Assembly: GCA_963662275.1 (NCBI GenBank) | Contig: OY759316.1 | Location: 1,056,001 to 1,120,000, forward strand | DNA from: Candidatus Cloacimonadales bacterium | GTDB taxonomy: Bacteria; Cloacimonadota; Cloacimonadia; Cloacimonadales; DAONDQ01 | Reading direction: 5' to 3' | Length of the DNA stretch: 64,000 nucleotides | Shown: in pieces, positions 1 through 64,000 of the stretch | How positions within the stretch are numbered: position 1 is the first letter of the stretch | Layout of the letters: each line of letters starts with the position of its first letter | Made by a program: the position numbers and the translations under genes | The notes under the pieces: generated by a model | What the model was told of the DNA's origin: nothing | Seen by the model: only the letters and a program-made list of their open reading frames with translations | The model's database searches: none

Positions 1-16
1 TATGTGGTAAAAAAAT

Positions 17-96
<80 letters not shown>

Positions 97-147
97 TTCC
101 ATGAAATGCAAGACTTGAAACCTCCGCCAGACTGTCAAGTAAAACAA

Positions 148-222
<75 letters not shown>

Positions 223-248
223 TCTTAAAAAAAGAACTTCATATGGTA

Positions 249-335
249 TGGTACCAGAGACCGGACTTGAACCGGTACGGGCTTGCACCCGAGGGATTTT
301 AAGTCCCTTGTGTCTACCAATTTCACCACTCCGGC
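249..335 (-). tRNA. tRNA-Leu(TAA)
   Basis: Reverse complement GCCGGAGTGGTGAAATTGGTAGACACAAGGGACTTAAAATCCCT, long variable arm, GGTTCAAGTCC, CCA end. Confidence 0.96.
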
Positions 336-351
336 ACGCACATTAAATATT

Positions 352-425
352 TGGAGGCGACACCCGGATTTGAACCGGGGATGAGGATTTTGCAGACCCT
401 TGCCTTACCACTTGGCGATGTCGCC
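352..425 (-). tRNA. tRNA-Cys(GCA)
   Basis: Reverse complement GGCGACATCGCCAAGTGGTAAGGCAAGGGTCTGCAAAATCCT...GGTTCAAATCC...TCCA; GCA anticodon. Confidence 0.96.
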
Positions 426-426
426 T

Positions 427-501
<75 letters not shown>

Positions 502-536
502 ATACAAGTGAGCCTTTGTAAAATATAGAGTCTATT

Positions 537-542
537 TGTCAA
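537..542 (-). promoter_or_regulatory. Putative sigma70 -35 box (TTGACA) for the tRNA cluster
   Basis: Exact TTGACA on the minus strand 35 nt upstream of the first tRNA; the -10 match is weak. Confidence 0.5.
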
Positions 543-557
543 TAGAATTTTATGTTA

Positions 558-1103
558 TCATTCTTCACTAAAGATTTCCGCTTCAAAACGGAACAATCTA
601 GATGCGGGGTCTTTCCATAATTTGGGTGGTAATCCGGCATTCTTGCTTGTTTCTTCCAGGAAGCTATTGGCATCTAAATTCCACTGCAGTGATACCTGGG
701 GAAGGAGCATACCAGATCCATAAGGATGCTTCAGATATAAACCATCCCTACCGATAACGATATCTTCAGGTCCTTTGATAATGATCATTTCAGAGAGAAC
801 AGATATTTCGATTTTGATGTTTTCAAACTCATCTTTTGTAATGGGGGGGAATCTTGGGTCTCTAAAAGCTGCGGCTGGAGACATTTCGATCACGGTTTCA
901 TAGATTGATTTATAAGGAAAAACGTAGCCAATACAACCGCGTAATTTTGCTTCATAGAGAAGAGACACAAAGCAACCCGTTTTTTGTTTGTAGAATCCAT
1001 TATTTGGACATGTCTCCTCAAAAGGAGTTTGATCTAAATGACACTGGATTACTTTTCTAGCAAGAGCGAGTAAAAACTTCTTCTGTTCTGTTGAAATATC
1101 CAA
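558..1103 (-). CDS. amrA: AmmeMemoRadiSam system protein A (AMMECR1 domain)
   Basis: Motifs GCFVSL, LRGCIG, AAFRDPRFPP, EISVLS, GRDGL, LLPQV; TTG start just after amrB. Confidence 0.92.
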   Translation of the reverse strand: MDISTEQKKFLLALARKVIQCHLDQTPFEETCPNNGFYKQKTGCFVSLLYEAKLRGCIGYVFPYKSIYETVIEMSPAAAFRDPRFPPITKDEFENIKIEISVLSEMIIIKGPEDIVIGRDGLYLKHPYGSGMLLPQVSLQWNLDANSFLEETSKNAGLPPKLWKDPASRLFRFEAEIFSEE

Positions 1104-1104
1104 A

Positions 1105-1935
1105 TTAAATTCCTCCCGTGAGTATTCCGGACATATATCCTACTACTTGGCTATCATCCAGATTCACCATACCTGAATGTGAATATTGTAGAATCTTGAA
1201 AATCGGGTTCGAAAGATAATTACTCCAGGCAAGTATGGTAAAAAGTCCACCAATTCCGCAGGCCTCAATTGATCGTTCGTTAAAATGCTGATTCAGAGTT
1301 TTCTCTGAAAGTGTTTCTAAGTCATGGCAGAGAGTACTGTCCATTTTTTCTGCGATTTGTTTGGAATGATAATGAGATAAATCAGTGGAAATAATAAACA
1401 TGACTTTATCGTTTTTGCGTTCTTGTATTTCGTGAAGTATGGAAGAGAGTTTAAGACTGTTTTCAAGTGTTTGACGACCCAGAAGGATAGGGACGATTTC
1501 AATGGGAGGTTTGATGAACTTGAGGAAGGGAAGTTGAACCTCCAGTGAATGTTCTTTTTCATGAGCATAAGCGCTGAATTGGAATTCCGGATAGTTATCC
1601 AATTCAATAAGCCACTCCCTATTTACAGGGATATTCCCTAAAGGAGTTTGATAATGGCTGTATTTGCCTTGAGAAAAGGCGAATTGATTGGAATGATGAC
1701 TGGGTGCTATGATGATAGCAATATCAAAGTCCTGACCTGAAATGGCATTATATCCTGATGCTGCGCAATCACCAGAGTATATGTACCCGGCATGTGGAGT
1801 TACAATAGCGGAAATGGGATCCTGTGATGAATACTTTGGCTTTTTCGAGAGAAAATGGCTGATCTCTTGAGTTAGCGTATCAGTATCTGCAGGATAAAAC
1901 ATACCTGCAACTGCCTCATTTCGGATTGCATACAT
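1105..1935 (-). CDS. amrB: AmmeMemoRadiSam system protein B (MEMO-like dioxygenase fold)
   Basis: AVAGMFYP, PHAGYIYSG, EHSLEVQLPFL, ISTDLSHY, EACG, VVGY motifs. Confidence 0.93.
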   Translation of the reverse strand: MYAIRNEAVAGMFYPADTDTLTQEISHFLSKKPKYSSQDPISAIVTPHAGYIYSGDCAASGYNAISGQDFDIAIIIAPSHHSNQFAFSQGKYSHYQTPLGNIPVNREWLIELDNYPEFQFSAYAHEKEHSLEVQLPFLKFIKPPIEIVPILLGRQTLENSLKLSSILHEIQERKNDKVMFIISTDLSHYHSKQIAEKMDSTLCHDLETLSEKTLNQHFNERSIEACGIGGLFTILAWSNYLSNPIFKILQYSHSGMVNLDDSQVVGYMSGILTGGI

Positions 1936-2419
1936 AGTTACTCCAAATTAGAAGCTTGATTACTTCATAAATCTCATAATATTTTCAATAAATATCTATG
2001 AATTTAATTCATCAAATTTCACAGAATGAAATGTAGAAAAAATAGTCAACTAGATTATTGTATGTGGAATAAAAAAATTGTTTGTTGTTTCATCGAGCTA
2101 CAGTTTTGAAATTCTCCATAAAAGAAATATTGTCATTATTTGTTTTGAATACGAGAAATTCAAATAAATGACCAGTATCTAAGACACTGATTGTTCGAAA
2201 TTATTTTAATTAGGAAACACTCTTTATCTAGAAATAAAGGCATCTTTCAGGAGAAATCGGTAGATTTATAAAAAAAAATAAAAAAAAGGTTTGCTTTGAT
2301 TAGCAAAATATTTATTTTGTCAACTGTCATTGAAATCGAAACAGTATGATATATCCCAATGGGAAATAAATCAAAAATAAAACAAGGGTAGTAAAACCCA
2401 AAAAGAAAAGGAGAGCGAT

Positions 2420-2884
2420 ATGAAACACAAAGCTGAAAAATTCCTGGAAATCACAAACAGATTGGCAATGATGCTGAATGAACGTGATTTTTCCCAAAAA
2501 GCCTGTATCCAGGCTGGTAAGATGGAATGTGCCTTACTTCAATACCTGCATGCGGTAAAAAAACCTGTGAGTATGAATGAATTATCAAAAGAGTTAAACG
2601 TATCACACAGCCGTATTACCAGGATCATGGATAACTTGGTACAGAAAAGCTTGGTATCACGCCAGCATTCAGAAATTGATCGTCGTCGCTGGTTTGCCAC
2701 CATCACAGATGAAGGCAGAAAACTTGCAGAATTCAGCGAACAAAGTATTCTAAAGCAGCAGGAAAAAGTCCTTACGAAGTTATCTGCTGATAAAGCGGAA
2801 GGTTTGTACGAATTCTTAGAGCTTTATGTGAAAATCTATGATGAAGTATTGAAGGAAGAGGGTGCTCCAAGGAGTGACTTCTAA
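2420..2884 (+). CDS. MarR family transcriptional regulator
   Basis: Winged-HTH pattern SMNELSKEL..SRITRIMDNLVQKSLVSR..DRR..ITDEGR; SD AAGGAG. Confidence 0.9.
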   Translation: MKHKAEKFLEITNRLAMMLNERDFSQKACIQAGKMECALLQYLHAVKKPVSMNELSKELNVSHSRITRIMDNLVQKSLVSRQHSEIDRRRWFATITDEGRKLAEFSEQSILKQQEKVLTKLSADKAEGLYEFLELYVKIYDEVLKEEGAPRSDF

Positions 2885-3302
2885 AGCTACTATCCAATGG
2901 AAGGGTGGTATGCAATTTGATACTGATATCAATGGACATCAGATCACTTTGGATGCCACTCCTGAATTTGGTGGGAACGGTGAAGGTTCCACACCAAAGC
3001 CTTTACTCCTGGTTTCTTTAGCAGGATGTACAGGTATGGATGTTGTCTCTTTACTGAAAAAGATGCATGTGGATAATTTTCAAATGTGGATTGAAGTTGA
3101 AGGTGAGCTGACGGAAGAACATCCGGTCATCTATCATACGATTCATCTTCATTATCATTTCACAATGGAACATATCGCACATAAATTTATCACGCGTGCC
3201 ATTGAATTATCGCAGACAAGATATTGCGGTGTGTACGCTATGCTTAGTAAATCATCACATATTCTGACAAAAATATTTGTCAACGATAAGGAGATAGCAT
3301 GA
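2862..3302 (+). CDS. OsmC/YhfA family protein
   Basis: PKPLLLVSLAGCTGMDVVSLLKK and SQTRYCGV two-Cys pattern; exact start uncertain. Confidence 0.88.
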   Translation: MLQGVTSKATIQWKGGMQFDTDINGHQITLDATPEFGGNGEGSTPKPLLLVSLAGCTGMDVVSLLKKMHVDNFQMWIEVEGELTEEHPVIYHTIHLHYHFTMEHIAHKFITRAIELSQTRYCGVYAMLSKSSHILTKIFVNDKEIA

Positions 3303-3778
3303 AGCAATTAACCATTATCTTACTAATTTTCATGACGATTATGCCAATCATGTTGTTTTCCAAGCAGGCAGCAGATAAGGCTACTACAGAAAAAAACATT
3401 TGGTTTACAGATTTTGATCAAGCTATGAAGGTTGCTCAAGCTCGGAATGTGCCAATATTAATCGATTTCACTGGTTCAGATTGGTGTATCTGGTGTAAAA
3501 AATTAACGTCAGAAGTTTTCGACAAAAAAGTCTTCACTGATTATGCAAAGAAGAATCTGGTTCTCTTGAAAATTGACTTTCCTCGCGCCATACCACAAAC
3601 AGTGGCTGAAAAAAAGAAGAATCAGGAGCTGCAACAGAAGTACAAAGTTGAAGGTTATCCATCAATCATCCTGGTTAATGCTTCCGGTACGGAGATAAAC
3701 AGAACAGGATATCAAACTGGTGGACCAGTTAAGTATGTTAATCATATCAAAGATTTATTAAGCAAACAATCTGAATAA
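3299..3778 (+). CDS. Exported thioredoxin-family protein (DsbH-like)
   Basis: Signal peptide; FTGSDWCIWCKKL CxxC; cis-Pro loop VEGYPS. Confidence 0.88.
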   Translation: MKQLTIILLIFMTIMPIMLFSKQAADKATTEKNIWFTDFDQAMKVAQARNVPILIDFTGSDWCIWCKKLTSEVFDKKVFTDYAKKNLVLLKIDFPRAIPQTVAEKKKNQELQQKYKVEGYPSIILVNASGTEINRTGYQTGGPVKYVNHIKDLLSKQSE

Positions 3779-3797
3779 AAAAAGATTAGCAAGTTAT

Positions 3798-3822
3798 GCC
3801 CGGTGATGACCGGGCTTTTTTT
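3798..3822 (+). terminator. Rho-independent terminator
   Basis: GCCCGGT-GATG-ACCGGGC followed by T7. Confidence 0.85.
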
Positions 3823-3946
3823 ATAATCAGATCGGAGGTAATGATGATATCCGTTTCAATTAAAATATTCCTTGACCGTACTGTTTTGTTTTCAATATCT
3901 AAGACAATCATAAATTCAAGCAGTAGTGAATTCAGTGGAGAGTATA

Positions 3947-4234
3947 ATGAATATACGTTTTAGAGATGTTTCTTCCGGAATCGTAGAAGCCCGGGCGGTC
4001 ATAGAATTTGGTAACGGTGTTTTTATCAATGAGGTTACAATTCTTAACAGAGAAAATCAATTTGAAGTGGAATTACCTCAGAAAGGTTTTAAAGGAAAAG
4101 ATGCTAAAATGCACTATATTGACATTATCACTTTTGAAAATGAGGATAAGAAAGTTCTGTTTGAGTTGGAGGTAAAGGAAGCATTTTTGGAATGGCGAAG
4201 GGAAAATAAAAAAGTATTGGTGTATGAAGCCTGA
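3947..4234 (+). CDS. SpoVG-like small nucleic-acid-binding protein
   Basis: Pattern ARAVIEF..VFINEVTIL..VELPQK..YIDII resembles SpoVG (A.VSVTF..FVVHDIKVI..IAMPSRK..FKDI); ATG 3947 follows GGAG. Confidence 0.55.
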   Translation: MNIRFRDVSSGIVEARAVIEFGNGVFINEVTILNRENQFEVELPQKGFKGKDAKMHYIDIITFENEDKKVLFELEVKEAFLEWRRENKKVLVYEA

Positions 4235-5525
4235 TAGTAAAGTACGTGCCTTCCTCGTTAGTGTTTGTGAAAAAAATGAACAGAAACGCGATCATTTTCA
4301 AGAGAGTCTCGATGAATTAGAACTTCTTGCGGGTACCGTGAATGTTGATGTTGTTAACAAGTTTGTTCAGTCTCTAGATAAACCAAATAATAAGACATAT
4401 GTCGGATCAGGTAAGTTAAAGGAAATTAAGCAGCATTTGAGTGAAGCAAGTGTAGATACATTAATCTTTAATGATAATCTCACCCCAGCACAAGCAAAGA
4501 ACATCACATCTGTGACTCATTGCAATGTTGTTGATCGAACTGAATTGATCCTGGATATTTTTGCTATGCATGCCCGGACAAACTCTTCCAAACTACAAGT
4601 TGAACTAGCACAACTGGAATATAATTACTCCAAGCTACGTAATCTTTGGCAGCATTTGTCTCGTATTGAGGGTGGAATTGGTATGCGTGGACCTGGTGAA
4701 AAACAGATCGAAATTGATAGAAGGACAATCAAAAAGCGTATTTCCATCTTAAAGGGCAGGTTGAAGGAAATTCAGCAGAATGAATTGACAAAAAGGAAAA
4801 CAAGGGATACTCAGTTTACTGTTGCAATTGCCGGATATACAAATGCCGGTAAATCAACTTTATTCAATAGATTGACACGTTCAGATGTGTTTGTTGCAGA
4901 TCAGCTCTTTGCGACTTTGGATGCAACGACTAGACGCTTGAGACTCCCCAATGGAAATGAAGTTGTACTGACAGATACGATAGGTTTTATCAAAAACTTA
5001 CCTCATACATTAATATCATCGTTCTATGCTACTTTACTTGAAGTTGTTGAAGCTGATCTGATATTGCATGTCATTGACTTCAGTAATTTTCAAATGCAAG
5101 ATAATATCCGGTCAGTTGCTGAAGTGCTGAAGGAAATTAAAGCTGATCAGACAGATACAATTTATGTGTTTAATAAATGGGATGCTGTGGATGGAGTGGG
5201 GAAGATGTTTCTCAGGAAACAAATGCAGATGCAATATCATAACGCTGTGTTTATTTCTGCAAAAACAGGTGAAAATATACAGGATTTGATCCAGATGATT
5301 AACCAGAACCTGGAACGAAGAGTCAATTCAAGCCAAGTTAGAATTCCGGAGGAAATGGATAAACTACTCGCTTTTATCATGAAACAAACGGAAGTAATAG
5401 ATGCTGATTTTGATGAAGAATCAAAAGAATATGTTGTGCATCTTATTACCTCATCAAGTTTGTTAAAAAATATCAAAGAACAAGTTGACAATTTTAAAGA
5501 ACAAAAATATATAATGTCTCATTAA
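4224..5525 (+). CDS. hflX: GTPase HflX
   Basis: DRTELILDIFA, LQVELAQLEY, RGPGEKQIEIDRR, GYTNAGKST, LFATLD, DTIGFI, NKWD. Confidence 0.97.
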   Translation: MKPDSKVRAFLVSVCEKNEQKRDHFQESLDELELLAGTVNVDVVNKFVQSLDKPNNKTYVGSGKLKEIKQHLSEASVDTLIFNDNLTPAQAKNITSVTHCNVVDRTELILDIFAMHARTNSSKLQVELAQLEYNYSKLRNLWQHLSRIEGGIGMRGPGEKQIEIDRRTIKKRISILKGRLKEIQQNELTKRKTRDTQFTVAIAGYTNAGKSTLFNRLTRSDVFVADQLFATLDATTRRLRLPNGNEVVLTDTIGFIKNLPHTLISSFYATLLEVVEADLILHVIDFSNFQMQDNIRSVAEVLKEIKADQTDTIYVFNKWDAVDGVGKMFLRKQMQMQYHNAVFISAKTGENIQDLIQMINQNLERRVNSSQVRIPEEMDKLLAFIMKQTEVIDADFDEESKEYVVHLITSSSLLKNIKEQVDNFKEQKYIMSH

Positions 5526-5568
5526 TTCAGATAACCAATATGATGTAAATATAAAAAATGGAGGAATT

Positions 5569-6789
5569 ATGATTCGTGATCTTGATGAAATCTTATCAGT
5601 AAACATCAAAAGTATGAAACGCTCAGCAATTCGTGAATTGCTCAAACTGATCAGTCGACCAGAGATCATCTCATTTGCCGGAGGATTACCTTCTCCTGAT
5701 TCTTTTGCCGTGGAAGAACTCAAGGAAGTTATTGCCGGTGTCATGGAAAAAGAAGCAGCTTTTGCGCTTCAGTATGGTGCCACAGAAGGCGATACACTCT
5801 TACGAGAATTATTAGTTACCCGTTATCGTTCTCTCGGTATGGATATCACCATTGATAACTTGGTGATTGTAACAGCATCTCAGCAAGCGTTAGACTTGAT
5901 ATGCAAAATGTTCCTCAATCGTGGAGATAAAGTCATCGTTGAATTACCATCTTATCTTGGCGGTTTAAGTGCAATCAATTCCTATGGGGGAGAACCGATT
6001 GGGATACCTGTAGATGACAACGGAATGAGAGCAGACCTTTTAGAAAAGAAATTGGCAGAAATGAAGAAACATGGTGAAAAGCCAAAATTTATTTATATCA
6101 TCCCGGATTTCCAGAATCCAGCCGGTGTAACAATGGGTGAAGCACGTCGTACTGAAATTCTTGCCATTGCACATAAATATGATGTGCTTATCCTGGAAGA
6201 TAGTCCCTATCGTGAGCTTCGTTATGAAGGCAAACATCAGCGTACCCTTTATGAGATGGATGGTACAGGACAAGTGATTATGATCTGCACTTTCTCAAAA
6301 ACATTTGTACCTGGCTTCCGTATTGGTTGGGTCATTGCTGATCCAGCCATCAATGACAAGATAGTTCTTGGCAAGCAGGCAGCAGACTTATGCACACCTG
6401 CTTTTACGCAAAGAATTGCTGCTCGTTATATGGAAAAAGGATACCTCGATTCAAAGATCAAGGATATCATAGACCAATATCGTATCAAGAAGAACGTGAT
6501 GCTTGAGTCTTTAGAGAAGTATATGCCGGAAGGTGTAACCTGGACAAAACCGGAAGGTGGATTGTTCCTTCAGTTATCATGTCCTGAATATATGGATACA
6601 AGTGATCTGCTTATCAAAGCAATTGACCAGGAGAAAGTGGCTTTTGTTGCTGGAACATCATTCTATTGTGATGGTTCCGGTTTGAACACCATGCGTTTGA
6701 ATTTCTCTTATACATCGATCGATAAAACAAGAGAAGGTATCAAGCGTTTAGCAAATGTAATAAAACAGGAAATGAAAGCTAGTAAATAG
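5569..6789 (+). CDS. PLP-dependent class I aminotransferase (2-aminoadipate/aromatic transaminase-like)
   Basis: SAIRELLK, ISFAGGLP, ALQYG, PDFQNPAG, EDSPY, TFSKTFVPGFRIGW, MRLNFS. Confidence 0.9.
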   Translation: MIRDLDEILSVNIKSMKRSAIRELLKLISRPEIISFAGGLPSPDSFAVEELKEVIAGVMEKEAAFALQYGATEGDTLLRELLVTRYRSLGMDITIDNLVIVTASQQALDLICKMFLNRGDKVIVELPSYLGGLSAINSYGGEPIGIPVDDNGMRADLLEKKLAEMKKHGEKPKFIYIIPDFQNPAGVTMGEARRTEILAIAHKYDVLILEDSPYRELRYEGKHQRTLYEMDGTGQVIMICTFSKTFVPGFRIGWVIADPAINDKIVLGKQAADLCTPAFTQRIAARYMEKGYLDSKIKDIIDQYRIKKNVMLESLEKYMPEGVTWTKPEGGLFLQLSCPEYMDTSDLLIKAIDQEKVAFVAGTSFYCDGSGLNTMRLNFSYTSIDKTREGIKRLANVIKQEMKASK

Positions 6790-6804
6790 ATAAATCAATG
6801 AATG

Positions 6805-6838
6805 AAAAAAGGCGAATGAATTACTCATTCGCCTTTTT
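6805..6838. terminator. Bidirectional intrinsic terminator
   Basis: AAAAAAGGCGAATGA-ATTAC-TCATTCGCCTTTTT between convergent genes. Confidence 0.85.
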
Positions 6839-6843
6839 ATTAT

Positions 6844-6873
6844 GTAGGGATAGACCCACGTGTCTATCCCTAC
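6844..6873. repeat. GTAG-type REP, family A
   Basis: GTAGGGATAGAC-CCACGT-GTCTATCCCTAC palindrome; recurs at 7776 and 14621. Confidence 0.85.
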
Positions 6874-6877
6874 AATA

Positions 6878-7750
6878 TTACAATAATTGGAATGCGATAC
6901 CTAATCCTAATGTTTCTTTAAACTGGACTGCTTTTTCCTGTTCTTTGTTATAGAGCATTTCCAAGTATAAGTTCAAAGTAATTACTTTGTAGATTTTCAT
7001 GCCAAAGGTATTTTCCCAAGTGAAGTCAGTAGTTTTCCAGTCATTATTCAAATCCTTTGATTTTGAATTGTAGAGAGCCTGGAATATTTGTAATCGGCTA
7101 TTAAAAGTGAGTTCTTTGGGTTTATAGATTTGATTATAAACTGCTACAAATTCGATACCTGCATCACTTTCAGTAGTGGTTTTTCTTTCCATGGTGACCG
7201 TATTCAATTTATCACGATCAACTCTCTGACGAACCGCAGCGCCAAGCCTGGTATTGAGTGTATGATCTTCATTGGTGATGATCGTACGTGCCATACCTGC
7301 TGCTTCAGTAAACTGGGAGGGATTTAGCATCCTTGTTTTGGCTGGATCTGAAAAATCAACGAACTGGCTCTCCATTCTCCCACTGATAAAGGGGTCAACA
7401 TAAGCATGTAAGGTGAAACGGAAAATGGTTTCAAAGTCAATTTTATCAGTTGTTTTTTCAGGTTTATCCCAATAACGTTTTCCCATGGCATCTAATTTTT
7501 GAGAATGAGTTTGTCCGAACGCAAGCTTCAAGGTGTTTTTACTGAGGATTAAATCTGAGATTTGTTTATCAGCAGTTGTATTTGAAGTGGAAGCCCAGGA
7601 AATGCTTCCGAGTTCTGTACCTGCCCAATTATTGCTATAGGCATTCTGGGTAAGTGATAAATTAAAATTGGATTGATACTTCCAGTTTTCTGCACTCAAA
7701 GCAGCAGAGAGCAACACAAATATACAAATAATCGTAACATGCATTTTCAT
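6878..7750 (-). CDS. DUF3078-like outer-membrane beta-barrel protein
   Basis: Signal peptide; LTQNAYSNNWAG, TDKIDFET; C-terminal QFKETLGLGIAFQLL amphipathic strand. Confidence 0.65.
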   Translation of the reverse strand: MKMHVTIICIFVLLSAALSAENWKYQSNFNLSLTQNAYSNNWAGTELGSISWASTSNTTADKQISDLILSKNTLKLAFGQTHSQKLDAMGKRYWDKPEKTTDKIDFETIFRFTLHAYVDPFISGRMESQFVDFSDPAKTRMLNPSQFTEAAGMARTIITNEDHTLNTRLGAAVRQRVDRDKLNTVTMERKTTTESDAGIEFVAVYNQIYKPKELTFNSRLQIFQALYNSKSKDLNNDWKTTDFTWENTFGMKIYKVITLNLYLEMLYNKEQEKAVQFKETLGLGIAFQLL

Positions 7751-7775
7751 AAATCCTCCTTTTGGATATTTTCTT

Positions 7776-7854
7776 GTAGGGATAGACCCACGTGTCTATC
7801 CTCTTAGAGAAAAATCATTTTGCATATTGGATAGACACATGGGTCTATCCCTAC
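7776..7854. repeat. REP doublet (REPIN-like), family A
   Basis: GTAGGGATAGACCCACGTGTCTATCC, spacer, then inverted GGATAGACACATGGGTCTATCCCTAC. Confidence 0.85.
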
Positions 7855-8622
7855 CTATACATTAAGCTCGCGATCTAAAGCCAGTTTGACATTTTCTATT
7901 GTTTCATACATGACTTTTGTATGATCAGCGGTTCTAACGTATAAGTGTACTGCAAGATTCACATTATCTCCGGCGAGTTCCAACACAAAAATATTTGCAG
8001 GTGGACTCTTAAGAATTCGTTCATCCTGATCAAGAACAGCTTTGATAATATTCTTGGCTTTTTGAAGATCATCTTTTTTTGCAATACTGAAAACCAGATC
8101 AACACGCCTTACTGGCATTGCAGATAAATTGATGATGATATCTGATGTGATCTTTGCATTTGGAATTATAATCTTCTTGTTATCGGGAGACAACAAGATG
8201 GATGTGAAAATCTGTATTTCGTCAACTTTACCAGTAATACTGCCCACTTGTATCGTATCACCAACATTGAATGGACGAAAAATCAGGATCATTACACCTG
8301 CTGCAAAATTTGATAGTGAACCTTGTAATGCCAAGCCAATGGCTAAGCCTGCCGCTCCAATCATAGCAACGAAGGAAGTGGTCTGTATTCCAATTTTTCC
8401 GATAGCAGCAATCACCACAAAGATCATAATCGTTGTGAAAGTAAGGTTTGTGGTAAAAGTAGCAAGGGTAAGACTCATTTTAGATTTATGAGCTATTTTA
8501 CGTACGGTTTTCGATAATAGATGGGCAATAATCCAACCAATTACCAGGATCAGTATAGCTGCGAAAAGCTTTGGTACAAAAAGCAACAACTTTGATATAA
8601 TTGTGTTATAATCTATATTCAT
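7855..8622 (-). CDS. mscS: Small-conductance mechanosensitive channel
   Basis: GAAGLAIGLALQGSLSNFAAGVMILIFRPFNVGD, IPNAKI, RRVDL. Confidence 0.93.
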   Translation of the reverse strand: MNIDYNTIISKLLLFVPKLFAAILILVIGWIIAHLLSKTVRKIAHKSKMSLTLATFTTNLTFTTIMIFVVIAAIGKIGIQTTSFVAMIGAAGLAIGLALQGSLSNFAAGVMILIFRPFNVGDTIQVGSITGKVDEIQIFTSILLSPDNKKIIIPNAKITSDIIINLSAMPVRRVDLVFSIAKKDDLQKAKNIIKAVLDQDERILKSPPANIFVLELAGDNVNLAVHLYVRTADHTKVMYETIENVKLALDRELNV

Positions 8623-8721
8623 AAATCCTCCATATTAGTTCATTATTATCTGATGATCGGGATATTTATGTGCTTTTACAATCTAAATATATCCATACTT
8701 CGTCAGATGTACAGTTAGCAT

Positions 8722-10515
8722 TTACTTCAGAAGTATCATTTTTTTAGTTATAGATTCCTTTCCTGCTGATAAACTATACAAATATACACCTGAAGCTAAC
8801 TTTCTTCCTTTCTTATCCGTTCCGTCCCATTGGTATGCATGGTTTCCCTTCGCTTGAAATTCATTCTTCAATTGGTTCACTAACTCTCCTTTAATATTGT
8901 AAATACTCAAAGTAACCCGGGTTTGTTTCTGAAGTTCATAGCTGATACTAGTTATTGTTGAGAAGGGATTAGGGTAATTGCTGGATTTCAGGATTGAACT
9001 GATGGATGTCTGATGTTCGTCATCATTAATAACAGCACTTTGATATTGAATAGGTACGTCAATAGCCGTATTATCCAGGATGATCCTGAGATTAGTCTGA
9101 TACAGATTACCTGTATTTATGCTCTGTGTTTGCGGTATCAATACGATATGAGTACTATCTCCGAGTGTTAGTATCGTGGGAAATGGATCATGTTCAACTA
9201 CCCAGGTTATGCCTGCAAACGATGAATCAAACAAACAGTCTTCAATCATCACTTCCGCTTCATTGAAGACATCCTGAATGGCGATACTAAATGGTTGATT
9301 CATTTGTAATGATGTTGGGATTATCAAAGTATCTGGTGAAACCCTGATATATTGGACAGGTCTGATATCAACAATGGCTCCTTCAATCATAGTAAATCCA
9401 AACGGCAGGTCATCAGGCAGTAGATACCAACCATCGTAAGCAGAAGCATAACCGAAATTCAAATGATAAAATTCATTCGTATTATATCCATCAACCACTA
9501 CATTATGTCCCGATCTTTGATCTGTTGATTCAATAGCAAGATGCACCGGCATTGCATTCATGATATTTTCCGAAATGCTTGTGTACATCTCAGCGTTCTC
9601 TTCAGTCAGTAGTTGCGCCGTACTAAAGTGAAACCTCAGGTAAGCCTGATGAGCTTGATTGACACTAAATGTTCCCGAACCTTCAGAAGTAAATACCTGG
9701 TTAGCAGCCGCCCCACAAGCAAATGCTAATGCAGCTTCATCAGAATCAGTTATTTCTTCCTGGTAGCGATAATGATGCATCATTATTTGAAGATACTGAT
9801 TCAATTCTGGAAAAGAAGGGAATGAATATGTTGCGAAGTCATCATCTATCCAGTAATTATTACCTGCGTAAATATGATGATAATCATCTACATCAGTGAA
9901 GCTCATTCCATTGATGGAAGCGTAATAACTGACGATTTGCCCCATAGCAATAGCAGGACATCCAGCAAGACTGCGGATTCCAGTAACCAAATCCATGGGG
10001 CAGAACATATTATAAGGAGCGCTTTGTGTCCATTGCGTTTTTATCCATCCACCAGATGCTGTTGTTCCTTCAGGAGGCCATTGCTGGAAGCGCTGCTGTT
10101 GTCGATTTTCAAAAAGATTTACCCATGCCTCATGGTGTCTGGATATTACATTCCGTGGTACCGAATTCAGATTGTTTATCCTTAGTTCCAGATCATGAAT
10201 GATAATATCTTCCAGTATGTTATCCTGATTCGAAGAGTCGTTGAACGTCGAAGTTGTGGAATAGGCTAAGACGGGTGGAAGCTCATCATCTCCTGAAATT
10301 ACTATATAGCCAATAGGTGCCAGATGATACACATACGCTAGCAATCTATCACACTTCTGAATACTGGAAGTTCTTGAAATTGTGAGATGAGTTGCCTGAT
10401 CTATTCTCGACAGATGTCTTACGGCAGCTATCCGTGCTTTTGAACTGTCAATCGGAATTGCGTAGAGATGACTTAGTATGAATATGCACAAGATAATAGA
10501 GTAAATTTTAAACAT
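8722..10515 (-). CDS. Secreted C10 (streptopain-like) cysteine peptidase with propeptide and C-terminal FlgD-Ig/T9SS-type domain
   Basis: Propeptide GYIVISGDDELPPVLAYS; TQWTQSAPYN; catalytic GCPAIAMGQ and GHNVVVDGY; FYHLNFG; NYPNPF..IYNIKGELV..WDG..KMILLK. Confidence 0.88.
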   Translation of the reverse strand: MFKIYSIILCIFILSHLYAIPIDSSKARIAAVRHLSRIDQATHLTISRTSSIQKCDRLLAYVYHLAPIGYIVISGDDELPPVLAYSTTSTFNDSSNQDNILEDIIIHDLELRINNLNSVPRNVISRHHEAWVNLFENRQQQRFQQWPPEGTTASGGWIKTQWTQSAPYNMFCPMDLVTGIRSLAGCPAIAMGQIVSYYASINGMSFTDVDDYHHIYAGNNYWIDDDFATYSFPSFPELNQYLQIMMHHYRYQEEITDSDEAALAFACGAAANQVFTSEGSGTFSVNQAHQAYLRFHFSTAQLLTEENAEMYTSISENIMNAMPVHLAIESTDQRSGHNVVVDGYNTNEFYHLNFGYASAYDGWYLLPDDLPFGFTMIEGAIVDIRPVQYIRVSPDTLIIPTSLQMNQPFSIAIQDVFNEAEVMIEDCLFDSSFAGITWVVEHDPFPTILTLGDSTHIVLIPQTQSINTGNLYQTNLRIILDNTAIDVPIQYQSAVINDDEHQTSISSILKSSNYPNPFSTITSISYELQKQTRVTLSIYNIKGELVNQLKNEFQAKGNHAYQWDGTDKKGRKLASGVYLYSLSAGKESITKKMILLK

Positions 10516-10541
10516 ACAATTCTGTATTCCTTACATGCCTC

Positions 10542-10630
10542 GTAGAGACGTTCAACTTGCGCGTCTCTTTTTTTCCTGTGAATTTCATGAGACACCCAGG
10601 TTACGAGACGCCCAAGTTGGGCGTCTCTAC
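10542..10630. repeat. REP doublet, family B
   Basis: GTAGAGACGTTCAACTTGCGCGTCTC ... GAGACGCCCAAGTTGGGCGTCTCTAC; same family as the REPs flanking the RAYT. Confidence 0.85.
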
Positions 10631-10632
10631 GG

Positions 10633-13600
10633 TTATTTTGGTATTGTGAAATAAAAGGTTGAGCCTTTTCCAACTACGCTTTCAGCCCAAACTTCTCCTT
10701 TATGTCGTTGAATGATTTTTTTTACGATAGCTAATCCAATCCCATTTCCTTCGAAATCGTTCTGTGAATGTAAGCGCTGAAACGAACCAAAAATCTTGCT
10801 AACATAATTCATATCAAAACCTACACCACTATCGTTGATAAAGAATACAATCTCATGTTCTCGATCGATACTTCCTATCTCAATTCTTTTTTCAACTTGT
10901 GGAAGGGTAAACTTAACTGCATTCGTGATTAGATTTTGCCAGACTTGTCTCATCAGTATAGCATCAGCTTGAACAACAGGCAATGTATTGATCCGGAAGT
11001 CGAAGAGGACCCTAGTGTCTTCGGGGATAATGGAATTCAGTAGATCTGATACTAATTCATACATGTTTAATTCTTTATAGTTCATGGAATATGGATTAAG
11101 ATTTGCTAATTCCAAGAGTTCCATAATCAGGCTATCCATTCTTAAGGCATTACTTTTAATAACATGAAGCAACTTCTTTCCTTCTACATCTAAAATCGAA
11201 TCATAATCTTCTAGTAAAATCGTAGAAAAACCGTCAATTGACCGGAGTGGCGAACGCAAATCATGAGCGACTGTATAAGAAAATGATTCCAGTTCCTTAT
11301 TTACTGATTGAAGCTGAAGAGTGCGTTCTTCTACTTTCGCTTCCAAATCTATTGCATGTTGTTTAATTGCTTCTATCAAGCGCAACTGCTGCATCACGAT
11401 GGACAATTGATTAGCAAACTCTAACGCACTTGCTTGATACTTTTCTATAAAGAAATTTGGAATATCAGATGTAAAGCCTAAGAATCCCAAGAGTTCATCT
11501 TTCACAATCAAGGCGATATACATATATGAGGATTGTCCATTTTCAACCAGTTTTGTCCATACTAGGTTGCTATCAGGATTTAATGCAATATTAACATCAT
11601 TAATTATAACTAATTTCCGGTTTTGAAGAATGTCAGTATAAGCTTTGCTTATAGGGTAAGATTTTCCAACAGCAATAAAGGAGAGGATTTCGGAATTAAG
11701 TGATACAGCTCTGACAGTGTTTATTGATGACTCAATCTCATTAACAGTAATTAATGAACAAGGTATTAATTCTAAAAGTTTAGCCAAGACAGTTTTACAT
11801 ACGGTATCAAAAGACAAGGTTTCGAGGACAATGCTGTCAATTTCATGCAGGATTTCCATTCGCTTGGCATAATTGTTTCGTTCTTCTTCTGCCAGTTTAC
11901 GATCTGTGATATCCAGGGATATTCCACCAAGAAGTTCATCGGCTTTATCTCTTTGAATTGCAAACTTGATTGTCTCATAAATATGGATTTTCCCATCAGG
12001 GTGATGTACACTTACTTCCCTGTCCTGGTAACCCTTATCCCAAACACGAAAATCTGCATCTGCCATGAACTCACTTAATTCAGGATGGAATATCTCTTCA
12101 GCAGTCTTATTTATCCAACTGGCAGCATTGAGGTTTTCAATTAAATAACGATTTACGTAGATGATTTTACCATTCTTATCTTTGATGAATATACCACCAG
12201 GCAGCAAATCCATAAATAGCTCGAAGCGGGATTGACTTTCTTTCAACGCGATTTCAGCTTTTTTACGAGCTGTGACGTCCAGCGATAATCCCCCGATCAT
12301 AACAGTTCCGTCTTCACTTAGTATCTTAAATTTGGTGGTATCAAAGTAATAAATATCTCCGCTAGGATTAATGATGGAGTCACTCATCTGATAAAATCCT
12401 GCTTCAAGAGCCTGTTTATCACTGCTTTTAACTTCAGCTATTTCATCCTGTGGAAGTATTTCTTCTGTTGTTTTACCAATCCAACTTGCAGCTCCATGAA
12501 CTTCCCTCATCACTTTATTCACATAAATGATCCGACTATCCTTATCCTTAATAAACACATTTCCTGGAATATTATCCATAAATAGCACGAAGCGTGATTG
12601 ACTTTCTTTCAAGGCGATTTCAGCTTTCTTTCTGGCAGTAATATCCGTTGAAATATGTATCACTTTATCTAGTTGACCTTGATTGTCGTAAATCGGTTTA
12701 CAGGATACAACGTAGTATCCTCCCAAGGCTTCAACTTCCATTTCTTCCACATAAGTTTCTTCTGTTGGGACAATGTTCCTGAATGGACATTCGAGTGGAG
12801 GTTCAGTAGCATTTTCTCCGTGGAAGATTAGCCAGCATTTCTGACCTTCCATTTGCTCTTGTGTTTTGTCTAAGTCTATTTCAGCTAATCTGTTGGCTCT
12901 AATAATATTCTGTTGGCTATCAAGAATGACCGTTGGGTGAGGAATTGCGTCGAAAATGTCTTCCCATTCTTGTTTCGCATTTTTCAGGTTGATTTCTACC
13001 ATCTTCCGTTCCACAATCTCACCAACGATCTTAGCAACAGTTTGCAGTTTTCGCTTTGCTTGTTCTATGATATAGGGAGGTCTAGTTTCATATAGAAGTG
13101 CCTTTTTTCGGAGTTCATCCACATCTGCCTGGAATCTTTCTGCCACTTCACTTAATTCAGGGTCACTAGTTGGCGGATTACCATAACTGAGATTAATACA
13201 GCCAATCACACCGGTGGAAGTTAGTATGGGAACAGTATAAACATGCAGACCATCGGGGCTTTCCACATCACTTTCCTGTCCGGAGTTCATTACATTCTGA
13301 GCAATCTCTTTCCACTGTCTAATATGACAATGGCGGGTATTTTCATACTTCACTGGAATTGATTCATCCTCGTTTTGTTTGGATACTTTATCCAGGTACT
13401 GGCACCAAGCTGAAGATAAAAGGACTGTAGCATAATCACCATTATTTTCATAAACTGCAGCGGATGTATCCAATAAAGAAATATAATCGCTCATCAATTC
13501 CTTTAAAACATCCAACCCCACTGAATCCACAATGAGCCTGTTAGCATTCAGGTCGTTTAAATCCCAGTAAACTGAAACGATATCCGATTCCACATGTTGT

Positions 13601-14604
13601 TTAGTGAGCATCCATTCGATACTGCGAAGAGCCGATTCCTGTTTCCTGCGTTCTGTGATATCAGTGAAAACACATTGAGTGGCAAGGAAACTGCTATCTT
13701 CATGCTTCACGATTTTTCCATCAAAGCTAACAAGTATTTGTGAACCATCTTTTTTCACCAGCTTGAATTCAATACCTTCCATATGACCATGAGCTTTAAA
13801 TTCTGGGAAACAGCAACCAACATGTTCCAAATCATCAGGGCTGAGAAACTCGGTAAAATTCTTGCCGATGACATCTTGTGCTGCATATCCGAGTGCATGT
13901 AACCAGGATTCATTAACGGTCATAATATTCCCGTTTATATCTAGTGACTGGTAGGGAATGGGAGCTTGTTCGTACAAATTTCGTAATTGCTTCTCACTGA
14001 TTTCCAACTCATTTTTTTCCTGTCTGCGTTGGATTCTGCGAGCTATTATCTTTCCCAAAACTACGGTTACAATTGGATAAATAATGATAACAGGAAGCGA
14101 TATCCCCCTATAGACATCAAACCTGATTTTTGTAGGGAGTAAGATGGTTAATGATAGCATCGTGATATGGGTGACAATTCCCAAAGTGTATAGGAGAAAG
14201 AAACTATATGGTATATTCCATCTGTTCCTGAGTGCTTTCCATAGGAAACCCCAGAGAACTGATGCAATAATAACTGAGCAACCCATATAAATACCAGCTC
14301 CTCCCTTCCATATTCGATAAAGTAGGGCAAGGATGGCTGCGATACAGGTAGGCAAAATGCCAAAGAATAAGGCAGATAAGCTTAATAAGATTGAACGTGT
14401 ATCAAATACTACTCCTGGTTTTAATACCCAAGGATTCAGCATAATGGCAAGAACAATGATTCCCAGGCTGATTCCGGTCAGAATTTTTGATATTAGCGTG
14501 TTACGATAACCTTGCAGGGTAACGGAATCGAAAATAATACCTAGAGCTAACAATAAGGCTGCATTATAAATCAGACCGATAAAAATACCTTGAATCATTG
14601 TCAC
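10633..14604 (-). CDS. Membrane sensor histidine kinase (5TM-LYT-like + PAS + PocR-like + 3 PAS + GAF + HisKA/HATPase)
   Basis: PGVVFDTRS in the N-terminal TM region; repeated PAS-PAC 'DITERR/DITARK'; H-box SYTVAHDLRSPLRSIDG, N-box NLITNAVKF, G boxes DSGVGF and GIGLAIV. Confidence 0.9.
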   Translation of the reverse strand: MTMIQGIFIGLIYNAALLLALGIIFDSVTLQGYRNTLISKILTGISLGIIVLAIMLNPWVLKPGVVFDTRSILLSLSALFFGILPTCIAAILALLYRIWKGGAGIYMGCSVIIASVLWGFLWKALRNRWNIPYSFFLLYTLGIVTHITMLSLTILLPTKIRFDVYRGISLPVIIIYPIVTVVLGKIIARRIQRRQEKNELEISEKQLRNLYEQAPIPYQSLDINGNIMTVNESWLHALGYAAQDVIGKNFTEFLSPDDLEHVGCCFPEFKAHGHMEGIEFKLVKKDGSQILVSFDGKIVKHEDSSFLATQCVFTDITERRKQESALRSIEWMLTKQHVESDIVSVYWDLNDLNANRLIVDSVGLDVLKELMSDYISLLDTSAAVYENNGDYATVLLSSAWCQYLDKVSKQNEDESIPVKYENTRHCHIRQWKEIAQNVMNSGQESDVESPDGLHVYTVPILTSTGVIGCINLSYGNPPTSDPELSEVAERFQADVDELRKKALLYETRPPYIIEQAKRKLQTVAKIVGEIVERKMVEINLKNAKQEWEDIFDAIPHPTVILDSQQNIIRANRLAEIDLDKTQEQMEGQKCWLIFHGENATEPPLECPFRNIVPTEETYVEEMEVEALGGYYVVSCKPIYDNQGQLDKVIHISTDITARKKAEIALKESQSRFVLFMDNIPGNVFIKDKDSRIIYVNKVMREVHGAASWIGKTTEEILPQDEIAEVKSSDKQALEAGFYQMSDSIINPSGDIYYFDTTKFKILSEDGTVMIGGLSLDVTARKKAEIALKESQSRFELFMDLLPGGIFIKDKNGKIIYVNRYLIENLNAASWINKTAEEIFHPELSEFMADADFRVWDKGYQDREVSVHHPDGKIHIYETIKFAIQRDKADELLGGISLDITDRKLAEEERNNYAKRMEILHEIDSIVLETLSFDTVCKTVLAKLLELIPCSLITVNEIESSINTVRAVSLNSEILSFIAVGKSYPISKAYTDILQNRKLVIINDVNIALNPDSNLVWTKLVENGQSSYMYIALIVKDELLGFLGFTSDIPNFFIEKYQASALEFANQLSIVMQQLRLIEAIKQHAIDLEAKVEERTLQLQSVNKELESFSYTVAHDLRSPLRSIDGFSTILLEDYDSILDVEGKKLLHVIKSNALRMDSLIMELLELANLNPYSMNYKELNMYELVSDLLNSIIPEDTRVLFDFRINTLPVVQADAILMRQVWQNLITNAVKFTLPQVEKRIEIGSIDREHEIVFFINDSGVGFDMNYVSKIFGSFQRLHSQNDFEGNGIGLAIVKKIIQRHKGEVWAESVVGKGSTFYFTIPK

Positions 14605-14620
14605 CTCTGATATTAATGAA

Positions 14621-14646
14621 GTAGGGATAGACCCACGTGTCTATCC
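14621..14646 (+). repeat. Single REP, family A
   Basis: GTAGGGATAGACCCACGTGTCTATCC, identical to the start of the copies at 6844 and 7776. Confidence 0.85.
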
Positions 14647-14650
14647 AAAA

Positions 14651-14892
14651 TGAATTCCAGTTTCTGGAGTTCATATGAAAGTTGAGATTTTGGAATTCAT
14701 ATGCCCAATTTCTTTATCATTGAATATCTTGCTAAAGGGGCATGTGGACTTCATAATCGAATTTTTGCTACCGGTGATGAAATTCCGTATCATGAAGTCC
14801 ACTTGTCCTTTTAATCATATGTTCATTTGAATATAGCTAGGACAAATGAACTCCAGATACTTAGAATGTTATCTTGGCATGTTGAACTCCAA
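14651..14892. repeat. TGRASTYCA-bounded hairpin element (copy 1, two inverted 63-nt units)
   Basis: 14691-14753 TGGAATTCA-TATGCCC..GGGCATG-TGGACTTCA and 14793-14855 TGAAGTCCA-CTTGTCCT..AGGACAAA-TGAACTCCA; linker TTTTTGCTACCGGTGATGAAA shared with other copies. Confidence 0.75.
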
Positions 14893-14901
14893 GTTTTTCA
14901 A

Positions 14902-15342
14902 TTAATTAACAGGCGGTGGTTCGTTTATCACGAGCCAATACAATCCTAAATGATTGATCGCTTCGGCAAATTGATTGAAATCTACCGGCTTACGGATATA
15001 ACTGTTAGCACCGTTATCATAACTTGATGCTACATCGATATCTTCTTTGGAAGAAGTAAGAACCACAACTGGTAAGCGTTTGGTTTTTGGATGCGACCGA
15101 ATGTTTTTCAGGATTGTCAACCCGTCAATTTTTGGCAGTTTCAGATCAAGTAGTACGACCGTTGGTAGATCATTGATATCCCTAGCAGAATATTTACCTG
15201 TGCAGAACAGATAATTCATCGCTTCTTCTCCATCTTCCACAACAATCAAGTTGTTGCAAATATGACTTTTATTTAAAGCGCGTTTTGTCAATTCTACATC
15301 ACTGGGGTTGTCTTCCACTAAAAGGATGGTTTTTGTATTCAT
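14902..15342 (-). CDS. Single-domain response regulator (Rcp1-like receiver)
   Basis: ILLVEDNPSD, VVLLDLKLPKIDG, VVVLTSS, GANSYIRKPVDF, LGLYWL. Confidence 0.93.
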   Translation of the reverse strand: MNTKTILLVEDNPSDVELTKRALNKSHICNNLIVVEDGEEAMNYLFCTGKYSARDINDLPTVVLLDLKLPKIDGLTILKNIRSHPKTKRLPVVVLTSSKEDIDVASSYDNGANSYIRKPVDFNQFAEAINHLGLYWLVINEPPPVN

Positions 15343-18300
15343 GAATCCTCCTTAAGAGTAAAGTAAAAAATCGCATATTTATTGATTTCAGCATTTGCCC
15401 AAATTTTTCCACCATGCCTGTTAATTATTCTTTTAACGGTAGCTAGACCAATACCAGTACCAGCAAAATCGGAAGCTTTATGCAGACGCTGGAAAGTTCC
15501 AAACAGCTTATCTACATAAAGCATATCAAATCCAACTCCGTTATCTTTAATATAATATACTAATTTTCCATCTATTTGAGAGCGTCCAAATTCAATTCTT
15601 GCTTGATTTCTTGTCTGCGTATATTTGAAGGCATTATCAAATAGGTCGATTAAGACAATTTCCATGAGCTGAAAGTCGCCTTGATCGAGCATATCGGGTT
15701 GAATGTTTACGACAATGAATCTATTCTTGTTTATAGATTTTAGACGTTGACTTACTATCTCAGCCATCTTGCTCAGATTGAGTTCCTCAAACTCCATTTC
15801 TTCCCTGGATACATGTGCTAGCCTCAAAAGAGCATCTATCACTTGTCCCATATTTTGAGCTTCAGCGCGAATTGTTTCTAAATGTCTTTTCCCCTGAGCA
15901 TCTAATACGTTGCTGTAATCTTCTAACAATACCATACTCCAGCCATCTATACCCCGCAAAAAGGTGCGTAAATCATGTGATACAGAATAGGAGAAGGCTT
16001 CCAATTCTTTATATGCAGCAGATAATTGCTTTGTGCGATCGATGACTTTTTGCTCAAGACTTTCATTTAACAATCTAATGACTTCTTCGGTTTTTTTTCT
16101 ATCCGTGATATCTTGGATGACACCAACGACTTTCATCGGATTGTTGTTTTCGTCCCTGATCAGGACTGCTTTTGATGTGATGATCTTGGTAGCGCTATGA
16201 TTGGCAGGATGTATTTCAAAATCAAGATCATATGTTTTATCCTCTTCAATCAAATCCACTAAAGCCTGGTGAATTCTTTCTTTTTCAGGGATACATGCTT
16301 CTATTTGTTCGATTGGCATCTGACTGGTTTCCTGGGGTAATCCATAAATCCTGAGACTTTCTTCAGATCCCCAGATAGTATCACTTTTCAGATCATATTC
16401 CCAACTGCCAATGTGACCAATAGCTTGAGACATCTTGAGTCTTTCCTGGTTAATTCTAATCTCCCCTTCTGCTTTTGTACGTTCAGTAACATCCATAAAG
16501 AAAGCGGTAACACGTCTTTCACCAGTTTGAATTGCCCTGATATCATAAGCGCCTGAGATTGTCATATCATGATAGACGTAGTCAATGCTGGCAAATGGTT
16601 CACCAGTCAAAGCTACTCTGCGGTAGATCTCAGGAATTTCACTTGTTGCATGCATGGGAAATACTTCCTCAATTTTTCTACCGATAAAAGGCTTATGATC
16701 AAAACCAAGAATCTCATTGGCAGATAAATTGAAGTTAGAAAAGATTAATTCATTATTTTCATCCACAACATAAGTATGAGCACCGAAAGGAACTTTGTCA
16801 ATTACTGATTGTAGCCTTTCTAATGCAACTTGAAGTTTGACTTCTACCTGCTTGCGTTCCGTGATATCCTGAGCAGCTCCAAGAAGTCCAACAATTTTGC
16901 CATTCGCATCGCATTCGACTTTTCCATGCACCCACATCCATCCATTACTACCATCTTTTCGAACAGTCTCTAATTCTAAATCATAAGGATTTCCTGTTTT
17001 AGTTGTATTAGCCAAAGCTGTTGACAACCTCTCCCAACTTTCACGTGTAAATAATTTTTGGTGTTCAGTATAAGGAGGTGGCGGAAGCTCTGGATCAAAG
17101 TCATACATTCTGTAGAGCTCATTCGTCCATTTTACCTGATTGCTTGCAAGATCCAATCGCCAACTACCAATCTTAGCAATTCGCTGTGTTTCATTTAAAT
17201 CCTTCTCGCTTAATCGAAGAGCAATTTCAGCATTATATCTGTCAGTAATATCCTGCCACTGGGCGATGGTTGTTAATAAGTATGAGCCATCCTTAGAGTA
17301 GATGTTTGCAGAATTCCACAAGGCTATTCGCACCATATCATCTTTTGTTTGAATCGGAATTTCCACTACATCCCAGTTTTCTCCGGCTGATGTTTCCATA
17401 ATCTTATGGAATGATACATCTCTGCTTACTTCAGGAAACAAAATCTTGAGATACATACCAATCACTTCATTGCTTTCATAACCGGTCATTCTCTCGAAAG
17501 CATGGTTAAATCTCGTTATTTTGTATTCATTATCCCAGACAATGATCGGTGCATTGGCACAGTTAAACAGGGATTCAAGATACTCTGTAGTTTCCTTCAG
17601 TTGATCAGTAATTTGCTTTTTCAAAGTAATATCGCTGACTGAAGATAAAAAGAAAAGTGGTTGATTACTCGCATCTTTTTGTATTGTAGTTTGCAATTCC
17701 ACCCAGACAATACTGCCGTTCTTATGGAGATAACGCTTTTCAAATCTAACACTCTTTGCTTCGCCTGCTAAAAGCATATCGATATGATGTTGACTTACAT
17801 CAATATCATCGGGATATGTAATCTCAGTCCAATTCGCTGCATGGAATTCCTCTTCTGTGTATCCTAGAATATCACAAAAAGCTTTATTGACCTTCAAATC
17901 GCCATTCATATAAGTGAGAGAGATGCCAACCGGTGAGTTGGTGAAGATGTTACGGAAATTCTCTTCACTGATCTGCAAAGCTTCTTCTGCTCTTTTATGC
18001 TCAGTGATATCCCTGATAATAGCTTGCTGTAAGATTTCATCGTCGATCGATATAGAACGGATACTTGCTTCCACCTCGATATGTCTGCCATCCTTTGCCA
18101 GGTGAGTAATCTCCATGCGGATCCCTTCTTTAGCAAGTGAGTCCCAATCGAAATCACTTTGCAGATGGCGCATAGAAGTTAAACGTAAATCATCAAGATT
18201 CAATTTTACCAGTTCGTCTTCTGTATAGCCATAAGTATCGATTGCCTTTTGATTTACATCAATGATATTGCGGTTTTTATCCAAGGTCAAGATGATATCA

Positions 18301-20051
18301 TTGGAGTATTTTGTGAGATTGGCAACTCGCTCCGCATATACCTGACGTTCCCTCGTAAGTGTATATTGTCTTTGCAGCCAGAGTTGGTCTCTATTTTTTT
18401 CCCTGTATCTGATCATAAATGCAACAAGGAAGTTTAAAAGAATAACAAAACTGAGGATGAACCATATTCTTGATCTCAATGGTCCATAGATTTCCGATCG
18501 ATCTATTTTTGATACGGAATACCAAGGGGTTCCGGGAATCGTGCCGATCATAGCAAGAACAGGTTTGCCACGATAGTCCATGCCTTCCACAATCCCTTTT
18601 TTCCCTTTGACTGCCATTACTGCCGGAAGAAGATTGTATTTGTCGATTGAATATCGCAAACGGAAAGCTGTATTTTTCTTATGTCTCAATTCATTCATAT
18701 AGACAACATCATTTCCTTCCCTGCGTACTAGAAGTGTCTCACCGCTTTTGCTGTAAGTAGGCCAGTTCTGAATCAAAGGATAGAGGTAAAGTGCTGGATC
18801 GTATTGAATGAGCCATATTGCCTGGGGTTTACCAGAACTGATTGAGACTGGTATCCAGATATTTAAACGGGTATTATAATGATTATCTGTACTATGATCA
18901 ACATCAATCTGAAAATCAGATTCGCATATTTTATTTTCAGCTAATGCACAATAATATGATGAATCATGAAGCAAATCAAATTTGTATGACCCGTTTGGTA
19001 TGCTGATTAGTTTTGTACCTTGTTTATCATATAAAACAAATCTGGCATATTTGTAATTTTGCTGACGATTTAGCATCCACTGTTCAATTTCATTTCTTTT
19101 TATTTCATTTGATTTGTCCTTAAGATAACTGATAACCGCATTTTTTACGATGACATTATTTAGAATAACGTCAGCATCAGCTAATTTATCCTGATACCAC
19201 TTGCTTATTTGATCTGTTTTTAGATCACCAATGATTTTTAATTCCTGGAAAGCTGAATTCCGAGCTGCATTATAAGAAAACCTCAGAACAACAATACCAC
19301 AGATTAAAATCAGAAAGGATATTAGGATATAATTACTTGCTGCACTGCTGCTTATGAGATGACTTGTCAGTTTTGAACTTCCAACTTCTTCATGAGAAAT
19401 ACCGGGGATTAATTCTCTGAAGCCATAAATACTCAGTATCGCAAAGTTGAGCAGAAAAAAGGCAAGTGCTGAATATAATGCCATTGTCAAAACGGATGAG
19501 TCAAAAAATATGGGCATACCTGCAGCAAAGCTGAGAATGATTGTTAGGCAAAAAAGAATATTTAAGATAGTTACAGATAATCCGACATATTGAAGGATTT
19601 TCCATTTACCATGCATTTTATGATTAAACAGCAGAGATATTACTGTTAAAATAGCCACAAAAGCTGTAGTAGGAGATATTACTCCAAGCTGTATGCCATT
19701 GATGTAACGATCTCCACTTATCATTTTATCGATTATCGGGGTACCCAAGTTTCCAAGTCGTATTACGATAACATACATGCAATATGAAATGATCGTTCCT
19801 AACAGTGTATAAAATATCAACTTATAATATTTGGTTGTATCATAGGATAACGAAAAGAGAGTACAAAAACAAAGAAACAGAATTGTGAAAGCCGAAGTAG
19901 GAGCCAAAGGCAATAAATCTGAGCGGAATGCTGATAATTCCCAACTGTGATGCAACCAGTTCAACAATCCAAGTATTGTGGAGATTATCACCAGAATTAT
20001 TAGTATCTCAACTGGCTTCCATAAGCGTTTCAGCGTAAACTTCATATTCAT
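15339..20051 (-). CDS. Large membrane multi-PAS sensor histidine kinase with Cache-like extracytoplasmic domain
   Basis: Multiple TM helices; GETLLVRREG..DYRGKPVL Cache-like segment; about six PAS/PAC repeats; SYSVSHDLR H-box; DNGVGF and GTGIGLATV. Confidence 0.9.
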   Translation of the reverse strand: MNMKFTLKRLWKPVEILIILVIISTILGLLNWLHHSWELSAFRSDLLPLAPTSAFTILFLCFCTLFSLSYDTTKYYKLIFYTLLGTIISYCMYVIVIRLGNLGTPIIDKMISGDRYINGIQLGVISPTTAFVAILTVISLLFNHKMHGKWKILQYVGLSVTILNILFCLTIILSFAAGMPIFFDSSVLTMALYSALAFFLLNFAILSIYGFRELIPGISHEEVGSSKLTSHLISSSAASNYILISFLILICGIVVLRFSYNAARNSAFQELKIIGDLKTDQISKWYQDKLADADVILNNVIVKNAVISYLKDKSNEIKRNEIEQWMLNRQQNYKYARFVLYDKQGTKLISIPNGSYKFDLLHDSSYYCALAENKICESDFQIDVDHSTDNHYNTRLNIWIPVSISSGKPQAIWLIQYDPALYLYPLIQNWPTYSKSGETLLVRREGNDVVYMNELRHKKNTAFRLRYSIDKYNLLPAVMAVKGKKGIVEGMDYRGKPVLAMIGTIPGTPWYSVSKIDRSEIYGPLRSRIWFILSFVILLNFLVAFMIRYREKNRDQLWLQRQYTLTRERQVYAERVANLTKYSNDIILTLDKNRNIIDVNQKAIDTYGYTEDELVKLNLDDLRLTSMRHLQSDFDWDSLAKEGIRMEITHLAKDGRHIEVEASIRSISIDDEILQQAIIRDITEHKRAEEALQISEENFRNIFTNSPVGISLTYMNGDLKVNKAFCDILGYTEEEFHAANWTEITYPDDIDVSQHHIDMLLAGEAKSVRFEKRYLHKNGSIVWVELQTTIQKDASNQPLFFLSSVSDITLKKQITDQLKETTEYLESLFNCANAPIIVWDNEYKITRFNHAFERMTGYESNEVIGMYLKILFPEVSRDVSFHKIMETSAGENWDVVEIPIQTKDDMVRIALWNSANIYSKDGSYLLTTIAQWQDITDRYNAEIALRLSEKDLNETQRIAKIGSWRLDLASNQVKWTNELYRMYDFDPELPPPPYTEHQKLFTRESWERLSTALANTTKTGNPYDLELETVRKDGSNGWMWVHGKVECDANGKIVGLLGAAQDITERKQVEVKLQVALERLQSVIDKVPFGAHTYVVDENNELIFSNFNLSANEILGFDHKPFIGRKIEEVFPMHATSEIPEIYRRVALTGEPFASIDYVYHDMTISGAYDIRAIQTGERRVTAFFMDVTERTKAEGEIRINQERLKMSQAIGHIGSWEYDLKSDTIWGSEESLRIYGLPQETSQMPIEQIEACIPEKERIHQALVDLIEEDKTYDLDFEIHPANHSATKIITSKAVLIRDENNNPMKVVGVIQDITDRKKTEEVIRLLNESLEQKVIDRTKQLSAAYKELEAFSYSVSHDLRTFLRGIDGWSMVLLEDYSNVLDAQGKRHLETIRAEAQNMGQVIDALLRLAHVSREEMEFEELNLSKMAEIVSQRLKSINKNRFIVVNIQPDMLDQGDFQLMEIVLIDLFDNAFKYTQTRNQARIEFGRSQIDGKLVYYIKDNGVGFDMLYVDKLFGTFQRLHKASDFAGTGIGLATVKRIINRHGGKIWANAEINKYAIFYFTLKEDS

Positions 20052-20183
20052 CTCCTAGAATGAATATCAATCCATTATCCCGGTAGCATGATAAAGAATG
20101 GTTAACATTCCTAATGAAGTATTTTTACATCTTAGTCTTCTTTACTATATTAACTTTTATGCAATATGATGTCAAATTAAAAA

Positions 20184-20263
20184 GTAGAGACGCCCAAGGT
20201 GGGCGTCTCATTTCCCTGATTGACAGATGAATGGGATGAGACGCCCTTGTAGGTCGTCTCTAC
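20184..20263. repeat. REP doublet, family B, at the RAYT 3' end
   Basis: GTAGAGACGCCCAAGGTGGGCGTCTC ... GAGACGCCCTTGTAGGTCGTCTCTAC; overlaps the RAYT stop codon. Confidence 0.88.
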
Positions 20264-20793
20264 GGTTCAAAATACAAATCATCATTTTTCCATGTTTTGG
20301 GATTGTTGATAATATATTGCCGTATTATATCTAGTTCACCTTCTCGAATGATATGATCATAGAATCTCGATTGCCATGCGAAATTGATACCTTCTTTCTT
20401 CATCGTTATTGTACAAATACGTTTGTATTGATTGATAATAACACCTAATGTAGAGACGCTCAACTTGGGCGTCTCAATTGTAGTGTGACCGGATGAGACG
20501 CCCTTGTAGGTCGTCTCTACGATGTTAATAATGCCATGAATATGATTCGGCATAATTACGTAGTTATCTAATTGAACATTTGGAAAATGCGAAGGTATTT
20601 CATTCCAATATTTCAGAGCAATTTGTCCTGCTACAGATAATACTATTGTCTCATCCATAACATCACCAAAATAATACGCATGATTATTTGTGCAAATTGT
20701 TACGAAATACAAACCAGGTTGGGAATAGTCGAAGTCATTTAGTCGAATGGAATCGATACGGTATAGTCCTTTAAATTTTTGAGAATCTAACAT
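20260..20793 (-). CDS. REP-associated tyrosine transposase (RAYT / TnpA-REP, Y1 HUH nuclease)
   Basis: YFVTICT, HUH motif YVIMPNHIHGII, WQSRFYDHIIR, catalytic YIINNP; GTAG REPs on both sides; SD AAGGAGG. Confidence 0.92.
   Translation of the reverse strand: MLDSQKFKGLYRIDSIRLNDFDYSQPGLYFVTICTNNHAYYFGDVMDETIVLSVAGQIALKYWNEIPSHFPNVQLDNYVIMPNHIHGIINIVETTYKGVSSGHTTIETPKLSVSTLGVIINQYKRICTITMKKEGINFAWQSRFYDHIIREGELDIIRQYIINNPKTWKNDDLYFEP
20450..20520. repeat. Intragenic in-frame REP doublet inside the RAYT gene
   Basis: 71 nt, one mismatch to 20854-20924; translated as VETTYKGVSSGHTTIETPKLSVST. Confidence 0.92.
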
Positions 20794-20853
20794 AATTACC
20801 CTCCTTATTATGAAATATATTTATTCTGCAAATACAATTTTGTCAATATTAAA

Positions 20854-20975
20854 GTAGAGACGCCCAACTTGGGCGTCTCAATTGTAGTGTGACCGGATGA
20901 GACGCCCTTGTAGGTCGTCTCTACGGCACAATTGACGGATGGATGGGATGAGACGCCCAAGTTGGGCGTCTCTAC
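20854..20975. repeat. REP cluster, family B, upstream of RAYT
   Basis: Doublet 20854-20924 plus a third REP GAGACGCCCAAGTTGGGCGTCTCTAC at 20950-20975. Confidence 0.9.
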
Positions 20976-21413
20976 ATGGCATTACTAATTAATCTTGACA
21001 TGGATATAAAGTTAGGTAAATTTTAAATAAAAAATCAAAGAAATGAAAATTCCTTCTGTTGGAAGGAAAGGACGCAAGAATGAAGAAAGATGCCATCGGT
21101 TCAAAGCAAAAACCAACTGCTGCCATTGTTAAATTGCCTGATACTGAAGATTCTCTATCAAAGAGAAGATTTCCCATCATAGCCATAGGTGCTTCTGCCG
21201 GAGGATTGGCTGCGTATGAAACTTTCTTTTCCGCCATGCCATCCACAACTGTCAGCGGTATGTCCTTTATTATTGTGCAACATCTTTCACCCGACTACAA
21301 AAGCATTCTTTCAGAATTGATTGGAAGATATACAAAGATGTCGGTGTATGAAGTAACAGATGGTTTAATTGTAAAGCCAAACAGTGCCTACATCATTCCT
21401 CCCAATAAAGATA

Positions 21414-23274
21414 GAGACTGTTCATGAAGTTATTCATAATATTCAATAAGTTAGAAAGTAGCAAGTTGAAAAAAGTGGTCGAAACGGTCATAATTTAACA
21501 TACCTTCCAGAATTGACAGATAAGCTCTGCTAAGGACACCAAATCACAAGTTAAGCTTTTTGACTAAAATTGAAAAACACGCGATTATAAGTAATGTTTC
21601 GAAGCCGTTTCTGACTAAATGTGTAGTTAAAATCATATAAAATAGTTCTTTACAAGTTTTTTGCTATAGCTTCAATGGCATTTGTTACCTGGTAACAAAA
21701 GGGAGGATATTATGACAAAAAAACACTCCAATTCAAGAAGCGGTAAGTGTTAGTCATGAAAGTAACCAATACCATGTAAGTATTAACGTACCATTTTCAT
21801 TCACTTTGCCTGAGACAACATCAAACCACAAGTTCTTAATAGCGTTTCTACGCTTATTAGTAGGAATAGGCGGAGACAACCTCCTTACACTTCAGCAAAT
21901 AGCTGATCTGTTTAACTACGCAGACCGCAGGAATGTACATAATTTCTGGCAAGAGTTTGAGCAGCATGGTCATGATATCCTGGCATATTTAAGCCGGAAA
22001 GTTGACCTGCTGGAGTGTATTCCTCAGATCGAGAATTTTGTTATCAATAACCTGCTTTTACCTTTAAATGTCATGTATCAGGAGTTCATCAGCCATCATG
22101 ATTTTAAAATGTCCTATACCACTTTCTGCAAATATGCTTCTCAGGTCAATTCTCTGTCTGTAGTTAAGCAAGCTCAGAAGCTTCTTCTGAAAAAGACAGT
22201 AGGCGGTGATGCTGTACATCTGCTGAAACTGCTTGCCGGTCAGCAGAATACACCTGTTATCTGTGACAGACTCCTGGAACAAATGAAGACTGCTAAAGGC
22301 AATACATCCCATAGAACCGCCGATGCAAAGCCGTTCCATAGTCTGGAACGCAAGAACCTGTGTCTGCTGGTACATTACCTGGTTGGAAGCGGTATGAACT
22401 TCGAGACGATAGCTTTGCTGCTCAACACCTGTAAAGCTACAGTCTCAAATCTCTGGCATGAAATCGCTGACCTGCAGAGCCTGATTCTGAACTCAATCGG
22501 TAAGTGGAGCGGAAAGATCAGCATTGATGAGAAATATGTGAAGATCAAAGGTATTCCGTACTATGTCATCAGTATTGTTGATTTTGTGACTCACATCCCT
22601 CTGTTTTGTGAGTTGTATCCTGACACAAAGAAAGAATCATTCGAAGCATGTTTCAGAACCTTCAGACAGCTCTACAGGAAAGATCCAACCCTGATTGTCA
22701 GTGATGGCAGTAAATCGTTAGCAGTTGCAAGAAAAACAGTGTTTCCAAAAGTCCATTACCAACTCTGTAAGTTCCATAAGATACGAAATCTCTTCAAAAG
22801 AATCAGTCAATGTCATCTCCCTGAAGACAGGGACAAGTTCTTTAAGAAGAGGATTATGAAAGCTTTCCGAAGAGAAACGGCGGGCGGAAGGAAAAAGGGT
22901 ATCGCAAGCCTGACAGCTATTACTCCCCCAACCGCCGCCGAATACATCAAAAGCAATATCATTAGTGATTGGAGACACCTCAGCAAAGGTTTGACTTCCA
23001 ATGTCTCTGAACGCTGGAACCGCAAAATCAAGAAGGTGACATCCGGTAGATTTGGACTAAAATCTGAAGAAACCACCCGCAACCTTGTGTTTTCGCTTTG
23101 GTTCAAAGAACTGGTCGATAAAGGTCAACCAATCATGCGTCAGGAATCACTTTTAGCAAGTTTAAATATCTCCCGCATATGTCAAGAAAATGTGGATTGG
23201 TCGCACTTAGACCACTTTTTCTCTGTCACTACCAATAAGGCTGCGTAAAATGGAGGTTAATTTTGAACAGTCTC
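21414..23274 (+). mobile_element. Complete insertion sequence (1861 bp), IS256/Mutator-like DDE type
   Basis: 11-bp terminal inverted repeats GAGACTGTTCA / TGAACAGTCTC; 8-bp target duplication TAAAGATA at 21406-21413 and 23275-23282. Confidence 0.93.
21806..23248 (+). CDS. DDE transposase (true start probably ATG 21712, out of frame by one A)
   Basis: ISIDEKYVK (D1), IVSDGSKSL (D2), QLCKFHKIRN (CxxH), TSNVSERWN (E); the frame is open upstream to 21716. Confidence 0.88.
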   Translation: MPETTSNHKFLIAFLRLLVGIGGDNLLTLQQIADLFNYADRRNVHNFWQEFEQHGHDILAYLSRKVDLLECIPQIENFVINNLLLPLNVMYQEFISHHDFKMSYTTFCKYASQVNSLSVVKQAQKLLLKKTVGGDAVHLLKLLAGQQNTPVICDRLLEQMKTAKGNTSHRTADAKPFHSLERKNLCLLVHYLVGSGMNFETIALLLNTCKATVSNLWHEIADLQSLILNSIGKWSGKISIDEKYVKIKGIPYYVISIVDFVTHIPLFCELYPDTKKESFEACFRTFRQLYRKDPTLIVSDGSKSLAVARKTVFPKVHYQLCKFHKIRNLFKRISQCHLPEDRDKFFKKRIMKAFRRETAGGRKKGIASLTAITPPTAAEYIKSNIISDWRHLSKGLTSNVSERWNRKIKKVTSGRFGLKSEETTRNLVFSLWFKELVDKGQPIMRQESLLASLNISRICQENVDWSHLDHFFSVTTNKAA

Positions 23275-26025
23275 TAAAGATATGGCATTTGTAGAAGGGA
23301 AACTTTTTTTGACACCACCGATAGCCCAGCGTGGCTATAGGCTGCCTATCGACTTCTTTTTCCGTTCCCTGGCAGAAGATCAGCAGCATCTTGCCATCTG
23401 CATCATATTTTCAGGTACGGGAAGCGACGGCACACTTGGAGCCAGAGCCATCAAGGGTGAGGGGGGATTGGTCATAGCTCAGAGACCGGACACAACAGAG
23501 TATGATGGTATGCCTCAAAGCATCATTTCCAATGGGTTGGCAGATTATGTATTAGCTCCGGGAGAAATGCCTGCTGCTTTGATCTCCTATACTTCACATA
23601 CGCTAGTTTTTAAGCCTGATATAGAATCGTCTTCTGCAAAACAGCAGAATTATTTGGATAAAATATTTAACTTAGTTCGTACTCGTACAGGGCATGATTT
23701 TACGCAGTATAAACCAAAAACAATTATGAGAAGACTCGAAAGGCGAATGTCTATCAATCAAATCGAAAAGATAGAAGATTATCTCGCGTATCTCCAGACT
23801 AACATTTTGGAAGTTAATCTTTTATTTCATGATTTTTTGATAGGAGTCACCAGCTTCTTTAGAGATCCATCTTCATTTGAAGCACTGCAGGAAAAGGGGT
23901 TACCAGTTATCTTTGCTGATAAATCGGACGGATCAGTGATTCGAGTCTGGGTTCCCGGATGTTCCACAGGAGAAGAAGCTTATTCTCTTGCCATGATTTT
24001 ACAGGAGTATATTGAAAAACTTGATAAGGATTATACGATTCAGATTTTTGCCACTGATCTTGATGCGGTTGCCATTGCTCATGCGAGGGCAGGTATTTAT
24101 TCTATGAATATAGCAGCAGATATCACATCCGAAAGGATGTCCCGCTATTTTGTATTAAGCGCGGATAAACATACTTTTCAAATCCGAAAGACAATCAGGG
24201 AATTGATTGTGTTTTCAGAACACGACATCATCAAAGACCCTCCCTTTTCAAGGATGGATATAATTTCCTGCCGTAATCTCCTGATTTATCTGGATACAGA
24301 CCTGCAGAAGAAGATAATTCCTATGATGCATAATTCTCTGAATGAGAAAGGTATACTATTCTTAGGTTCCTCAGAATCCATAGGAGAACACCATGACTTA
24401 TTTAATTCCATAATTAAGAATCATAAGATATACCAGCGCTTGGGTTTGCCAACCAATCGCAATTACAGCGAAAGAAATCTGGCCAATCCGGAGTTGTTTG
24501 GTTTTAGTCCGATCCTAAAACCCATAGGTGGTGAAATAAAGAAAATATCATTTAAGGAAATTGCTGATTCTGCGCTATTGAAAAAATACGCCCCGGCAGC
24601 AGTAATTATCAATTCCAAAGGCGAAGCTTTATATTTTCACGGTAGAACTGGAAAGTACCTGGAACCTGCACCCGGAAATGCAGAAATCATGCTGGTTAAG
24701 ATGGCACGCGAAGGTTTGCATACGAACCTGGTAAATGCAATCCATAAAGCCACGGTTACAAAAACTTCTGTAATTTACCCGAATGTGAGAGTAAAAACCA
24801 ATGGTGATCATACAACCATCAATCTGTCTGTAGAACCGATAGCACTATTAGCGAACCAGAAGGCAAATTTTGATAGTGATTTGTATATCGTGATCTTTGA
24901 GGTAGCACCCTTTCCCGATTTTGAAGAAAAGAAGCCAATTCGAGGCAAAAAATCTATTACTCAGAATGATGAATTACTGAAGAGAATCACTGCTCTTGAA
25001 TTGGATAATCGCACTAAAGAAGAATATATTCAAACCTATAATGAGGAAATGGAAGGCTCTAACGAAGAATTGAAATCCATCAATGAAGAGCTGCAATCTG
25101 TGAATGAGGAAATGCAGTCGACCAATGAGGAACTGGAAACATCGCGGGAGGAATTGCAATCCGTTAATGAAGAACTTGCCACCGTAAATGCTGAATTACA
25201 GAGCAAAATCCAAAATCTTTCCAAGACTGAAAACGATTTAAGCAATCTTCTATCCAGTACCGGAATTGGTACGATCTTTGTCGATTTACAGCAGATAATC
25301 CAACGTTATACTCCTTCTGCTTGTAAAATAATCAAGCTGATTGATCGGGATATCGGACGTCCGTTGAGCGATATTATCACCAACCTGATCAATTATGACA
25401 ATTTATCTAATGACATTCGATCTGTTTTAGATACTTTGATTCCCTTCGAAAAGGAAGTCCAGGCTAATAACAAAGATTGGTATTTACTGCGTATTATTCC
25501 TTATCGGACTTTGGAAAATCTAATCATGGGTGCTGTAATTACTTTTACTGATTTCACGACAATCAGGAGAGCAACGGAAATTATTCTGCACGAACATGAA
25601 ACGCTCAAGAGGTTGACTGCTGTTGTATTGGATGCCTCAGATGCGATTACTGTACTTGATTTATCCGGTAAAATCCTAGCTTGGAATCCCGCTGCTGTAA
25701 AGATGTACGGCTACACTGAAACGGAAGCCCTGGGGATGAAAATATATGATATCATACCGGAATCAAAGAAAAGTTCAGCTAAAATCGCTTTTACGACTAT
25801 CCTTCATACAAAAGTTAAACCTTTTCCTGCGCAACGAATCTGTAAAGATGGTAGTATCATACAGGTTTTGGTAACGGGAACTGCGTTAATTAATGCGGAT
25901 GGTGCCGTTTATGCCATATCAACAACTGAAAAGGAAGAAAGCAACCTGATAAATCTGTAGTACGTTGTAACATAGATTGGTAATCTGTTGTAACTGACAA
26001 TGGTATTGTCAGATTCTAAAGCTCT

Positions 26026-26182
26026 TGGAGTTCAACTTGCCAAGATGACTTTGAAATGATCTGAATGTAATAGTCAAGTTGGATTTCAAGCCTGAATTGA
26101 GTAATAAGTTACGTTGGGTTTGAAGTCCAAATTTCCTACTAGCTGGGTAGTCACAAAAGATACGAAGGAAATTTGAACTCCA
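26026..26182. repeat. TGRASTYCA-bounded hairpin element (copy 2, inverted 63+62 nt units)
   Basis: 26026-26088 TGGAGTTCA-ACTTG..CAAGT-TGGATTTCA; 26121-26182 TGAAGTCCA-AATTTCCT..AGGAAATT-TGAACTCCA. Confidence 0.75.
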
Positions 26183-26213
26183 AATGATGCAAAGGACGAA
26201 CAAAGGAGTTACC

Positions 26214-27902
26214 ATGAACTCTTGCGAATCTGATCTGGAAAAGGTAAAAGAACTTCGAGAGCAAGCTGAGCAATTAGCTAATTCAAAGCTGGATACTTTA
26301 GATTTTAACTCTTTATCCAAAGAGGAAATTCAGAAACAACTTCATGAATTGAATGTTCATCAGATAGAGCTAAAACTCCAAAATGAGGAATTGCAAACTA
26401 CCCAGGAAGAATTGGAACTTTCGCGTGCAAAGTACTTTGAATTGTATAATAATGCTCCAGTTGGTTACATCACTCTAAATGATAAAGAAATGATCGTGGA
26501 AGCTAATCTACTATTCTGCAATTTATTGGCATATCCGAGAAAAGATATCATCAACAGGCTTTTTTCGAATCATATCATTCCAGATGACCAGGATATATAT
26601 TATAAATTCACAAAGCAATTCAAGAAATCAGATTCAAAGGAGTCGTGTGAACTGAGGTTAGTAACAAAAAATCTTAAGCAGTTTTATGCCAGTATTGCTG
26701 CTACCAGGGAATATATAGAAGGAACAGATGAATTTATCTATTATTTTGTAGTCACCGATATTTCTGAAAGAAAGTTGCAGGAATTAATGAAAAATGCTCA
26801 GTATCGTCTTCTTCAAACCCTTATCGATAGTCCAGAGGACATTATATTCTCTCTCGATACAAATTACCGTTATACTGCTTTCAACAACAATCATAAAGAA
26901 GAAATGAGGAAGATTTGGAAAGCAGATATTTCTGTTGGTGATAGGATTTTAGAATACATGTCTATACCTGAATTCGTTGATCAAGCTAAACAAAGCATGG
27001 ATAGGACTCTCCAAGGTGAACGGTTTACGGAAGTGATTCATCAGTCTGATCAGAATAAATACTACGAAATGGATTGGAATCCGGTTTATGGCGATGATTC
27101 GAAAATAGTCGGTTTGACAGCTTTTGTTAGAGATATTACGACAAGAAAAATGGCTGAGGAGATCATCAAAAACAACAATGTATTCTTAGAACAGAAAGTG
27201 AAGGAAAGAACCTCTGAACTGGAGTTATCGAAAAATGAGCTTGAAGCATTCTCTGCCTCGGTTGCTCACGATCTTACAAGTCCTTTGCGTTCAATAGATG
27301 GTTTTTCACAAATCTTGTTAGAAGATTACGATATGGTATTAGATGATGCAGCAAAACTTCTGTTAAAGAGAATCAGGAAAAGCGCTATCAAAATGGATGA
27401 GATTATTACATCTCTACTTCATTTAGCCCATATAACGCAAAGTGAATTATATCAAGCTCCAATAGAAATGAAGAGATTAGTTTCGAATGTATGGGAAGAA
27501 ATTCAACGCGAAACCAAAGGTGCAACATCTTTGAATCTTACTGAACTTCCGGATGCAATAGGAGACATCAACCTAGTCAAAATTGTATGGGAAAATCTTC
27601 TTTCGAATGCACTCAAATTTACACTAAAAATGCCACTTCGAATGATCACGATAACCGGAGTTGTAAAAGAACAATTTGCGGAGTATTGTGTCGCTGATAC
27701 AGGTGCCGGATTTGATATGGAGTATTACAGTCAATTGTTCGAAACATTTCATCGGTTGCATAGTGACCAGGAATTTGCAGGTAACGGTATAGGCTTATCC
27801 ATTGTTCAAAGAATCGTGAATAAACATGGCGGGAAGATTTGGGCAACCAGCGAAGTGAATAAAGGTGCGAAGTTTTATTTTACACTACCCGTGATTTCGT
27901 AG
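26214..27902 (+). CDS. Cytoplasmic PAS-PAS histidine kinase
   Basis: N-terminal HELNVHQIELKLQNEEL coiled coil, two PAS, H-box VAHDLTSPLRSIDG, NLLSNALKF, DTGAGF, GIGLSIV; ATG 26214 follows AAGGAG. Confidence 0.92.
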   Translation: MNSCESDLEKVKELREQAEQLANSKLDTLDFNSLSKEEIQKQLHELNVHQIELKLQNEELQTTQEELELSRAKYFELYNNAPVGYITLNDKEMIVEANLLFCNLLAYPRKDIINRLFSNHIIPDDQDIYYKFTKQFKKSDSKESCELRLVTKNLKQFYASIAATREYIEGTDEFIYYFVVTDISERKLQELMKNAQYRLLQTLIDSPEDIIFSLDTNYRYTAFNNNHKEEMRKIWKADISVGDRILEYMSIPEFVDQAKQSMDRTLQGERFTEVIHQSDQNKYYEMDWNPVYGDDSKIVGLTAFVRDITTRKMAEEIIKNNNVFLEQKVKERTSELELSKNELEAFSASVAHDLTSPLRSIDGFSQILLEDYDMVLDDAAKLLLKRIRKSAIKMDEIITSLLHLAHITQSELYQAPIEMKRLVSNVWEEIQRETKGATSLNLTELPDAIGDINLVKIVWENLLSNALKFTLKMPLRMITITGVVKEQFAEYCVADTGAGFDMEYYSQLFETFHRLHSDQEFAGNGIGLSIVQRIVNKHGGKIWATSEVNKGAKFYFTLPVIS

Positions 27903-28016
27903 AGACACCCTACATGGGTGTCTCATCCGGTTGGGGTAGATATGAGACGCCCAGGTTGGTCGTCTCTACGCTGGCGGGTGGAAATGAGACGCCCAGGTTG
28001 GTCGTCTCTACGCTGG
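27899..28016. repeat. REP cluster, family B, with a 42-nt tandem duplication
   Basis: GTAGAGACACCCTACATGGGTGTCTC, then two copies of ATGAGACGCCCAGGTTGGTCGTCTCTACGCTGG at 27942 and 27984. Confidence 0.85.
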
Positions 28017-28145
28017 TGGAGGGAAACAAGACAGGATGCTTGTATTGACCCATTCCTCTCTTTGGATAAAGAGGTGGGTGTAGGGGCTTGCGGTAGTATG
28101 CCCTTCTTCGGAGAGTTTGAAAGCTGATTGTGAACTAATCGGGTT

Positions 28146-28338
28146 TGAACTTCCCTGAAAACAGGTTTTCGCTACCGAGAATGAAAATGTCGATTTTGAA
28201 GTCCGAATTTCCTACTACTTGAGAAGTCGTAATAGATTCGATGGAAATTTGAACTCCAAACTCTTAGCTTTCATGTAAAGTCCATTTGCCCTTTTAGTCA
28301 GGTATACAATGATAGTTTTTTAGGGCAATTGAACTCCA
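28146..28338. repeat. TGRASTYCA-bounded hairpin element (copy 3, leader plus two tandem units)
   Basis: Leader TGAACTTCCCTGAAAA..TTTTCGCTACCG..ATGAAA; units 28197-28258 and 28276-28338; alignable over its length with 31597-31787. Confidence 0.8.
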
Positions 28339-28386
28339 AAGATCACCAGAACCCAAGAATGCAATCCTATGTAACAGGAGGAAGAA

Positions 28387-29607
28387 ATGAATTTTAAGAA
28401 AGCTGATTTAACAAAGGCAAGAAATCTGCTCAATCGTGCGGAGAAATTGGCAAAGAATAACGTAGCTATGGACGATATCGATATTGATTCTTTGTCTCAA
28501 GAGGATATCAATAAGGTTGTTCACGATTTGCAGGTGCACCAGATAGAGCTGGAACTGCAGAATGAGGAATTGCGGAATATTCAGTCAGAACTTGAAACAT
28601 CCCGCGCGATGTTTTTTGAACTATATAATATGGCTCCAGTGGGTTATATGACTTTAGATGATAATGGCTTTATCATGGAAGTTAACCTGACTTTCTGTAA
28701 TCTACTAGGCTACCAGCGCCAGGATATTATTCGAAAGCCCATTACTAATTATATCTTTTCCGATGACCAGGACATCTTTTATAAACACAAAAAGCAATTT
28801 CAGGATTTAGGCAAAATAGCTACATGTAAATTGAGAATGCTAGCCCACAATGGCAAAAAGTTTTATGTATGTATGGAAGCTACAAGAATCTATGACAAAG
28901 AAATAGATGAATTCGTCTACAATTGCGTTATCCGTGATATTTCAGAGGAAAAACATCATGAACAAATGCTGAATAAACAGTTTATTCTCATGCAGGCATT
29001 AATCAACAGTCCTAACGATATGATTTACTCTCTTGATAATGAATATCGTTATACTGCTTTTAACAAAAATCACAAAGAAGAAATGAGAAAAGACTGGCAA
29101 GCAGAGATTGAAATCGGTGAGAGTATTTTAGACTATATAAACATACCGGAATATGCAGAAAAAACAAAGCAAAGTATAGACAAGGTTCTGAAAGGAGTGA
29201 GATTCATCGAAGTTGTGCACCTGGTTAATCAGAACGTCTATTATGAGATGGACTGGAAACCTATTATTGATGGTACTTTAAAGATCGTCGGCGTAACCAG
29301 TATTGTTCGTGATATCACAGCACATAAAATTGCTGAAGAAATTATCCAAAATAATAATGTGGAAATTGAACGAAAAGTCAAAGACAGAACAATCGCATTA
29401 GAGCTTTCGACCAATGAGCTAAATACTTTCTCTTCCAATGTTGCTCACAATTTTACGAAGCCATTGCAACGAATTGACGAAATTTCTCTTATCTTACTTG
29501 AGGATGATAACGGTGTCTTAGATGCAGAAGACAAACTTTTAGTAGATGAAATCAGGGAAAATACCAATATCATGAAAAAACTTCTCATGACTCTTCCACA
29601 TTCGTAA
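28387..29607 (+). CDS. Truncated paralogue of the 26214 kinase (PAS-PAS-HisKA, no ATPase domain); possible pseudogene
   Basis: Colinear with 26214-27902 (HQIEL.LQNEEL, YRYTAFN.NHKEEMRK); degenerate H-box VAHNFTKPL; ends just after the HisKA helices. Confidence 0.8.
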   Translation: MNFKKADLTKARNLLNRAEKLAKNNVAMDDIDIDSLSQEDINKVVHDLQVHQIELELQNEELRNIQSELETSRAMFFELYNMAPVGYMTLDDNGFIMEVNLTFCNLLGYQRQDIIRKPITNYIFSDDQDIFYKHKKQFQDLGKIATCKLRMLAHNGKKFYVCMEATRIYDKEIDEFVYNCVIRDISEEKHHEQMLNKQFILMQALINSPNDMIYSLDNEYRYTAFNKNHKEEMRKDWQAEIEIGESILDYINIPEYAEKTKQSIDKVLKGVRFIEVVHLVNQNVYYEMDWKPIIDGTLKIVGVTSIVRDITAHKIAEEIIQNNNVEIERKVKDRTIALELSTNELNTFSSNVAHNFTKPLQRIDEISLILLEDDNGVLDAEDKLLVDEIRENTNIMKKLLMTLPHS

Positions 29608-29675
29608 GACATCCACGTTGGGGTTCTCTACGATTTGTTTTTTTTGAATGAGACGCCTATGTTGGGCATCTTTAC
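29604..29675. repeat. Degenerate REP doublet, family B
   Basis: GTAAGACATCCACGTTGGGGTTCTCTAC ... GAGACGCCTATGTTGGGCATCTTTAC. Confidence 0.6.
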
Positions 29676-29754
29676 ATGAAATAAAAATAATTAATCCAAT
29701 CCTTGACATCCAGATTATCATATTGATAAATATAACCTAGCCATGGAGGATTTC

Positions 29755-30264
29755 ATGATTGAAATTGTAAAAGGTGATATTACGAAGATGGTAATGGATG
29801 TTATCGTCAATGCTGCAAATTCATCTTTGCGTGGTGGAGGTGGTGTGGACGGAGCTATTCACAGGGTTGCAGGTCCATTATTGCTGGAAGAATGCCTGAA
29901 AATTGGACATTGCCCGGTCGGTGAAGCATGTTTAACACCCGGATTCAAATTACCTGCTCCACACGTGATTCACACTGTTGGTCCTGTTTGGCGTGATGGC
30001 TCTCATGGAGAAGATGACTTGCTTGCATCCTGCTATCGGAACAGTCTGAAAATCGCAAGTGAGCATGGTTTTGAGACAATTGCCTACCCGGCAATATCCA
30101 CAGGTGCTTTCGGTTTTCCGAAAACCCGTGCTGCCCAGATTGCTATTCGTGAGATAAAAAATCATACTTTACAGAGCAATTTCCCCAAATTCGTATATGT
30201 TGTCTGTTTTGATGAAGAAACATACAAGATTTATGATGAATTACTTTTGGATATCGAGCTATAG
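29755..30264 (+). CDS. Macro domain O-acetyl-ADP-ribose deacetylase (YmdB-like)
   Basis: GDITK, IVNAANSSLRGGGGVDGAIHRVAG, VIHTVGPVW, PAISTGAFGFP; ATG 29755 follows GGAGG. Confidence 0.93.
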   Translation: MIEIVKGDITKMVMDVIVNAANSSLRGGGGVDGAIHRVAGPLLLEECLKIGHCPVGEACLTPGFKLPAPHVIHTVGPVWRDGSHGEDDLLASCYRNSLKIASEHGFETIAYPAISTGAFGFPKTRAAQIAIREIKNHTLQSNFPKFVYVVCFDEETYKIYDELLLDIEL

Positions 30265-30338
30265 AATTTTTTACAGTTTCTATCTGATGAGAACAGTTAC
30301 ATATTTTCTCTTGATTTATTCGATTCGAAGGAGTTATT

Positions 30339-30974
30339 TTGCATAATATTAATCCTGATTTGCTTGAGTTCTTCTCCAAAAATTACAAACCTGGTATTAT
30401 AGGGATGGTCGGAACAAAAGATAAGATTGGGAATTCGATTCGTCGTGGGCAAAGTCGCATGATGAATGGAAAACCATCTCGATGGTCTCATTGTTTTATT
30501 ATGGGTAGGAAAAGGCTGGATTTGCGAAATTCCGTGGAGACACCTGTAGAAAGCATTTATATTTTTGAAAGCGATATTAAACTAAATATCGAACATATGC
30601 AGATTCGTAATGGAGCGCAGGAGAATTGGCTGGGGAAGTGGTGCGATGTAAAAGTAGAATATGCAGCGATTATCGACTTTGGGCTGAATTTATTCCAGGA
30701 GCAATTGGTTTTAGCAAGTGCTTTACAAATGATAGACGATGAAGTCATGTATCCTATCGGCGGTTTATTTCATACTTGGTTGGCAATCCAAATGCACAGG
30801 TTCGGTTTTAAAAACCCGCTTGCCGGATATCATGCCATGTTTTGCAGTGCTTATGCAAGACGCTGTTATCAGTCTGCCGGCGCAGATTTTCTCAGTTCAG
30901 AAGTCGATCTATTTAATACATCTCCTGAACATATTGCTCAGGCTGGCAAGAGTAAGATGATTCTTTGGAAGTAA
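30339..30974 (+). CDS. Permuted papain-like (YiiX/YebB-type NlpC/P60) hydrolase, putative
   Basis: His-before-Cys order: PG.IG..SRWSHCFI near the N-terminus and MFCSAYARRCY..G.D..TSPEHI near the C-terminus; start uncertain. Confidence 0.55.
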   Translation: MHNINPDLLEFFSKNYKPGIIGMVGTKDKIGNSIRRGQSRMMNGKPSRWSHCFIMGRKRLDLRNSVETPVESIYIFESDIKLNIEHMQIRNGAQENWLGKWCDVKVEYAAIIDFGLNLFQEQLVLASALQMIDDEVMYPIGGLFHTWLAIQMHRFGFKNPLAGYHAMFCSAYARRCYQSAGADFLSSEVDLFNTSPEHIAQAGKSKMILWK

Positions 30975-30995
30975 CAATCATACCCGGAGGGCTTA

Positions 30996-31307
30996 ATGCT
31001 AGTCTTTCTAAGTGATCTGCATTTTGAAGATGCCACTGCTGGAAAACACAATATTAATTCAAAAGCCTTTGAAGGTTTTACTGATGATTTGAAAAAACTC
31101 AGCAAGAATGCAAAACATATCCATATCGTACTGCTTGGAGATATCTTCGATCTGAATCGTACAACAGCCTGGTTTGAAAAAGGTGCTGCTAAGCCTTGGA
31201 CATCCGATGATTTGTCCAATCCTGAAGTAGGAGTTGTTGCTGAAAAGATACTGGAGAATATCATTGATAAGAACAAAGACTCATTATCAATCTTAAATTT
31301 TACATAA
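30996..31307 (+). pseudogene. N-terminal fragment of a calcineurin-like metallophosphoesterase
   Basis: VFLSDLHF (DxH) and VLLGDIFD (GDxxD) are present; the GNH and later His motifs are absent; only 103 aa. Confidence 0.7.
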
Positions 31308-31414
31308 TTTCGAATTATTTTGAAATTCTCCCTCTATTTAGTCCTTAAATAAATTCCCTACAATCACTCTCTCTCCTAAAAACGCACTTTAAACCCACCT
31401 TTAGAATTAACATA

Positions 31415-31518
31415 AAACAATCGAAACACAAAAGAAACATAACCCAAACAGCACCGCACATAGGAGCGGTTGTCCTGCGGTTGTGCTGCGGTGGTTCTGC
31501 GGTTCTGCTGCAGTTCTT
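31415..31518. repeat. 11-bp-period tandem/inverted repeat element
   Basis: GAGCGGTTGTC CTGCGGTTGTG CTGCGGTGGTT CTGCGGTTCTG CTGCAGTTCTT preceded by a decaying inverted arm (AAACAATCGAA ACACAAAAGAA ACATAACCCAA ACAGCACCGCA). Confidence 0.7.
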
Positions 31519-31596
31519 TTTCAAGAGGATTACAAGATTCCGATTGCCTAACAAATTGTATATTATCAAGTGAGGTTAGTCTATTGTCGCTAATGC

Positions 31597-31787
31597 TGAA
31601 CTTCCCTGAAAAGTATTTTCGCTACTGATGATGAAAGCTCGAGATGAAGTCCACATTTCCTAGTATTTGGGTATTCGTAAAAGATTCGAAGGAAATATGA
31701 ACTCCATGCTCTTGGTTTTCATGTAAAGTCCGCGATTCCTACAAATGATTAGGAGAATAGTTATACTAGAAGGAATTTTGAACTCCA
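31597..31787. repeat. TGRASTYCA-bounded hairpin element (copy 4)
   Basis: Leader TGAACTTCCCTGAAAA..TTTTCGCTAC..ATGAAAGCT; units 31645-31706 and 31724-31787. Confidence 0.8.
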
Positions 31788-31867
31788 GTATGCTTATCTG
31801 GACTTTTTTTCCTCAGAGTCTTATTTATCAATTCTGATTCTATTCAACTAAATTGATACGGTTAAAT

Positions 31868-33511
31868 TTAAAACAAATAACCTTCTTCCTCTTCTTTTGC
31901 TTTTAAGGAAGGTTTTTTATAAGGCTCTATGACGTTTGGAGGTAATACGACTCTAATTTGCTCTGCGAATAAATCTTGTACCGTTAATAATTGTATTTTA
32001 GGAATCTTAGTTTGGGTAATTCCTTCCATATAGCGGTAATTAAAAGTTCCTTCTTTCACAGCTTCTTCAATCATTCCTTTTGTAGGCTGTTCAAGAGTTA
32101 TTAGGATTCCAAATTCAGCATTCTGGCTTTGAATAGTTCCTTTCAAGTCTCTCACCATTCCCGGATTGATACTGTGACCACCTTTTACTGAGATAATCCC
32201 CTTTCCCACTTTATCTTTCCTGGTATGATCTACAAAATTGATTACACCGTCCACACCCTTATCACCTGATTTTACCGTTGGAGTAGCATTTAATTGACTG
32301 ACAGCCCAGACTTCAAATTGGAATGGTGCCTGTTCAGCTAGTTTAGTTGCAGATAGTAAATCGTTTGGAACACCATTTACTTTAAAATCTACTTTCTCGA
32401 TAAGGTCATTTTTGATTAATCGCTTCTTAATTACATCTATCGAAAGATAGGTAATATCAATTCCCACCCATTTTCTTTTCTGCTTTTCTGCTGCTGCTAT
32501 AGTAGTTCCACAACCACAGAATGGGTCTAAAACGATATCACCTTCATTAGTACTCGCTTTGATAACTCTCTCAAGCAAGGCTTCTGGTTTTTGAGTAGGA
32601 TAACCCATTCGTTCTTCTTTGGAAGCTATCTTAATATCAGTCCAGATATCTGGACACTTGTTGCCCTGCATCTCATCTAAATAACGTATTAAACGAGGAC
32701 ATCCGTTACTCGTATAGGCAATTTTCCCAGCATCGTCTAATTGCCTCATCTTCTCTTCATTATAAACGAAACATCTTGAAGTTGGAGGAGTATATCCTTT
32801 CCAAGAATAGATCTGTCCTTTTGATGCTCGTGACATGGGGGCAGTCAAATCCGTTAATTGATATTTCCTATCATTCTTACCGATTTTATTATAAAAATTC
32901 TCAACATAGTCTTCATCATATGCAGCATATTGTTGGTTCCAAGTCCAGTCATTTGTTTTCGAGTAAAATAGGATTACATCATGTATCCAACCGTATTTCT
33001 TTTGAACATTTCCTTTGGCATCAGTCCTCTTCCAAATGATTTCGTTATGGAAATTACCTGTACCGAAAACAGCGTCCATTAACATTTTGATATAATGACT
33101 TGCTATGGGATCGCAATGAAGATATATGCTACCAGTTGGTTTTAATACTCTTTTCATTTCTAAAAGCCTGGGAGCCATCATACACAAATATGCCATCAAT
33201 GGACATTCTGCGAGATAACTACGCATAGCTTTCATCAAATCTATCAGCTTTTGACTTGGAGGTTCAATGGTAAGCGTACCCATGAGTAATTCAATATATT
33301 CTTTTTCTGCTTCTGCACCCCAATTCCAGGTATCTTCAAATGTCTTTATTTGTGAAGTTGCACCTTTCAAGCCATTGGATTCTGGTTTGAAAATGATATT
33401 GTAATCGCGACCACTTTGAAAAGGTGGATCAAGGTATATCAGGTCAATGCTGGAGTCTTTGATGCTTTTCTTAAGAATATCAAGGTTATCCCCATAAAAC
33501 AGATTGTTCAT
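31868..33511 (-). CDS. Solitary N6A/N4C DNA methyltransferase (beta class) with C-terminal Mrr-like domain
   Basis: LFYGDNL, LIYLDPPF, GSIYLHCD, GYPTQKPEALLERVI, VLDPFCGCGTT; C-terminal PFQFEVWA..GDKGVDG..ISVKGG..VRDLKG. Confidence 0.9.
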   Translation of the reverse strand: MNNLFYGDNLDILKKSIKDSSIDLIYLDPPFQSGRDYNIIFKPESNGLKGATSQIKTFEDTWNWGAEAEKEYIELLMGTLTIEPPSQKLIDLMKAMRSYLAECPLMAYLCMMAPRLLEMKRVLKPTGSIYLHCDPIASHYIKMLMDAVFGTGNFHNEIIWKRTDAKGNVQKKYGWIHDVILFYSKTNDWTWNQQYAAYDEDYVENFYNKIGKNDRKYQLTDLTAPMSRASKGQIYSWKGYTPPTSRCFVYNEEKMRQLDDAGKIAYTSNGCPRLIRYLDEMQGNKCPDIWTDIKIASKEERMGYPTQKPEALLERVIKASTNEGDIVLDPFCGCGTTIAAAEKQKRKWVGIDITYLSIDVIKKRLIKNDLIEKVDFKVNGVPNDLLSATKLAEQAPFQFEVWAVSQLNATPTVKSGDKGVDGVINFVDHTRKDKVGKGIISVKGGHSINPGMVRDLKGTIQSQNAEFGILITLEQPTKGMIEEAVKEGTFNYRYMEGITQTKIPKIQLLTVQDLFAEQIRVVLPPNVIEPYKKPSLKAKEEEEGYLF

Positions 33512-33604
33512 TTGCCCCTTCCTTATAAATTAATAACACATAATGATGATAGATTTAAATGCAATACTAGTGTCAAGATTAATTGAAGTCAAGCATACTA
33601 TTTT

Positions 33605-33806
33605 TGAACTTCCCTGAAAACGAGTTTTCGCTACCGGGGATGAAAGCTGAGTTCTCCGAGTGAACTGATTTATCTATTTGTCGAGGAGACGACATTTATA
33701 CAACCTTGAGTGTAGTATCGATTCATTTCGATACAATTTCTCCTTCGTCGAAATCACTCAATGAACCGTGTATTCTCTCGTTCGATACTTTAGCTTTCAT
33801 GTAAAG
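33605..33806. repeat. Scaffold of the hairpin element (copy 5) carrying a different internal insert
   Basis: TGAACTTCCCTGAAAA..TTTTCGCTACCGGGGATGAAAGCT [143 nt] AGCTTTCATGTAAAG. Confidence 0.7.
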
Positions 33807-34030
33807 GACGAAGTAGAAAAGCATTCTCAGAGCATAGCCGTTTGAAAACAGCGTTCCGATATTAGTAATGGAAATGTGCTTTCTGTTTACATGTAAAACA
33901 AGCGTGGCTGAAAAAAAACTCATTATTAGCGTCTTCATACCCAAGAGTAATTTAGCTTATTCTAATATATTGACGAAATTGTATTTGTACTTTTTGTGAC
34001 AGCACTTTATAATATCAAGTGGAGGAAATT

Positions 34031-34258
34031 ATGATTGATAAAACAAAAGTCGAAGAAGTGTTAGATCGCATTCGTCCTGCTATTCAAGCAGATGGTGGAG
34101 ATGTGGAACTTATCAAGATTCGTACAGACAACGTGATTGAAGTAAGGTTAAGTGGAGCTTGTGGAAGTTGTCCCATGGCAACCTTGACCTTGAAGGCTGG
34201 AATTGAACGGGTTCTTAAGGAAGAAATTCCGGAAGTCAAAGAAGTTATCGGCGTATAG
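34031..34258 (+). CDS. NifU/Nfu C-terminal domain Fe-S carrier
   Basis: IRPAIQADGGDVEL..LSGACGSCPMATLTLKAGIER; SD GGAGG. Confidence 0.93.
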   Translation: MIDKTKVEEVLDRIRPAIQADGGDVELIKIRTDNVIEVRLSGACGSCPMATLTLKAGIERVLKEEIPEVKEVIGV

Positions 34259-34392
34259 ATCATTTTCTATCTTCTTCAGAATTCTTAATGGATACTGAAG
34301 AAGATATTTTTTTTGTTATTCAGAAGCAAATAATTTCAATCAGAAGATACCCCTGGAGTGGGTGCTACTCTTCTTTAGGAACAAGGGAAAAA

Positions 34393-35163
34393 ATGAGATC
34401 AATTAATCTGCAAAACGAAGTAGAAAAAATCTGCAAATTTATCACTTCTTTCACAAAAGAAAATGGATTTGAAAATGTAATTGTAGGATTGTCTGGTGGA
34501 ATTGATTCTTCTCTCACAGCTACATTGTCTGTAAGAGCTTTAGGAAAGGAGCATGTATATGGTGTTCTGATGCCTTATCGCACAAGCAATCCATTTAGTA
34601 AGTCAGATGCGTTGAAGTTAGCAGAATTTCTGCGTATTAAAACAGAAATTATTGAAATTTCACCAATGGTTGATGGATATTTTCAAAATTATGAACAGGA
34701 AGCGGATATTCTTCGGCGGGGCAATTTCATGGCTCGTACAAGGATGTGTGTGCTTTTTGATCATTCCAGCAAGCATAAAGCACTGGTAGCTGGAACAAGC
34801 AATAAGTCAGAATTAATGACAGGTTATTGTACTCAATATGGAGATTCAGCATGTGCCTTTGAACCCATTGGTCATTTATATAAGACAGAAGTCAGGGGGA
34901 TGGCTAAGATACTTGGTATTCCTTCGAATATAATCGAAAAACCTCCCACTGCTGATCTCTGGGCTGACCAGACAGATGAAGATGAACTAGGTCTGACTTA
35001 TACACGTCTCGATGCAATTTTATATCATATCATGGAAGAAAATCTTCGAGATGATCAGATCATTGAAATAGGCTATTCAAAACAAGAAATCATGAGAGTG
35101 AAATACTTGGGTAAGGTTTCAGCATTTAAACGTCGATTACCAGTTCTGATGGAGGGTTTTTGA
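34393..35163 (+). CDS. nadE: NH3-dependent NAD+ synthetase
   Basis: VGLSGGIDSS, GNFMARTRM, GTSNKSE..GY.TQYGD, LYKTEV, KPPTADLWADQTDEDELG. Confidence 0.95.
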   Translation: MRSINLQNEVEKICKFITSFTKENGFENVIVGLSGGIDSSLTATLSVRALGKEHVYGVLMPYRTSNPFSKSDALKLAEFLRIKTEIIEISPMVDGYFQNYEQEADILRRGNFMARTRMCVLFDHSSKHKALVAGTSNKSELMTGYCTQYGDSACAFEPIGHLYKTEVRGMAKILGIPSNIIEKPPTADLWADQTDEDELGLTYTRLDAILYHIMEENLRDDQIIEIGYSKQEIMRVKYLGKVSAFKRRLPVLMEGF

Positions 35164-36386
35164 TAGGATTCCTGAAACGCGATCGTTGTAAGCTTTGCCA
35201 GACCTATCGCGGGAATAGATATTGTCTCAGAAAAGATAAAAATATATGCTGGCATTGCTGTAATCAGATGAGGATTGATAATCGTTGTCCAAAAGGTTGC
35301 GAATACAGGCTTCAAAAAAATGGGGAAGATGCACTGGCTATTGGACGCTGTAAAGTTGACTCCGTATGTGAAAATTATGATTTAAACCGCGAACTTGTTG
35401 ACCAATGGCTTCTAGTGCCAAGCCAGGATTTTGATCAGCAAATTCCATTAAAGATTGCTGAAACAGTTGAAGGACGAGAAAAACTAGCCCATTATATTGA
35501 TAGGATTCCGAATAATATTCTACTTCCTCTAAATTACTTGCGGGAAAGACTGCACCTTCCTACACAGGAAGAGAAATTACCCATCATTGATTATGAATCC
35601 AAGAGCAATGAATTTTTGGAGTTGCTGATATTACAGAAATGGGAAGATACAATTCCTTATTTATATCAAGCGGATTCTTATCAAACTGAAGAAAATACGA
35701 AAATCTATATTGAATCGCTTGTTTCCCAACCTCTAATTCGGAAAATAAAACATTACTCCATGATTTCATCTGCTTATGCCAAAGATGGTCAAGAAGGCTT
35801 GGTATTCTTTGATATCAATCATAAAGATGATTTGACCCTTCACTGGAAGAAGAAGGATGGGAAATGGTTATTATGGGCAAAGATAGGTGGAAATCCGCAA
35901 TTGATCTATGGAGAAAAGAAAGCATTAGAACACATAGAGCATCTTCTTGGTCAACAGAAGTATTCTCAAACGTATGAAACCTTGGATAAATATTCAAGGA
36001 TTTTCCAGGATTCTGGAGATCTTGAATATCATTGGGGTCTATACTATTCTATCCAAGCTGATAAAAAGAAAGCAATTGCTCATTATAATCGAGCCATTTT
36101 GCTGGATCAGGATTTTCACCAGGCACGTTTCAATATGGCATTCATCTTACATGCGGATAATCAGCTTGATAGTGCCCAGTTTCACTATGAGTACCTATTA
36201 AAACTAAACCCCAAAGATATTAAAGTGATGAATAATCTTGCTATTGTCGCTCTGATGAAACAAAACAATGCCCAGGCAAAATCTCTTTGGGAGCAATGCC
36301 TGGCACTTGATCCCGACAACGAGAATGTGGCGAAGAATCTTGAACATTTTATTAAAACAAATACTGACCCCAATTCACTTGATTAA
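35160..36386 (+). CDS. TPR protein with N-terminal Cys-rich putative zinc-binding domain
   Basis: CKLC..YC..ICWHCC..RCPKGCEY at the N-terminus; C-terminal TPRs (AIAHYNRAILLD, ARFNMA, MNNLA). Confidence 0.75.
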   Translation: MIGFLKRDRCKLCQTYRGNRYCLRKDKNICWHCCNQMRIDNRCPKGCEYRLQKNGEDALAIGRCKVDSVCENYDLNRELVDQWLLVPSQDFDQQIPLKIAETVEGREKLAHYIDRIPNNILLPLNYLRERLHLPTQEEKLPIIDYESKSNEFLELLILQKWEDTIPYLYQADSYQTEENTKIYIESLVSQPLIRKIKHYSMISSAYAKDGQEGLVFFDINHKDDLTLHWKKKDGKWLLWAKIGGNPQLIYGEKKALEHIEHLLGQQKYSQTYETLDKYSRIFQDSGDLEYHWGLYYSIQADKKKAIAHYNRAILLDQDFHQARFNMAFILHADNQLDSAQFHYEYLLKLNPKDIKVMNNLAIVALMKQNNAQAKSLWEQCLALDPDNENVAKNLEHFIKTNTDPNSLD

Positions 36387-36399
36387 CAAATGAGCTGAT

Positions 36400-37506
36400 A
36401 TGCCATACGAAGAAAAGTACTTTCATCTAGCTTTTCAGCTAGCAGAACGGGGAAGAGGAAGAACCTCTCCAAATCCTTTTATAGGCGCAGTACTGGTAAA
36501 AGATGGAAACATCATCGGTACGGGTTATACCCAACCTTATGGACATGATCATGCTGAAGTCCAAGCAATCAAAACCGCTAGTACGAATTGCCAGGATGCA
36601 GAACTGTATGTCACTTTAGAGCCTTGTTCACATTATGGAGCAACACCACCATGTGCAGATTTGATTATCGAAAAAGGAATTAGGCGAGTATATATAGGAC
36701 TTGAAGATCCCAATCCCATTGTTCATGGAAAAGGTATTCAGAAGCTCAAAGATGCAGGAATTGAGATTACAGTTGGAATATGGAAAGAGAAGATAGAGAA
36801 GCAATTAGAAGCTTATGTTTATTACATAACACATCAATTTCCGTTTGTTTTCATGAAGAATGCGGTAACACTAGACGGTAAGATTGCAGATCAATCCGGT
36901 AATTCCAAATGGATATCCTGTGAAGAATCACGCACTTTTGTTCACCATCTCAGGCAGGAAGCAGATGCTGTTATTACCGGTATAGGTACTGTTATTACGG
37001 ATAATCCATTATTCAATGTGCGTTTACCGGAAGTATATAAACAACCCTTACGTGTTGTGCTGGACCCTATGCTTGATATACCATCCGATTCACAAGTAGT
37101 ATTAACAGCCCATGAGTTTCCGACGCTGGTAATCAAATCTCTCGATTATGCAAATCCTGAAAAGGAAAGCTCGCTGGTTGAAAAAGGTATTTGTATCGAA
37201 TCAGTTCCTTCTCTTTCAGAAGGACTGGATTTAGAAGCGATTCTCAGGATTCTTCATAAGAAGAAGAAAATGCAGGTCATGATTGAAGCTGGAACTAGGT
37301 TAAGTTCCTCCTTTCTGAGGCATGGCTTGATCAACAAACTATACTATTTTATTGCACCCAAAGTCGTTGGCGGAAAGCATATTCTCTTTGATCATGTAGG
37401 TGTTGCCAACTTATCAGAAGCTATCGAATTTCACATCGATGAGCTGAAACAAGTAGGGCAGGATATTTTAATGATTGCGTATCCTGGGAAAGCTAAAAAT
37501 CAATAA
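36400..37506 (+). CDS. ribD: Riboflavin biosynthesis deaminase/reductase
   Basis: TSPNP, HAEVQA, LYVTLEPCSHYGATPPC, TLDGKIA, GIGTVITDNP. Confidence 0.96.
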   Translation: MPYEEKYFHLAFQLAERGRGRTSPNPFIGAVLVKDGNIIGTGYTQPYGHDHAEVQAIKTASTNCQDAELYVTLEPCSHYGATPPCADLIIEKGIRRVYIGLEDPNPIVHGKGIQKLKDAGIEITVGIWKEKIEKQLEAYVYYITHQFPFVFMKNAVTLDGKIADQSGNSKWISCEESRTFVHHLRQEADAVITGIGTVITDNPLFNVRLPEVYKQPLRVVLDPMLDIPSDSQVVLTAHEFPTLVIKSLDYANPEKESSLVEKGICIESVPSLSEGLDLEAILRILHKKKKMQVMIEAGTRLSSSFLRHGLINKLYYFIAPKVVGGKHILFDHVGVANLSEAIEFHIDELKQVGQDILMIAYPGKAKNQ

Positions 37507-37655
37507 AAGAAGTCAGTCAATTCCTTAAAATAGAGAGCATGTAAATGTGCTTAACTATTTATATATCAGTATATTAAGCTATTTGATAACAAAATTTTAG
37601 TAGACAGGAAATCTGACTTTTGCCACCATGACCTCGTTAGATATGAGGTAAAAAA

Positions 37656-38153
37656 ATGTTAAAAAGATTTAGTATCTTATTACTCGGCGCTTTTTCCCTG
37701 GCAGCGGTAAGCTTATGCAGCTCACCCGCGGTGACAGTGAAAACGGAGAGTAATAATATGAGACAGAATGATCTAAGCCAACGCGAATTGCAGGGAGAAC
37801 TTGTTGAAGAACCACCTGCCGATTCGGTCCAGACGTTTACTATGAAAGCTACCTATTATTCCAATAGCTTACATGGAAGACGCACGACAAATGGTGAACA
37901 CTACGATAAAAATAAACTTACTTGTGCCCATCGCAAATTCCCCTTCAATACCCTTCTTAAAATCACCAATAAAGATAACGGTAAGCAGGTTATTGTACGC
38001 GTTAATGATCGTGGTCCTTTTACTCGAAAGATGGATCTTGATCTTTCTCATGCCGCTGCTGCAGAATTGGGTATGCTGAAGGCAGGAGTGAAATATGTAC
38101 AAGTACAGGTACTTGGAGTGGAAGAACCGAAACTTTCAGAATCTACTCGATGA
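37656..38153 (+). CDS. rlpA: Septal ring lytic transglycosylase RlpA family protein
   Basis: ATYYS..HGRRTTNGE.YD..LTCAHR..PF..VRVNDRGPF..DLSHAAA. Confidence 0.9.
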   Translation: MLKRFSILLLGAFSLAAVSLCSSPAVTVKTESNNMRQNDLSQRELQGELVEEPPADSVQTFTMKATYYSNSLHGRRTTNGEHYDKNKLTCAHRKFPFNTLLKITNKDNGKQVIVRVNDRGPFTRKMDLDLSHAAAAELGMLKAGVKYVQVQVLGVEEPKLSESTR

Positions 38154-39049
38154 CAGACTTATTTATCATATCCCATGAAGTTCAGGAAGCGATAGCTAAT
38201 AAACAGCCTATTCTCGCTCTCGAATCAACTGTTATTACACATGGAATGCCATTTCCGGAAAATGTGCAAACTGCACTCATTTTAGAAACAGAAGCCCGTA
38301 ATCTTGGAGTTACTCCAGCCACGATCTGCGTGATGAACGGAAAGATAAGAATCGGTGTTTCTCAAGATGATCTTTCTGAACTAGGACAAGCTAAGAATTC
38401 TGCCAAGTTATCCTTACGTGATATTCCATATGCATGTCTGAATCAACAAAACGGAGGCACTACAGTATCTGCAACCATGTTATTGGCGCACCAGGCTGGA
38501 ATATCAGTATTTTCAACAGGTGGCATAGGTGGCGTACATCGTGGCAGTGAGCAAACAATGGATGTTTCGGCTGATTTAACAGCTTTAGCTTCTATCCCTA
38601 TGCTGGTTGTCTGTGCCGGTGCAAAACTGATACTTGATTTGCCCAAAACATTGGAATATCTGGAAACTGTATCTGTTCCTGTTTTTGGATATCAGACGAA
38701 TTGCTTCCCAGCTTTTTATTCGAGAACAACACCGTATTCCATTGATCGGATCGATACTCCAAAACAAATTGCTCAGACATTTCTCTATCAAAGAAAATTG
38801 GTTATGCAACAGGGAATGCTGATTGCCAATCCAATACCGCTTGAGAATGAAATACCATTTGATCAGATCAGTGAAGTGATCGACCGTGCTCTTCTTGATG
38901 CAAAACAATTGAAGATCAGAGGGAAAGCAACAACGCCTTATTTATTACAAAGATTATATGAACTAACAGAAGGTGAATCCCTGAAAGCTAATATTGAATT
39001 GATCAGGAATAATGTGCGTCTCGGTGCTTTAATAGCAAAAGAACTGTAA
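38150..39049 (+). CDS. psuG: Pseudouridine-5'-phosphate glycosidase
   Basis: ALESTVITHGMPFPEN, GGTTVSATM, TGGIGGVHRG, DVSADL, GAKLILD, TPYLL. Confidence 0.95.
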   Translation: MTDLFIISHEVQEAIANKQPILALESTVITHGMPFPENVQTALILETEARNLGVTPATICVMNGKIRIGVSQDDLSELGQAKNSAKLSLRDIPYACLNQQNGGTTVSATMLLAHQAGISVFSTGGIGGVHRGSEQTMDVSADLTALASIPMLVVCAGAKLILDLPKTLEYLETVSVPVFGYQTNCFPAFYSRTTPYSIDRIDTPKQIAQTFLYQRKLVMQQGMLIANPIPLENEIPFDQISEVIDRALLDAKQLKIRGKATTPYLLQRLYELTEGESLKANIELIRNNVRLGALIAKEL

Positions 39050-39196
39050 TGATTCGGTAGCTCCTCCTTCAGGGTTGAAACTACTTAAGGGGTTGATTGT
39101 ATGATGATCATTGAATGCGTATCGTTCATTTTTAACTAATGTCCTGAAGGACAAAGAAGCTTCCTGAAGTAATCTTTACCATCCCTGAAGTGATAA

Positions 39197-40318
39197 CTAC
39201 AGCTTCACTAATTTTCTCACTAAAACATCCAGACCTTCTTCCAGTTTTGCCACTCCTAAACCATAACTGATACGCAGCCAACCAGTACCGTTCATACCAA
39301 AGGCTCTTCCAGGTGCCGTAATTACACCTGACTTCGCCAGTTTTTGTGCAAAAGCCAGGTCATCATGTTGGATGTTAAGAAAAAGATAAAAGGCTGCTGC
39401 GGGCTTAATGACAAGTGTTTTTGTTGAACGATTCAGAATATCCATACAAATTTGATAATTAGTCTCTAAAGTATCATTTAACCTGGTCAGGGATTCCATT
39501 CCTTCTGCGGATAAGGCTGAAATAGCAAGTCGCTGTCCCAAGTTACCTGCACAAGTGGAAATATACTGGTGAGCTATTACGATAGGTTTGACCAGTTGTT
39601 CATTTCCAATGACCCAACCTATGCGCCAGCCAGTCATACAATGCGATTTAGAAACACCTGAAACAATCAGCAATTGATCATATTTTCCGTAAAAGCTTGG
39701 AATGGGTATATCGAGAGATAATTCCCGATATACTTCATCTACAATTAGAATCACATCGTTTTGTCGGCAACCTTCTATAATAATATTTATTTCTTTTTCC
39801 GTAAATATTGTACCCAAAGGATTTGATGGATAGCAGATGAGCAAGCATTTAGGTTTTAATTTCATTGCTTCATTGAGTACAGAATCATCTAACTGAAACT
39901 GGTTTGCAGCATCTAAAGGAACAGAGACCGGGACTCCGCCAAGCATCCTGATTATGGCACTGTAAGCCGGATAACAAGGTTCCAGGATAATGACTTTATC
40001 TCCTGTATCAATGTAAGAAGTTAGAGAAGCATATAATGCTTCTTCAGCTCCATTTGTAACACAGACTCCTTCTGTATTTGCTTCATCATCATAGTGTCTG
40101 GCTATTGCTGCTCGCAGTTCTGGAAGTCCGGCATTGGGTGTATAAGAGAAAGTAGTGGTCCTGACAAGTTCAGTTGCTTTATCTTTTAAGAATGAAGGCA
40201 TGGGAAACTGTATTTCACCTAATCCAAGATTAACTGCATCTGATGGGGCAGAATCATAGATTTGGCGTATCAGGGACTTTTCTATCCCAGAGACTCTATG
40301 GGAAACTTTGGTTTGCAT
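39197..40318 (-). CDS. PLP-dependent class I/II aminotransferase (possibly DapC-type, coupled to dapD)
   Basis: NLGLGE, YTPNAGLPELR, PSNPLG, DEVY, SKSHCMTGWRIGW, PGRAFG..GWLRIS; start overlaps the dapD stop. Confidence 0.85.
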   Translation of the reverse strand: MQTKVSHRVSGIEKSLIRQIYDSAPSDAVNLGLGEIQFPMPSFLKDKATELVRTTTFSYTPNAGLPELRAAIARHYDDEANTEGVCVTNGAEEALYASLTSYIDTGDKVIILEPCYPAYSAIIRMLGGVPVSVPLDAANQFQLDDSVLNEAMKLKPKCLLICYPSNPLGTIFTEKEINIIIEGCRQNDVILIVDEVYRELSLDIPIPSFYGKYDQLLIVSGVSKSHCMTGWRIGWVIGNEQLVKPIVIAHQYISTCAGNLGQRLAISALSAEGMESLTRLNDTLETNYQICMDILNRSTKTLVIKPAAAFYLFLNIQHDDLAFAQKLAKSGVITAPGRAFGMNGTGWLRISYGLGVAKLEEGLDVLVRKLVKL

Positions 40319-41136
40319 TAACGTAAGTCCATTTCCAATTCAACAGAACGGTCTGACTTATGATCTCGATACTTGATAATGATTGGACAATAGGCATGAA
40401 ATCCGGGTCTGCCCGTAAGTTCACGACTACCGGGTACAACAACGGCATTTGCAGGAATAATGACAGCTTTGCCTGCTGTTTTGGGAAGGAATATTTGATG
40501 AACAGAATCATATACAGGTGTCCCTGCTGTGATGATTGTTCCGGCAGCGATAATGGCATTTTCCTTCACAATGACACCTTCATACAGGCCTGTATTACCC
40601 CCGATGAATACATTATCCTCGATGATTACGGGATTACCGCCTATAGGCTCCAAAACACCACCTAGAATCGCTGCTGCTGAAAGATGTACATTCTTACCTA
40701 TTTGAGCACAACTGCCAACCAGGGCATGGGAATCGACCATACAGCCCTCATCTATGAAGGCACCCACGTTCACATAAGCGGGTGGCATGATAGTAACTCC
40801 CTGGGCAATGTAACATCCATCTCTGACAGATGTACCACCTGGTACGATACGGACTTTATCAGTAATGCGGAATTTCTTCAATGGATATGTGTTTTTATCG
40901 AAGAATGTCTGACTTCCTCCACCATTCATTTCCGACAGCATACCCATACGAAAACCAAGCAGAATTCCTTTCTTGATCCAAGTATTGACAATCCAGTCTC
41001 CATTGATCTTTGTACAAGCTCTTATCGTACCTTGATTCAAGGCATTCTTGAATTCATGGAAGATTAAGATATCTTCCATAAGATAATGCTGTTTTTCATA
41101 TAATTCTTCGATTAATTTCTGTAACTCCATATTCAC
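40318..41136 (-). CDS. dapD: Tetrahydrodipicolinate N-succinyltransferase
   Basis: WIVNTWIKKGILLGFR, RIVPGG, VDSHALVGSCAQIGKNVHLS, GGVLEP, hexapeptide repeats. Confidence 0.95.
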   Translation of the reverse strand: MNMELQKLIEELYEKQHYLMEDILIFHEFKNALNQGTIRACTKINGDWIVNTWIKKGILLGFRMGMLSEMNGGGSQTFFDKNTYPLKKFRITDKVRIVPGGTSVRDGCYIAQGVTIMPPAYVNVGAFIDEGCMVDSHALVGSCAQIGKNVHLSAAAILGGVLEPIGGNPVIIEDNVFIGGNTGLYEGVIVKENAIIAAGTIITAGTPVYDSVHQIFLPKTAGKAVIIPANAVVVPGSRELTGRPGFHAYCPIIIKYRDHKSDRSVELEMDLR

Positions 41137-41138
41137 CT

Positions 41139-42341
41139 CTATCTTTTCGTAGCTCCGGGTTTAACCGGTTGATCATCTTTTTTATCAATAGCATCTTTCA
41201 TTTGATGAAGTGCTTTTTCTAACACTGATTTTGGAAAGGCATAATTCATCCGCAAGAAACCACTACCACCTAATCCGAAATGAGGACCAAAATCAAAGGC
41301 GATCTTAGCTTTCTTCAGCATCAATTCCTGCAATTGTTCATCATTCAACCCAAGGTTACGCATATCGAGCCATAATAGAAAAGTGCTTTCCGGTTCACAT
41401 ATCCTGATTTGAGGAATTTCAGATGAAATGAATTGTCGGATATAATCAAATGAATCATGTAAATAATCAAGTAAAGCATGCAGCCAAGGTTCTCCATAAC
41501 GATAAGAGGCTTGAAAAGCGGTAATGCCGAATGTATTTCCATAGAATAATTGTCTTTTGAATACCATTTTATTGTACTTTTCATATAATTCGGGATTTTC
41601 TGTTACTATCGCTGACGTCGCCAGTCCTGCAACATTGAAAGTCTTACTCGGGGCATAGCAAGTGAGCGTAAATTGTCCAAAATCTTCCAAAGAAGCGAAA
41701 GGAATATGTTTGTGTGGAGAGAAGATTAAATCACTATGGATTTCATCAGCAATCACGATAACTCCATGCTTTTTACATAGAGTGCCAAACTTGATCAATT
41801 CTTCTCTCGACCAGACTCTACCAACCGGATTATGAGGACTGCACAAGAATACCATTTTCACATTATCAAGCTGTTGGTCAAGAGTATCGAAATTCATCGA
41901 ATATTTTAAATTATTCTCAACCAACTGATTCACAACAAGAGTTCGTCCATGATCCGTAACAATCTCTGAAAAGGGATGATAAACCGGTTGCTGAATCAGT
42001 ATTTTGTCCTCTCTTTGCGTGAATGATGAGACTGCTAAAGCCAGCGCAGGTACAACCCCAGGAGTATTGATGACCCATTTTCTATGAATTGACCACTGAT
42101 GTCTTTTTTCTATCCATTCGATGAGTGATTCATAATAATGAGATTGTCTGAAGTTATAACCAAATACAGGGTGATTGAGACGTTCCTGGAGGGAGGAAAT
42201 GATTTCAGGCGCCGTGGCAAAATCCATATCAGCTACCCACATGGGGATCAGATCGTCAGAATCGAGGAATACTTTCAAAGCGTCATACTTGTAACAACCC
42301 GTATTCTTCCTTTGATAAATAGTGTCAAAATCGTATTTCAT
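41139..42341 (-). CDS. MalY/PatB family PLP-dependent C-S lyase
   Basis: IPMWVADMDF, VFGY, PGVVPAL, LCSPHNPVGRVWS, DEIHSDL, APSKTFNVAGL, FLLWLD; ATG 42341 follows GGAGG. Confidence 0.93.
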   Translation of the reverse strand: MKYDFDTIYQRKNTGCYKYDALKVFLDSDDLIPMWVADMDFATAPEIISSLQERLNHPVFGYNFRQSHYYESLIEWIEKRHQWSIHRKWVINTPGVVPALALAVSSFTQREDKILIQQPVYHPFSEIVTDHGRTLVVNQLVENNLKYSMNFDTLDQQLDNVKMVFLCSPHNPVGRVWSREELIKFGTLCKKHGVIVIADEIHSDLIFSPHKHIPFASLEDFGQFTLTCYAPSKTFNVAGLATSAIVTENPELYEKYNKMVFKRQLFYGNTFGITAFQASYRYGEPWLHALLDYLHDSFDYIRQFISSEIPQIRICEPESTFLLWLDMRNLGLNDEQLQELMLKKAKIAFDFGPHFGLGGSGFLRMNYAFPKSVLEKALHQMKDAIDKKDDQPVKPGATKR

Positions 42342-42453
42342 TCCATATCCTCCAGTCAGCATGAATTGAAGATTTTTATTGCATGAAACGTCAATGGAAA
42401 TTATTGAAGAAGGGATTAGGTGCTAGGTGCTAGTGAATAATAGGAGCATAGCC

Positions 42454-42756
42454 ATGAACGAATACAGAAAAGCATTTCGAATCATCTGGAATATTATCAG
42501 TATCCTGATATTGCTAAGTATCGTCATTATCATATTTGTTCCACAGCCATTTATCCTTAAGTCATTGCCGGTTTGTGAATGGCAGAGAGTGTATGATAAA
42601 CCGTGTTATTTCTGTGGCATGGGAAGAGCTTTGACATCACTTGCCCATGGACATATTTATAAAGCAATCTCATTCAATTGGCTTAGCATTCCATTTGTAA
42701 TCCTGCTTTTAGCGAATGAAATTATTTGGGTGTTGAATAGAAGAAAAAAGTCATGA
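42454..42756 (+). CDS. DUF2752-like small membrane protein
   Basis: PVC..KPCYFCGMGRAL..L.HG..AISFN between two hydrophobic helices. Confidence 0.75.
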   Translation: MNEYRKAFRIIWNIISILILLSIVIIIFVPQPFILKSLPVCEWQRVYDKPCYFCGMGRALTSLAHGHIYKAISFNWLSIPFVILLLANEIIWVLNRRKKS

Positions 42757-42954
42757 TTTGTTGTTCACGACAATGAACCTGGTTTTAGATATAGAAAAAT
42801 AAATGATTGCCTATTTTTAATGTATTTGTAACAATGTTTTTATAAATGAAAAGTGCAAAGCTGAATACAGTTACTTAAGACTTTCACTTAGTAGAGTAAA
42901 GTCGCATTATAAATGATACTGGTTTGAATCTAAATCATTGATTAAAAGGATGTC

Positions 42955-43656
42955 ATGAAAAAGCAAATTTTATTACTTGTATGGTTCTTAATGCTTATCG
43001 TAGCTGGCATTATATTGTATCCCTATGCCTACAAATCTTTTGTTGAGCCATCACTTACAGTTTATGTGATTGATCCAAGTACACAAAGACCTATTCAGGA
43101 AGGGGATGTTAAGCTATATACTTCTGATTCTTCAAATAAATCACAGGGAGATTTCCTGAAAACTCTGACCTTGGATAAATGTGGTAAAGTGACTTTCAAA
43201 CAACTACCTGTGAATCTGTTAGAAGTCAGATATTTCCCACTAAATGGTGAAAGTGTTAACATAACAGGTATTTCTATCGGACGACATAGCGGTAATGTAA
43301 AATTATATCTTTATAGTTCAGGTTATTCTATTGCTGGAATTTCCATTAATGAAGTATCATCGAATACTACAGTATCACCGGATAAGAATACAATTAGTGA
43401 TGTTGAATATGCCAAAGATTATATAGTCTTGTATAACGATATGAGGTTAAGGGATCAACCATCATTAGATGGGAAACTCCTGGTTACGTTAAATAAACAT
43501 GATAAAGTCTCTTATCTTGGTGAAAGATCATCTAATAAAAGCCTGATAACGATAGAAGGTCAACCATTACTATCTGCATGGATGAAAGTAACAACTAATA
43601 CCGGTATTTCTGGATGGATCATTGGTACCGCTGTTGAGGAATATATCGATAATTAA
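42955..43656 (+). CDS. Membrane-anchored protein with N-terminal beta-sandwich and C-terminal bacterial SH3 domain
   Basis: N-terminal TM helix; MRLRDQPSLDGK..L..DKV..WMKV..G.SGWI SH3b pattern. Confidence 0.7.
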   Translation: MKKQILLLVWFLMLIVAGIILYPYAYKSFVEPSLTVYVIDPSTQRPIQEGDVKLYTSDSSNKSQGDFLKTLTLDKCGKVTFKQLPVNLLEVRYFPLNGESVNITGISIGRHSGNVKLYLYSSGYSIAGISINEVSSNTTVSPDKNTISDVEYAKDYIVLYNDMRLRDQPSLDGKLLVTLNKHDKVSYLGERSSNKSLITIEGQPLLSAWMKVTTNTGISGWIIGTAVEEYIDN

Positions 43657-43717
43657 GATTAATCTTGTCAGATTTCGTTTATGAAATATGAAGAGAATCA
43701 TTTTACACAGTAAACAC

Positions 43718-43750
43718 AGGCGGAGATAAATCTATCTCCGCCTTCTTTTT
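43718..43750. terminator. Intrinsic terminator between convergent genes
   Basis: AGGCGGAGATA-AATC-TATCTCCGCCT then TCTTTTT. Confidence 0.8.
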
Positions 43751-43757
43751 CACAGAA

Positions 43758-46700
43758 CTATTTTTTGCGGGGAACAAGAACTTTTATCGGCTTCTTAGTT
43801 AAATCAACAGGTTTTTGGGTATTGAGATTTTTAACTGGCTTAGTCATAGAACTGCTTTCATTCATTGCTTTCACTTTGAAGAATCCACAGCGATCTGCAA
43901 CATTGATCAAGTAAGAAGTTTCATTTGTTGTTCCATATAGTATCCAGTTTTCTTGAGCTGTATAAGGATCTGCTGCAAAATCAATTTCATAACTCGTAGC
44001 GTTATCGACGGCATCCCAGGATATTTTTGTTCCTGAATTATCTGTGTTTAGAGCTACATTTGCAGGAACAGTCAACTCAGTGGGAACTACATGATCGATT
44101 ACTATATCATCCAATAATAGAGTAGCATAACTATCGGAATACCCTAAGAAACAGAAATAATAGACACCTGTTACATCAGGAGTGAAACTAACTGTCAGGG
44201 TAGTGAAGGAAGTATCAACAATGTAGTTAGACCACAAATAATTCATACTTGCCCATGACGGTGAAGGTCCAACTTCCAGATATAATAAAGGAGATGTACC
44301 CATTGATTGACTATCAAAAGAAATTGTGTAAAGTTCACCACCGGTCATTTGAATAGGTGGAGAATAAAGACAATCACACATTGGACTATCATAAGAACCA
44401 TACAAAGATGCACAGTTTGATCCCAAGTTACCCGATCCTGTTGTTGTTGCCCAATATGAATAATCAGAATACCAATTATCCTGAATCCAGCCATTTGGTA
44501 ATCCAGGTGGAGTAATTCCGTCAAAGTTCTCCCTATGTGGGAACACTGTTATCCTGGGATCATCCGCAGTTTTGAATGTCCATACTGATGGTGTACCAGA
44601 AGTTTCACCATATCCGTTCTTGGGAACTATCTTCCAAAAATAATCTGTAGCGTATAGCAATTCAGAAGGAGTCCAGGTTAAACCTGTTACATTGGCGGAA
44701 GTAGCTGTAGGAAGTGAAGTTCCAAAGTATATGTCGTATGAGGAAGCATTATCTACAGCATTCCAGCTCAAACCCTGGGTAATGCTGACATTTACTGCTG
44801 CATCAATAGGCGTTGGATTAGTTGCAATTCCTGTCACATAGTTTACTGTACTAAAAGACCAAACAGCAGGTGTCCCTGAAGTTTCTCCAAAAGCATTTCT
44901 GGGAACTATCTTCCAGAAGTAGGTCTTGAAATCAGCAATTGAAGATGGTACCCAAGCATTACCTATCACGTTTGCACTTGCTGTAGATGGTAGTGTTTCT
45001 CCAAAATAGATATCATAGGACGTTGCATTTGCAACACTTCCCCAACTTAAATGAGAAGAACTGAGAACTCCTATTGCTCCATCAGCAGGGGAAGGAGTTG
45101 ATGTAATACCTGTAACGGAAGGAATTGTTGAGAATGACCAGGCAACTGAATTCGGGCAATCTCCCGATCCATTATAAGGTACTATTTTCCAATAATATGT
45201 GGTTCCAGGACTTAATGCAGATTCAAATACATGCGATACTACATCTCCAAGATCAGTACCATTTTCTAGATTCGTAGGAGGGTTATTGGTTCCCAGGTAG
45301 AATTTATATCCTGTCAGGGCAGTTCCTGTTGTAGGTGCTGTCCATGTAAATGATGGAGACGGTCCTTGAGCTGTAGCCCCATTCGTTGGAGAACCAATAA
45401 TAGCTGCATCGGGAGTATCCTTTTCAATAGCTACATCATCAATATATTGATTATTACCAGCCATTGTGTATCCTTTGAATATGACATATTTCCCTGTTCC
45501 TGCTCCTCCCGGTAAGGTGAAGGAGAACTGATACCAGCCTTGAGCCGGAACAACAGGAGTCCAATTGATATTGCTGGCAATCGAGGAAAGAAGAGTTGCA
45601 CCAGTCAAGGTAGGATTATCATTGAAATATACTTCAATCTTTTCCTGTTCAAATGAAGTATACCAGCTAGAACGATAGACCCAGAATTTCAATCTGCAAG
45701 GCACACCAGGCATATTAAATCGTGGTGAAATCAACAGTCCCTGGGTTCCATTTGCATAACCGGCACTGAAAGTTGCACTTGCAGACCCACTGTGTAGTGC
45801 AGATGTACTTCGTCCCCAAGTACCTGCTGAAGATGTTGTAGTATCAGTCTTGTATGATGTCCAACGCAGAGGAGGAATAGGAGAAGTTGCCTCAAAATTT
45901 TGTAATATGGACGAAGATGCCAAGTCAAAAGTTTGATCGTCCCAAGTAGTGAATGTATAGACTACCGGAGTTCCAGAGGAAATGCCGAAGCCATTCTTTC
46001 CAACTACTTTCCAGGAATATGTCGTGTTATAAGCCATTGCAGGGGGTATCCAATATGGCGTAGTCACAGTTGCAGTGGGTGTTCCCGGGAGAGTAGTACC
46101 AAAATAGACATCATAGCTCGTAGCACCATAGAGTGATGACCAGGCTAATGCGCCTATGTTGCTGACTCCTGTCGCAGTATTAGACGGTAATTGTCCTGTT
46201 ACATTGGCAGTCAATTGTGCCGCGGTTTTAAATGACCATACAGGGCTATAGCCACAGGTCCCCTGTGCATTATACGCGCTTACATACCAGGAATACGTTG
46301 TATTCGCAGATAAACTGGCGCTATTGACATAGGTCAGGGAGTTTCCATTATCTTTTATATAATATGGATTTGTTCCTGGACCGAAATATATATAATAGCC
46401 TGTAGGGGCAGGTCCGCTTGGATCAGGTGTCCAAGTCATTACCTGATTAGGAGAAGCGTCAGTAAATAATGGATAAAGTGCAGGTGAAACTAATTTCGCA
46501 GGTGGAGGAGTCGTCTGTTGTTCTATTGTGACATCATCGATAGTCAAAGCAACATTATCACTTGAAATGACATTGAAGATCAGGTAACGTGCTTCTCCTA
46601 CTGCACCCGAAGGAACATTGAAATAATATTTGTACCATCCTGTAGCACTGATTTCATAAGGAGCACTATTTGTAAAAACTGGTATTGCCGTACCTAATTG

Positions 46701-47957
46701 AGTTGCCCCGGTCAGATTCGGTTGGGTGTTGTAGCACACATAAATAGAGCTGTTAGGATTATCTAAATAGTGTAATCGATAATACCAGAATGCTATGCGA
46801 TAATTATCACTTGGGAAATTGATAGGTGGAGTGACTAATATCGCTTGTTTATTCGTTGCAATCTGTTGTACTGAGGCAGAGGCTGCAGTTGAACCGGAAT
46901 GGTTTCTGGTTGAACGAACCCACAAATTAGTCCCTGTACCGGAAATCACTGAGGTAGTCCAGCCGGTAGGCGGAAAAGTGGCGGAATCAAAGTTCTGTGT
47001 ATAAGGGAAAGTCGTGATTGTATTCGCAAGGCAGCCCCTCCCGGTAAGAGGGATGTTGCTTGGAGAATCTGTTCCATCATGAGTAAAAGTCAAATAGGCA
47101 TTATAAGTGACTATATCAACTGGATTGAAAGCAACTTTAATCGTTTTATATTGCCCTCCGTTCAATACCCAGGGAGTGACTGAAGGGTCAGTATTGCCAT
47201 TGAGATTGAGCAGAAATCTATCGCTATCCGTACATGTGAAGGCAAGATTGGTAATTGTGAGAGGACTTCCCCCATTGTTTGTGATCGTAACATCCTGGTA
47301 GGCACTAGTTGCATTGACCACGGTTGTATTGCCAAAATCAAAACTCGATGGTACTGCATTAAAAGTGGCTGGAGCAGCAGGATCGAAGTAGATCATCCTG
47401 ATGTTGGGTCTAAAAGTATCCAATGACCCTGTAGAAGTTGGTGGAGTAACACTTCTCACCCAATTTTCATGCTTTCCTCCCGTAGTCGTATAATACCAGC
47501 CAGGCGCTGAAGAATTTCCGCTGCCCCCATAATTCGTCTCAACTAGGACGACTAAATTATTACTGGTATAAGGGAAATCAGTGATATCGAATTTCTTCCA
47601 ACTATTCATGGTGAATCCGCTTACTGTTCCGTCATAGACTAGAGTAGCATCAGTGATCATTGTTGCCCATGTACTGCTCGATAATGTTGTCGCAGTCGTA
47701 GTTTTCATATAGATTTTAACCGGATAACTTGTTCCTGTTGTGCCGTAATTATTCCAGTAGATTTCGCTGATTGTTCCATTCGCCCCGATTTCTGCTGCCG
47801 TGTAGAGCGAAGCATCACGCACATAACCATACACAGCATGAATTGGGGCATTTTGAGTTGAAGTACCCGTGCCAATGGTAACAGTTGATGCAAAAACTGG
47901 ACAAACAGCAATCAATAGAACTAAGATTTGCAATGTTCTGAAACTAAGAGTTTTCAT
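43758..47957 (-). CDS. Large secreted adhesin-like protein (Ig-like, cleaved-adhesin-like and FN3-like repeats)
   Basis: Signal peptide from ATG 47957; three 'Q/ENF...PP..W...IDDV.I' modules; repeated 'ATSYD.YFG..LP..T.Y.WKIVP' modules; Thr/Ser rich. Confidence 0.8.
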   Translation of the reverse strand: MKTLSFRTLQILVLLIAVCPVFASTVTIGTGTSTQNAPIHAVYGYVRDASLYTAAEIGANGTISEIYWNNYGTTGTSYPVKIYMKTTTATTLSSSTWATMITDATLVYDGTVSGFTMNSWKKFDITDFPYTSNNLVVLVETNYGGSGNSSAPGWYYTTTGGKHENWVRSVTPPTSTGSLDTFRPNIRMIYFDPAAPATFNAVPSSFDFGNTTVVNATSAYQDVTITNNGGSPLTITNLAFTCTDSDRFLLNLNGNTDPSVTPWVLNGGQYKTIKVAFNPVDIVTYNAYLTFTHDGTDSPSNIPLTGRGCLANTITTFPYTQNFDSATFPPTGWTTSVISGTGTNLWVRSTRNHSGSTAASASVQQIATNKQAILVTPPINFPSDNYRIAFWYYRLHYLDNPNSSIYVCYNTQPNLTGATQLGTAIPVFTNSAPYEISATGWYKYYFNVPSGAVGEARYLIFNVISSDNVALTIDDVTIEQQTTPPPAKLVSPALYPLFTDASPNQVMTWTPDPSGPAPTGYYIYFGPGTNPYYIKDNGNSLTYVNSASLSANTTYSWYVSAYNAQGTCGYSPVWSFKTAAQLTANVTGQLPSNTATGVSNIGALAWSSLYGATSYDVYFGTTLPGTPTATVTTPYWIPPAMAYNTTYSWKVVGKNGFGISSGTPVVYTFTTWDDQTFDLASSSILQNFEATSPIPPLRWTSYKTDTTTSSAGTWGRSTSALHSGSASATFSAGYANGTQGLLISPRFNMPGVPCRLKFWVYRSSWYTSFEQEKIEVYFNDNPTLTGATLLSSIASNINWTPVVPAQGWYQFSFTLPGGAGTGKYVIFKGYTMAGNNQYIDDVAIEKDTPDAAIIGSPTNGATAQGPSPSFTWTAPTTGTALTGYKFYLGTNNPPTNLENGTDLGDVVSHVFESALSPGTTYYWKIVPYNGSGDCPNSVAWSFSTIPSVTGITSTPSPADGAIGVLSSSHLSWGSVANATSYDIYFGETLPSTASANVIGNAWVPSSIADFKTYFWKIVPRNAFGETSGTPAVWSFSTVNYVTGIATNPTPIDAAVNVSITQGLSWNAVDNASSYDIYFGTSLPTATSANVTGLTWTPSELLYATDYFWKIVPKNGYGETSGTPSVWTFKTADDPRITVFPHRENFDGITPPGLPNGWIQDNWYSDYSYWATTTGSGNLGSNCASLYGSYDSPMCDCLYSPPIQMTGGELYTISFDSQSMGTSPLLYLEVGPSPSWASMNYLWSNYIVDTSFTTLTVSFTPDVTGVYYFCFLGYSDSYATLLLDDIVIDHVVPTELTVPANVALNTDNSGTKISWDAVDNATSYEIDFAADPYTAQENWILYGTTNETSYLINVADRCGFFKVKAMNESSSMTKPVKNLNTQKPVDLTKKPIKVLVPRKK

Positions 47958-48566
47958 ATTCGTCCCCTTATACTCTTGAAATTTCCTATTCGTATTGGTT
48001 GATAAATCCATCTCCTTTATCTGGTATTAGGTTGAAAGGAGCATTTATTATTATAGACATGACCAGAATGAATTGCGAATACTACATTATGAATAGAATT
48101 CATTTGCAAATCAATTTGCTTACTATCCTGAGGATGATTTAATTATCTGAATAGTGATTGAAATTGAAAAAATATTCGCTTATGAATAAAACTGAATTAA
48201 TTCTTTAGCTAATAATAAGGTATCTTAAATGCTAAGAACACAAACAACAACCTCCAAGTACTTTAATGTTCAATAAATAAGCCTACTCAATAAATAAGTT
48301 TTCCATGTGGGATTGATAATGTTTTGTGTCAAATGATATTTTTATAAATATGAAAAAAACAATGCTTGCAGGTGGAAATCTGATGCAAATCAAATTGCCT
48401 TCCTATAAATGTAATTAATTAAAGAAAGAAACAAATAATGCAAAACATGCAGGGAACGCTGAGTTGTCATTTGTTTTATGTTTAGCAATTCGTACTTGTA
48501 TAAATTCTCAATAAATAAGATTGACATCAAATTATTTTCCTCTTTAATAGAAAAAAGGAGGATATT

Positions 48567-51269
48567 ATGAAATATGTATATACAATTTTATTTTTATTTC
48601 TTATCGGCAGGGTTTGTGCCACAATCCTGAATGTACCTGCACAATATTCCACTATCCAGGCTGCCATTACGGCATCAGTTAACAATGATGTTGTCTTAGT
48701 GGCAACTGGAACCTACACGGAGAACATAAATTTTAACGGAAAGGCAATAACCGTTGCTTCAACTTATTTCAATAATCATGACCCTGATGTTATCCAGAAT
48801 ACGATAATCCAGGGAACCGGTACAGGCAGTGTTGTGACTTTTACTTCTAGTGAAGATACAACTTCAGTACTGATAGGTTTTTCGATTTCAGGAGGACAGT
48901 ACAATCTTGGTGGTGGAATTACGATTCGCAATGCTTCTCCAAAACTTATACATAATTCTGTCTATAGTAATTCCGGAACTTTCGGTGCTGGTATATATTT
49001 ACAGAACTCCCATGCTATATTACAAAACCTGACAGTTTGTCACAACAATGGTGAAGGTATCCGTATTATGACTACAGCTTCACCGCAAATCACTAATTGT
49101 ATCGTTTTTTACAATACGACTCAAATCAATAATGCCTCATCCCAAGCGCTCATCCAATTCTGCGATATCTCAGTAGCCACAGCCGGTTTAGGAAATATCT
49201 CAACGGAACCTTTATTTGTTGACCATGATGCAGGTAATTATCACTTATTGGCATCCTCTTCCTGCATCAACACCGGCTCTCCATTTGTGGCTGCTGACTT
49301 GGATGGAACAAGACCGGATATCGGAGCTTTTATCTTTCCGAACACTCAATCAACAATTTATACTGACTTTGAAGTAGATATTACTTCAGCTATCAATTCA
49401 AATGCTACTCCAATGCATTTCAACAGCAGTATTTACCCTTTCAATTGTACGATAAGTTCAATTCTTTGGGATTTCAATGATGGCAATACGTCCAATGTCG
49501 CATCTCCCACATATACATATAGTATGCCTGGATATTTCTCCATATCTTTAACAGTAACTTCTTCCACAGGAACCGTATTTGTAAAGTCTAAACCAAAATA
49601 CATCAAAATCTATAATAGAATTACAAACAGTAATCTATCAGGTGTACTTGATCGTGCGGGATCACCATATTATGCAGATGCTGGGATTCTTGTGCCAGCA
49701 AGTCAATCTCTCAGCATTGACTCCGGAGTCGAAATCTATTTTGAACCTAATATTTCTTTTTGGGTTTATGGAGAACTCATGGCAAATGGAACTGAAAATG
49801 ATTCCATAAGCTTATTGCCATACATTGCTGATCAGAATTGGGGCGAATTTTATTTTAATTCATCTTCCGATGTTTCGGATTCGCAACTTCGCTATTGTCG
49901 TATTGTTCAATCACAAGGTGCTCAAATTCAAAATTCATATGGTGATATTCTCTTTGATCATTGTTTAATTATAGGCAGTTACTATTTTGGCTTATGGGTT
50001 CAAGGAAATAACGGAAATGTAACTGTTTCTAATTGCATTGTTACCGAAAACGGACTCAGTACTCATTATTCCGGAATAGTAGTTTATCCAAATGCTACAC
50101 TCACTATTGAAAGTTGCCAGGTCTTTGGTAATGCTGGTAATGCCATATGCGCATATGTTGGTACAGTTTCTACTTCTATGATAAACATTATCAATAACCA
50201 GATTCAGAATACTGATTCATGGCCAGCAGTGGGTATTGGACCGGGTTTAACTAACGTTGTTATTGAAGGAAATAACATAGTGTCAGGAGGTAACGCAATA
50301 TCTATTGATCGAGGCGCCACTGCGACAATTAAAAACAACATTATCCATGATTGTCCATATCAGGGTATTTACTGTGCAGCTAATAGCAATGTGAAAATTC
50401 TGAACAATATTGTAAATAATAACGCATGGGGCATCTATTGCGATACTCTTTCAACCCAAGAGCTAAGTTACATACAAGGCAACCTGATCAAAACCAATGT
50501 TAACGACGGCATCTGTTTAGTGCAATCTTCTCCATTCATTTCAAATAATACAATTGTCTCCAATAATACGAATGGAAGCGCCAACACTGCAGGTGTATGG
50601 CTTTCATACCTTTCTGAACCTACCTTGATCAACAATATCTTATGGAATAACCACGCAGACATCGGGTATAACACGAATGCAGCAGCAGCAGCCCACCCCA
50701 CGATGTCGTATAATATTCATCAATTCCCCTTATCCTCACAGGCGGTAGATGTCGGAAATAACTTTATCTCAAACCCGCAATTTCTATCAGAATCAGACTA
50801 TCGACTCCAGTCAAGTTCACCGGCGGTAGATTCCGGTAATCCTGATCCGTCCCTTTATCAGTTTTTGCAAACAGATATAATCGGTTCACCTCGTGTATAT
50901 GATGGAGATCAAAGCGGCTCTATAATCATTGACAGAGGCTGTTATGAATACAATCCTACGGGAGTGGATGATCCTGAAATCACGCCTTTATCAAATAAAC
51001 TAAGTGTCCGTGTATATCCAAATCCTTTTAATCCAATCCTTAACCTGGAAATATCTGTAAGCCGAAATACTCATCTGAATATATCAATCTATAATATCAA
51101 GGGGCAGAAAGTGATTCAGTTAACGGATAAAGAACAGGAAAAAGGACAATACAGAATCGTATGGAACGGGTTGGATGAACAGAGCAGGAAAGTATCATCA
51201 GGTGTCTATCTATGTAAAACAAAAACTTCCTACGGAACTAAAATTAACAAACTAATCATGATGAAATAG
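48567..51269 (+). CDS. Secreted right-handed beta-helix + PKD protein with C-terminal FlgD-Ig/T9SS-type domain
   Basis: VPAQYSTIQAAI..GTYTENINFNGKAI; PKD WDFNDG..P..TY..PG; Asn-rich beta-helix repeats; YPNPFNP..IYNIKGQKV..KLIMMK. Confidence 0.85.
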   Translation: MKYVYTILFLFLIGRVCATILNVPAQYSTIQAAITASVNNDVVLVATGTYTENINFNGKAITVASTYFNNHDPDVIQNTIIQGTGTGSVVTFTSSEDTTSVLIGFSISGGQYNLGGGITIRNASPKLIHNSVYSNSGTFGAGIYLQNSHAILQNLTVCHNNGEGIRIMTTASPQITNCIVFYNTTQINNASSQALIQFCDISVATAGLGNISTEPLFVDHDAGNYHLLASSSCINTGSPFVAADLDGTRPDIGAFIFPNTQSTIYTDFEVDITSAINSNATPMHFNSSIYPFNCTISSILWDFNDGNTSNVASPTYTYSMPGYFSISLTVTSSTGTVFVKSKPKYIKIYNRITNSNLSGVLDRAGSPYYADAGILVPASQSLSIDSGVEIYFEPNISFWVYGELMANGTENDSISLLPYIADQNWGEFYFNSSSDVSDSQLRYCRIVQSQGAQIQNSYGDILFDHCLIIGSYYFGLWVQGNNGNVTVSNCIVTENGLSTHYSGIVVYPNATLTIESCQVFGNAGNAICAYVGTVSTSMINIINNQIQNTDSWPAVGIGPGLTNVVIEGNNIVSGGNAISIDRGATATIKNNIIHDCPYQGIYCAANSNVKILNNIVNNNAWGIYCDTLSTQELSYIQGNLIKTNVNDGICLVQSSPFISNNTIVSNNTNGSANTAGVWLSYLSEPTLINNILWNNHADIGYNTNAAAAAHPTMSYNIHQFPLSSQAVDVGNNFISNPQFLSESDYRLQSSSPAVDSGNPDPSLYQFLQTDIIGSPRVYDGDQSGSIIIDRGCYEYNPTGVDDPEITPLSNKLSVRVYPNPFNPILNLEISVSRNTHLNISIYNIKGQKVIQLTDKEQEKGQYRIVWNGLDEQSRKVSSGVYLCKTKTSYGTKINKLIMMK

Positions 51270-51332
51270 TATGACTCTGTGGAAAAAAGTAGGCAAGAAA
51301 TCTAGGAGTAAAATCGTCTGATCAACATAAGA

Positions 51333-51423
51333 GCATTACGGTAGCAATACGGTAGCAATACGGTAGCATTACGGTAAAAAACCGTATTTGTACCGTAATG
51401 ATATAGTAATCATACCCTGTTTT
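51333..51423. repeat. 11-bp-period tandem/inverted repeat element
   Basis: (GCAWTACGGTA)x4, AAAA, then inverted decaying units ACCGTATTTG, TACCGTAATGA, TATAGTAATCA, TACCCTGTTTT. Confidence 0.8.
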
Positions 51424-51904
51424 GTATCTGTTTCGAGAAATTGGTTGGGAGCCAGGAAGGAGCAGAGAGTGGTAAATATGTGTAGTACGACTTGTTAAGC
51501 TGTTAAATAGGTGGTTGTTAACCCCGAAATATTCTGGAGATAGGAATTGAAGAATATTTACCCGAAATGCAAAAGCAAGGATTGCAGAGCAAATTGATGT
51601 AGGAATTTAAAAGTGAGCTGAAAAGTAATCAAGATTTGCAGATGGAGAAGAGTTTAATAGAATTTAGATATTTTGATAATATTACTTGACGCATAAAATG
51701 AATATTACTTCTTTTGGTAATAGGTAGATGTCACACTATTAAGGGTAGTTTTACTTACTTAATAAAAATGGAGGAAAGCATGATTAAGGTTGGGCATGAT
51801 TTTCGTTATACTAGTTGCATGATCTTAACTAATTCAATTAGTGCAGAAAGAAACTTCTCATATTTGTTACTCACTATACACACTTTTAACCATTAGGAGC
51901 TAGC

Positions 51905-53374
51905 ATGTTTAAGCATCAACTTGTAATCTTTATTATTTGTCTTTGTTCTGTCTGTCTATTTGGTCAAGACCATCATTATCATGCTATCTGTGTTGATTCA
52001 CTTCAAGTTCCATATGAATATAATTGCTTTAAACAGAATACTGATGGATCTATCACTTTTTTTCAAATTAGTAGCACTCTCAATGAAATCAGTTTTAACA
52101 AATTCACGTTATCTTATGATTTAGTTTTTTCAGGATTGGAGACATTTTATACAGATCAAGTCTCAAATTCAAACTTAATATATTATTCTAACTTATTCGG
52201 AAATGAATATTTCAAAGTTTCCACAACAAGAGGTTCATTATTTTATATCTTTCGTGATGAGCAGTTAATCAGGAAATTAGATTCTCATATATTCCTTCCT
52301 ATAGATGCATCACATATAGTTTATAATACTCAAACAAAATATTATAAACTAAACATAATCACTCATGATTTAGATTCTCTTTCTTTAAGTCCAATATACC
52401 TTGCACTGGGAAGCTTACCATATAACAATCAACAATTTTTAATTAAATATAATTCAGACTTATTTCATCAATATTATCTGGTTATTAACAATGATTTGAC
52501 AATAGCGGATACTGTAACTGTAAATGAAAGTAGTGGTTTAAATGATTTACCGGATTTGAATTTTAACCCTCAACATGTAACAATCAATCAGTTGGGAGGG
52601 TATATAATCATGCTGGCTTATAGTAATAATCTGGAAGGAAATGCTCTTGTTGTCTTTAATGATCAAAATGAAATTGTTTATATTCTCAATGACTATGGGA
52701 CTGTGTATGACATTATTGTTTTGGATCAAAGCAATTTAGCTTTTCTTTATAATAATGAAAGTATGCATGTTAGATTTCTTATGAAACTTGTTTTTGGAGA
52801 TATTATCTATAATGATGTTATTCCAACAGAGTCATTTCCATACAGACAATTCATTGATCCCTGCAACCTGATTGTAACCTTATTTTATTCAAATGAGAAT
52901 GTACTAGGAATATCAGAATTATCTGATTTCCCCAATTATCAATATTCAGGTTTAACTGAACAATACTCATTAGATCAAGCTCAAATTAATTATTGGAATT
53001 TGGCTGATTCTTGCTTTCTTATAGATTTTAACACGGGATCATCTCATTATATTAAGAAATTCAGAATCATAGGAACAACCGATAATCATGATGCATTGGC
53101 AGTTTCGAAACCTGTATTGAAATGCTACCCTAATCCGTTTCATTCAAGTATCACTATCGAATATCTTTCAAACATCAAAAATGAAAGGACTCAAATTTAT
53201 ATATATAACATTAAGGGACAGCTAGTTAGAAGCTATCAGTCAGATAAAAATACTTCGATAAAATGGGATGGGAAAGATAAATATGGCAGATATGTATCTG
53301 AGGGTGTTTATCTCGTAAACTTGCAAACCAATAAAGAATCTAAGAGAGCCAATAAGATTCTCTTTCTCAAGTAG
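51905..53374 (+). CDS. Secreted hypothetical protein with C-terminal FlgD-Ig/T9SS-type domain
   Basis: Signal peptide; CYPNPF..IYNIKGQLV..WDGKD..GVYL..KILFLK; the body is not recognised. Confidence 0.75.
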   Translation: MFKHQLVIFIICLCSVCLFGQDHHYHAICVDSLQVPYEYNCFKQNTDGSITFFQISSTLNEISFNKFTLSYDLVFSGLETFYTDQVSNSNLIYYSNLFGNEYFKVSTTRGSLFYIFRDEQLIRKLDSHIFLPIDASHIVYNTQTKYYKLNIITHDLDSLSLSPIYLALGSLPYNNQQFLIKYNSDLFHQYYLVINNDLTIADTVTVNESSGLNDLPDLNFNPQHVTINQLGGYIIMLAYSNNLEGNALVVFNDQNEIVYILNDYGTVYDIIVLDQSNLAFLYNNESMHVRFLMKLVFGDIIYNDVIPTESFPYRQFIDPCNLIVTLFYSNENVLGISELSDFPNYQYSGLTEQYSLDQAQINYWNLADSCFLIDFNTGSSHYIKKFRIIGTTDNHDALAVSKPVLKCYPNPFHSSITIEYLSNIKNERTQIYIYNIKGQLVRSYQSDKNTSIKWDGKDKYGRYVSEGVYLVNLQTNKESKRANKILFLK

Positions 53375-53382
53375 GAGGCATA

Positions 53383-55059
53383 ATGAAAAACATTGTACAT
53401 CTAATATTCATATTTCTTTTTTTTAGCACCTTGGCTTCTGGAATTAATAATTACGAATACCCGGCTTTAGTATTAAAATTCAACACATCAATTAGTCCAA
53501 CTTTGAATGATGGTATAGTACATACCGGAATTCAAACGATCGATTCATTAAATGTCATTTATCACGCAAATAATTTCGAATATCAAGATATTCCAACTTC
53601 ACAATATATTAGGAACATATTAGTAATGTCTTTTGACAAATATGTTTGTAAAATTGACTCAATACTTCCATTATACTTATCAGCAGGGAATACATTATGC
53701 CAATACATCATAATACTAAAAGAACCCATAGAGTTAAGTGCTCCTAATGAGTATTTATACGCACCGACATTTATTCATCCAGATGATACTATGGGAGAAA
53801 TAGAAAATGTGCAGGATGATAATTACTGGGGAATCTATAATTTCTTTTACGACCCAAACCCTGCCCACAATCCGCTTAATATTTATACAGTACCTCAATA
53901 TACTGCTTTTTTCCCTGATATGACTTTTCAGGATATGGGCTTACATACTCATCCACTTTTTCCATGGCAATATAAACCGCATGGGCATATTGGATTATGG
54001 CATTTGCTTCCAGAGTATGATGATTTGGTAAAAGCATGGGATTATACTAAGGGCGAAGGGGTAACGGTTATTAATAATGAAACTACATATTGGGGTATTC
54101 ACCCAGATTTAATAAACCAATGGAGTACTGCATTTCATTCTACACCTCCAAATGGTATTCCAAGACCTCCTCAGGATCATGACGAGTGGAAGAATGAATA
54201 CCACGCTACAAATATAGCCGGTATCCTTGTTGGGCAAGAAGAGAATACACAAGAAAACACATTATCTGTAAGAAGTAGTATAGGTATTTCACCCCATGCA
54301 AAGCTGATAGGTAAAAATTTCAATAGTACTTCTTTGGATGATTTTATCAATTCTCATCCGGCTGAAAATATAAGGGTATTAAGTGTCAGTACTGTTTTCT
54401 ATTATGATGAAGATCTTACATACTTACCTTATTGGGAAGACTGGATTCGAAGGTATTCACAAGAACTAAATATAGTAGTTGCTGTAGCCAGAGGATATGG
54501 AGATCTAGACCATAGAAGCTTAACAGCAATTTTAGGACAAGAATTTGAAGGAGTAATATGTGTTGGTGATTATAATCCAGATTATAAAATAACCACACAC
54601 TTTGACGATTCTTCTAATAATTCTAATCCAGATTTATATAAAGTTGAAATTAATGCACCTGGATGGTGCGTATGGACAACAAGCTTTACTGTTAATCAGG
54701 ATCACACTCAAATTATCCCTATGTTGCAACCAAGTACTAATACTTCATCTGCTACACCACAAGTTGCAGGTGTTTGTGTTTTATTAGCATCACTCTATCC
54801 ATGGATGACACCTGCGGAAATCGAAAGACAAATTAAACTTGGTGCACATCATCTTGATGATATTTTGCTTGCCAATGCTAATGGAAATAACCCACTAATA
54901 CCAAATACTCCTTCTGATTTCTTTGGAGCAGGTTGCCTGGATGCTTACGGTTCATTATTTCTCCATGGTGATTTTACGAGAAACTTCACCTTTCAAAATG
55001 AACCCAATAATACAGCATTAATTGGCACTGAGTTTTGCTTCTGTAAAAATCATGGGTAG
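53383..55059 (+). CDS. Divergent S8 subtilisin-like peptidase, 5' part of a probably split gene
   Basis: Signal peptide; AWDYTKGEGVTV..HPDL, HATNIAGIL, INAPG, TSSATPQVAG, FFGAGCLDA; no sorting domain. Confidence 0.75.
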   Translation: MKNIVHLIFIFLFFSTLASGINNYEYPALVLKFNTSISPTLNDGIVHTGIQTIDSLNVIYHANNFEYQDIPTSQYIRNILVMSFDKYVCKIDSILPLYLSAGNTLCQYIIILKEPIELSAPNEYLYAPTFIHPDDTMGEIENVQDDNYWGIYNFFYDPNPAHNPLNIYTVPQYTAFFPDMTFQDMGLHTHPLFPWQYKPHGHIGLWHLLPEYDDLVKAWDYTKGEGVTVINNETTYWGIHPDLINQWSTAFHSTPPNGIPRPPQDHDEWKNEYHATNIAGILVGQEENTQENTLSVRSSIGISPHAKLIGKNFNSTSLDDFINSHPAENIRVLSVSTVFYYDEDLTYLPYWEDWIRRYSQELNIVVAVARGYGDLDHRSLTAILGQEFEGVICVGDYNPDYKITTHFDDSSNNSNPDLYKVEINAPGWCVWTTSFTVNQDHTQIIPMLQPSTNTSSATPQVAGVCVLLASLYPWMTPAEIERQIKLGAHHLDDILLANANGNNPLIPNTPSDFFGAGCLDAYGSLFLHGDFTRNFTFQNEPNNTALIGTEFCFCKNHG

Positions 55060-56383
55060 CCAGATTCAGCGAAATAGAAGTGGAATAGAATTATACCACT
55101 GTATGGATGGTTCAATAAAAACAAATAATATTTCATTTAATACGAATGGAATCTATCTATATGGATCGCATATTGATATTTCAGGAACTAATCAGATTAC
55201 CTATAATTCAAACACATCAAATCGTCCTTTTGGTAATGGAATTGTTGCAGAGAGATCATCACAATGGTCACTGATCGGTGATAATATACCTTCCCCTGCT
55301 GCTATCCAGTCAATTCATAATAACCAGAAAGAACAAATATTGTTCGAATCAAATTCTATTCCTTTACATATGTATTATAACGAGATTTATTCAACTAATC
55401 ATAATTACCCATATTTGCGAATGTGGGGAGATTATCATGGACCTGTAATAGATATATCTGAAAATTATTGGTCAAATGATTTTGTACCTGAAAGAGATAT
55501 TGTCCCATTAGAGCATTTTAGATACCTAAGGATTTGGATACCTGGGCGCGATAGAGAGGTGATTGAAAATGAAGCACAAGATATCTTTGATCAAGCATTA
55601 GATGCAGAGAATAATGAGGATTATGTAGTAGCAGAAGCTTTACTTAAAGAGGTTATTGCAGAATATTCTGATACAAAAGTTTGTCCTGATGCTGCCAAAG
55701 AACTGATATTTTTAGTTGAAAAGTATAATCAGAATTACCAAGCTCTTGAAATCTACTACAAAACATTCCCTGAGCTAAGAGATGATCCAAGGATTTGCAA
55801 AATTGCAGATTACTTAGCCAACATATGCAAAATCAAACAAGGTGAATATGAAGAAGCTATCTCATACTTTGAAGATATTATCCAGAATCCCGATAACCTT
55901 CCTGATTCCATCTTTGCAGTAATAGATGCAGGTTATACTTATCTTCTTTTAGCAGAAAATTCTGAAAAATCAGCATTTACAGGACGGATAGCTTGGTTAA
56001 AACCAAAATCAGTAGGTTTGTATTTGGATAATAGAACGAATCTTTTAGATATGTTATACAATGGTAAAAGCGGTATCGACGAAACTCTATCTCCTGAAAT
56101 TCCTGTGATTTTTGGTTTAGAACAGAATTATCCAAATCCGTTCAATCCCAGTACAACCATATCCTATTCAATTCCTGAAGAAGCTCAGGTTGCGATTCAT
56201 ATCTATAACATCAAAGGGCAACTTGTTAGAACTCTCTTCAATGATAACCAGATAAAAGGTAATCACAAACTGATTTGGGATGGGAAGAATGATATGGGTA
56301 AGCTTTCCAGCAGCGGATTGTATTTGATAAGGATTGATTTCCAGGGTAAGTCAATGACACGAAAAGCGCTTATGCTCAAGTAA
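55022..56383 (+). CDS. Beta-helix + TPR + FlgD-Ig/T9SS-type domain; probable 3' part of the S8 gene
   Basis: No signal peptide; begins mid beta-helix; overlaps the preceding ORF in another frame; ends LEQNYPNPFNP..RKALMLK. Confidence 0.7.
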   Translation: MALSFASVKIMGSQIQRNRSGIELYHCMDGSIKTNNISFNTNGIYLYGSHIDISGTNQITYNSNTSNRPFGNGIVAERSSQWSLIGDNIPSPAAIQSIHNNQKEQILFESNSIPLHMYYNEIYSTNHNYPYLRMWGDYHGPVIDISENYWSNDFVPERDIVPLEHFRYLRIWIPGRDREVIENEAQDIFDQALDAENNEDYVVAEALLKEVIAEYSDTKVCPDAAKELIFLVEKYNQNYQALEIYYKTFPELRDDPRICKIADYLANICKIKQGEYEEAISYFEDIIQNPDNLPDSIFAVIDAGYTYLLLAENSEKSAFTGRIAWLKPKSVGLYLDNRTNLLDMLYNGKSGIDETLSPEIPVIFGLEQNYPNPFNPSTTISYSIPEEAQVAIHIYNIKGQLVRTLFNDNQIKGNHKLIWDGKNDMGKLSSSGLYLIRIDFQGKSMTRKALMLK

Positions 56384-56413
56384 TCTAATCCAAATTGAAT
56401 ATACATAAAATAC

Positions 56414-56443
56414 ACCAATGGGTGGCTAGTGCCACCCATTGGT
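56414..56443. terminator. Strong hairpin after the S8 locus (terminator or REP-like)
   Basis: Perfect 13-bp stem ACCAATGGGTGGC-TAGT-GCCACCCATTGGT; no immediate U-tract. Confidence 0.45.
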
Positions 56444-56579
56444 ATTGAAACCATTGGTTCAATCTTTCTTTCTTCTTTCAGTCTATCATCCCTTCAGTTC
56501 TTTCCACCTCAATAAATTGTATGATCTAAAAATTCATTGCCTATTTTCTTGAAGATGAGAAGGATGTAATCAAATATAG

Positions 56580-58598
<2,019 letters not shown>

Positions 58599-58621
58599 AC
58601 TATGAAGCATGGATTTAAAGA

Positions 58622-59923
58622 ATGACTAAAACCCTTGATCGCTATGTCCTGAAAGAACATATAGGACCATTCTTTGTGTCATTAATGGTCGTTACATTTG
58701 TTCTATTAATGGATCAGATCATGGATCTGTTAAATGTCATTATCGAAAAGCGACTGGATTTTATAACGATCATGAATGTGTTTGGTCTTACTATTCCATT
58801 CCTGCTGGCTCTCTCTATTCCTATGGCAGTACTCATTGCCACGATTATGGCTTTCGGCAGACTGCAAACTGATTCTGAGATCATCGCCATTAAATCATGT
58901 GGGATTAATGTTTACAGGTTAATCACTCCTCTTGTCGTGATTGGTATGCTCCTGTCTTTGTTCATGATCTATTTTAATAATTATATTCTACCTGAGACTA
59001 ATCATCGTTTGAAGAACATGATGATCAAAATTGCTTATTACAGACCTATGACAATCATTAAGGCTGGTGAGTTCAATTCTGTTACGAGCTACACAATTTA
59101 TGTGAAGGAAAATGACGGTGTTGAAATGAAGGGCATCATCATTTATGATACGGAAAGCAGTCATTATCCAAAGACCATCACGGCAAAGCGGGGAAATATT
59201 GTCCAAATGGCATCTGGGAATTCAATGCGGGCGATATTATATGATGGTGAGATGATGATTCGGGATGAAAAGGATCAAAATAAATTCGAAGTGCGCTCAT
59301 TCAAAAAACTCGTATTAAATATCAAGGATCTCGGGAACAATCTTGACTTTGAAGATACCAGTTTTCGAAGTGATAGAGAGATGGGTGCAAAACAATTGAA
59401 AACAGAGATTCAAAGCCGTAAAAACGAGATTGCCACCCTGGAGAAGGATAATCATCGTCTCTTAAGGAAAAGTGTATTTTATGGTGCCGATCCTTCCAAT
59501 GAGGAATATGTCAGGGAATCCCATAAGGCAGAAGTACTTCTTAGAATGAATAAAGATAGATTAACTGATCTGAGGGAAAGTATCCGTTCCTTTGAAGTTG
59601 AGTATAATAAGAAATACTCAATCGCCTTCGCATGCATTATATTTGTACTTATTGGTATTCCTCTGGGGCTGATGACAAAATCAAGCGGAATAGGGATGGC
59701 GTTTTCTGTGAGTTCCTTCATCTTCCTAATCTATTATGTATCCTTGGTAGGTGGGGAGCAAATGGCTGATAAAGGTATTATGTCACCATTTATAGCCATG
59801 TGGCTATCCGATATTTTGTTTTTGATTTTAGCAGGCTTTTTAATTTTTGCTTCTATACGTGAAAAGAGTTTATTCGATTTTCACAAATTACGCGATAAAC
59901 TCACAAAACTTCTAAGATTGTAG
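58622..59923 (+). CDS. lptF: LPS export ABC transporter permease LptF
   Basis: LDRYVLKE, LSIPMAVL..FGRLQTDSEIIAIKSCGI, KKYSIAFAC..IGIPLG; paired with lptG. Confidence 0.88.
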   Translation: MTKTLDRYVLKEHIGPFFVSLMVVTFVLLMDQIMDLLNVIIEKRLDFITIMNVFGLTIPFLLALSIPMAVLIATIMAFGRLQTDSEIIAIKSCGINVYRLITPLVVIGMLLSLFMIYFNNYILPETNHRLKNMMIKIAYYRPMTIIKAGEFNSVTSYTIYVKENDGVEMKGIIIYDTESSHYPKTITAKRGNIVQMASGNSMRAILYDGEMMIRDEKDQNKFEVRSFKKLVLNIKDLGNNLDFEDTSFRSDREMGAKQLKTEIQSRKNEIATLEKDNHRLLRKSVFYGADPSNEEYVRESHKAEVLLRMNKDRLTDLRESIRSFEVEYNKKYSIAFACIIFVLIGIPLGLMTKSSGIGMAFSVSSFIFLIYYVSLVGGEQMADKGIMSPFIAMWLSDILFLILAGFLIFASIREKSLFDFHKLRDKLTKLLRL

Positions 59924-59931
59924 GAATTCGC

Positions 59932-61020
59932 ATGAGATTATTAGATAGATACATCATTCGGGAATTCCTGAATACTTACTTCATAATTCTGAGTTCATTT
60001 TCAGTACTTTTCATCGTCATCGATGTGATTGATCGTCTGCCAAGATTGATTAGGAGCGGTGCTACATTTCAGTTAGCTGTCAGTTATTATTTACTGAACC
60101 TGCCTTACCTGTTTGTATTAACTTCTCCTATTACGCTGCTTTTAACAGGCTTATTCCTAATGAATTCCCTGGCTAAATACAATGAATCAATTGCTGTAAG
60201 GGCAGCCGGGATAAGTGTGAAAAGAATGGTCATGCCATTACTGGGTTTAGGGCTGTTTATCAGCATATTTATGGGTATTTTTGGCGAATATGTATTACCT
60301 TGGGCAGAAACATCCCGTGACTATGTTTATAATGTCAAGATCAAGAATCAGCCTCCGGAAGATGAAAAATTACGAGCACGCATCCATTATATTGGAAAGC
60401 AGAATCAGATGTATTACATTGGTTTTTTTGATGGATATCGCAACCAGTTGAAAGTAATTGATATTTCCTATTTTGATTCAAAAACAGGTGAGATTGTTGA
60501 GAAAATATCAGCTTCAGAAGCGAATTGGATTGCGGGGAAATGGTTGTTCAGAAATTGTGATATAAGGAAATTCAAAAATCATACGCCTGTTTCTTATGAG
60601 CATTTTGAAGCTACATATTTGCCGATGGTGGATGTTGCTCCTATCGATTTTATTAAAAGTGCAAAAAAACCACTTTCCATGAATTACTTTGAATTGAAGT
60701 CCTATGTGAACAGGCTCCAAAAAGTCGGAGAGAAATATACGAAGCAAACGGTTGATTTGTATATGAAATTATCCTATCCTTTAGCGAATTTCATTATCCT
60801 ATTCTTTTGTGTTCCCGTTGCAACAGCCAATGTTCGCAGCAAGGGAAGAGGATGGGTTTTTATGATTGGATTACTTGTCTGCTTCATCTACTTAACAGCA
60901 CTACGTTTTTCTCAAAGTCTTGGATACAATGGATTATTATCACCAATTCTATCAGCCTGGATTCCAAACATGTTATTTCTGTCATTGGGTATGTTTTTTT
61001 TATGGAAAGCGGAAATATAG
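59932..61020 (+). CDS. lptG: LPS export ABC transporter permease LptG
   Basis: LLDRYIIREF, LAKYNESIAVRAAGIS, KLSYPLA, SAWIPN. Confidence 0.88.
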   Translation: MRLLDRYIIREFLNTYFIILSSFSVLFIVIDVIDRLPRLIRSGATFQLAVSYYLLNLPYLFVLTSPITLLLTGLFLMNSLAKYNESIAVRAAGISVKRMVMPLLGLGLFISIFMGIFGEYVLPWAETSRDYVYNVKIKNQPPEDEKLRARIHYIGKQNQMYYIGFFDGYRNQLKVIDISYFDSKTGEIVEKISASEANWIAGKWLFRNCDIRKFKNHTPVSYEHFEATYLPMVDVAPIDFIKSAKKPLSMNYFELKSYVNRLQKVGEKYTKQTVDLYMKLSYPLANFIILFFCVPVATANVRSKGRGWVFMIGLLVCFIYLTALRFSQSLGYNGLLSPILSAWIPNMLFLSLGMFFLWKAEI

Positions 61021-61095
61021 GATACTCCAAATTATCTTGACGAATAAGTATAATGACAAACTTTAACACATTATATATGAATTGAAGGAGTAAAG

Positions 61096-62277
61096 ATGCG
61101 TAAATTTACATTCATTCTATTAGCCTTGCTTGTTTCATTTTTCGGCATTTCATGTGCAAATGCAGCAGAAAAAGTAACACCAAAGGGAAGAGTTAATCTG
61201 CGAAATGCCAATATGTATCTGCAACAGATGAAATTGGATAAGGCGATGTCTTTTTACCAGGAAGTTTTGAAGGAAAATCCGAATAATATAGAATCCATCA
61301 AAAAGACAGGTGATATTTATTTTGCCTGGGGTGAAGAAAAAGTGTCACAACCTATTGATACAACAAAATCACAAGATGACCAAATACTTCAGAAGATCAA
61401 ACATGATACTGAATCAGTTGATTCATATATCTTATCATTTAAGCAGTATCAACGTTTCCAGGAATTAAGCAAGGACAAATCAGACCTGTCAAAGGATGAA
61501 GAATCTTGGAAAGTGGAAACTTCCAAGAAAATGCTGGGCTGTGAAGCTCGTATTTTCCGTACCGGTAAAGAATATGTCTCTATGGAAAATTATAAAACAG
61601 CCATAGAAATCTTCGACAAACTGCATCTCTTAGATTTAAAAAAACCGGAAGCAATGAAAATGCTGCTCTTCATCTATTTAGAACAACAAAATGCAGTAGC
61701 AGAGACAATGAAAGCATCCTATAATACAAAGATTGAAGATCTTCTAAATCAATTGATTGCAATCAATCCCAAGGATCCGGAAACACTTTCAAAACTGGGT
61801 GCCTTCTATTATACTAACAAACAGATGGATAAAGCCCTGGAAGTGTTTAAGCAAATCGAAACCTTGAAACCAAAGGACACGGATAATCTGTTTAGCTTGG
61901 TTGGCATCTATTATGATAAAAAGATGGTTAAGGAAGCTTATGAAACAGATCAGAAGATTCTTGTACTTGATCCCAATAACTTAGACGCTATCGATAATGC
62001 CAGGAATTTTGCCGTGGAACTGAAAAAGAATGATGAAGCGAAGAAGTATTTTGTGAAACTGATAGAATTAAATAAAACCACTGATAACCTGAGCCAGTAC
62101 TGTTATTTTTTATCCAGTAATGCCATGTATACAGATTTATTACCTGTTGCTCAGCAATGGTATGAAATGGATTCTTCAGCCAAGCTTGCTGTCCAATTTA
62201 TCGTTCTTTCCGCTGGGAAACTCGGTAAAAAAGAGATGGCAAACTATTACAATGATGTTCTAAAGAAAATGGAGTAA
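61096..62277 (+). CDS. Exported TPR-repeat protein (possible lipoprotein)
   Basis: Signal peptide with FFGISC; helical TPR-like repeats; SD AAGGAG. Confidence 0.75.
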   Translation: MRKFTFILLALLVSFFGISCANAAEKVTPKGRVNLRNANMYLQQMKLDKAMSFYQEVLKENPNNIESIKKTGDIYFAWGEEKVSQPIDTTKSQDDQILQKIKHDTESVDSYILSFKQYQRFQELSKDKSDLSKDEESWKVETSKKMLGCEARIFRTGKEYVSMENYKTAIEIFDKLHLLDLKKPEAMKMLLFIYLEQQNAVAETMKASYNTKIEDLLNQLIAINPKDPETLSKLGAFYYTNKQMDKALEVFKQIETLKPKDTDNLFSLVGIYYDKKMVKEAYETDQKILVLDPNNLDAIDNARNFAVELKKNDEAKKYFVKLIELNKTTDNLSQYCYFLSSNAMYTDLLPVAQQWYEMDSSAKLAVQFIVLSAGKLGKKEMANYYNDVLKKME

Positions 62278-62345
62278 TCTAATTTTTGTGAAGAGATATA
62301 GTTTAAGACTGACCTTCAAGATCAGCCAGGACTTTTGACAATGAA

Positions 62346-62381
62346 AATACCTCGCTTTCGGGCGAGGTATTGTTTTTTTTT
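62346..62381 (+). terminator. Rho-independent terminator
   Basis: AATACCTCGCT-TTCG-GGCGAGGTATT followed by a long T tract. Confidence 0.85.
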
Positions 62382-62466
62382 GTAAAAACGAATATCTAGC
62401 AAAATATGGAACATGATTTGCACTATTAATCAAGGTAGAAACTAGTTTATTCTGTTAGGGGGTTTT

Positions 62467-64000
62467 TTGAAAAAGAACTTGCTTATTGCCATGCTTTTGA
62501 CAATTGCCACGACTATTTTGTTGGCTGCTCCAGTGTTCAATACACCTGTAGATTTGACTCAACCGGATGGAACGATACTTCATTGTTTTGCAAGTGGAGA
62601 TGAATTTCATAATTGGCTGCATGATAAAAATCAATATACAATTATACAGGATTCTCATAACGGCTGGTATACATATGCCATTCACGATGGGATGAATGTG
62701 AAATCAAGCTCATATATCGTTGGGCAAATCGATCCTCAATCGGCTGGTTTAGTTCCAAAGATTAATGTTTCTGAAGAACTTGTCAGACAGAGACGTCTTG
62801 AATTTGAACAGATGACTTCCTCTCATAGCAGAAATACACGGGCACCGCATACAGGTGTGTTAAACAACATCGTTGTTTTCATTCGTTTTGCTGATGAAAG
62901 CGAATTTTCAGAGACTATGAACGCATTTGATTATATGTTCAACTCACAAGCTGAAGATGCCAATTCGATGCATCATTACTTTGAGGTTGCCTCATATGGG
63001 CAGCTTGATATTGAGTCTCACTATTATCCTGTTTCCCCTGATTCGTTTATTGTATCCTACCAGGATTTACAGCCAAGAGGTTATTATGAGCCTTTCAGCG
63101 AGATGAATAATATCGGATATCAAGGCGGAGACAATGGAGATGAAAGAGTCACTCGAGAACATGAATTACTTTTAAGTGCCATAGATGGTATCTCCAACCA
63201 AGTACCAGCGAACTTGAATATCGATGGCGATAATGATGGCGAAGTTGATAATGTCTGCTTCCTGATAAAGGGTTCACCGAATGGGTGGTCTTCCCTCTTA
63301 TGGCCTCATCGTTGGTCATTATATTCAGTGGACGCATATATTCAGGGAAAACGAGTCATGGATTTCAATCTCCAGCTTCAATCGATGACATATAGTTCTG
63401 GTGCGGGCGTGTTAAGCCACGAAATGTTTCATTCATTAGGTTCTCCAGATCTATATCGTTATTCTGATACTTCAATTTCACCAATTGGTGGCTGGGATTT
63501 GATGTCAAATGACCATAATCCACCCCAATATATGGCAGTATATATGAAATATATGTATGGTCAATGGCTGACATCAATACCAACGATTACTACCTCTGGT
63601 ACTTATACTTTGTATCCAAATCAATCTTTAGATAATAGTATCTATCGAATACCCTCCTATAGAACTAGTGAATATTTTATTGTAGAATATCGTAAGCAGG
63701 AAGGAATGTTTGATTCCGTACCAGGTAAGGGACTAGTCGTTTATCGGGTGAATAGTCAAGAAAATGGAAATGCTTACGGTCCACCGGATGAGTTTTATAT
63801 CTTTAGACCAAACGGTACATTAACAAACTCAGGGAGCTTAGATCTTGCAGCTTTCAGTTCTCAATCAGGGAGAACCTTTATCAATGATTCTTCTAATCCG
63901 GCTGATTTCCTGTCTGATGGTCAACCGGGCGGCTTGGATATCAGTAACATCGGTATAGCAGGAGAAACGATAACTTTTGATGTCAAGCTGGCGAATCTCC
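62467..64000 (+). CDS. Secreted M6 family (immune inhibitor A-like) metalloprotease, runs off the window end; absent from the ORF track
   Basis: Manual translation from TTG 62467: MKKNLLIAMLL..LTQPDG..ASGDEFHNW; same frame at 63361 gives ..GVLSHEMFHSLGSPDLY (HExxH), followed by GGWDLMS and EYFIVEYR. Confidence 0.9.
   Translation, partial: MKKNLLIAMLLTIATTILLAAPVFNTPVDLTQPDGTILHCFASGDEFHNWLHDKNQYTIIQDSHNGWYTYAIHDGMNVKSSSYIVGQIDPQSAGLVPKINVSEELVRQRRLEFEQMTSSHSRNTRAPHTGVLNNIVVFIRFADESEFSETMNAFDYMFNSQAEDANSMHHYFEVASYGQLDIESHYYPVSPDSFIVSYQDLQPRGYYEPFSEMNNIGYQGGDNGDERVTREHELLLSAIDGISNQVPANLNIDGDNDGEVDNVCFLIKGSPNGWSSLLWPHRWSLYSVDAYIQGKRVMDFNLQLQSMTYSSGAGVLSHEMFHSLGSPDLYRYSDTSISPIGGWDLMSNDHNPPQYMAVYMKYMYGQWLTSIPTITTSGTYTLYPNQSLDNSIYRIPSYRTSEYFIVEYRKQEGMFDSVPGKGLVVYRVNSQENGNAYGPPDEFYIFRPNGTLTNSGSLDLAAFSSQSGRTFINDSSNPADFLSDGQPGGLDISNIGIAGETITFDVKLANL

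Follow-up and report, generated by a model that had tools for sequence, protein, structure and literature searches.

A probable REP/REPIN-type hairpin family in a Candidatus Cloacimonadales genome, and the RAYT-like gene that it brackets in related genomes

The window analysed here, a stretch of 64,000 nucleotides from a Candidatus Cloacimonadales genome, carries eight short hairpin-forming elements (‘units’) of 62-64 nt that a sequence-only reading had put forward as a possible undescribed system; the question that they raise is what kind of entity they are, and what, if anything, moves them. All eight units were found exactly where that reading had placed them, and lie among further repeated parts as follows.

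14691..14753, - strand: unit, 63-nt hairpin, stem ATGCCC/GGGCAT; head-to-head with the unit at 14793..14855
14754..14792, + strand: 39-nt head-to-head spacer, containing a degenerate leader (14762-14783, 3 mismatches)
14793..14855, + strand: unit, 63 nt, stem CTTGTCC/GGACAAA
26026..26088, - strand: unit, 63 nt, stem AACTTG/CAAGTT; head-to-head with the unit at 26121..26182 across a 32-nt spacer
26121..26182, + strand: unit, 62 nt, stem AATTTCC/GGAAATT
28142..28196, + strand: leader module, a small hairpin (GAAAA-NNNN-TTTTC) followed by CGCTACCGAGAATGAAAA
28197..28258, + strand: unit, 62 nt
28259..28275, + strand: 17-nt trailer/spacer, AACTCTTAGCTTTCATG, linking the tandem units 28197..28258 and 28276..28338
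28276..28338, + strand: unit, 63 nt, beginning TAAAGTCC, as is typical of second units in tandems
31596..31644, + strand: leader module
31645..31706, + strand: unit, 62 nt
31707..31723, + strand: 17-nt trailer/spacer
31724..31787, + strand: unit, 64 nt, of the GATTCC/GGAATT subfamily, followed by the module GTATGCTTATCTGGACTTTTTTTCCTCAGAGTC
33604..33806, + strand: leader (33604-33647) and trailer (about 33790-33806) framing a different, repeated core of about 140 nt, with no unit

The leader, previously counted in three copies, is present four times in the window, the fourth (33604-33647) preceding this different core instead of a unit. The CTTTCAT of the trailer at 28259..28275 is complementary to the ATGAAAG of the leader, and the module GTATGCTTATCTGGACTTTTTTTCCTCAGAGTC accompanies the GATTCC/GGAATT subfamily at other loci too. 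The window holds 16 copies of the pattern that bounds the units, TGRASTYCA, where 100 shuffles gave 2.95 ± 1.72 and never as many as 16; eleven of the 16 unit ends match it exactly and the other five are one-base variants. Solo boxes also stand at 14665 and 14883.

The eight units are not peculiar to this region, but are members of a genome-wide family. An exact two-box pattern gave 113 matches across the genome, against none in a reversed control, and a relaxed pattern (one mismatch per box) gave 156 against one; a stem filter keeps 143 of these 156, and two of the 13 that it drops are degenerate but real units recovered by nhmmer, which itself returned 158 unit matches (some 158-160 copies). 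Unit lengths across the relaxed set run from 61 to 65 nt. Midpoints of 145 of the 158 units fall outside crude ORF calls, even though those calls cover 85% of the genome, and 11 of the remaining 13 lie under ORFs of just 246-429 nt; for annotation, the model tells the repeats apart from short ORFs that gene prediction puts over them (13/158 units). A coding reading, built on a 66-aa ORF over a unit and on a lower strand that is open in one subfamily, was rejected because the lengths vary from 61 to 65 nt and because, as we read it, the ATTTCC subfamily does not keep the frame open. The earlier description of the units as ‘always paired’ is true of the window only, as 68 of the 109 arrays genome-wide are single units; where units do pair, 21 pairs are head-to-head, 17 tandem and only 2 tail-to-tail, a geometry of the REP/BIME type.

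What has been amplified in this genome is a composite of leader hairpin, unit and trailer, 125-140 nt long, which recurs at unrelated loci with up to 100% identity: 87 composites match another copy over at least 125 nt (73-100% identity), and the loci of seven identical units share just ~100-130 nt, with the exception of one segmental duplicate. Composites that behave as discrete movable units, in a genome with many IS copies, could suggest non-autonomous MITE- or PATE-like derivatives of a resident IS, be it of the IS200/IS605 type or a 13-copy element carrying a tyrosine recombinase and a 380-aa ORF. We regard such an origin as most improbable. Neither terminal inverted repeats nor target duplications can be seen where the composites end, and the ends of multicopy elements are unrelated to them; the genome has no TnpB domain, and each of its four short, IS200-like Y1 genes is a diverged single copy with other repeats beside it. 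The 13-copy element, considered in its own right as a parent, was set aside, the ends of this 2.46-kb element being unrelated to the units. Among eight sequencing runs no RNA run is listed. A search for empty-site alleles returned material but nothing usable, contigs from four DNA runs yielding just repeat-induced breaks and cross-joins against 14000-33900, and the DNA matches to a congener (G001) being repeats alone, without nucleotide-level synteny.

Each unit consists of two inverted 17-nt arms and a length-conserved spacer. The foot is 9 nt long (TGAAGTCCR ... TGAACTCCA), carries two fixed A.C mismatches and is invariant across species; above it stands a stem of 7-8 bp that varies freely and yet stays paired, closed by a loop of 28-31 nt whose sequence varies and whose length is kept. 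The claim that the stem changes sequence while keeping its pairing is borne out by strong covariation: across 65 distinct units from four genomes we counted 151 cells with two-sided changes, against 39.6 ± 5.9 in shuffles (0/500 reached 151), and 82% of cells are paired, against 22-51% with slid partners. All four Watson-Crick types are present at stem pairs 11-14, the terminal pair covaries from T-A to C-G in 7 of the 65 units, and pairs 11-16 are Watson-Crick in 122-131 of 131 distinct units. The case for a hairpin rests on this covariation; folded as single-stranded DNA, the window’s eight units have little stability, at -2.5 to -9.4 kcal/mol and with z < -2 in 4 of 16 folds.

These same data bear upon the suggestion that the boxes are paired duplex sites for a dimeric nucleoid or regulatory protein, with 9-bp boxes (TGAA-S-TCCA) set ~54 bp apart on one helix face. 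The two boxes do share the same arms and differ at the centre only, solo boxes exist, and both the boxes and a spacing of 61-67 nt are invariant in 56 genomes while the interior varies. However, such a protein would not predict compensatory changes in the 7-8 bp beside the boxes, nor the covarying terminal pair, and no candidate binding protein was identified; we think this explanation very unlikely.

As to the folding strand, the units had been said to pair fully only on the TGGAGTTCA strand. This stands in part: among the 131 distinct units, A.C/C.A mismatches occupy foot position 3 of the top strand in 130 and position 7 in 120, so becoming G.T on the other strand; at position 9, on the other hand, 55 of the 131 have a top-strand G.T and hence C.A on the other, and ~42% of units pair fully on neither strand. 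Counted by replichore, the units divide 50:39 and 32:37 between the strands, with no clear bias towards either replication strand.

Another possibility is that the units are structured small RNAs, or cis-acting mRNA elements such as stabilisers or terminators, in which a long hairpin (ATGAAAG...unit...CTTTCAT) would be transcribed from the leader; the latter’s GAACTT-N16-TCGCTA is, we presume, similar to an ECF-type promoter. Compensatory stem changes would be expected of an RNA, whole composites fold as RNA at -32 to -50 kcal/mol (on either strand, and without a shuffle control), positions 2, 3 and 7 show G.T-compatible changes that point to one strand, and arrays are over-represented in convergent gene gaps (27/109 arrays, against 338 of 2948 gaps genome-wide). 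Against this, position 9 favours the opposite strand in its 55 units, no U-tract follows the hairpin, and orientation relative to genes is inconsistent, with 62 units lying in the same and 49 in the opposite direction in co-directional gaps; an apparent bias towards the nearest gene results from the head-to-head geometry. Nor does any Rfam family fall on a unit or leader, the window yielding only 5 tRNAs at gathering score, and positions 28000-34000 only two chance-level matches at E<=1, neither on a unit or leader. An RNA function would, moreover, leave unexplained why units bracket a transposase gene in seven genomes (see below), and overall we judge it unlikely.

End boxes identical in their 9 nt, but joined to other stems and loops, are found in 56 of the 232 genomes of the phylum; by family these are 2/2 genomes of f1, 53/98 of f3, 1/62 of f11 and 0/70 of all others, with box spacings of 61-67 nt. 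A covariance-model search, in which counts for relatives are drawn from the best 35 scored matches per genome, was positive in 31 of 151 genomes, in f1 and f3 only. The ~158 copies in the window’s genome are the largest full-census count, relatives having been counted among their best 35 matches each. With the foot identical in 56 genomes, and stem and loop free, the family offers a natural mutational map of what an enzyme would need: the foot, the two fixed mismatches and the length of the loop.

A candidate for that enzyme is provided by the relatives. Examining the best 30 loci for a RAYT query across 151 genomes, with a model threshold of E<=0.001, we find a HUH/Y1 gene of ~190-200 aa with units on both sides in seven (G001, G015, G040, G073, G077, G095 and G149), which span two families and five genera, and in which covariance-model matches lie within a few hundred bases of the gene; the other 23 loci have no unit match at this threshold, among the homologs without flanking units being those of similar identity in G088, G116 and G075. 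The flanked gene matches Pfam Y1_Tnp (E 3.6e-7) and the whole of the NCBIfam profile ‘REP-associated tyrosine transposase’ (E 4e-17, 62 bits, below its 80-bit cut-off). Whilst phmmer with one RAYT gave no match in the PDB, a profile built from eight members reached E. coli TnpA_REP (4ER8) with E 2.3e-6, in an alignment that brings the HUH and Y motifs into register, and the next match was an IS200-type transposase at E 0.71; by sequence, then, the protein resembles the RAYTs, with E. coli TnpA_REP as its closest solved structure. At the level of whole genomes there is no tight co-occurrence between this RAYT subgroup and the units, homologs (E<=1e-30) being present in 9 of 31 unit-bearing and 42 of 120 unit-free genomes; G034, 99% complete and with 31 model matches, has no RAYT homolog even at 1e-5, and G117 and G129 are likewise rich in units but without the RAYT.

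Taking these findings together, we consider it probable that the units are a REP/REPIN-type family, i.e. intergenic palindromes that form single-stranded DNA hairpins, on which a HUH/Y1 tyrosine transposase of the RAYT type acts. Extrapolating from E. coli TnpA_REP and IS608 TnpA, we infer that the RAYT would recognise the mismatched foot and hairpin shape on one active strand during replication, then cut and rejoin beside the hairpin, spreading copies into intergenic DNA; singles, head-to-head pairs and tandems spaced by 17 nt would be the products. The cognate enzyme of the lineage would be the RAYT-like protein of ~190-200 aa, still bracketed by units in seven relatives. The initial idea, REPIN-like in concept, of DNA that folds on one strand and is acted on by an enzyme of recombination or mobility, thereby gains the co-occurring HUH gene that it called for, flanked on both sides in seven related genomes; its companion claim, that the units match nothing described, is not supported, since layout and associated enzyme fit the REP/REPIN-RAYT pattern (REPtron/TIRtron), albeit with no GTAG tag and a long loop. 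What had been put forward as an undescribed system becomes a well-anchored REP-RAYT case: the family is new, but the kind of selfish or domesticated DNA to which it belongs is already known.

The window’s genome itself, complete in a single contig (99.97%), has no ortholog of the flanked RAYT at E<=1e-30; the best tblastn match, 33.6% identical over 119 aa, is to a paralog that differs in type. It holds 16 RAYT-like genes (15 Y1_Tnp loci and an ORF in the window), each with its own, different flanking repeats and none with a unit or leader within 1.8 kb, and is full of other REP-RAYT pairs; apart from IS genes, nothing HUH-like is bracketed by unit arrays. Given recurring composites and no cognate gene, our best reading for this genome is of a REP/REPIN-like family that is either orphaned, through recent loss of its transposase, or mobilised in trans, perhaps by one of the 16 RAYT-like paralogs. 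The stems are too intact for an old orphan family, which suggests that something still copies or selects the units. With ~158 well-kept copies in a complete genome that lacks the cognate transposase, the case offers a clean test bed for the persistence of REP populations and for cross-mobilisation.

How closely do the units resemble the systems already described? Like the REPs and BIMEs of the E. coli REPtron (4ER8; PMC6006769), they are high-copy intergenic palindromes (158 copies, 145 of them outside crude ORF calls) with several subfamilies, a hairpin that is backed here by covariation, and mosaic arrays in which fixed linkers join inverted and tandem units; and, as in a REPtron, seven relatives have a single-copy HUH/Y1 gene with its own repeats on either side, whereas the transposase is missing from the window’s genome. 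Canonical REPs carry a 5' GT[AG]G tetranucleotide at the foot, whereas the units have TGAAGTCC / TGAACTCCA, a foot of 9 nt at either side that bears two fixed mismatches, and at 62-64 nt with loops of 28-31 nt they are larger than REPs, which have 20-40 nt and tiny loops; for subclass 2.6 and class 3, however, PMC6006769 does admit ‘atypical’ REPs that lack the tag. Among the first 28 of 68 subclass 2.6 rows in its supplement the hairpins are different, and a search of the supplement table for the box motifs gave nothing relevant, its two matches being unrelated cyanobacterial REPs.

REPINs (PMC3116915, PMC3337134) likewise join two inverted conserved arms and a spacer into one long hairpin that is the replicating unit, form populations of related sequence variants, and are thought by Bertels and Rainey to be replicated by a single-copy RAYT; the 17-nt arms of the units, by contrast, are not themselves palindromic REPs, and the unit family is common to two bacterial families and maintains a large population without its RAYT.

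There is also a resemblance to integron attC sites, in that both are imperfect hairpins of ~60 nt whose ends are conserved, whose centre varies and whose mismatches are fixed; attC sites are recognised as a folded single strand, as the units would be. The attC consensus RYYYAAC/GTTRRRY does not fit the unit boxes, no integron integrase in the genome exceeds the family cut-off (best 105.8 against 265 bits), and the units are dispersed genome-wide in both orientations, unlike a single cassette array.

Finally, the motifs of the flanked proteins (NH[FY]H, F[Q/R/S/A/E] replacing WQ, and YIH[LFAY]NP) correspond in part to the second signature given for TnpA_Y1 subclass 2.1 in Table 1 of PMC6006769 (NH[YF]H, FQ, Y[IV]HLNP), a tentative assignment drawn from three short motifs; among eight aligned proteins the strict Y[IV]HLNP is present in four and the literal FQ in two. 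PMC6006769 equates this subclass (Bertels group 1) with the TIRYT/TIRtron of PMC3733652, and the published surveys, as represented there, report no REP-like sequences for it. According to PMC3733652, TIRtrons are likewise genes bracketed by inverted repeats without GTAG, and certain self-complementary TIR families are scattered as dimers or clusters. The flanked proteins are shorter, however, at 190-200 aa against a median of 238 for TIRYT/subclass 2.1; Pfam shows no C-terminal HTH extension in them, and the TIR consensus GGGGWSAS is unrelated to the unit boxes.

If the assignment holds, a large RAYT subclass would gain its first REP partner. That the units are this first partner and, jointly, that they have been amplified here after loss of their own transposase is a speculation that we offer tentatively and regard as rather doubtful; in recognition, a mismatched double foot of 9 nt would then take the place of a GTAG guide, and amplification as a composite would mean cross-mobilisation by one of the 16 other RAYT-like paralogs. 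A handle for this could be supplied by the leader, as the lower strand of the module at 28142..28196 reads GTAG followed by a palindrome, and so is itself REP-like in layout.

The eight hairpin units that the sequence-only reading had located in the window stand in the sequence where it put them, with lengths of 62-64 nt, and the window contains 16 matches to TGRASTYCA where shuffled sequences give 2.95 ± 1.72, 0 of 100 of them attaining 16. Across the window's own genome (Candidatus Cloacimonadales bacterium, G000; a single contig of 4.38 Mb), the exact pattern TRAAGTCC-N40-56-TGAACTCCA is present 113 times (57 forward, 56 reverse) against 0 for the reversed control. Tolerating one mismatch per box gives 156 matches against 1 in that control; a stem filter kept 143 of these and removed 13, two of the latter being degenerate real copies. 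Profile searching with nhmmer recovers 158 units, concentrated at 62-64 nt.

Pairs 11-16 of the stem are Watson-Crick in 122-131 of 131 distinct G000 units, and each of positions 11-14 shows three or four kinds of pair. When 65 distinct units from four genomes are aligned, both-side changes occupy 151 cells where shuffling yields 39.6 ± 5.9 (151 is attained in 0 of 500 shuffles), the paired fraction of cells is 82% and drops to 22-51% with the partners slid, and the outermost pair covaries too, from T-A to C-G in 7 of the 65. Were the 9-nt end boxes (the ‘foot’) simply duplex protein sites, this stem covariation would be left unexplained, and we regard that reading as very unlikely. The proposal that full pairing is confined to the strand opposite TGAAGTCC is just partly right: on the TGAAGTCC strand, foot position 3 is A.C in 130 of 131 units and position 7 is C.A in 120, in keeping with it, but position 9 is G.T there in 55 of 131. 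As isolated DNA strands the window units have weak stability (z < -2 in 4 of 16 folds). That the units are a structured RNA has one point in its favour, the fold itself, and seems to us improbable.

In G000, crude ORF calls take up 85% of the sequence, and 145 of the 158 units fall outside them. Together the 158 units form 109 arrays of neighbouring units (68 single, 34 double, six triple, one quadruple), which are enriched in convergent gene gaps (27 of 109, against 338 of 2948 for all gaps). Neighbours no more than 400 nt apart comprise 21 head-to-head pairs (TGAAGTCC ends facing across a 20-130 nt gap), 17 tandems (ten with a 17-nt spacer) and only two tail-to-tail pairs. Orientation is inconsistent with respect to transcription (in co-directional gaps, 62 run with the genes and 49 against them), and G000 units have no clear replichore bias. 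Integron attC sites are excluded by the layout and by the absence of an integron integrase above the family cut-off.

The decisive evidence for what the units are comes from relatives, in which they flank a gene for a REP-associated tyrosine transposase (RAYT). The congener G001 carries a 200-aa Y1_Tnp gene with three units on one side and four on the other, and G040, from another family, has a homolog at 49% identity with units on both sides. Among the best 30 loci for the G001 protein in 151 genomes of the order, scanned with a covariance model trained on the 65 aligned units, seven (in G001, G015, G040, G073, G077, G095 and G149) carry units to either side of the gene, and the remaining 23 have none at E ≤ 0.001. 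The NCBIfam model ‘REP-associated tyrosine transposase’ matches the flanked proteins over its full profile at E 4e-17, with 62 bits against a cut-off of 80, whilst a profile of eight of these proteins finds the E. coli RAYT, TnpA_REP (4ER8; E 2.3e-6), in an alignment that matches up the HUH and Y motifs. This layout is the REPtron arrangement, a RAYT gene bracketed by its own REPs, and the units are a real, well-defined repeat family, which we think likely to be of the REP/REPIN-RAYT kind; an IS-derived MITE would have no parent element here, and is a very unlikely reading.

Within that kind the family is unusual, in its mismatched double foot and long loop, and it is apparently orphaned in G000. 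In the TnpA_Y1 classification of PMC6006769, canonical GT[AG]G REPs accompany most RAYT subclasses, subclass 2.6 (Bacteroidetes) has ‘atypical secondary structures’, and subclass 2.1 has no REP-like sequences and is equated with TIR-flanked ‘TIRYT’ genes. The unit-flanked proteins show the motifs NH[FY]H, F[Q/R/S/A/E] and YIH[LFAY]NP, which agree, at motif level only, with the second subclass 2.1 signature in Table 1 of that paper. Its supplementary REP table, the only published source searched for the motif, does not contain the box motifs. Some TIR families of TIRYTs/TIRtrons are described in PMC3733652 as self-complementary and dispersed, and a clear tie to abundant flanking 16-mers is reported in PMC5581495 only for RAYT groups 2 and 3.

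By covariance model, units occur in 31 of the 151 genomes of the order: 2 of 2 in family f1 (G000 included), 29 of 54 in f3 and 0 of 95 in the other eleven families. Exact boxes are present in 56 of 232 phylum genomes (f1 2/2, f3 53/98, f11 1/62, others 0/70), where the feet never differ and lengths stay at 61-67 nt, with stems and loops that vary between genomes; such a pattern fits a conserved trans-acting reader of foot and hairpin shape. RAYT homologs (E ≤ 1e-30) are no commoner where there are units, being found in 9 of 31 unit-bearing against 42 of 120 unit-free genomes. The flanked RAYT belongs to a subgroup broader than the unit family, one that presumably acts on other repeats in other genomes. 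In G026, a related genome, the gene for a homolog (locus L057, region G026:C1:3023118-3026642) is flanked by at least eight GC-rich 32-nt hairpins; these match the unit model weakly (17.5 bits), and are probably that homolog's own REP, distantly related to the unit family. G034 (99% complete, 31 model matches) has no RAYT homolog at 1e-5, and no cognate RAYT gene was found in the complete genome of G000.

A larger mosaic is built around the unit. A leader of ~50 nt, made up of a small hairpin (GAAAA-NNNN-TTTTC, loop variable) and then CGCTACCGAKGATGAAAG, lies upstream of 53 of 143 G000 units, and a trailer of 17-21 nt, AACTCTTAGCTTTCATG, follows the unit. On its lower strand the leader reads GTAG and then a palindrome, the form of a canonical REP. 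The leader's ATGAAAG is complementary to the trailer's CTTTCAT, so that whole composites, as RNA of either strand, form an interrupted stem of ~30 bp (raw folding energies of -32 to -50 kcal/mol, with no shuffle baseline). Allowing up to three mismatches, the leader is counted 97 times in G000 and once in G001, and was not found in G040, G015 or G034. Of the composites, 87 match a further G000 copy across 125 nt or more with 73-100% identity, six of them at 99-100%, and the loci of seven identical units have only ~100-130 nt in common; the copies are well preserved, and recent ones are among them. With the cognate gene nonetheless absent, the transposase may have disappeared only very recently; otherwise a different enzyme mobilises the composite, or the hairpins are held under selection.

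About 18 G000 leaders frame another core in place of the unit, as in the window:

33604-33806: second repeated core with leader and trailer; core at 33648-33789, CTGAGTTCTCCGAGTGAAC ... TCGAAATCACTCAATGAACC, ~140 nt

This core recurs at ~18 other G000 sites in the leader-trailer frame that the units also have, and gives no Rfam match at E ≤ 1. Other repeat families adjoin G000 units (e.g. at 1223322, 1990829 and 3669070), including CAGAATCAAACTCTCCCCTACCC...TTTATCCAAAGGGAGG arrays, and GGACTTTTTTCCACAGAGTC downstream of the CGAAGTCC...CTCCG subfamily. Intergenic sequence in G000 is pieced together from several repeat modules.

G000 has sixteen Y1/RAYT-like paralogs of its own: 15 Pfam Y1_Tnp loci (mutual identity 30-64%; four of ~155-180 aa, eleven of ~210-260 aa) and one weak locus in the window. 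Each is bracketed by its own distinct repeat family of tens of copies, and 0 of 16 are flanked by units or leader, the nearest being 1.8 kb off. Sixteen is far above the 1.3-1.8 RAYTs per replicon given in PMC5581495. Two ORFs of the window are of note here:

20260-20793, minus strand: RAYT-like ORF, 177 aa (NCBIfam REP_Tyr_transpos, E 3.2e-11)
21806-23248: Mutator/MULE-type transposase ORF

The former is flanked (20186-20975) by its own GTAG-type REP, GTAGAGACGCC...GGCGTCTC, and holds a REP of the same type at ~20449-20520 with the reading frame intact; ‘REP inserted in tnpA_REP’ is a subclass 2.4 trait in PMC6006769, and this ORF shares it.

Around the latter, summed contig depth at 21661-23228 is ~35-50x that of adjacent DNA (runs X1 and X2, clean flanking depth; depths are not copy numbers), so the element is probably a multicopy IS, and its ORF appears to split a CheB-like ORF (21059-21427) from a CheB/CheR-PAS gene (23282-25960). 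Elsewhere on the G000 contig a 2.46-kb element recurs in thirteen near-identical copies (e.g. G000:C1, 1278048-1278845). It codes for a tyrosine recombinase of 294 aa and for an ORF of 380 aa that has an HIH motif, which we take to be a candidate IS91-family-like transposase. No relation was found between its ends and the units; five of the thirteen have a unit array no more than 2.5 kb away.
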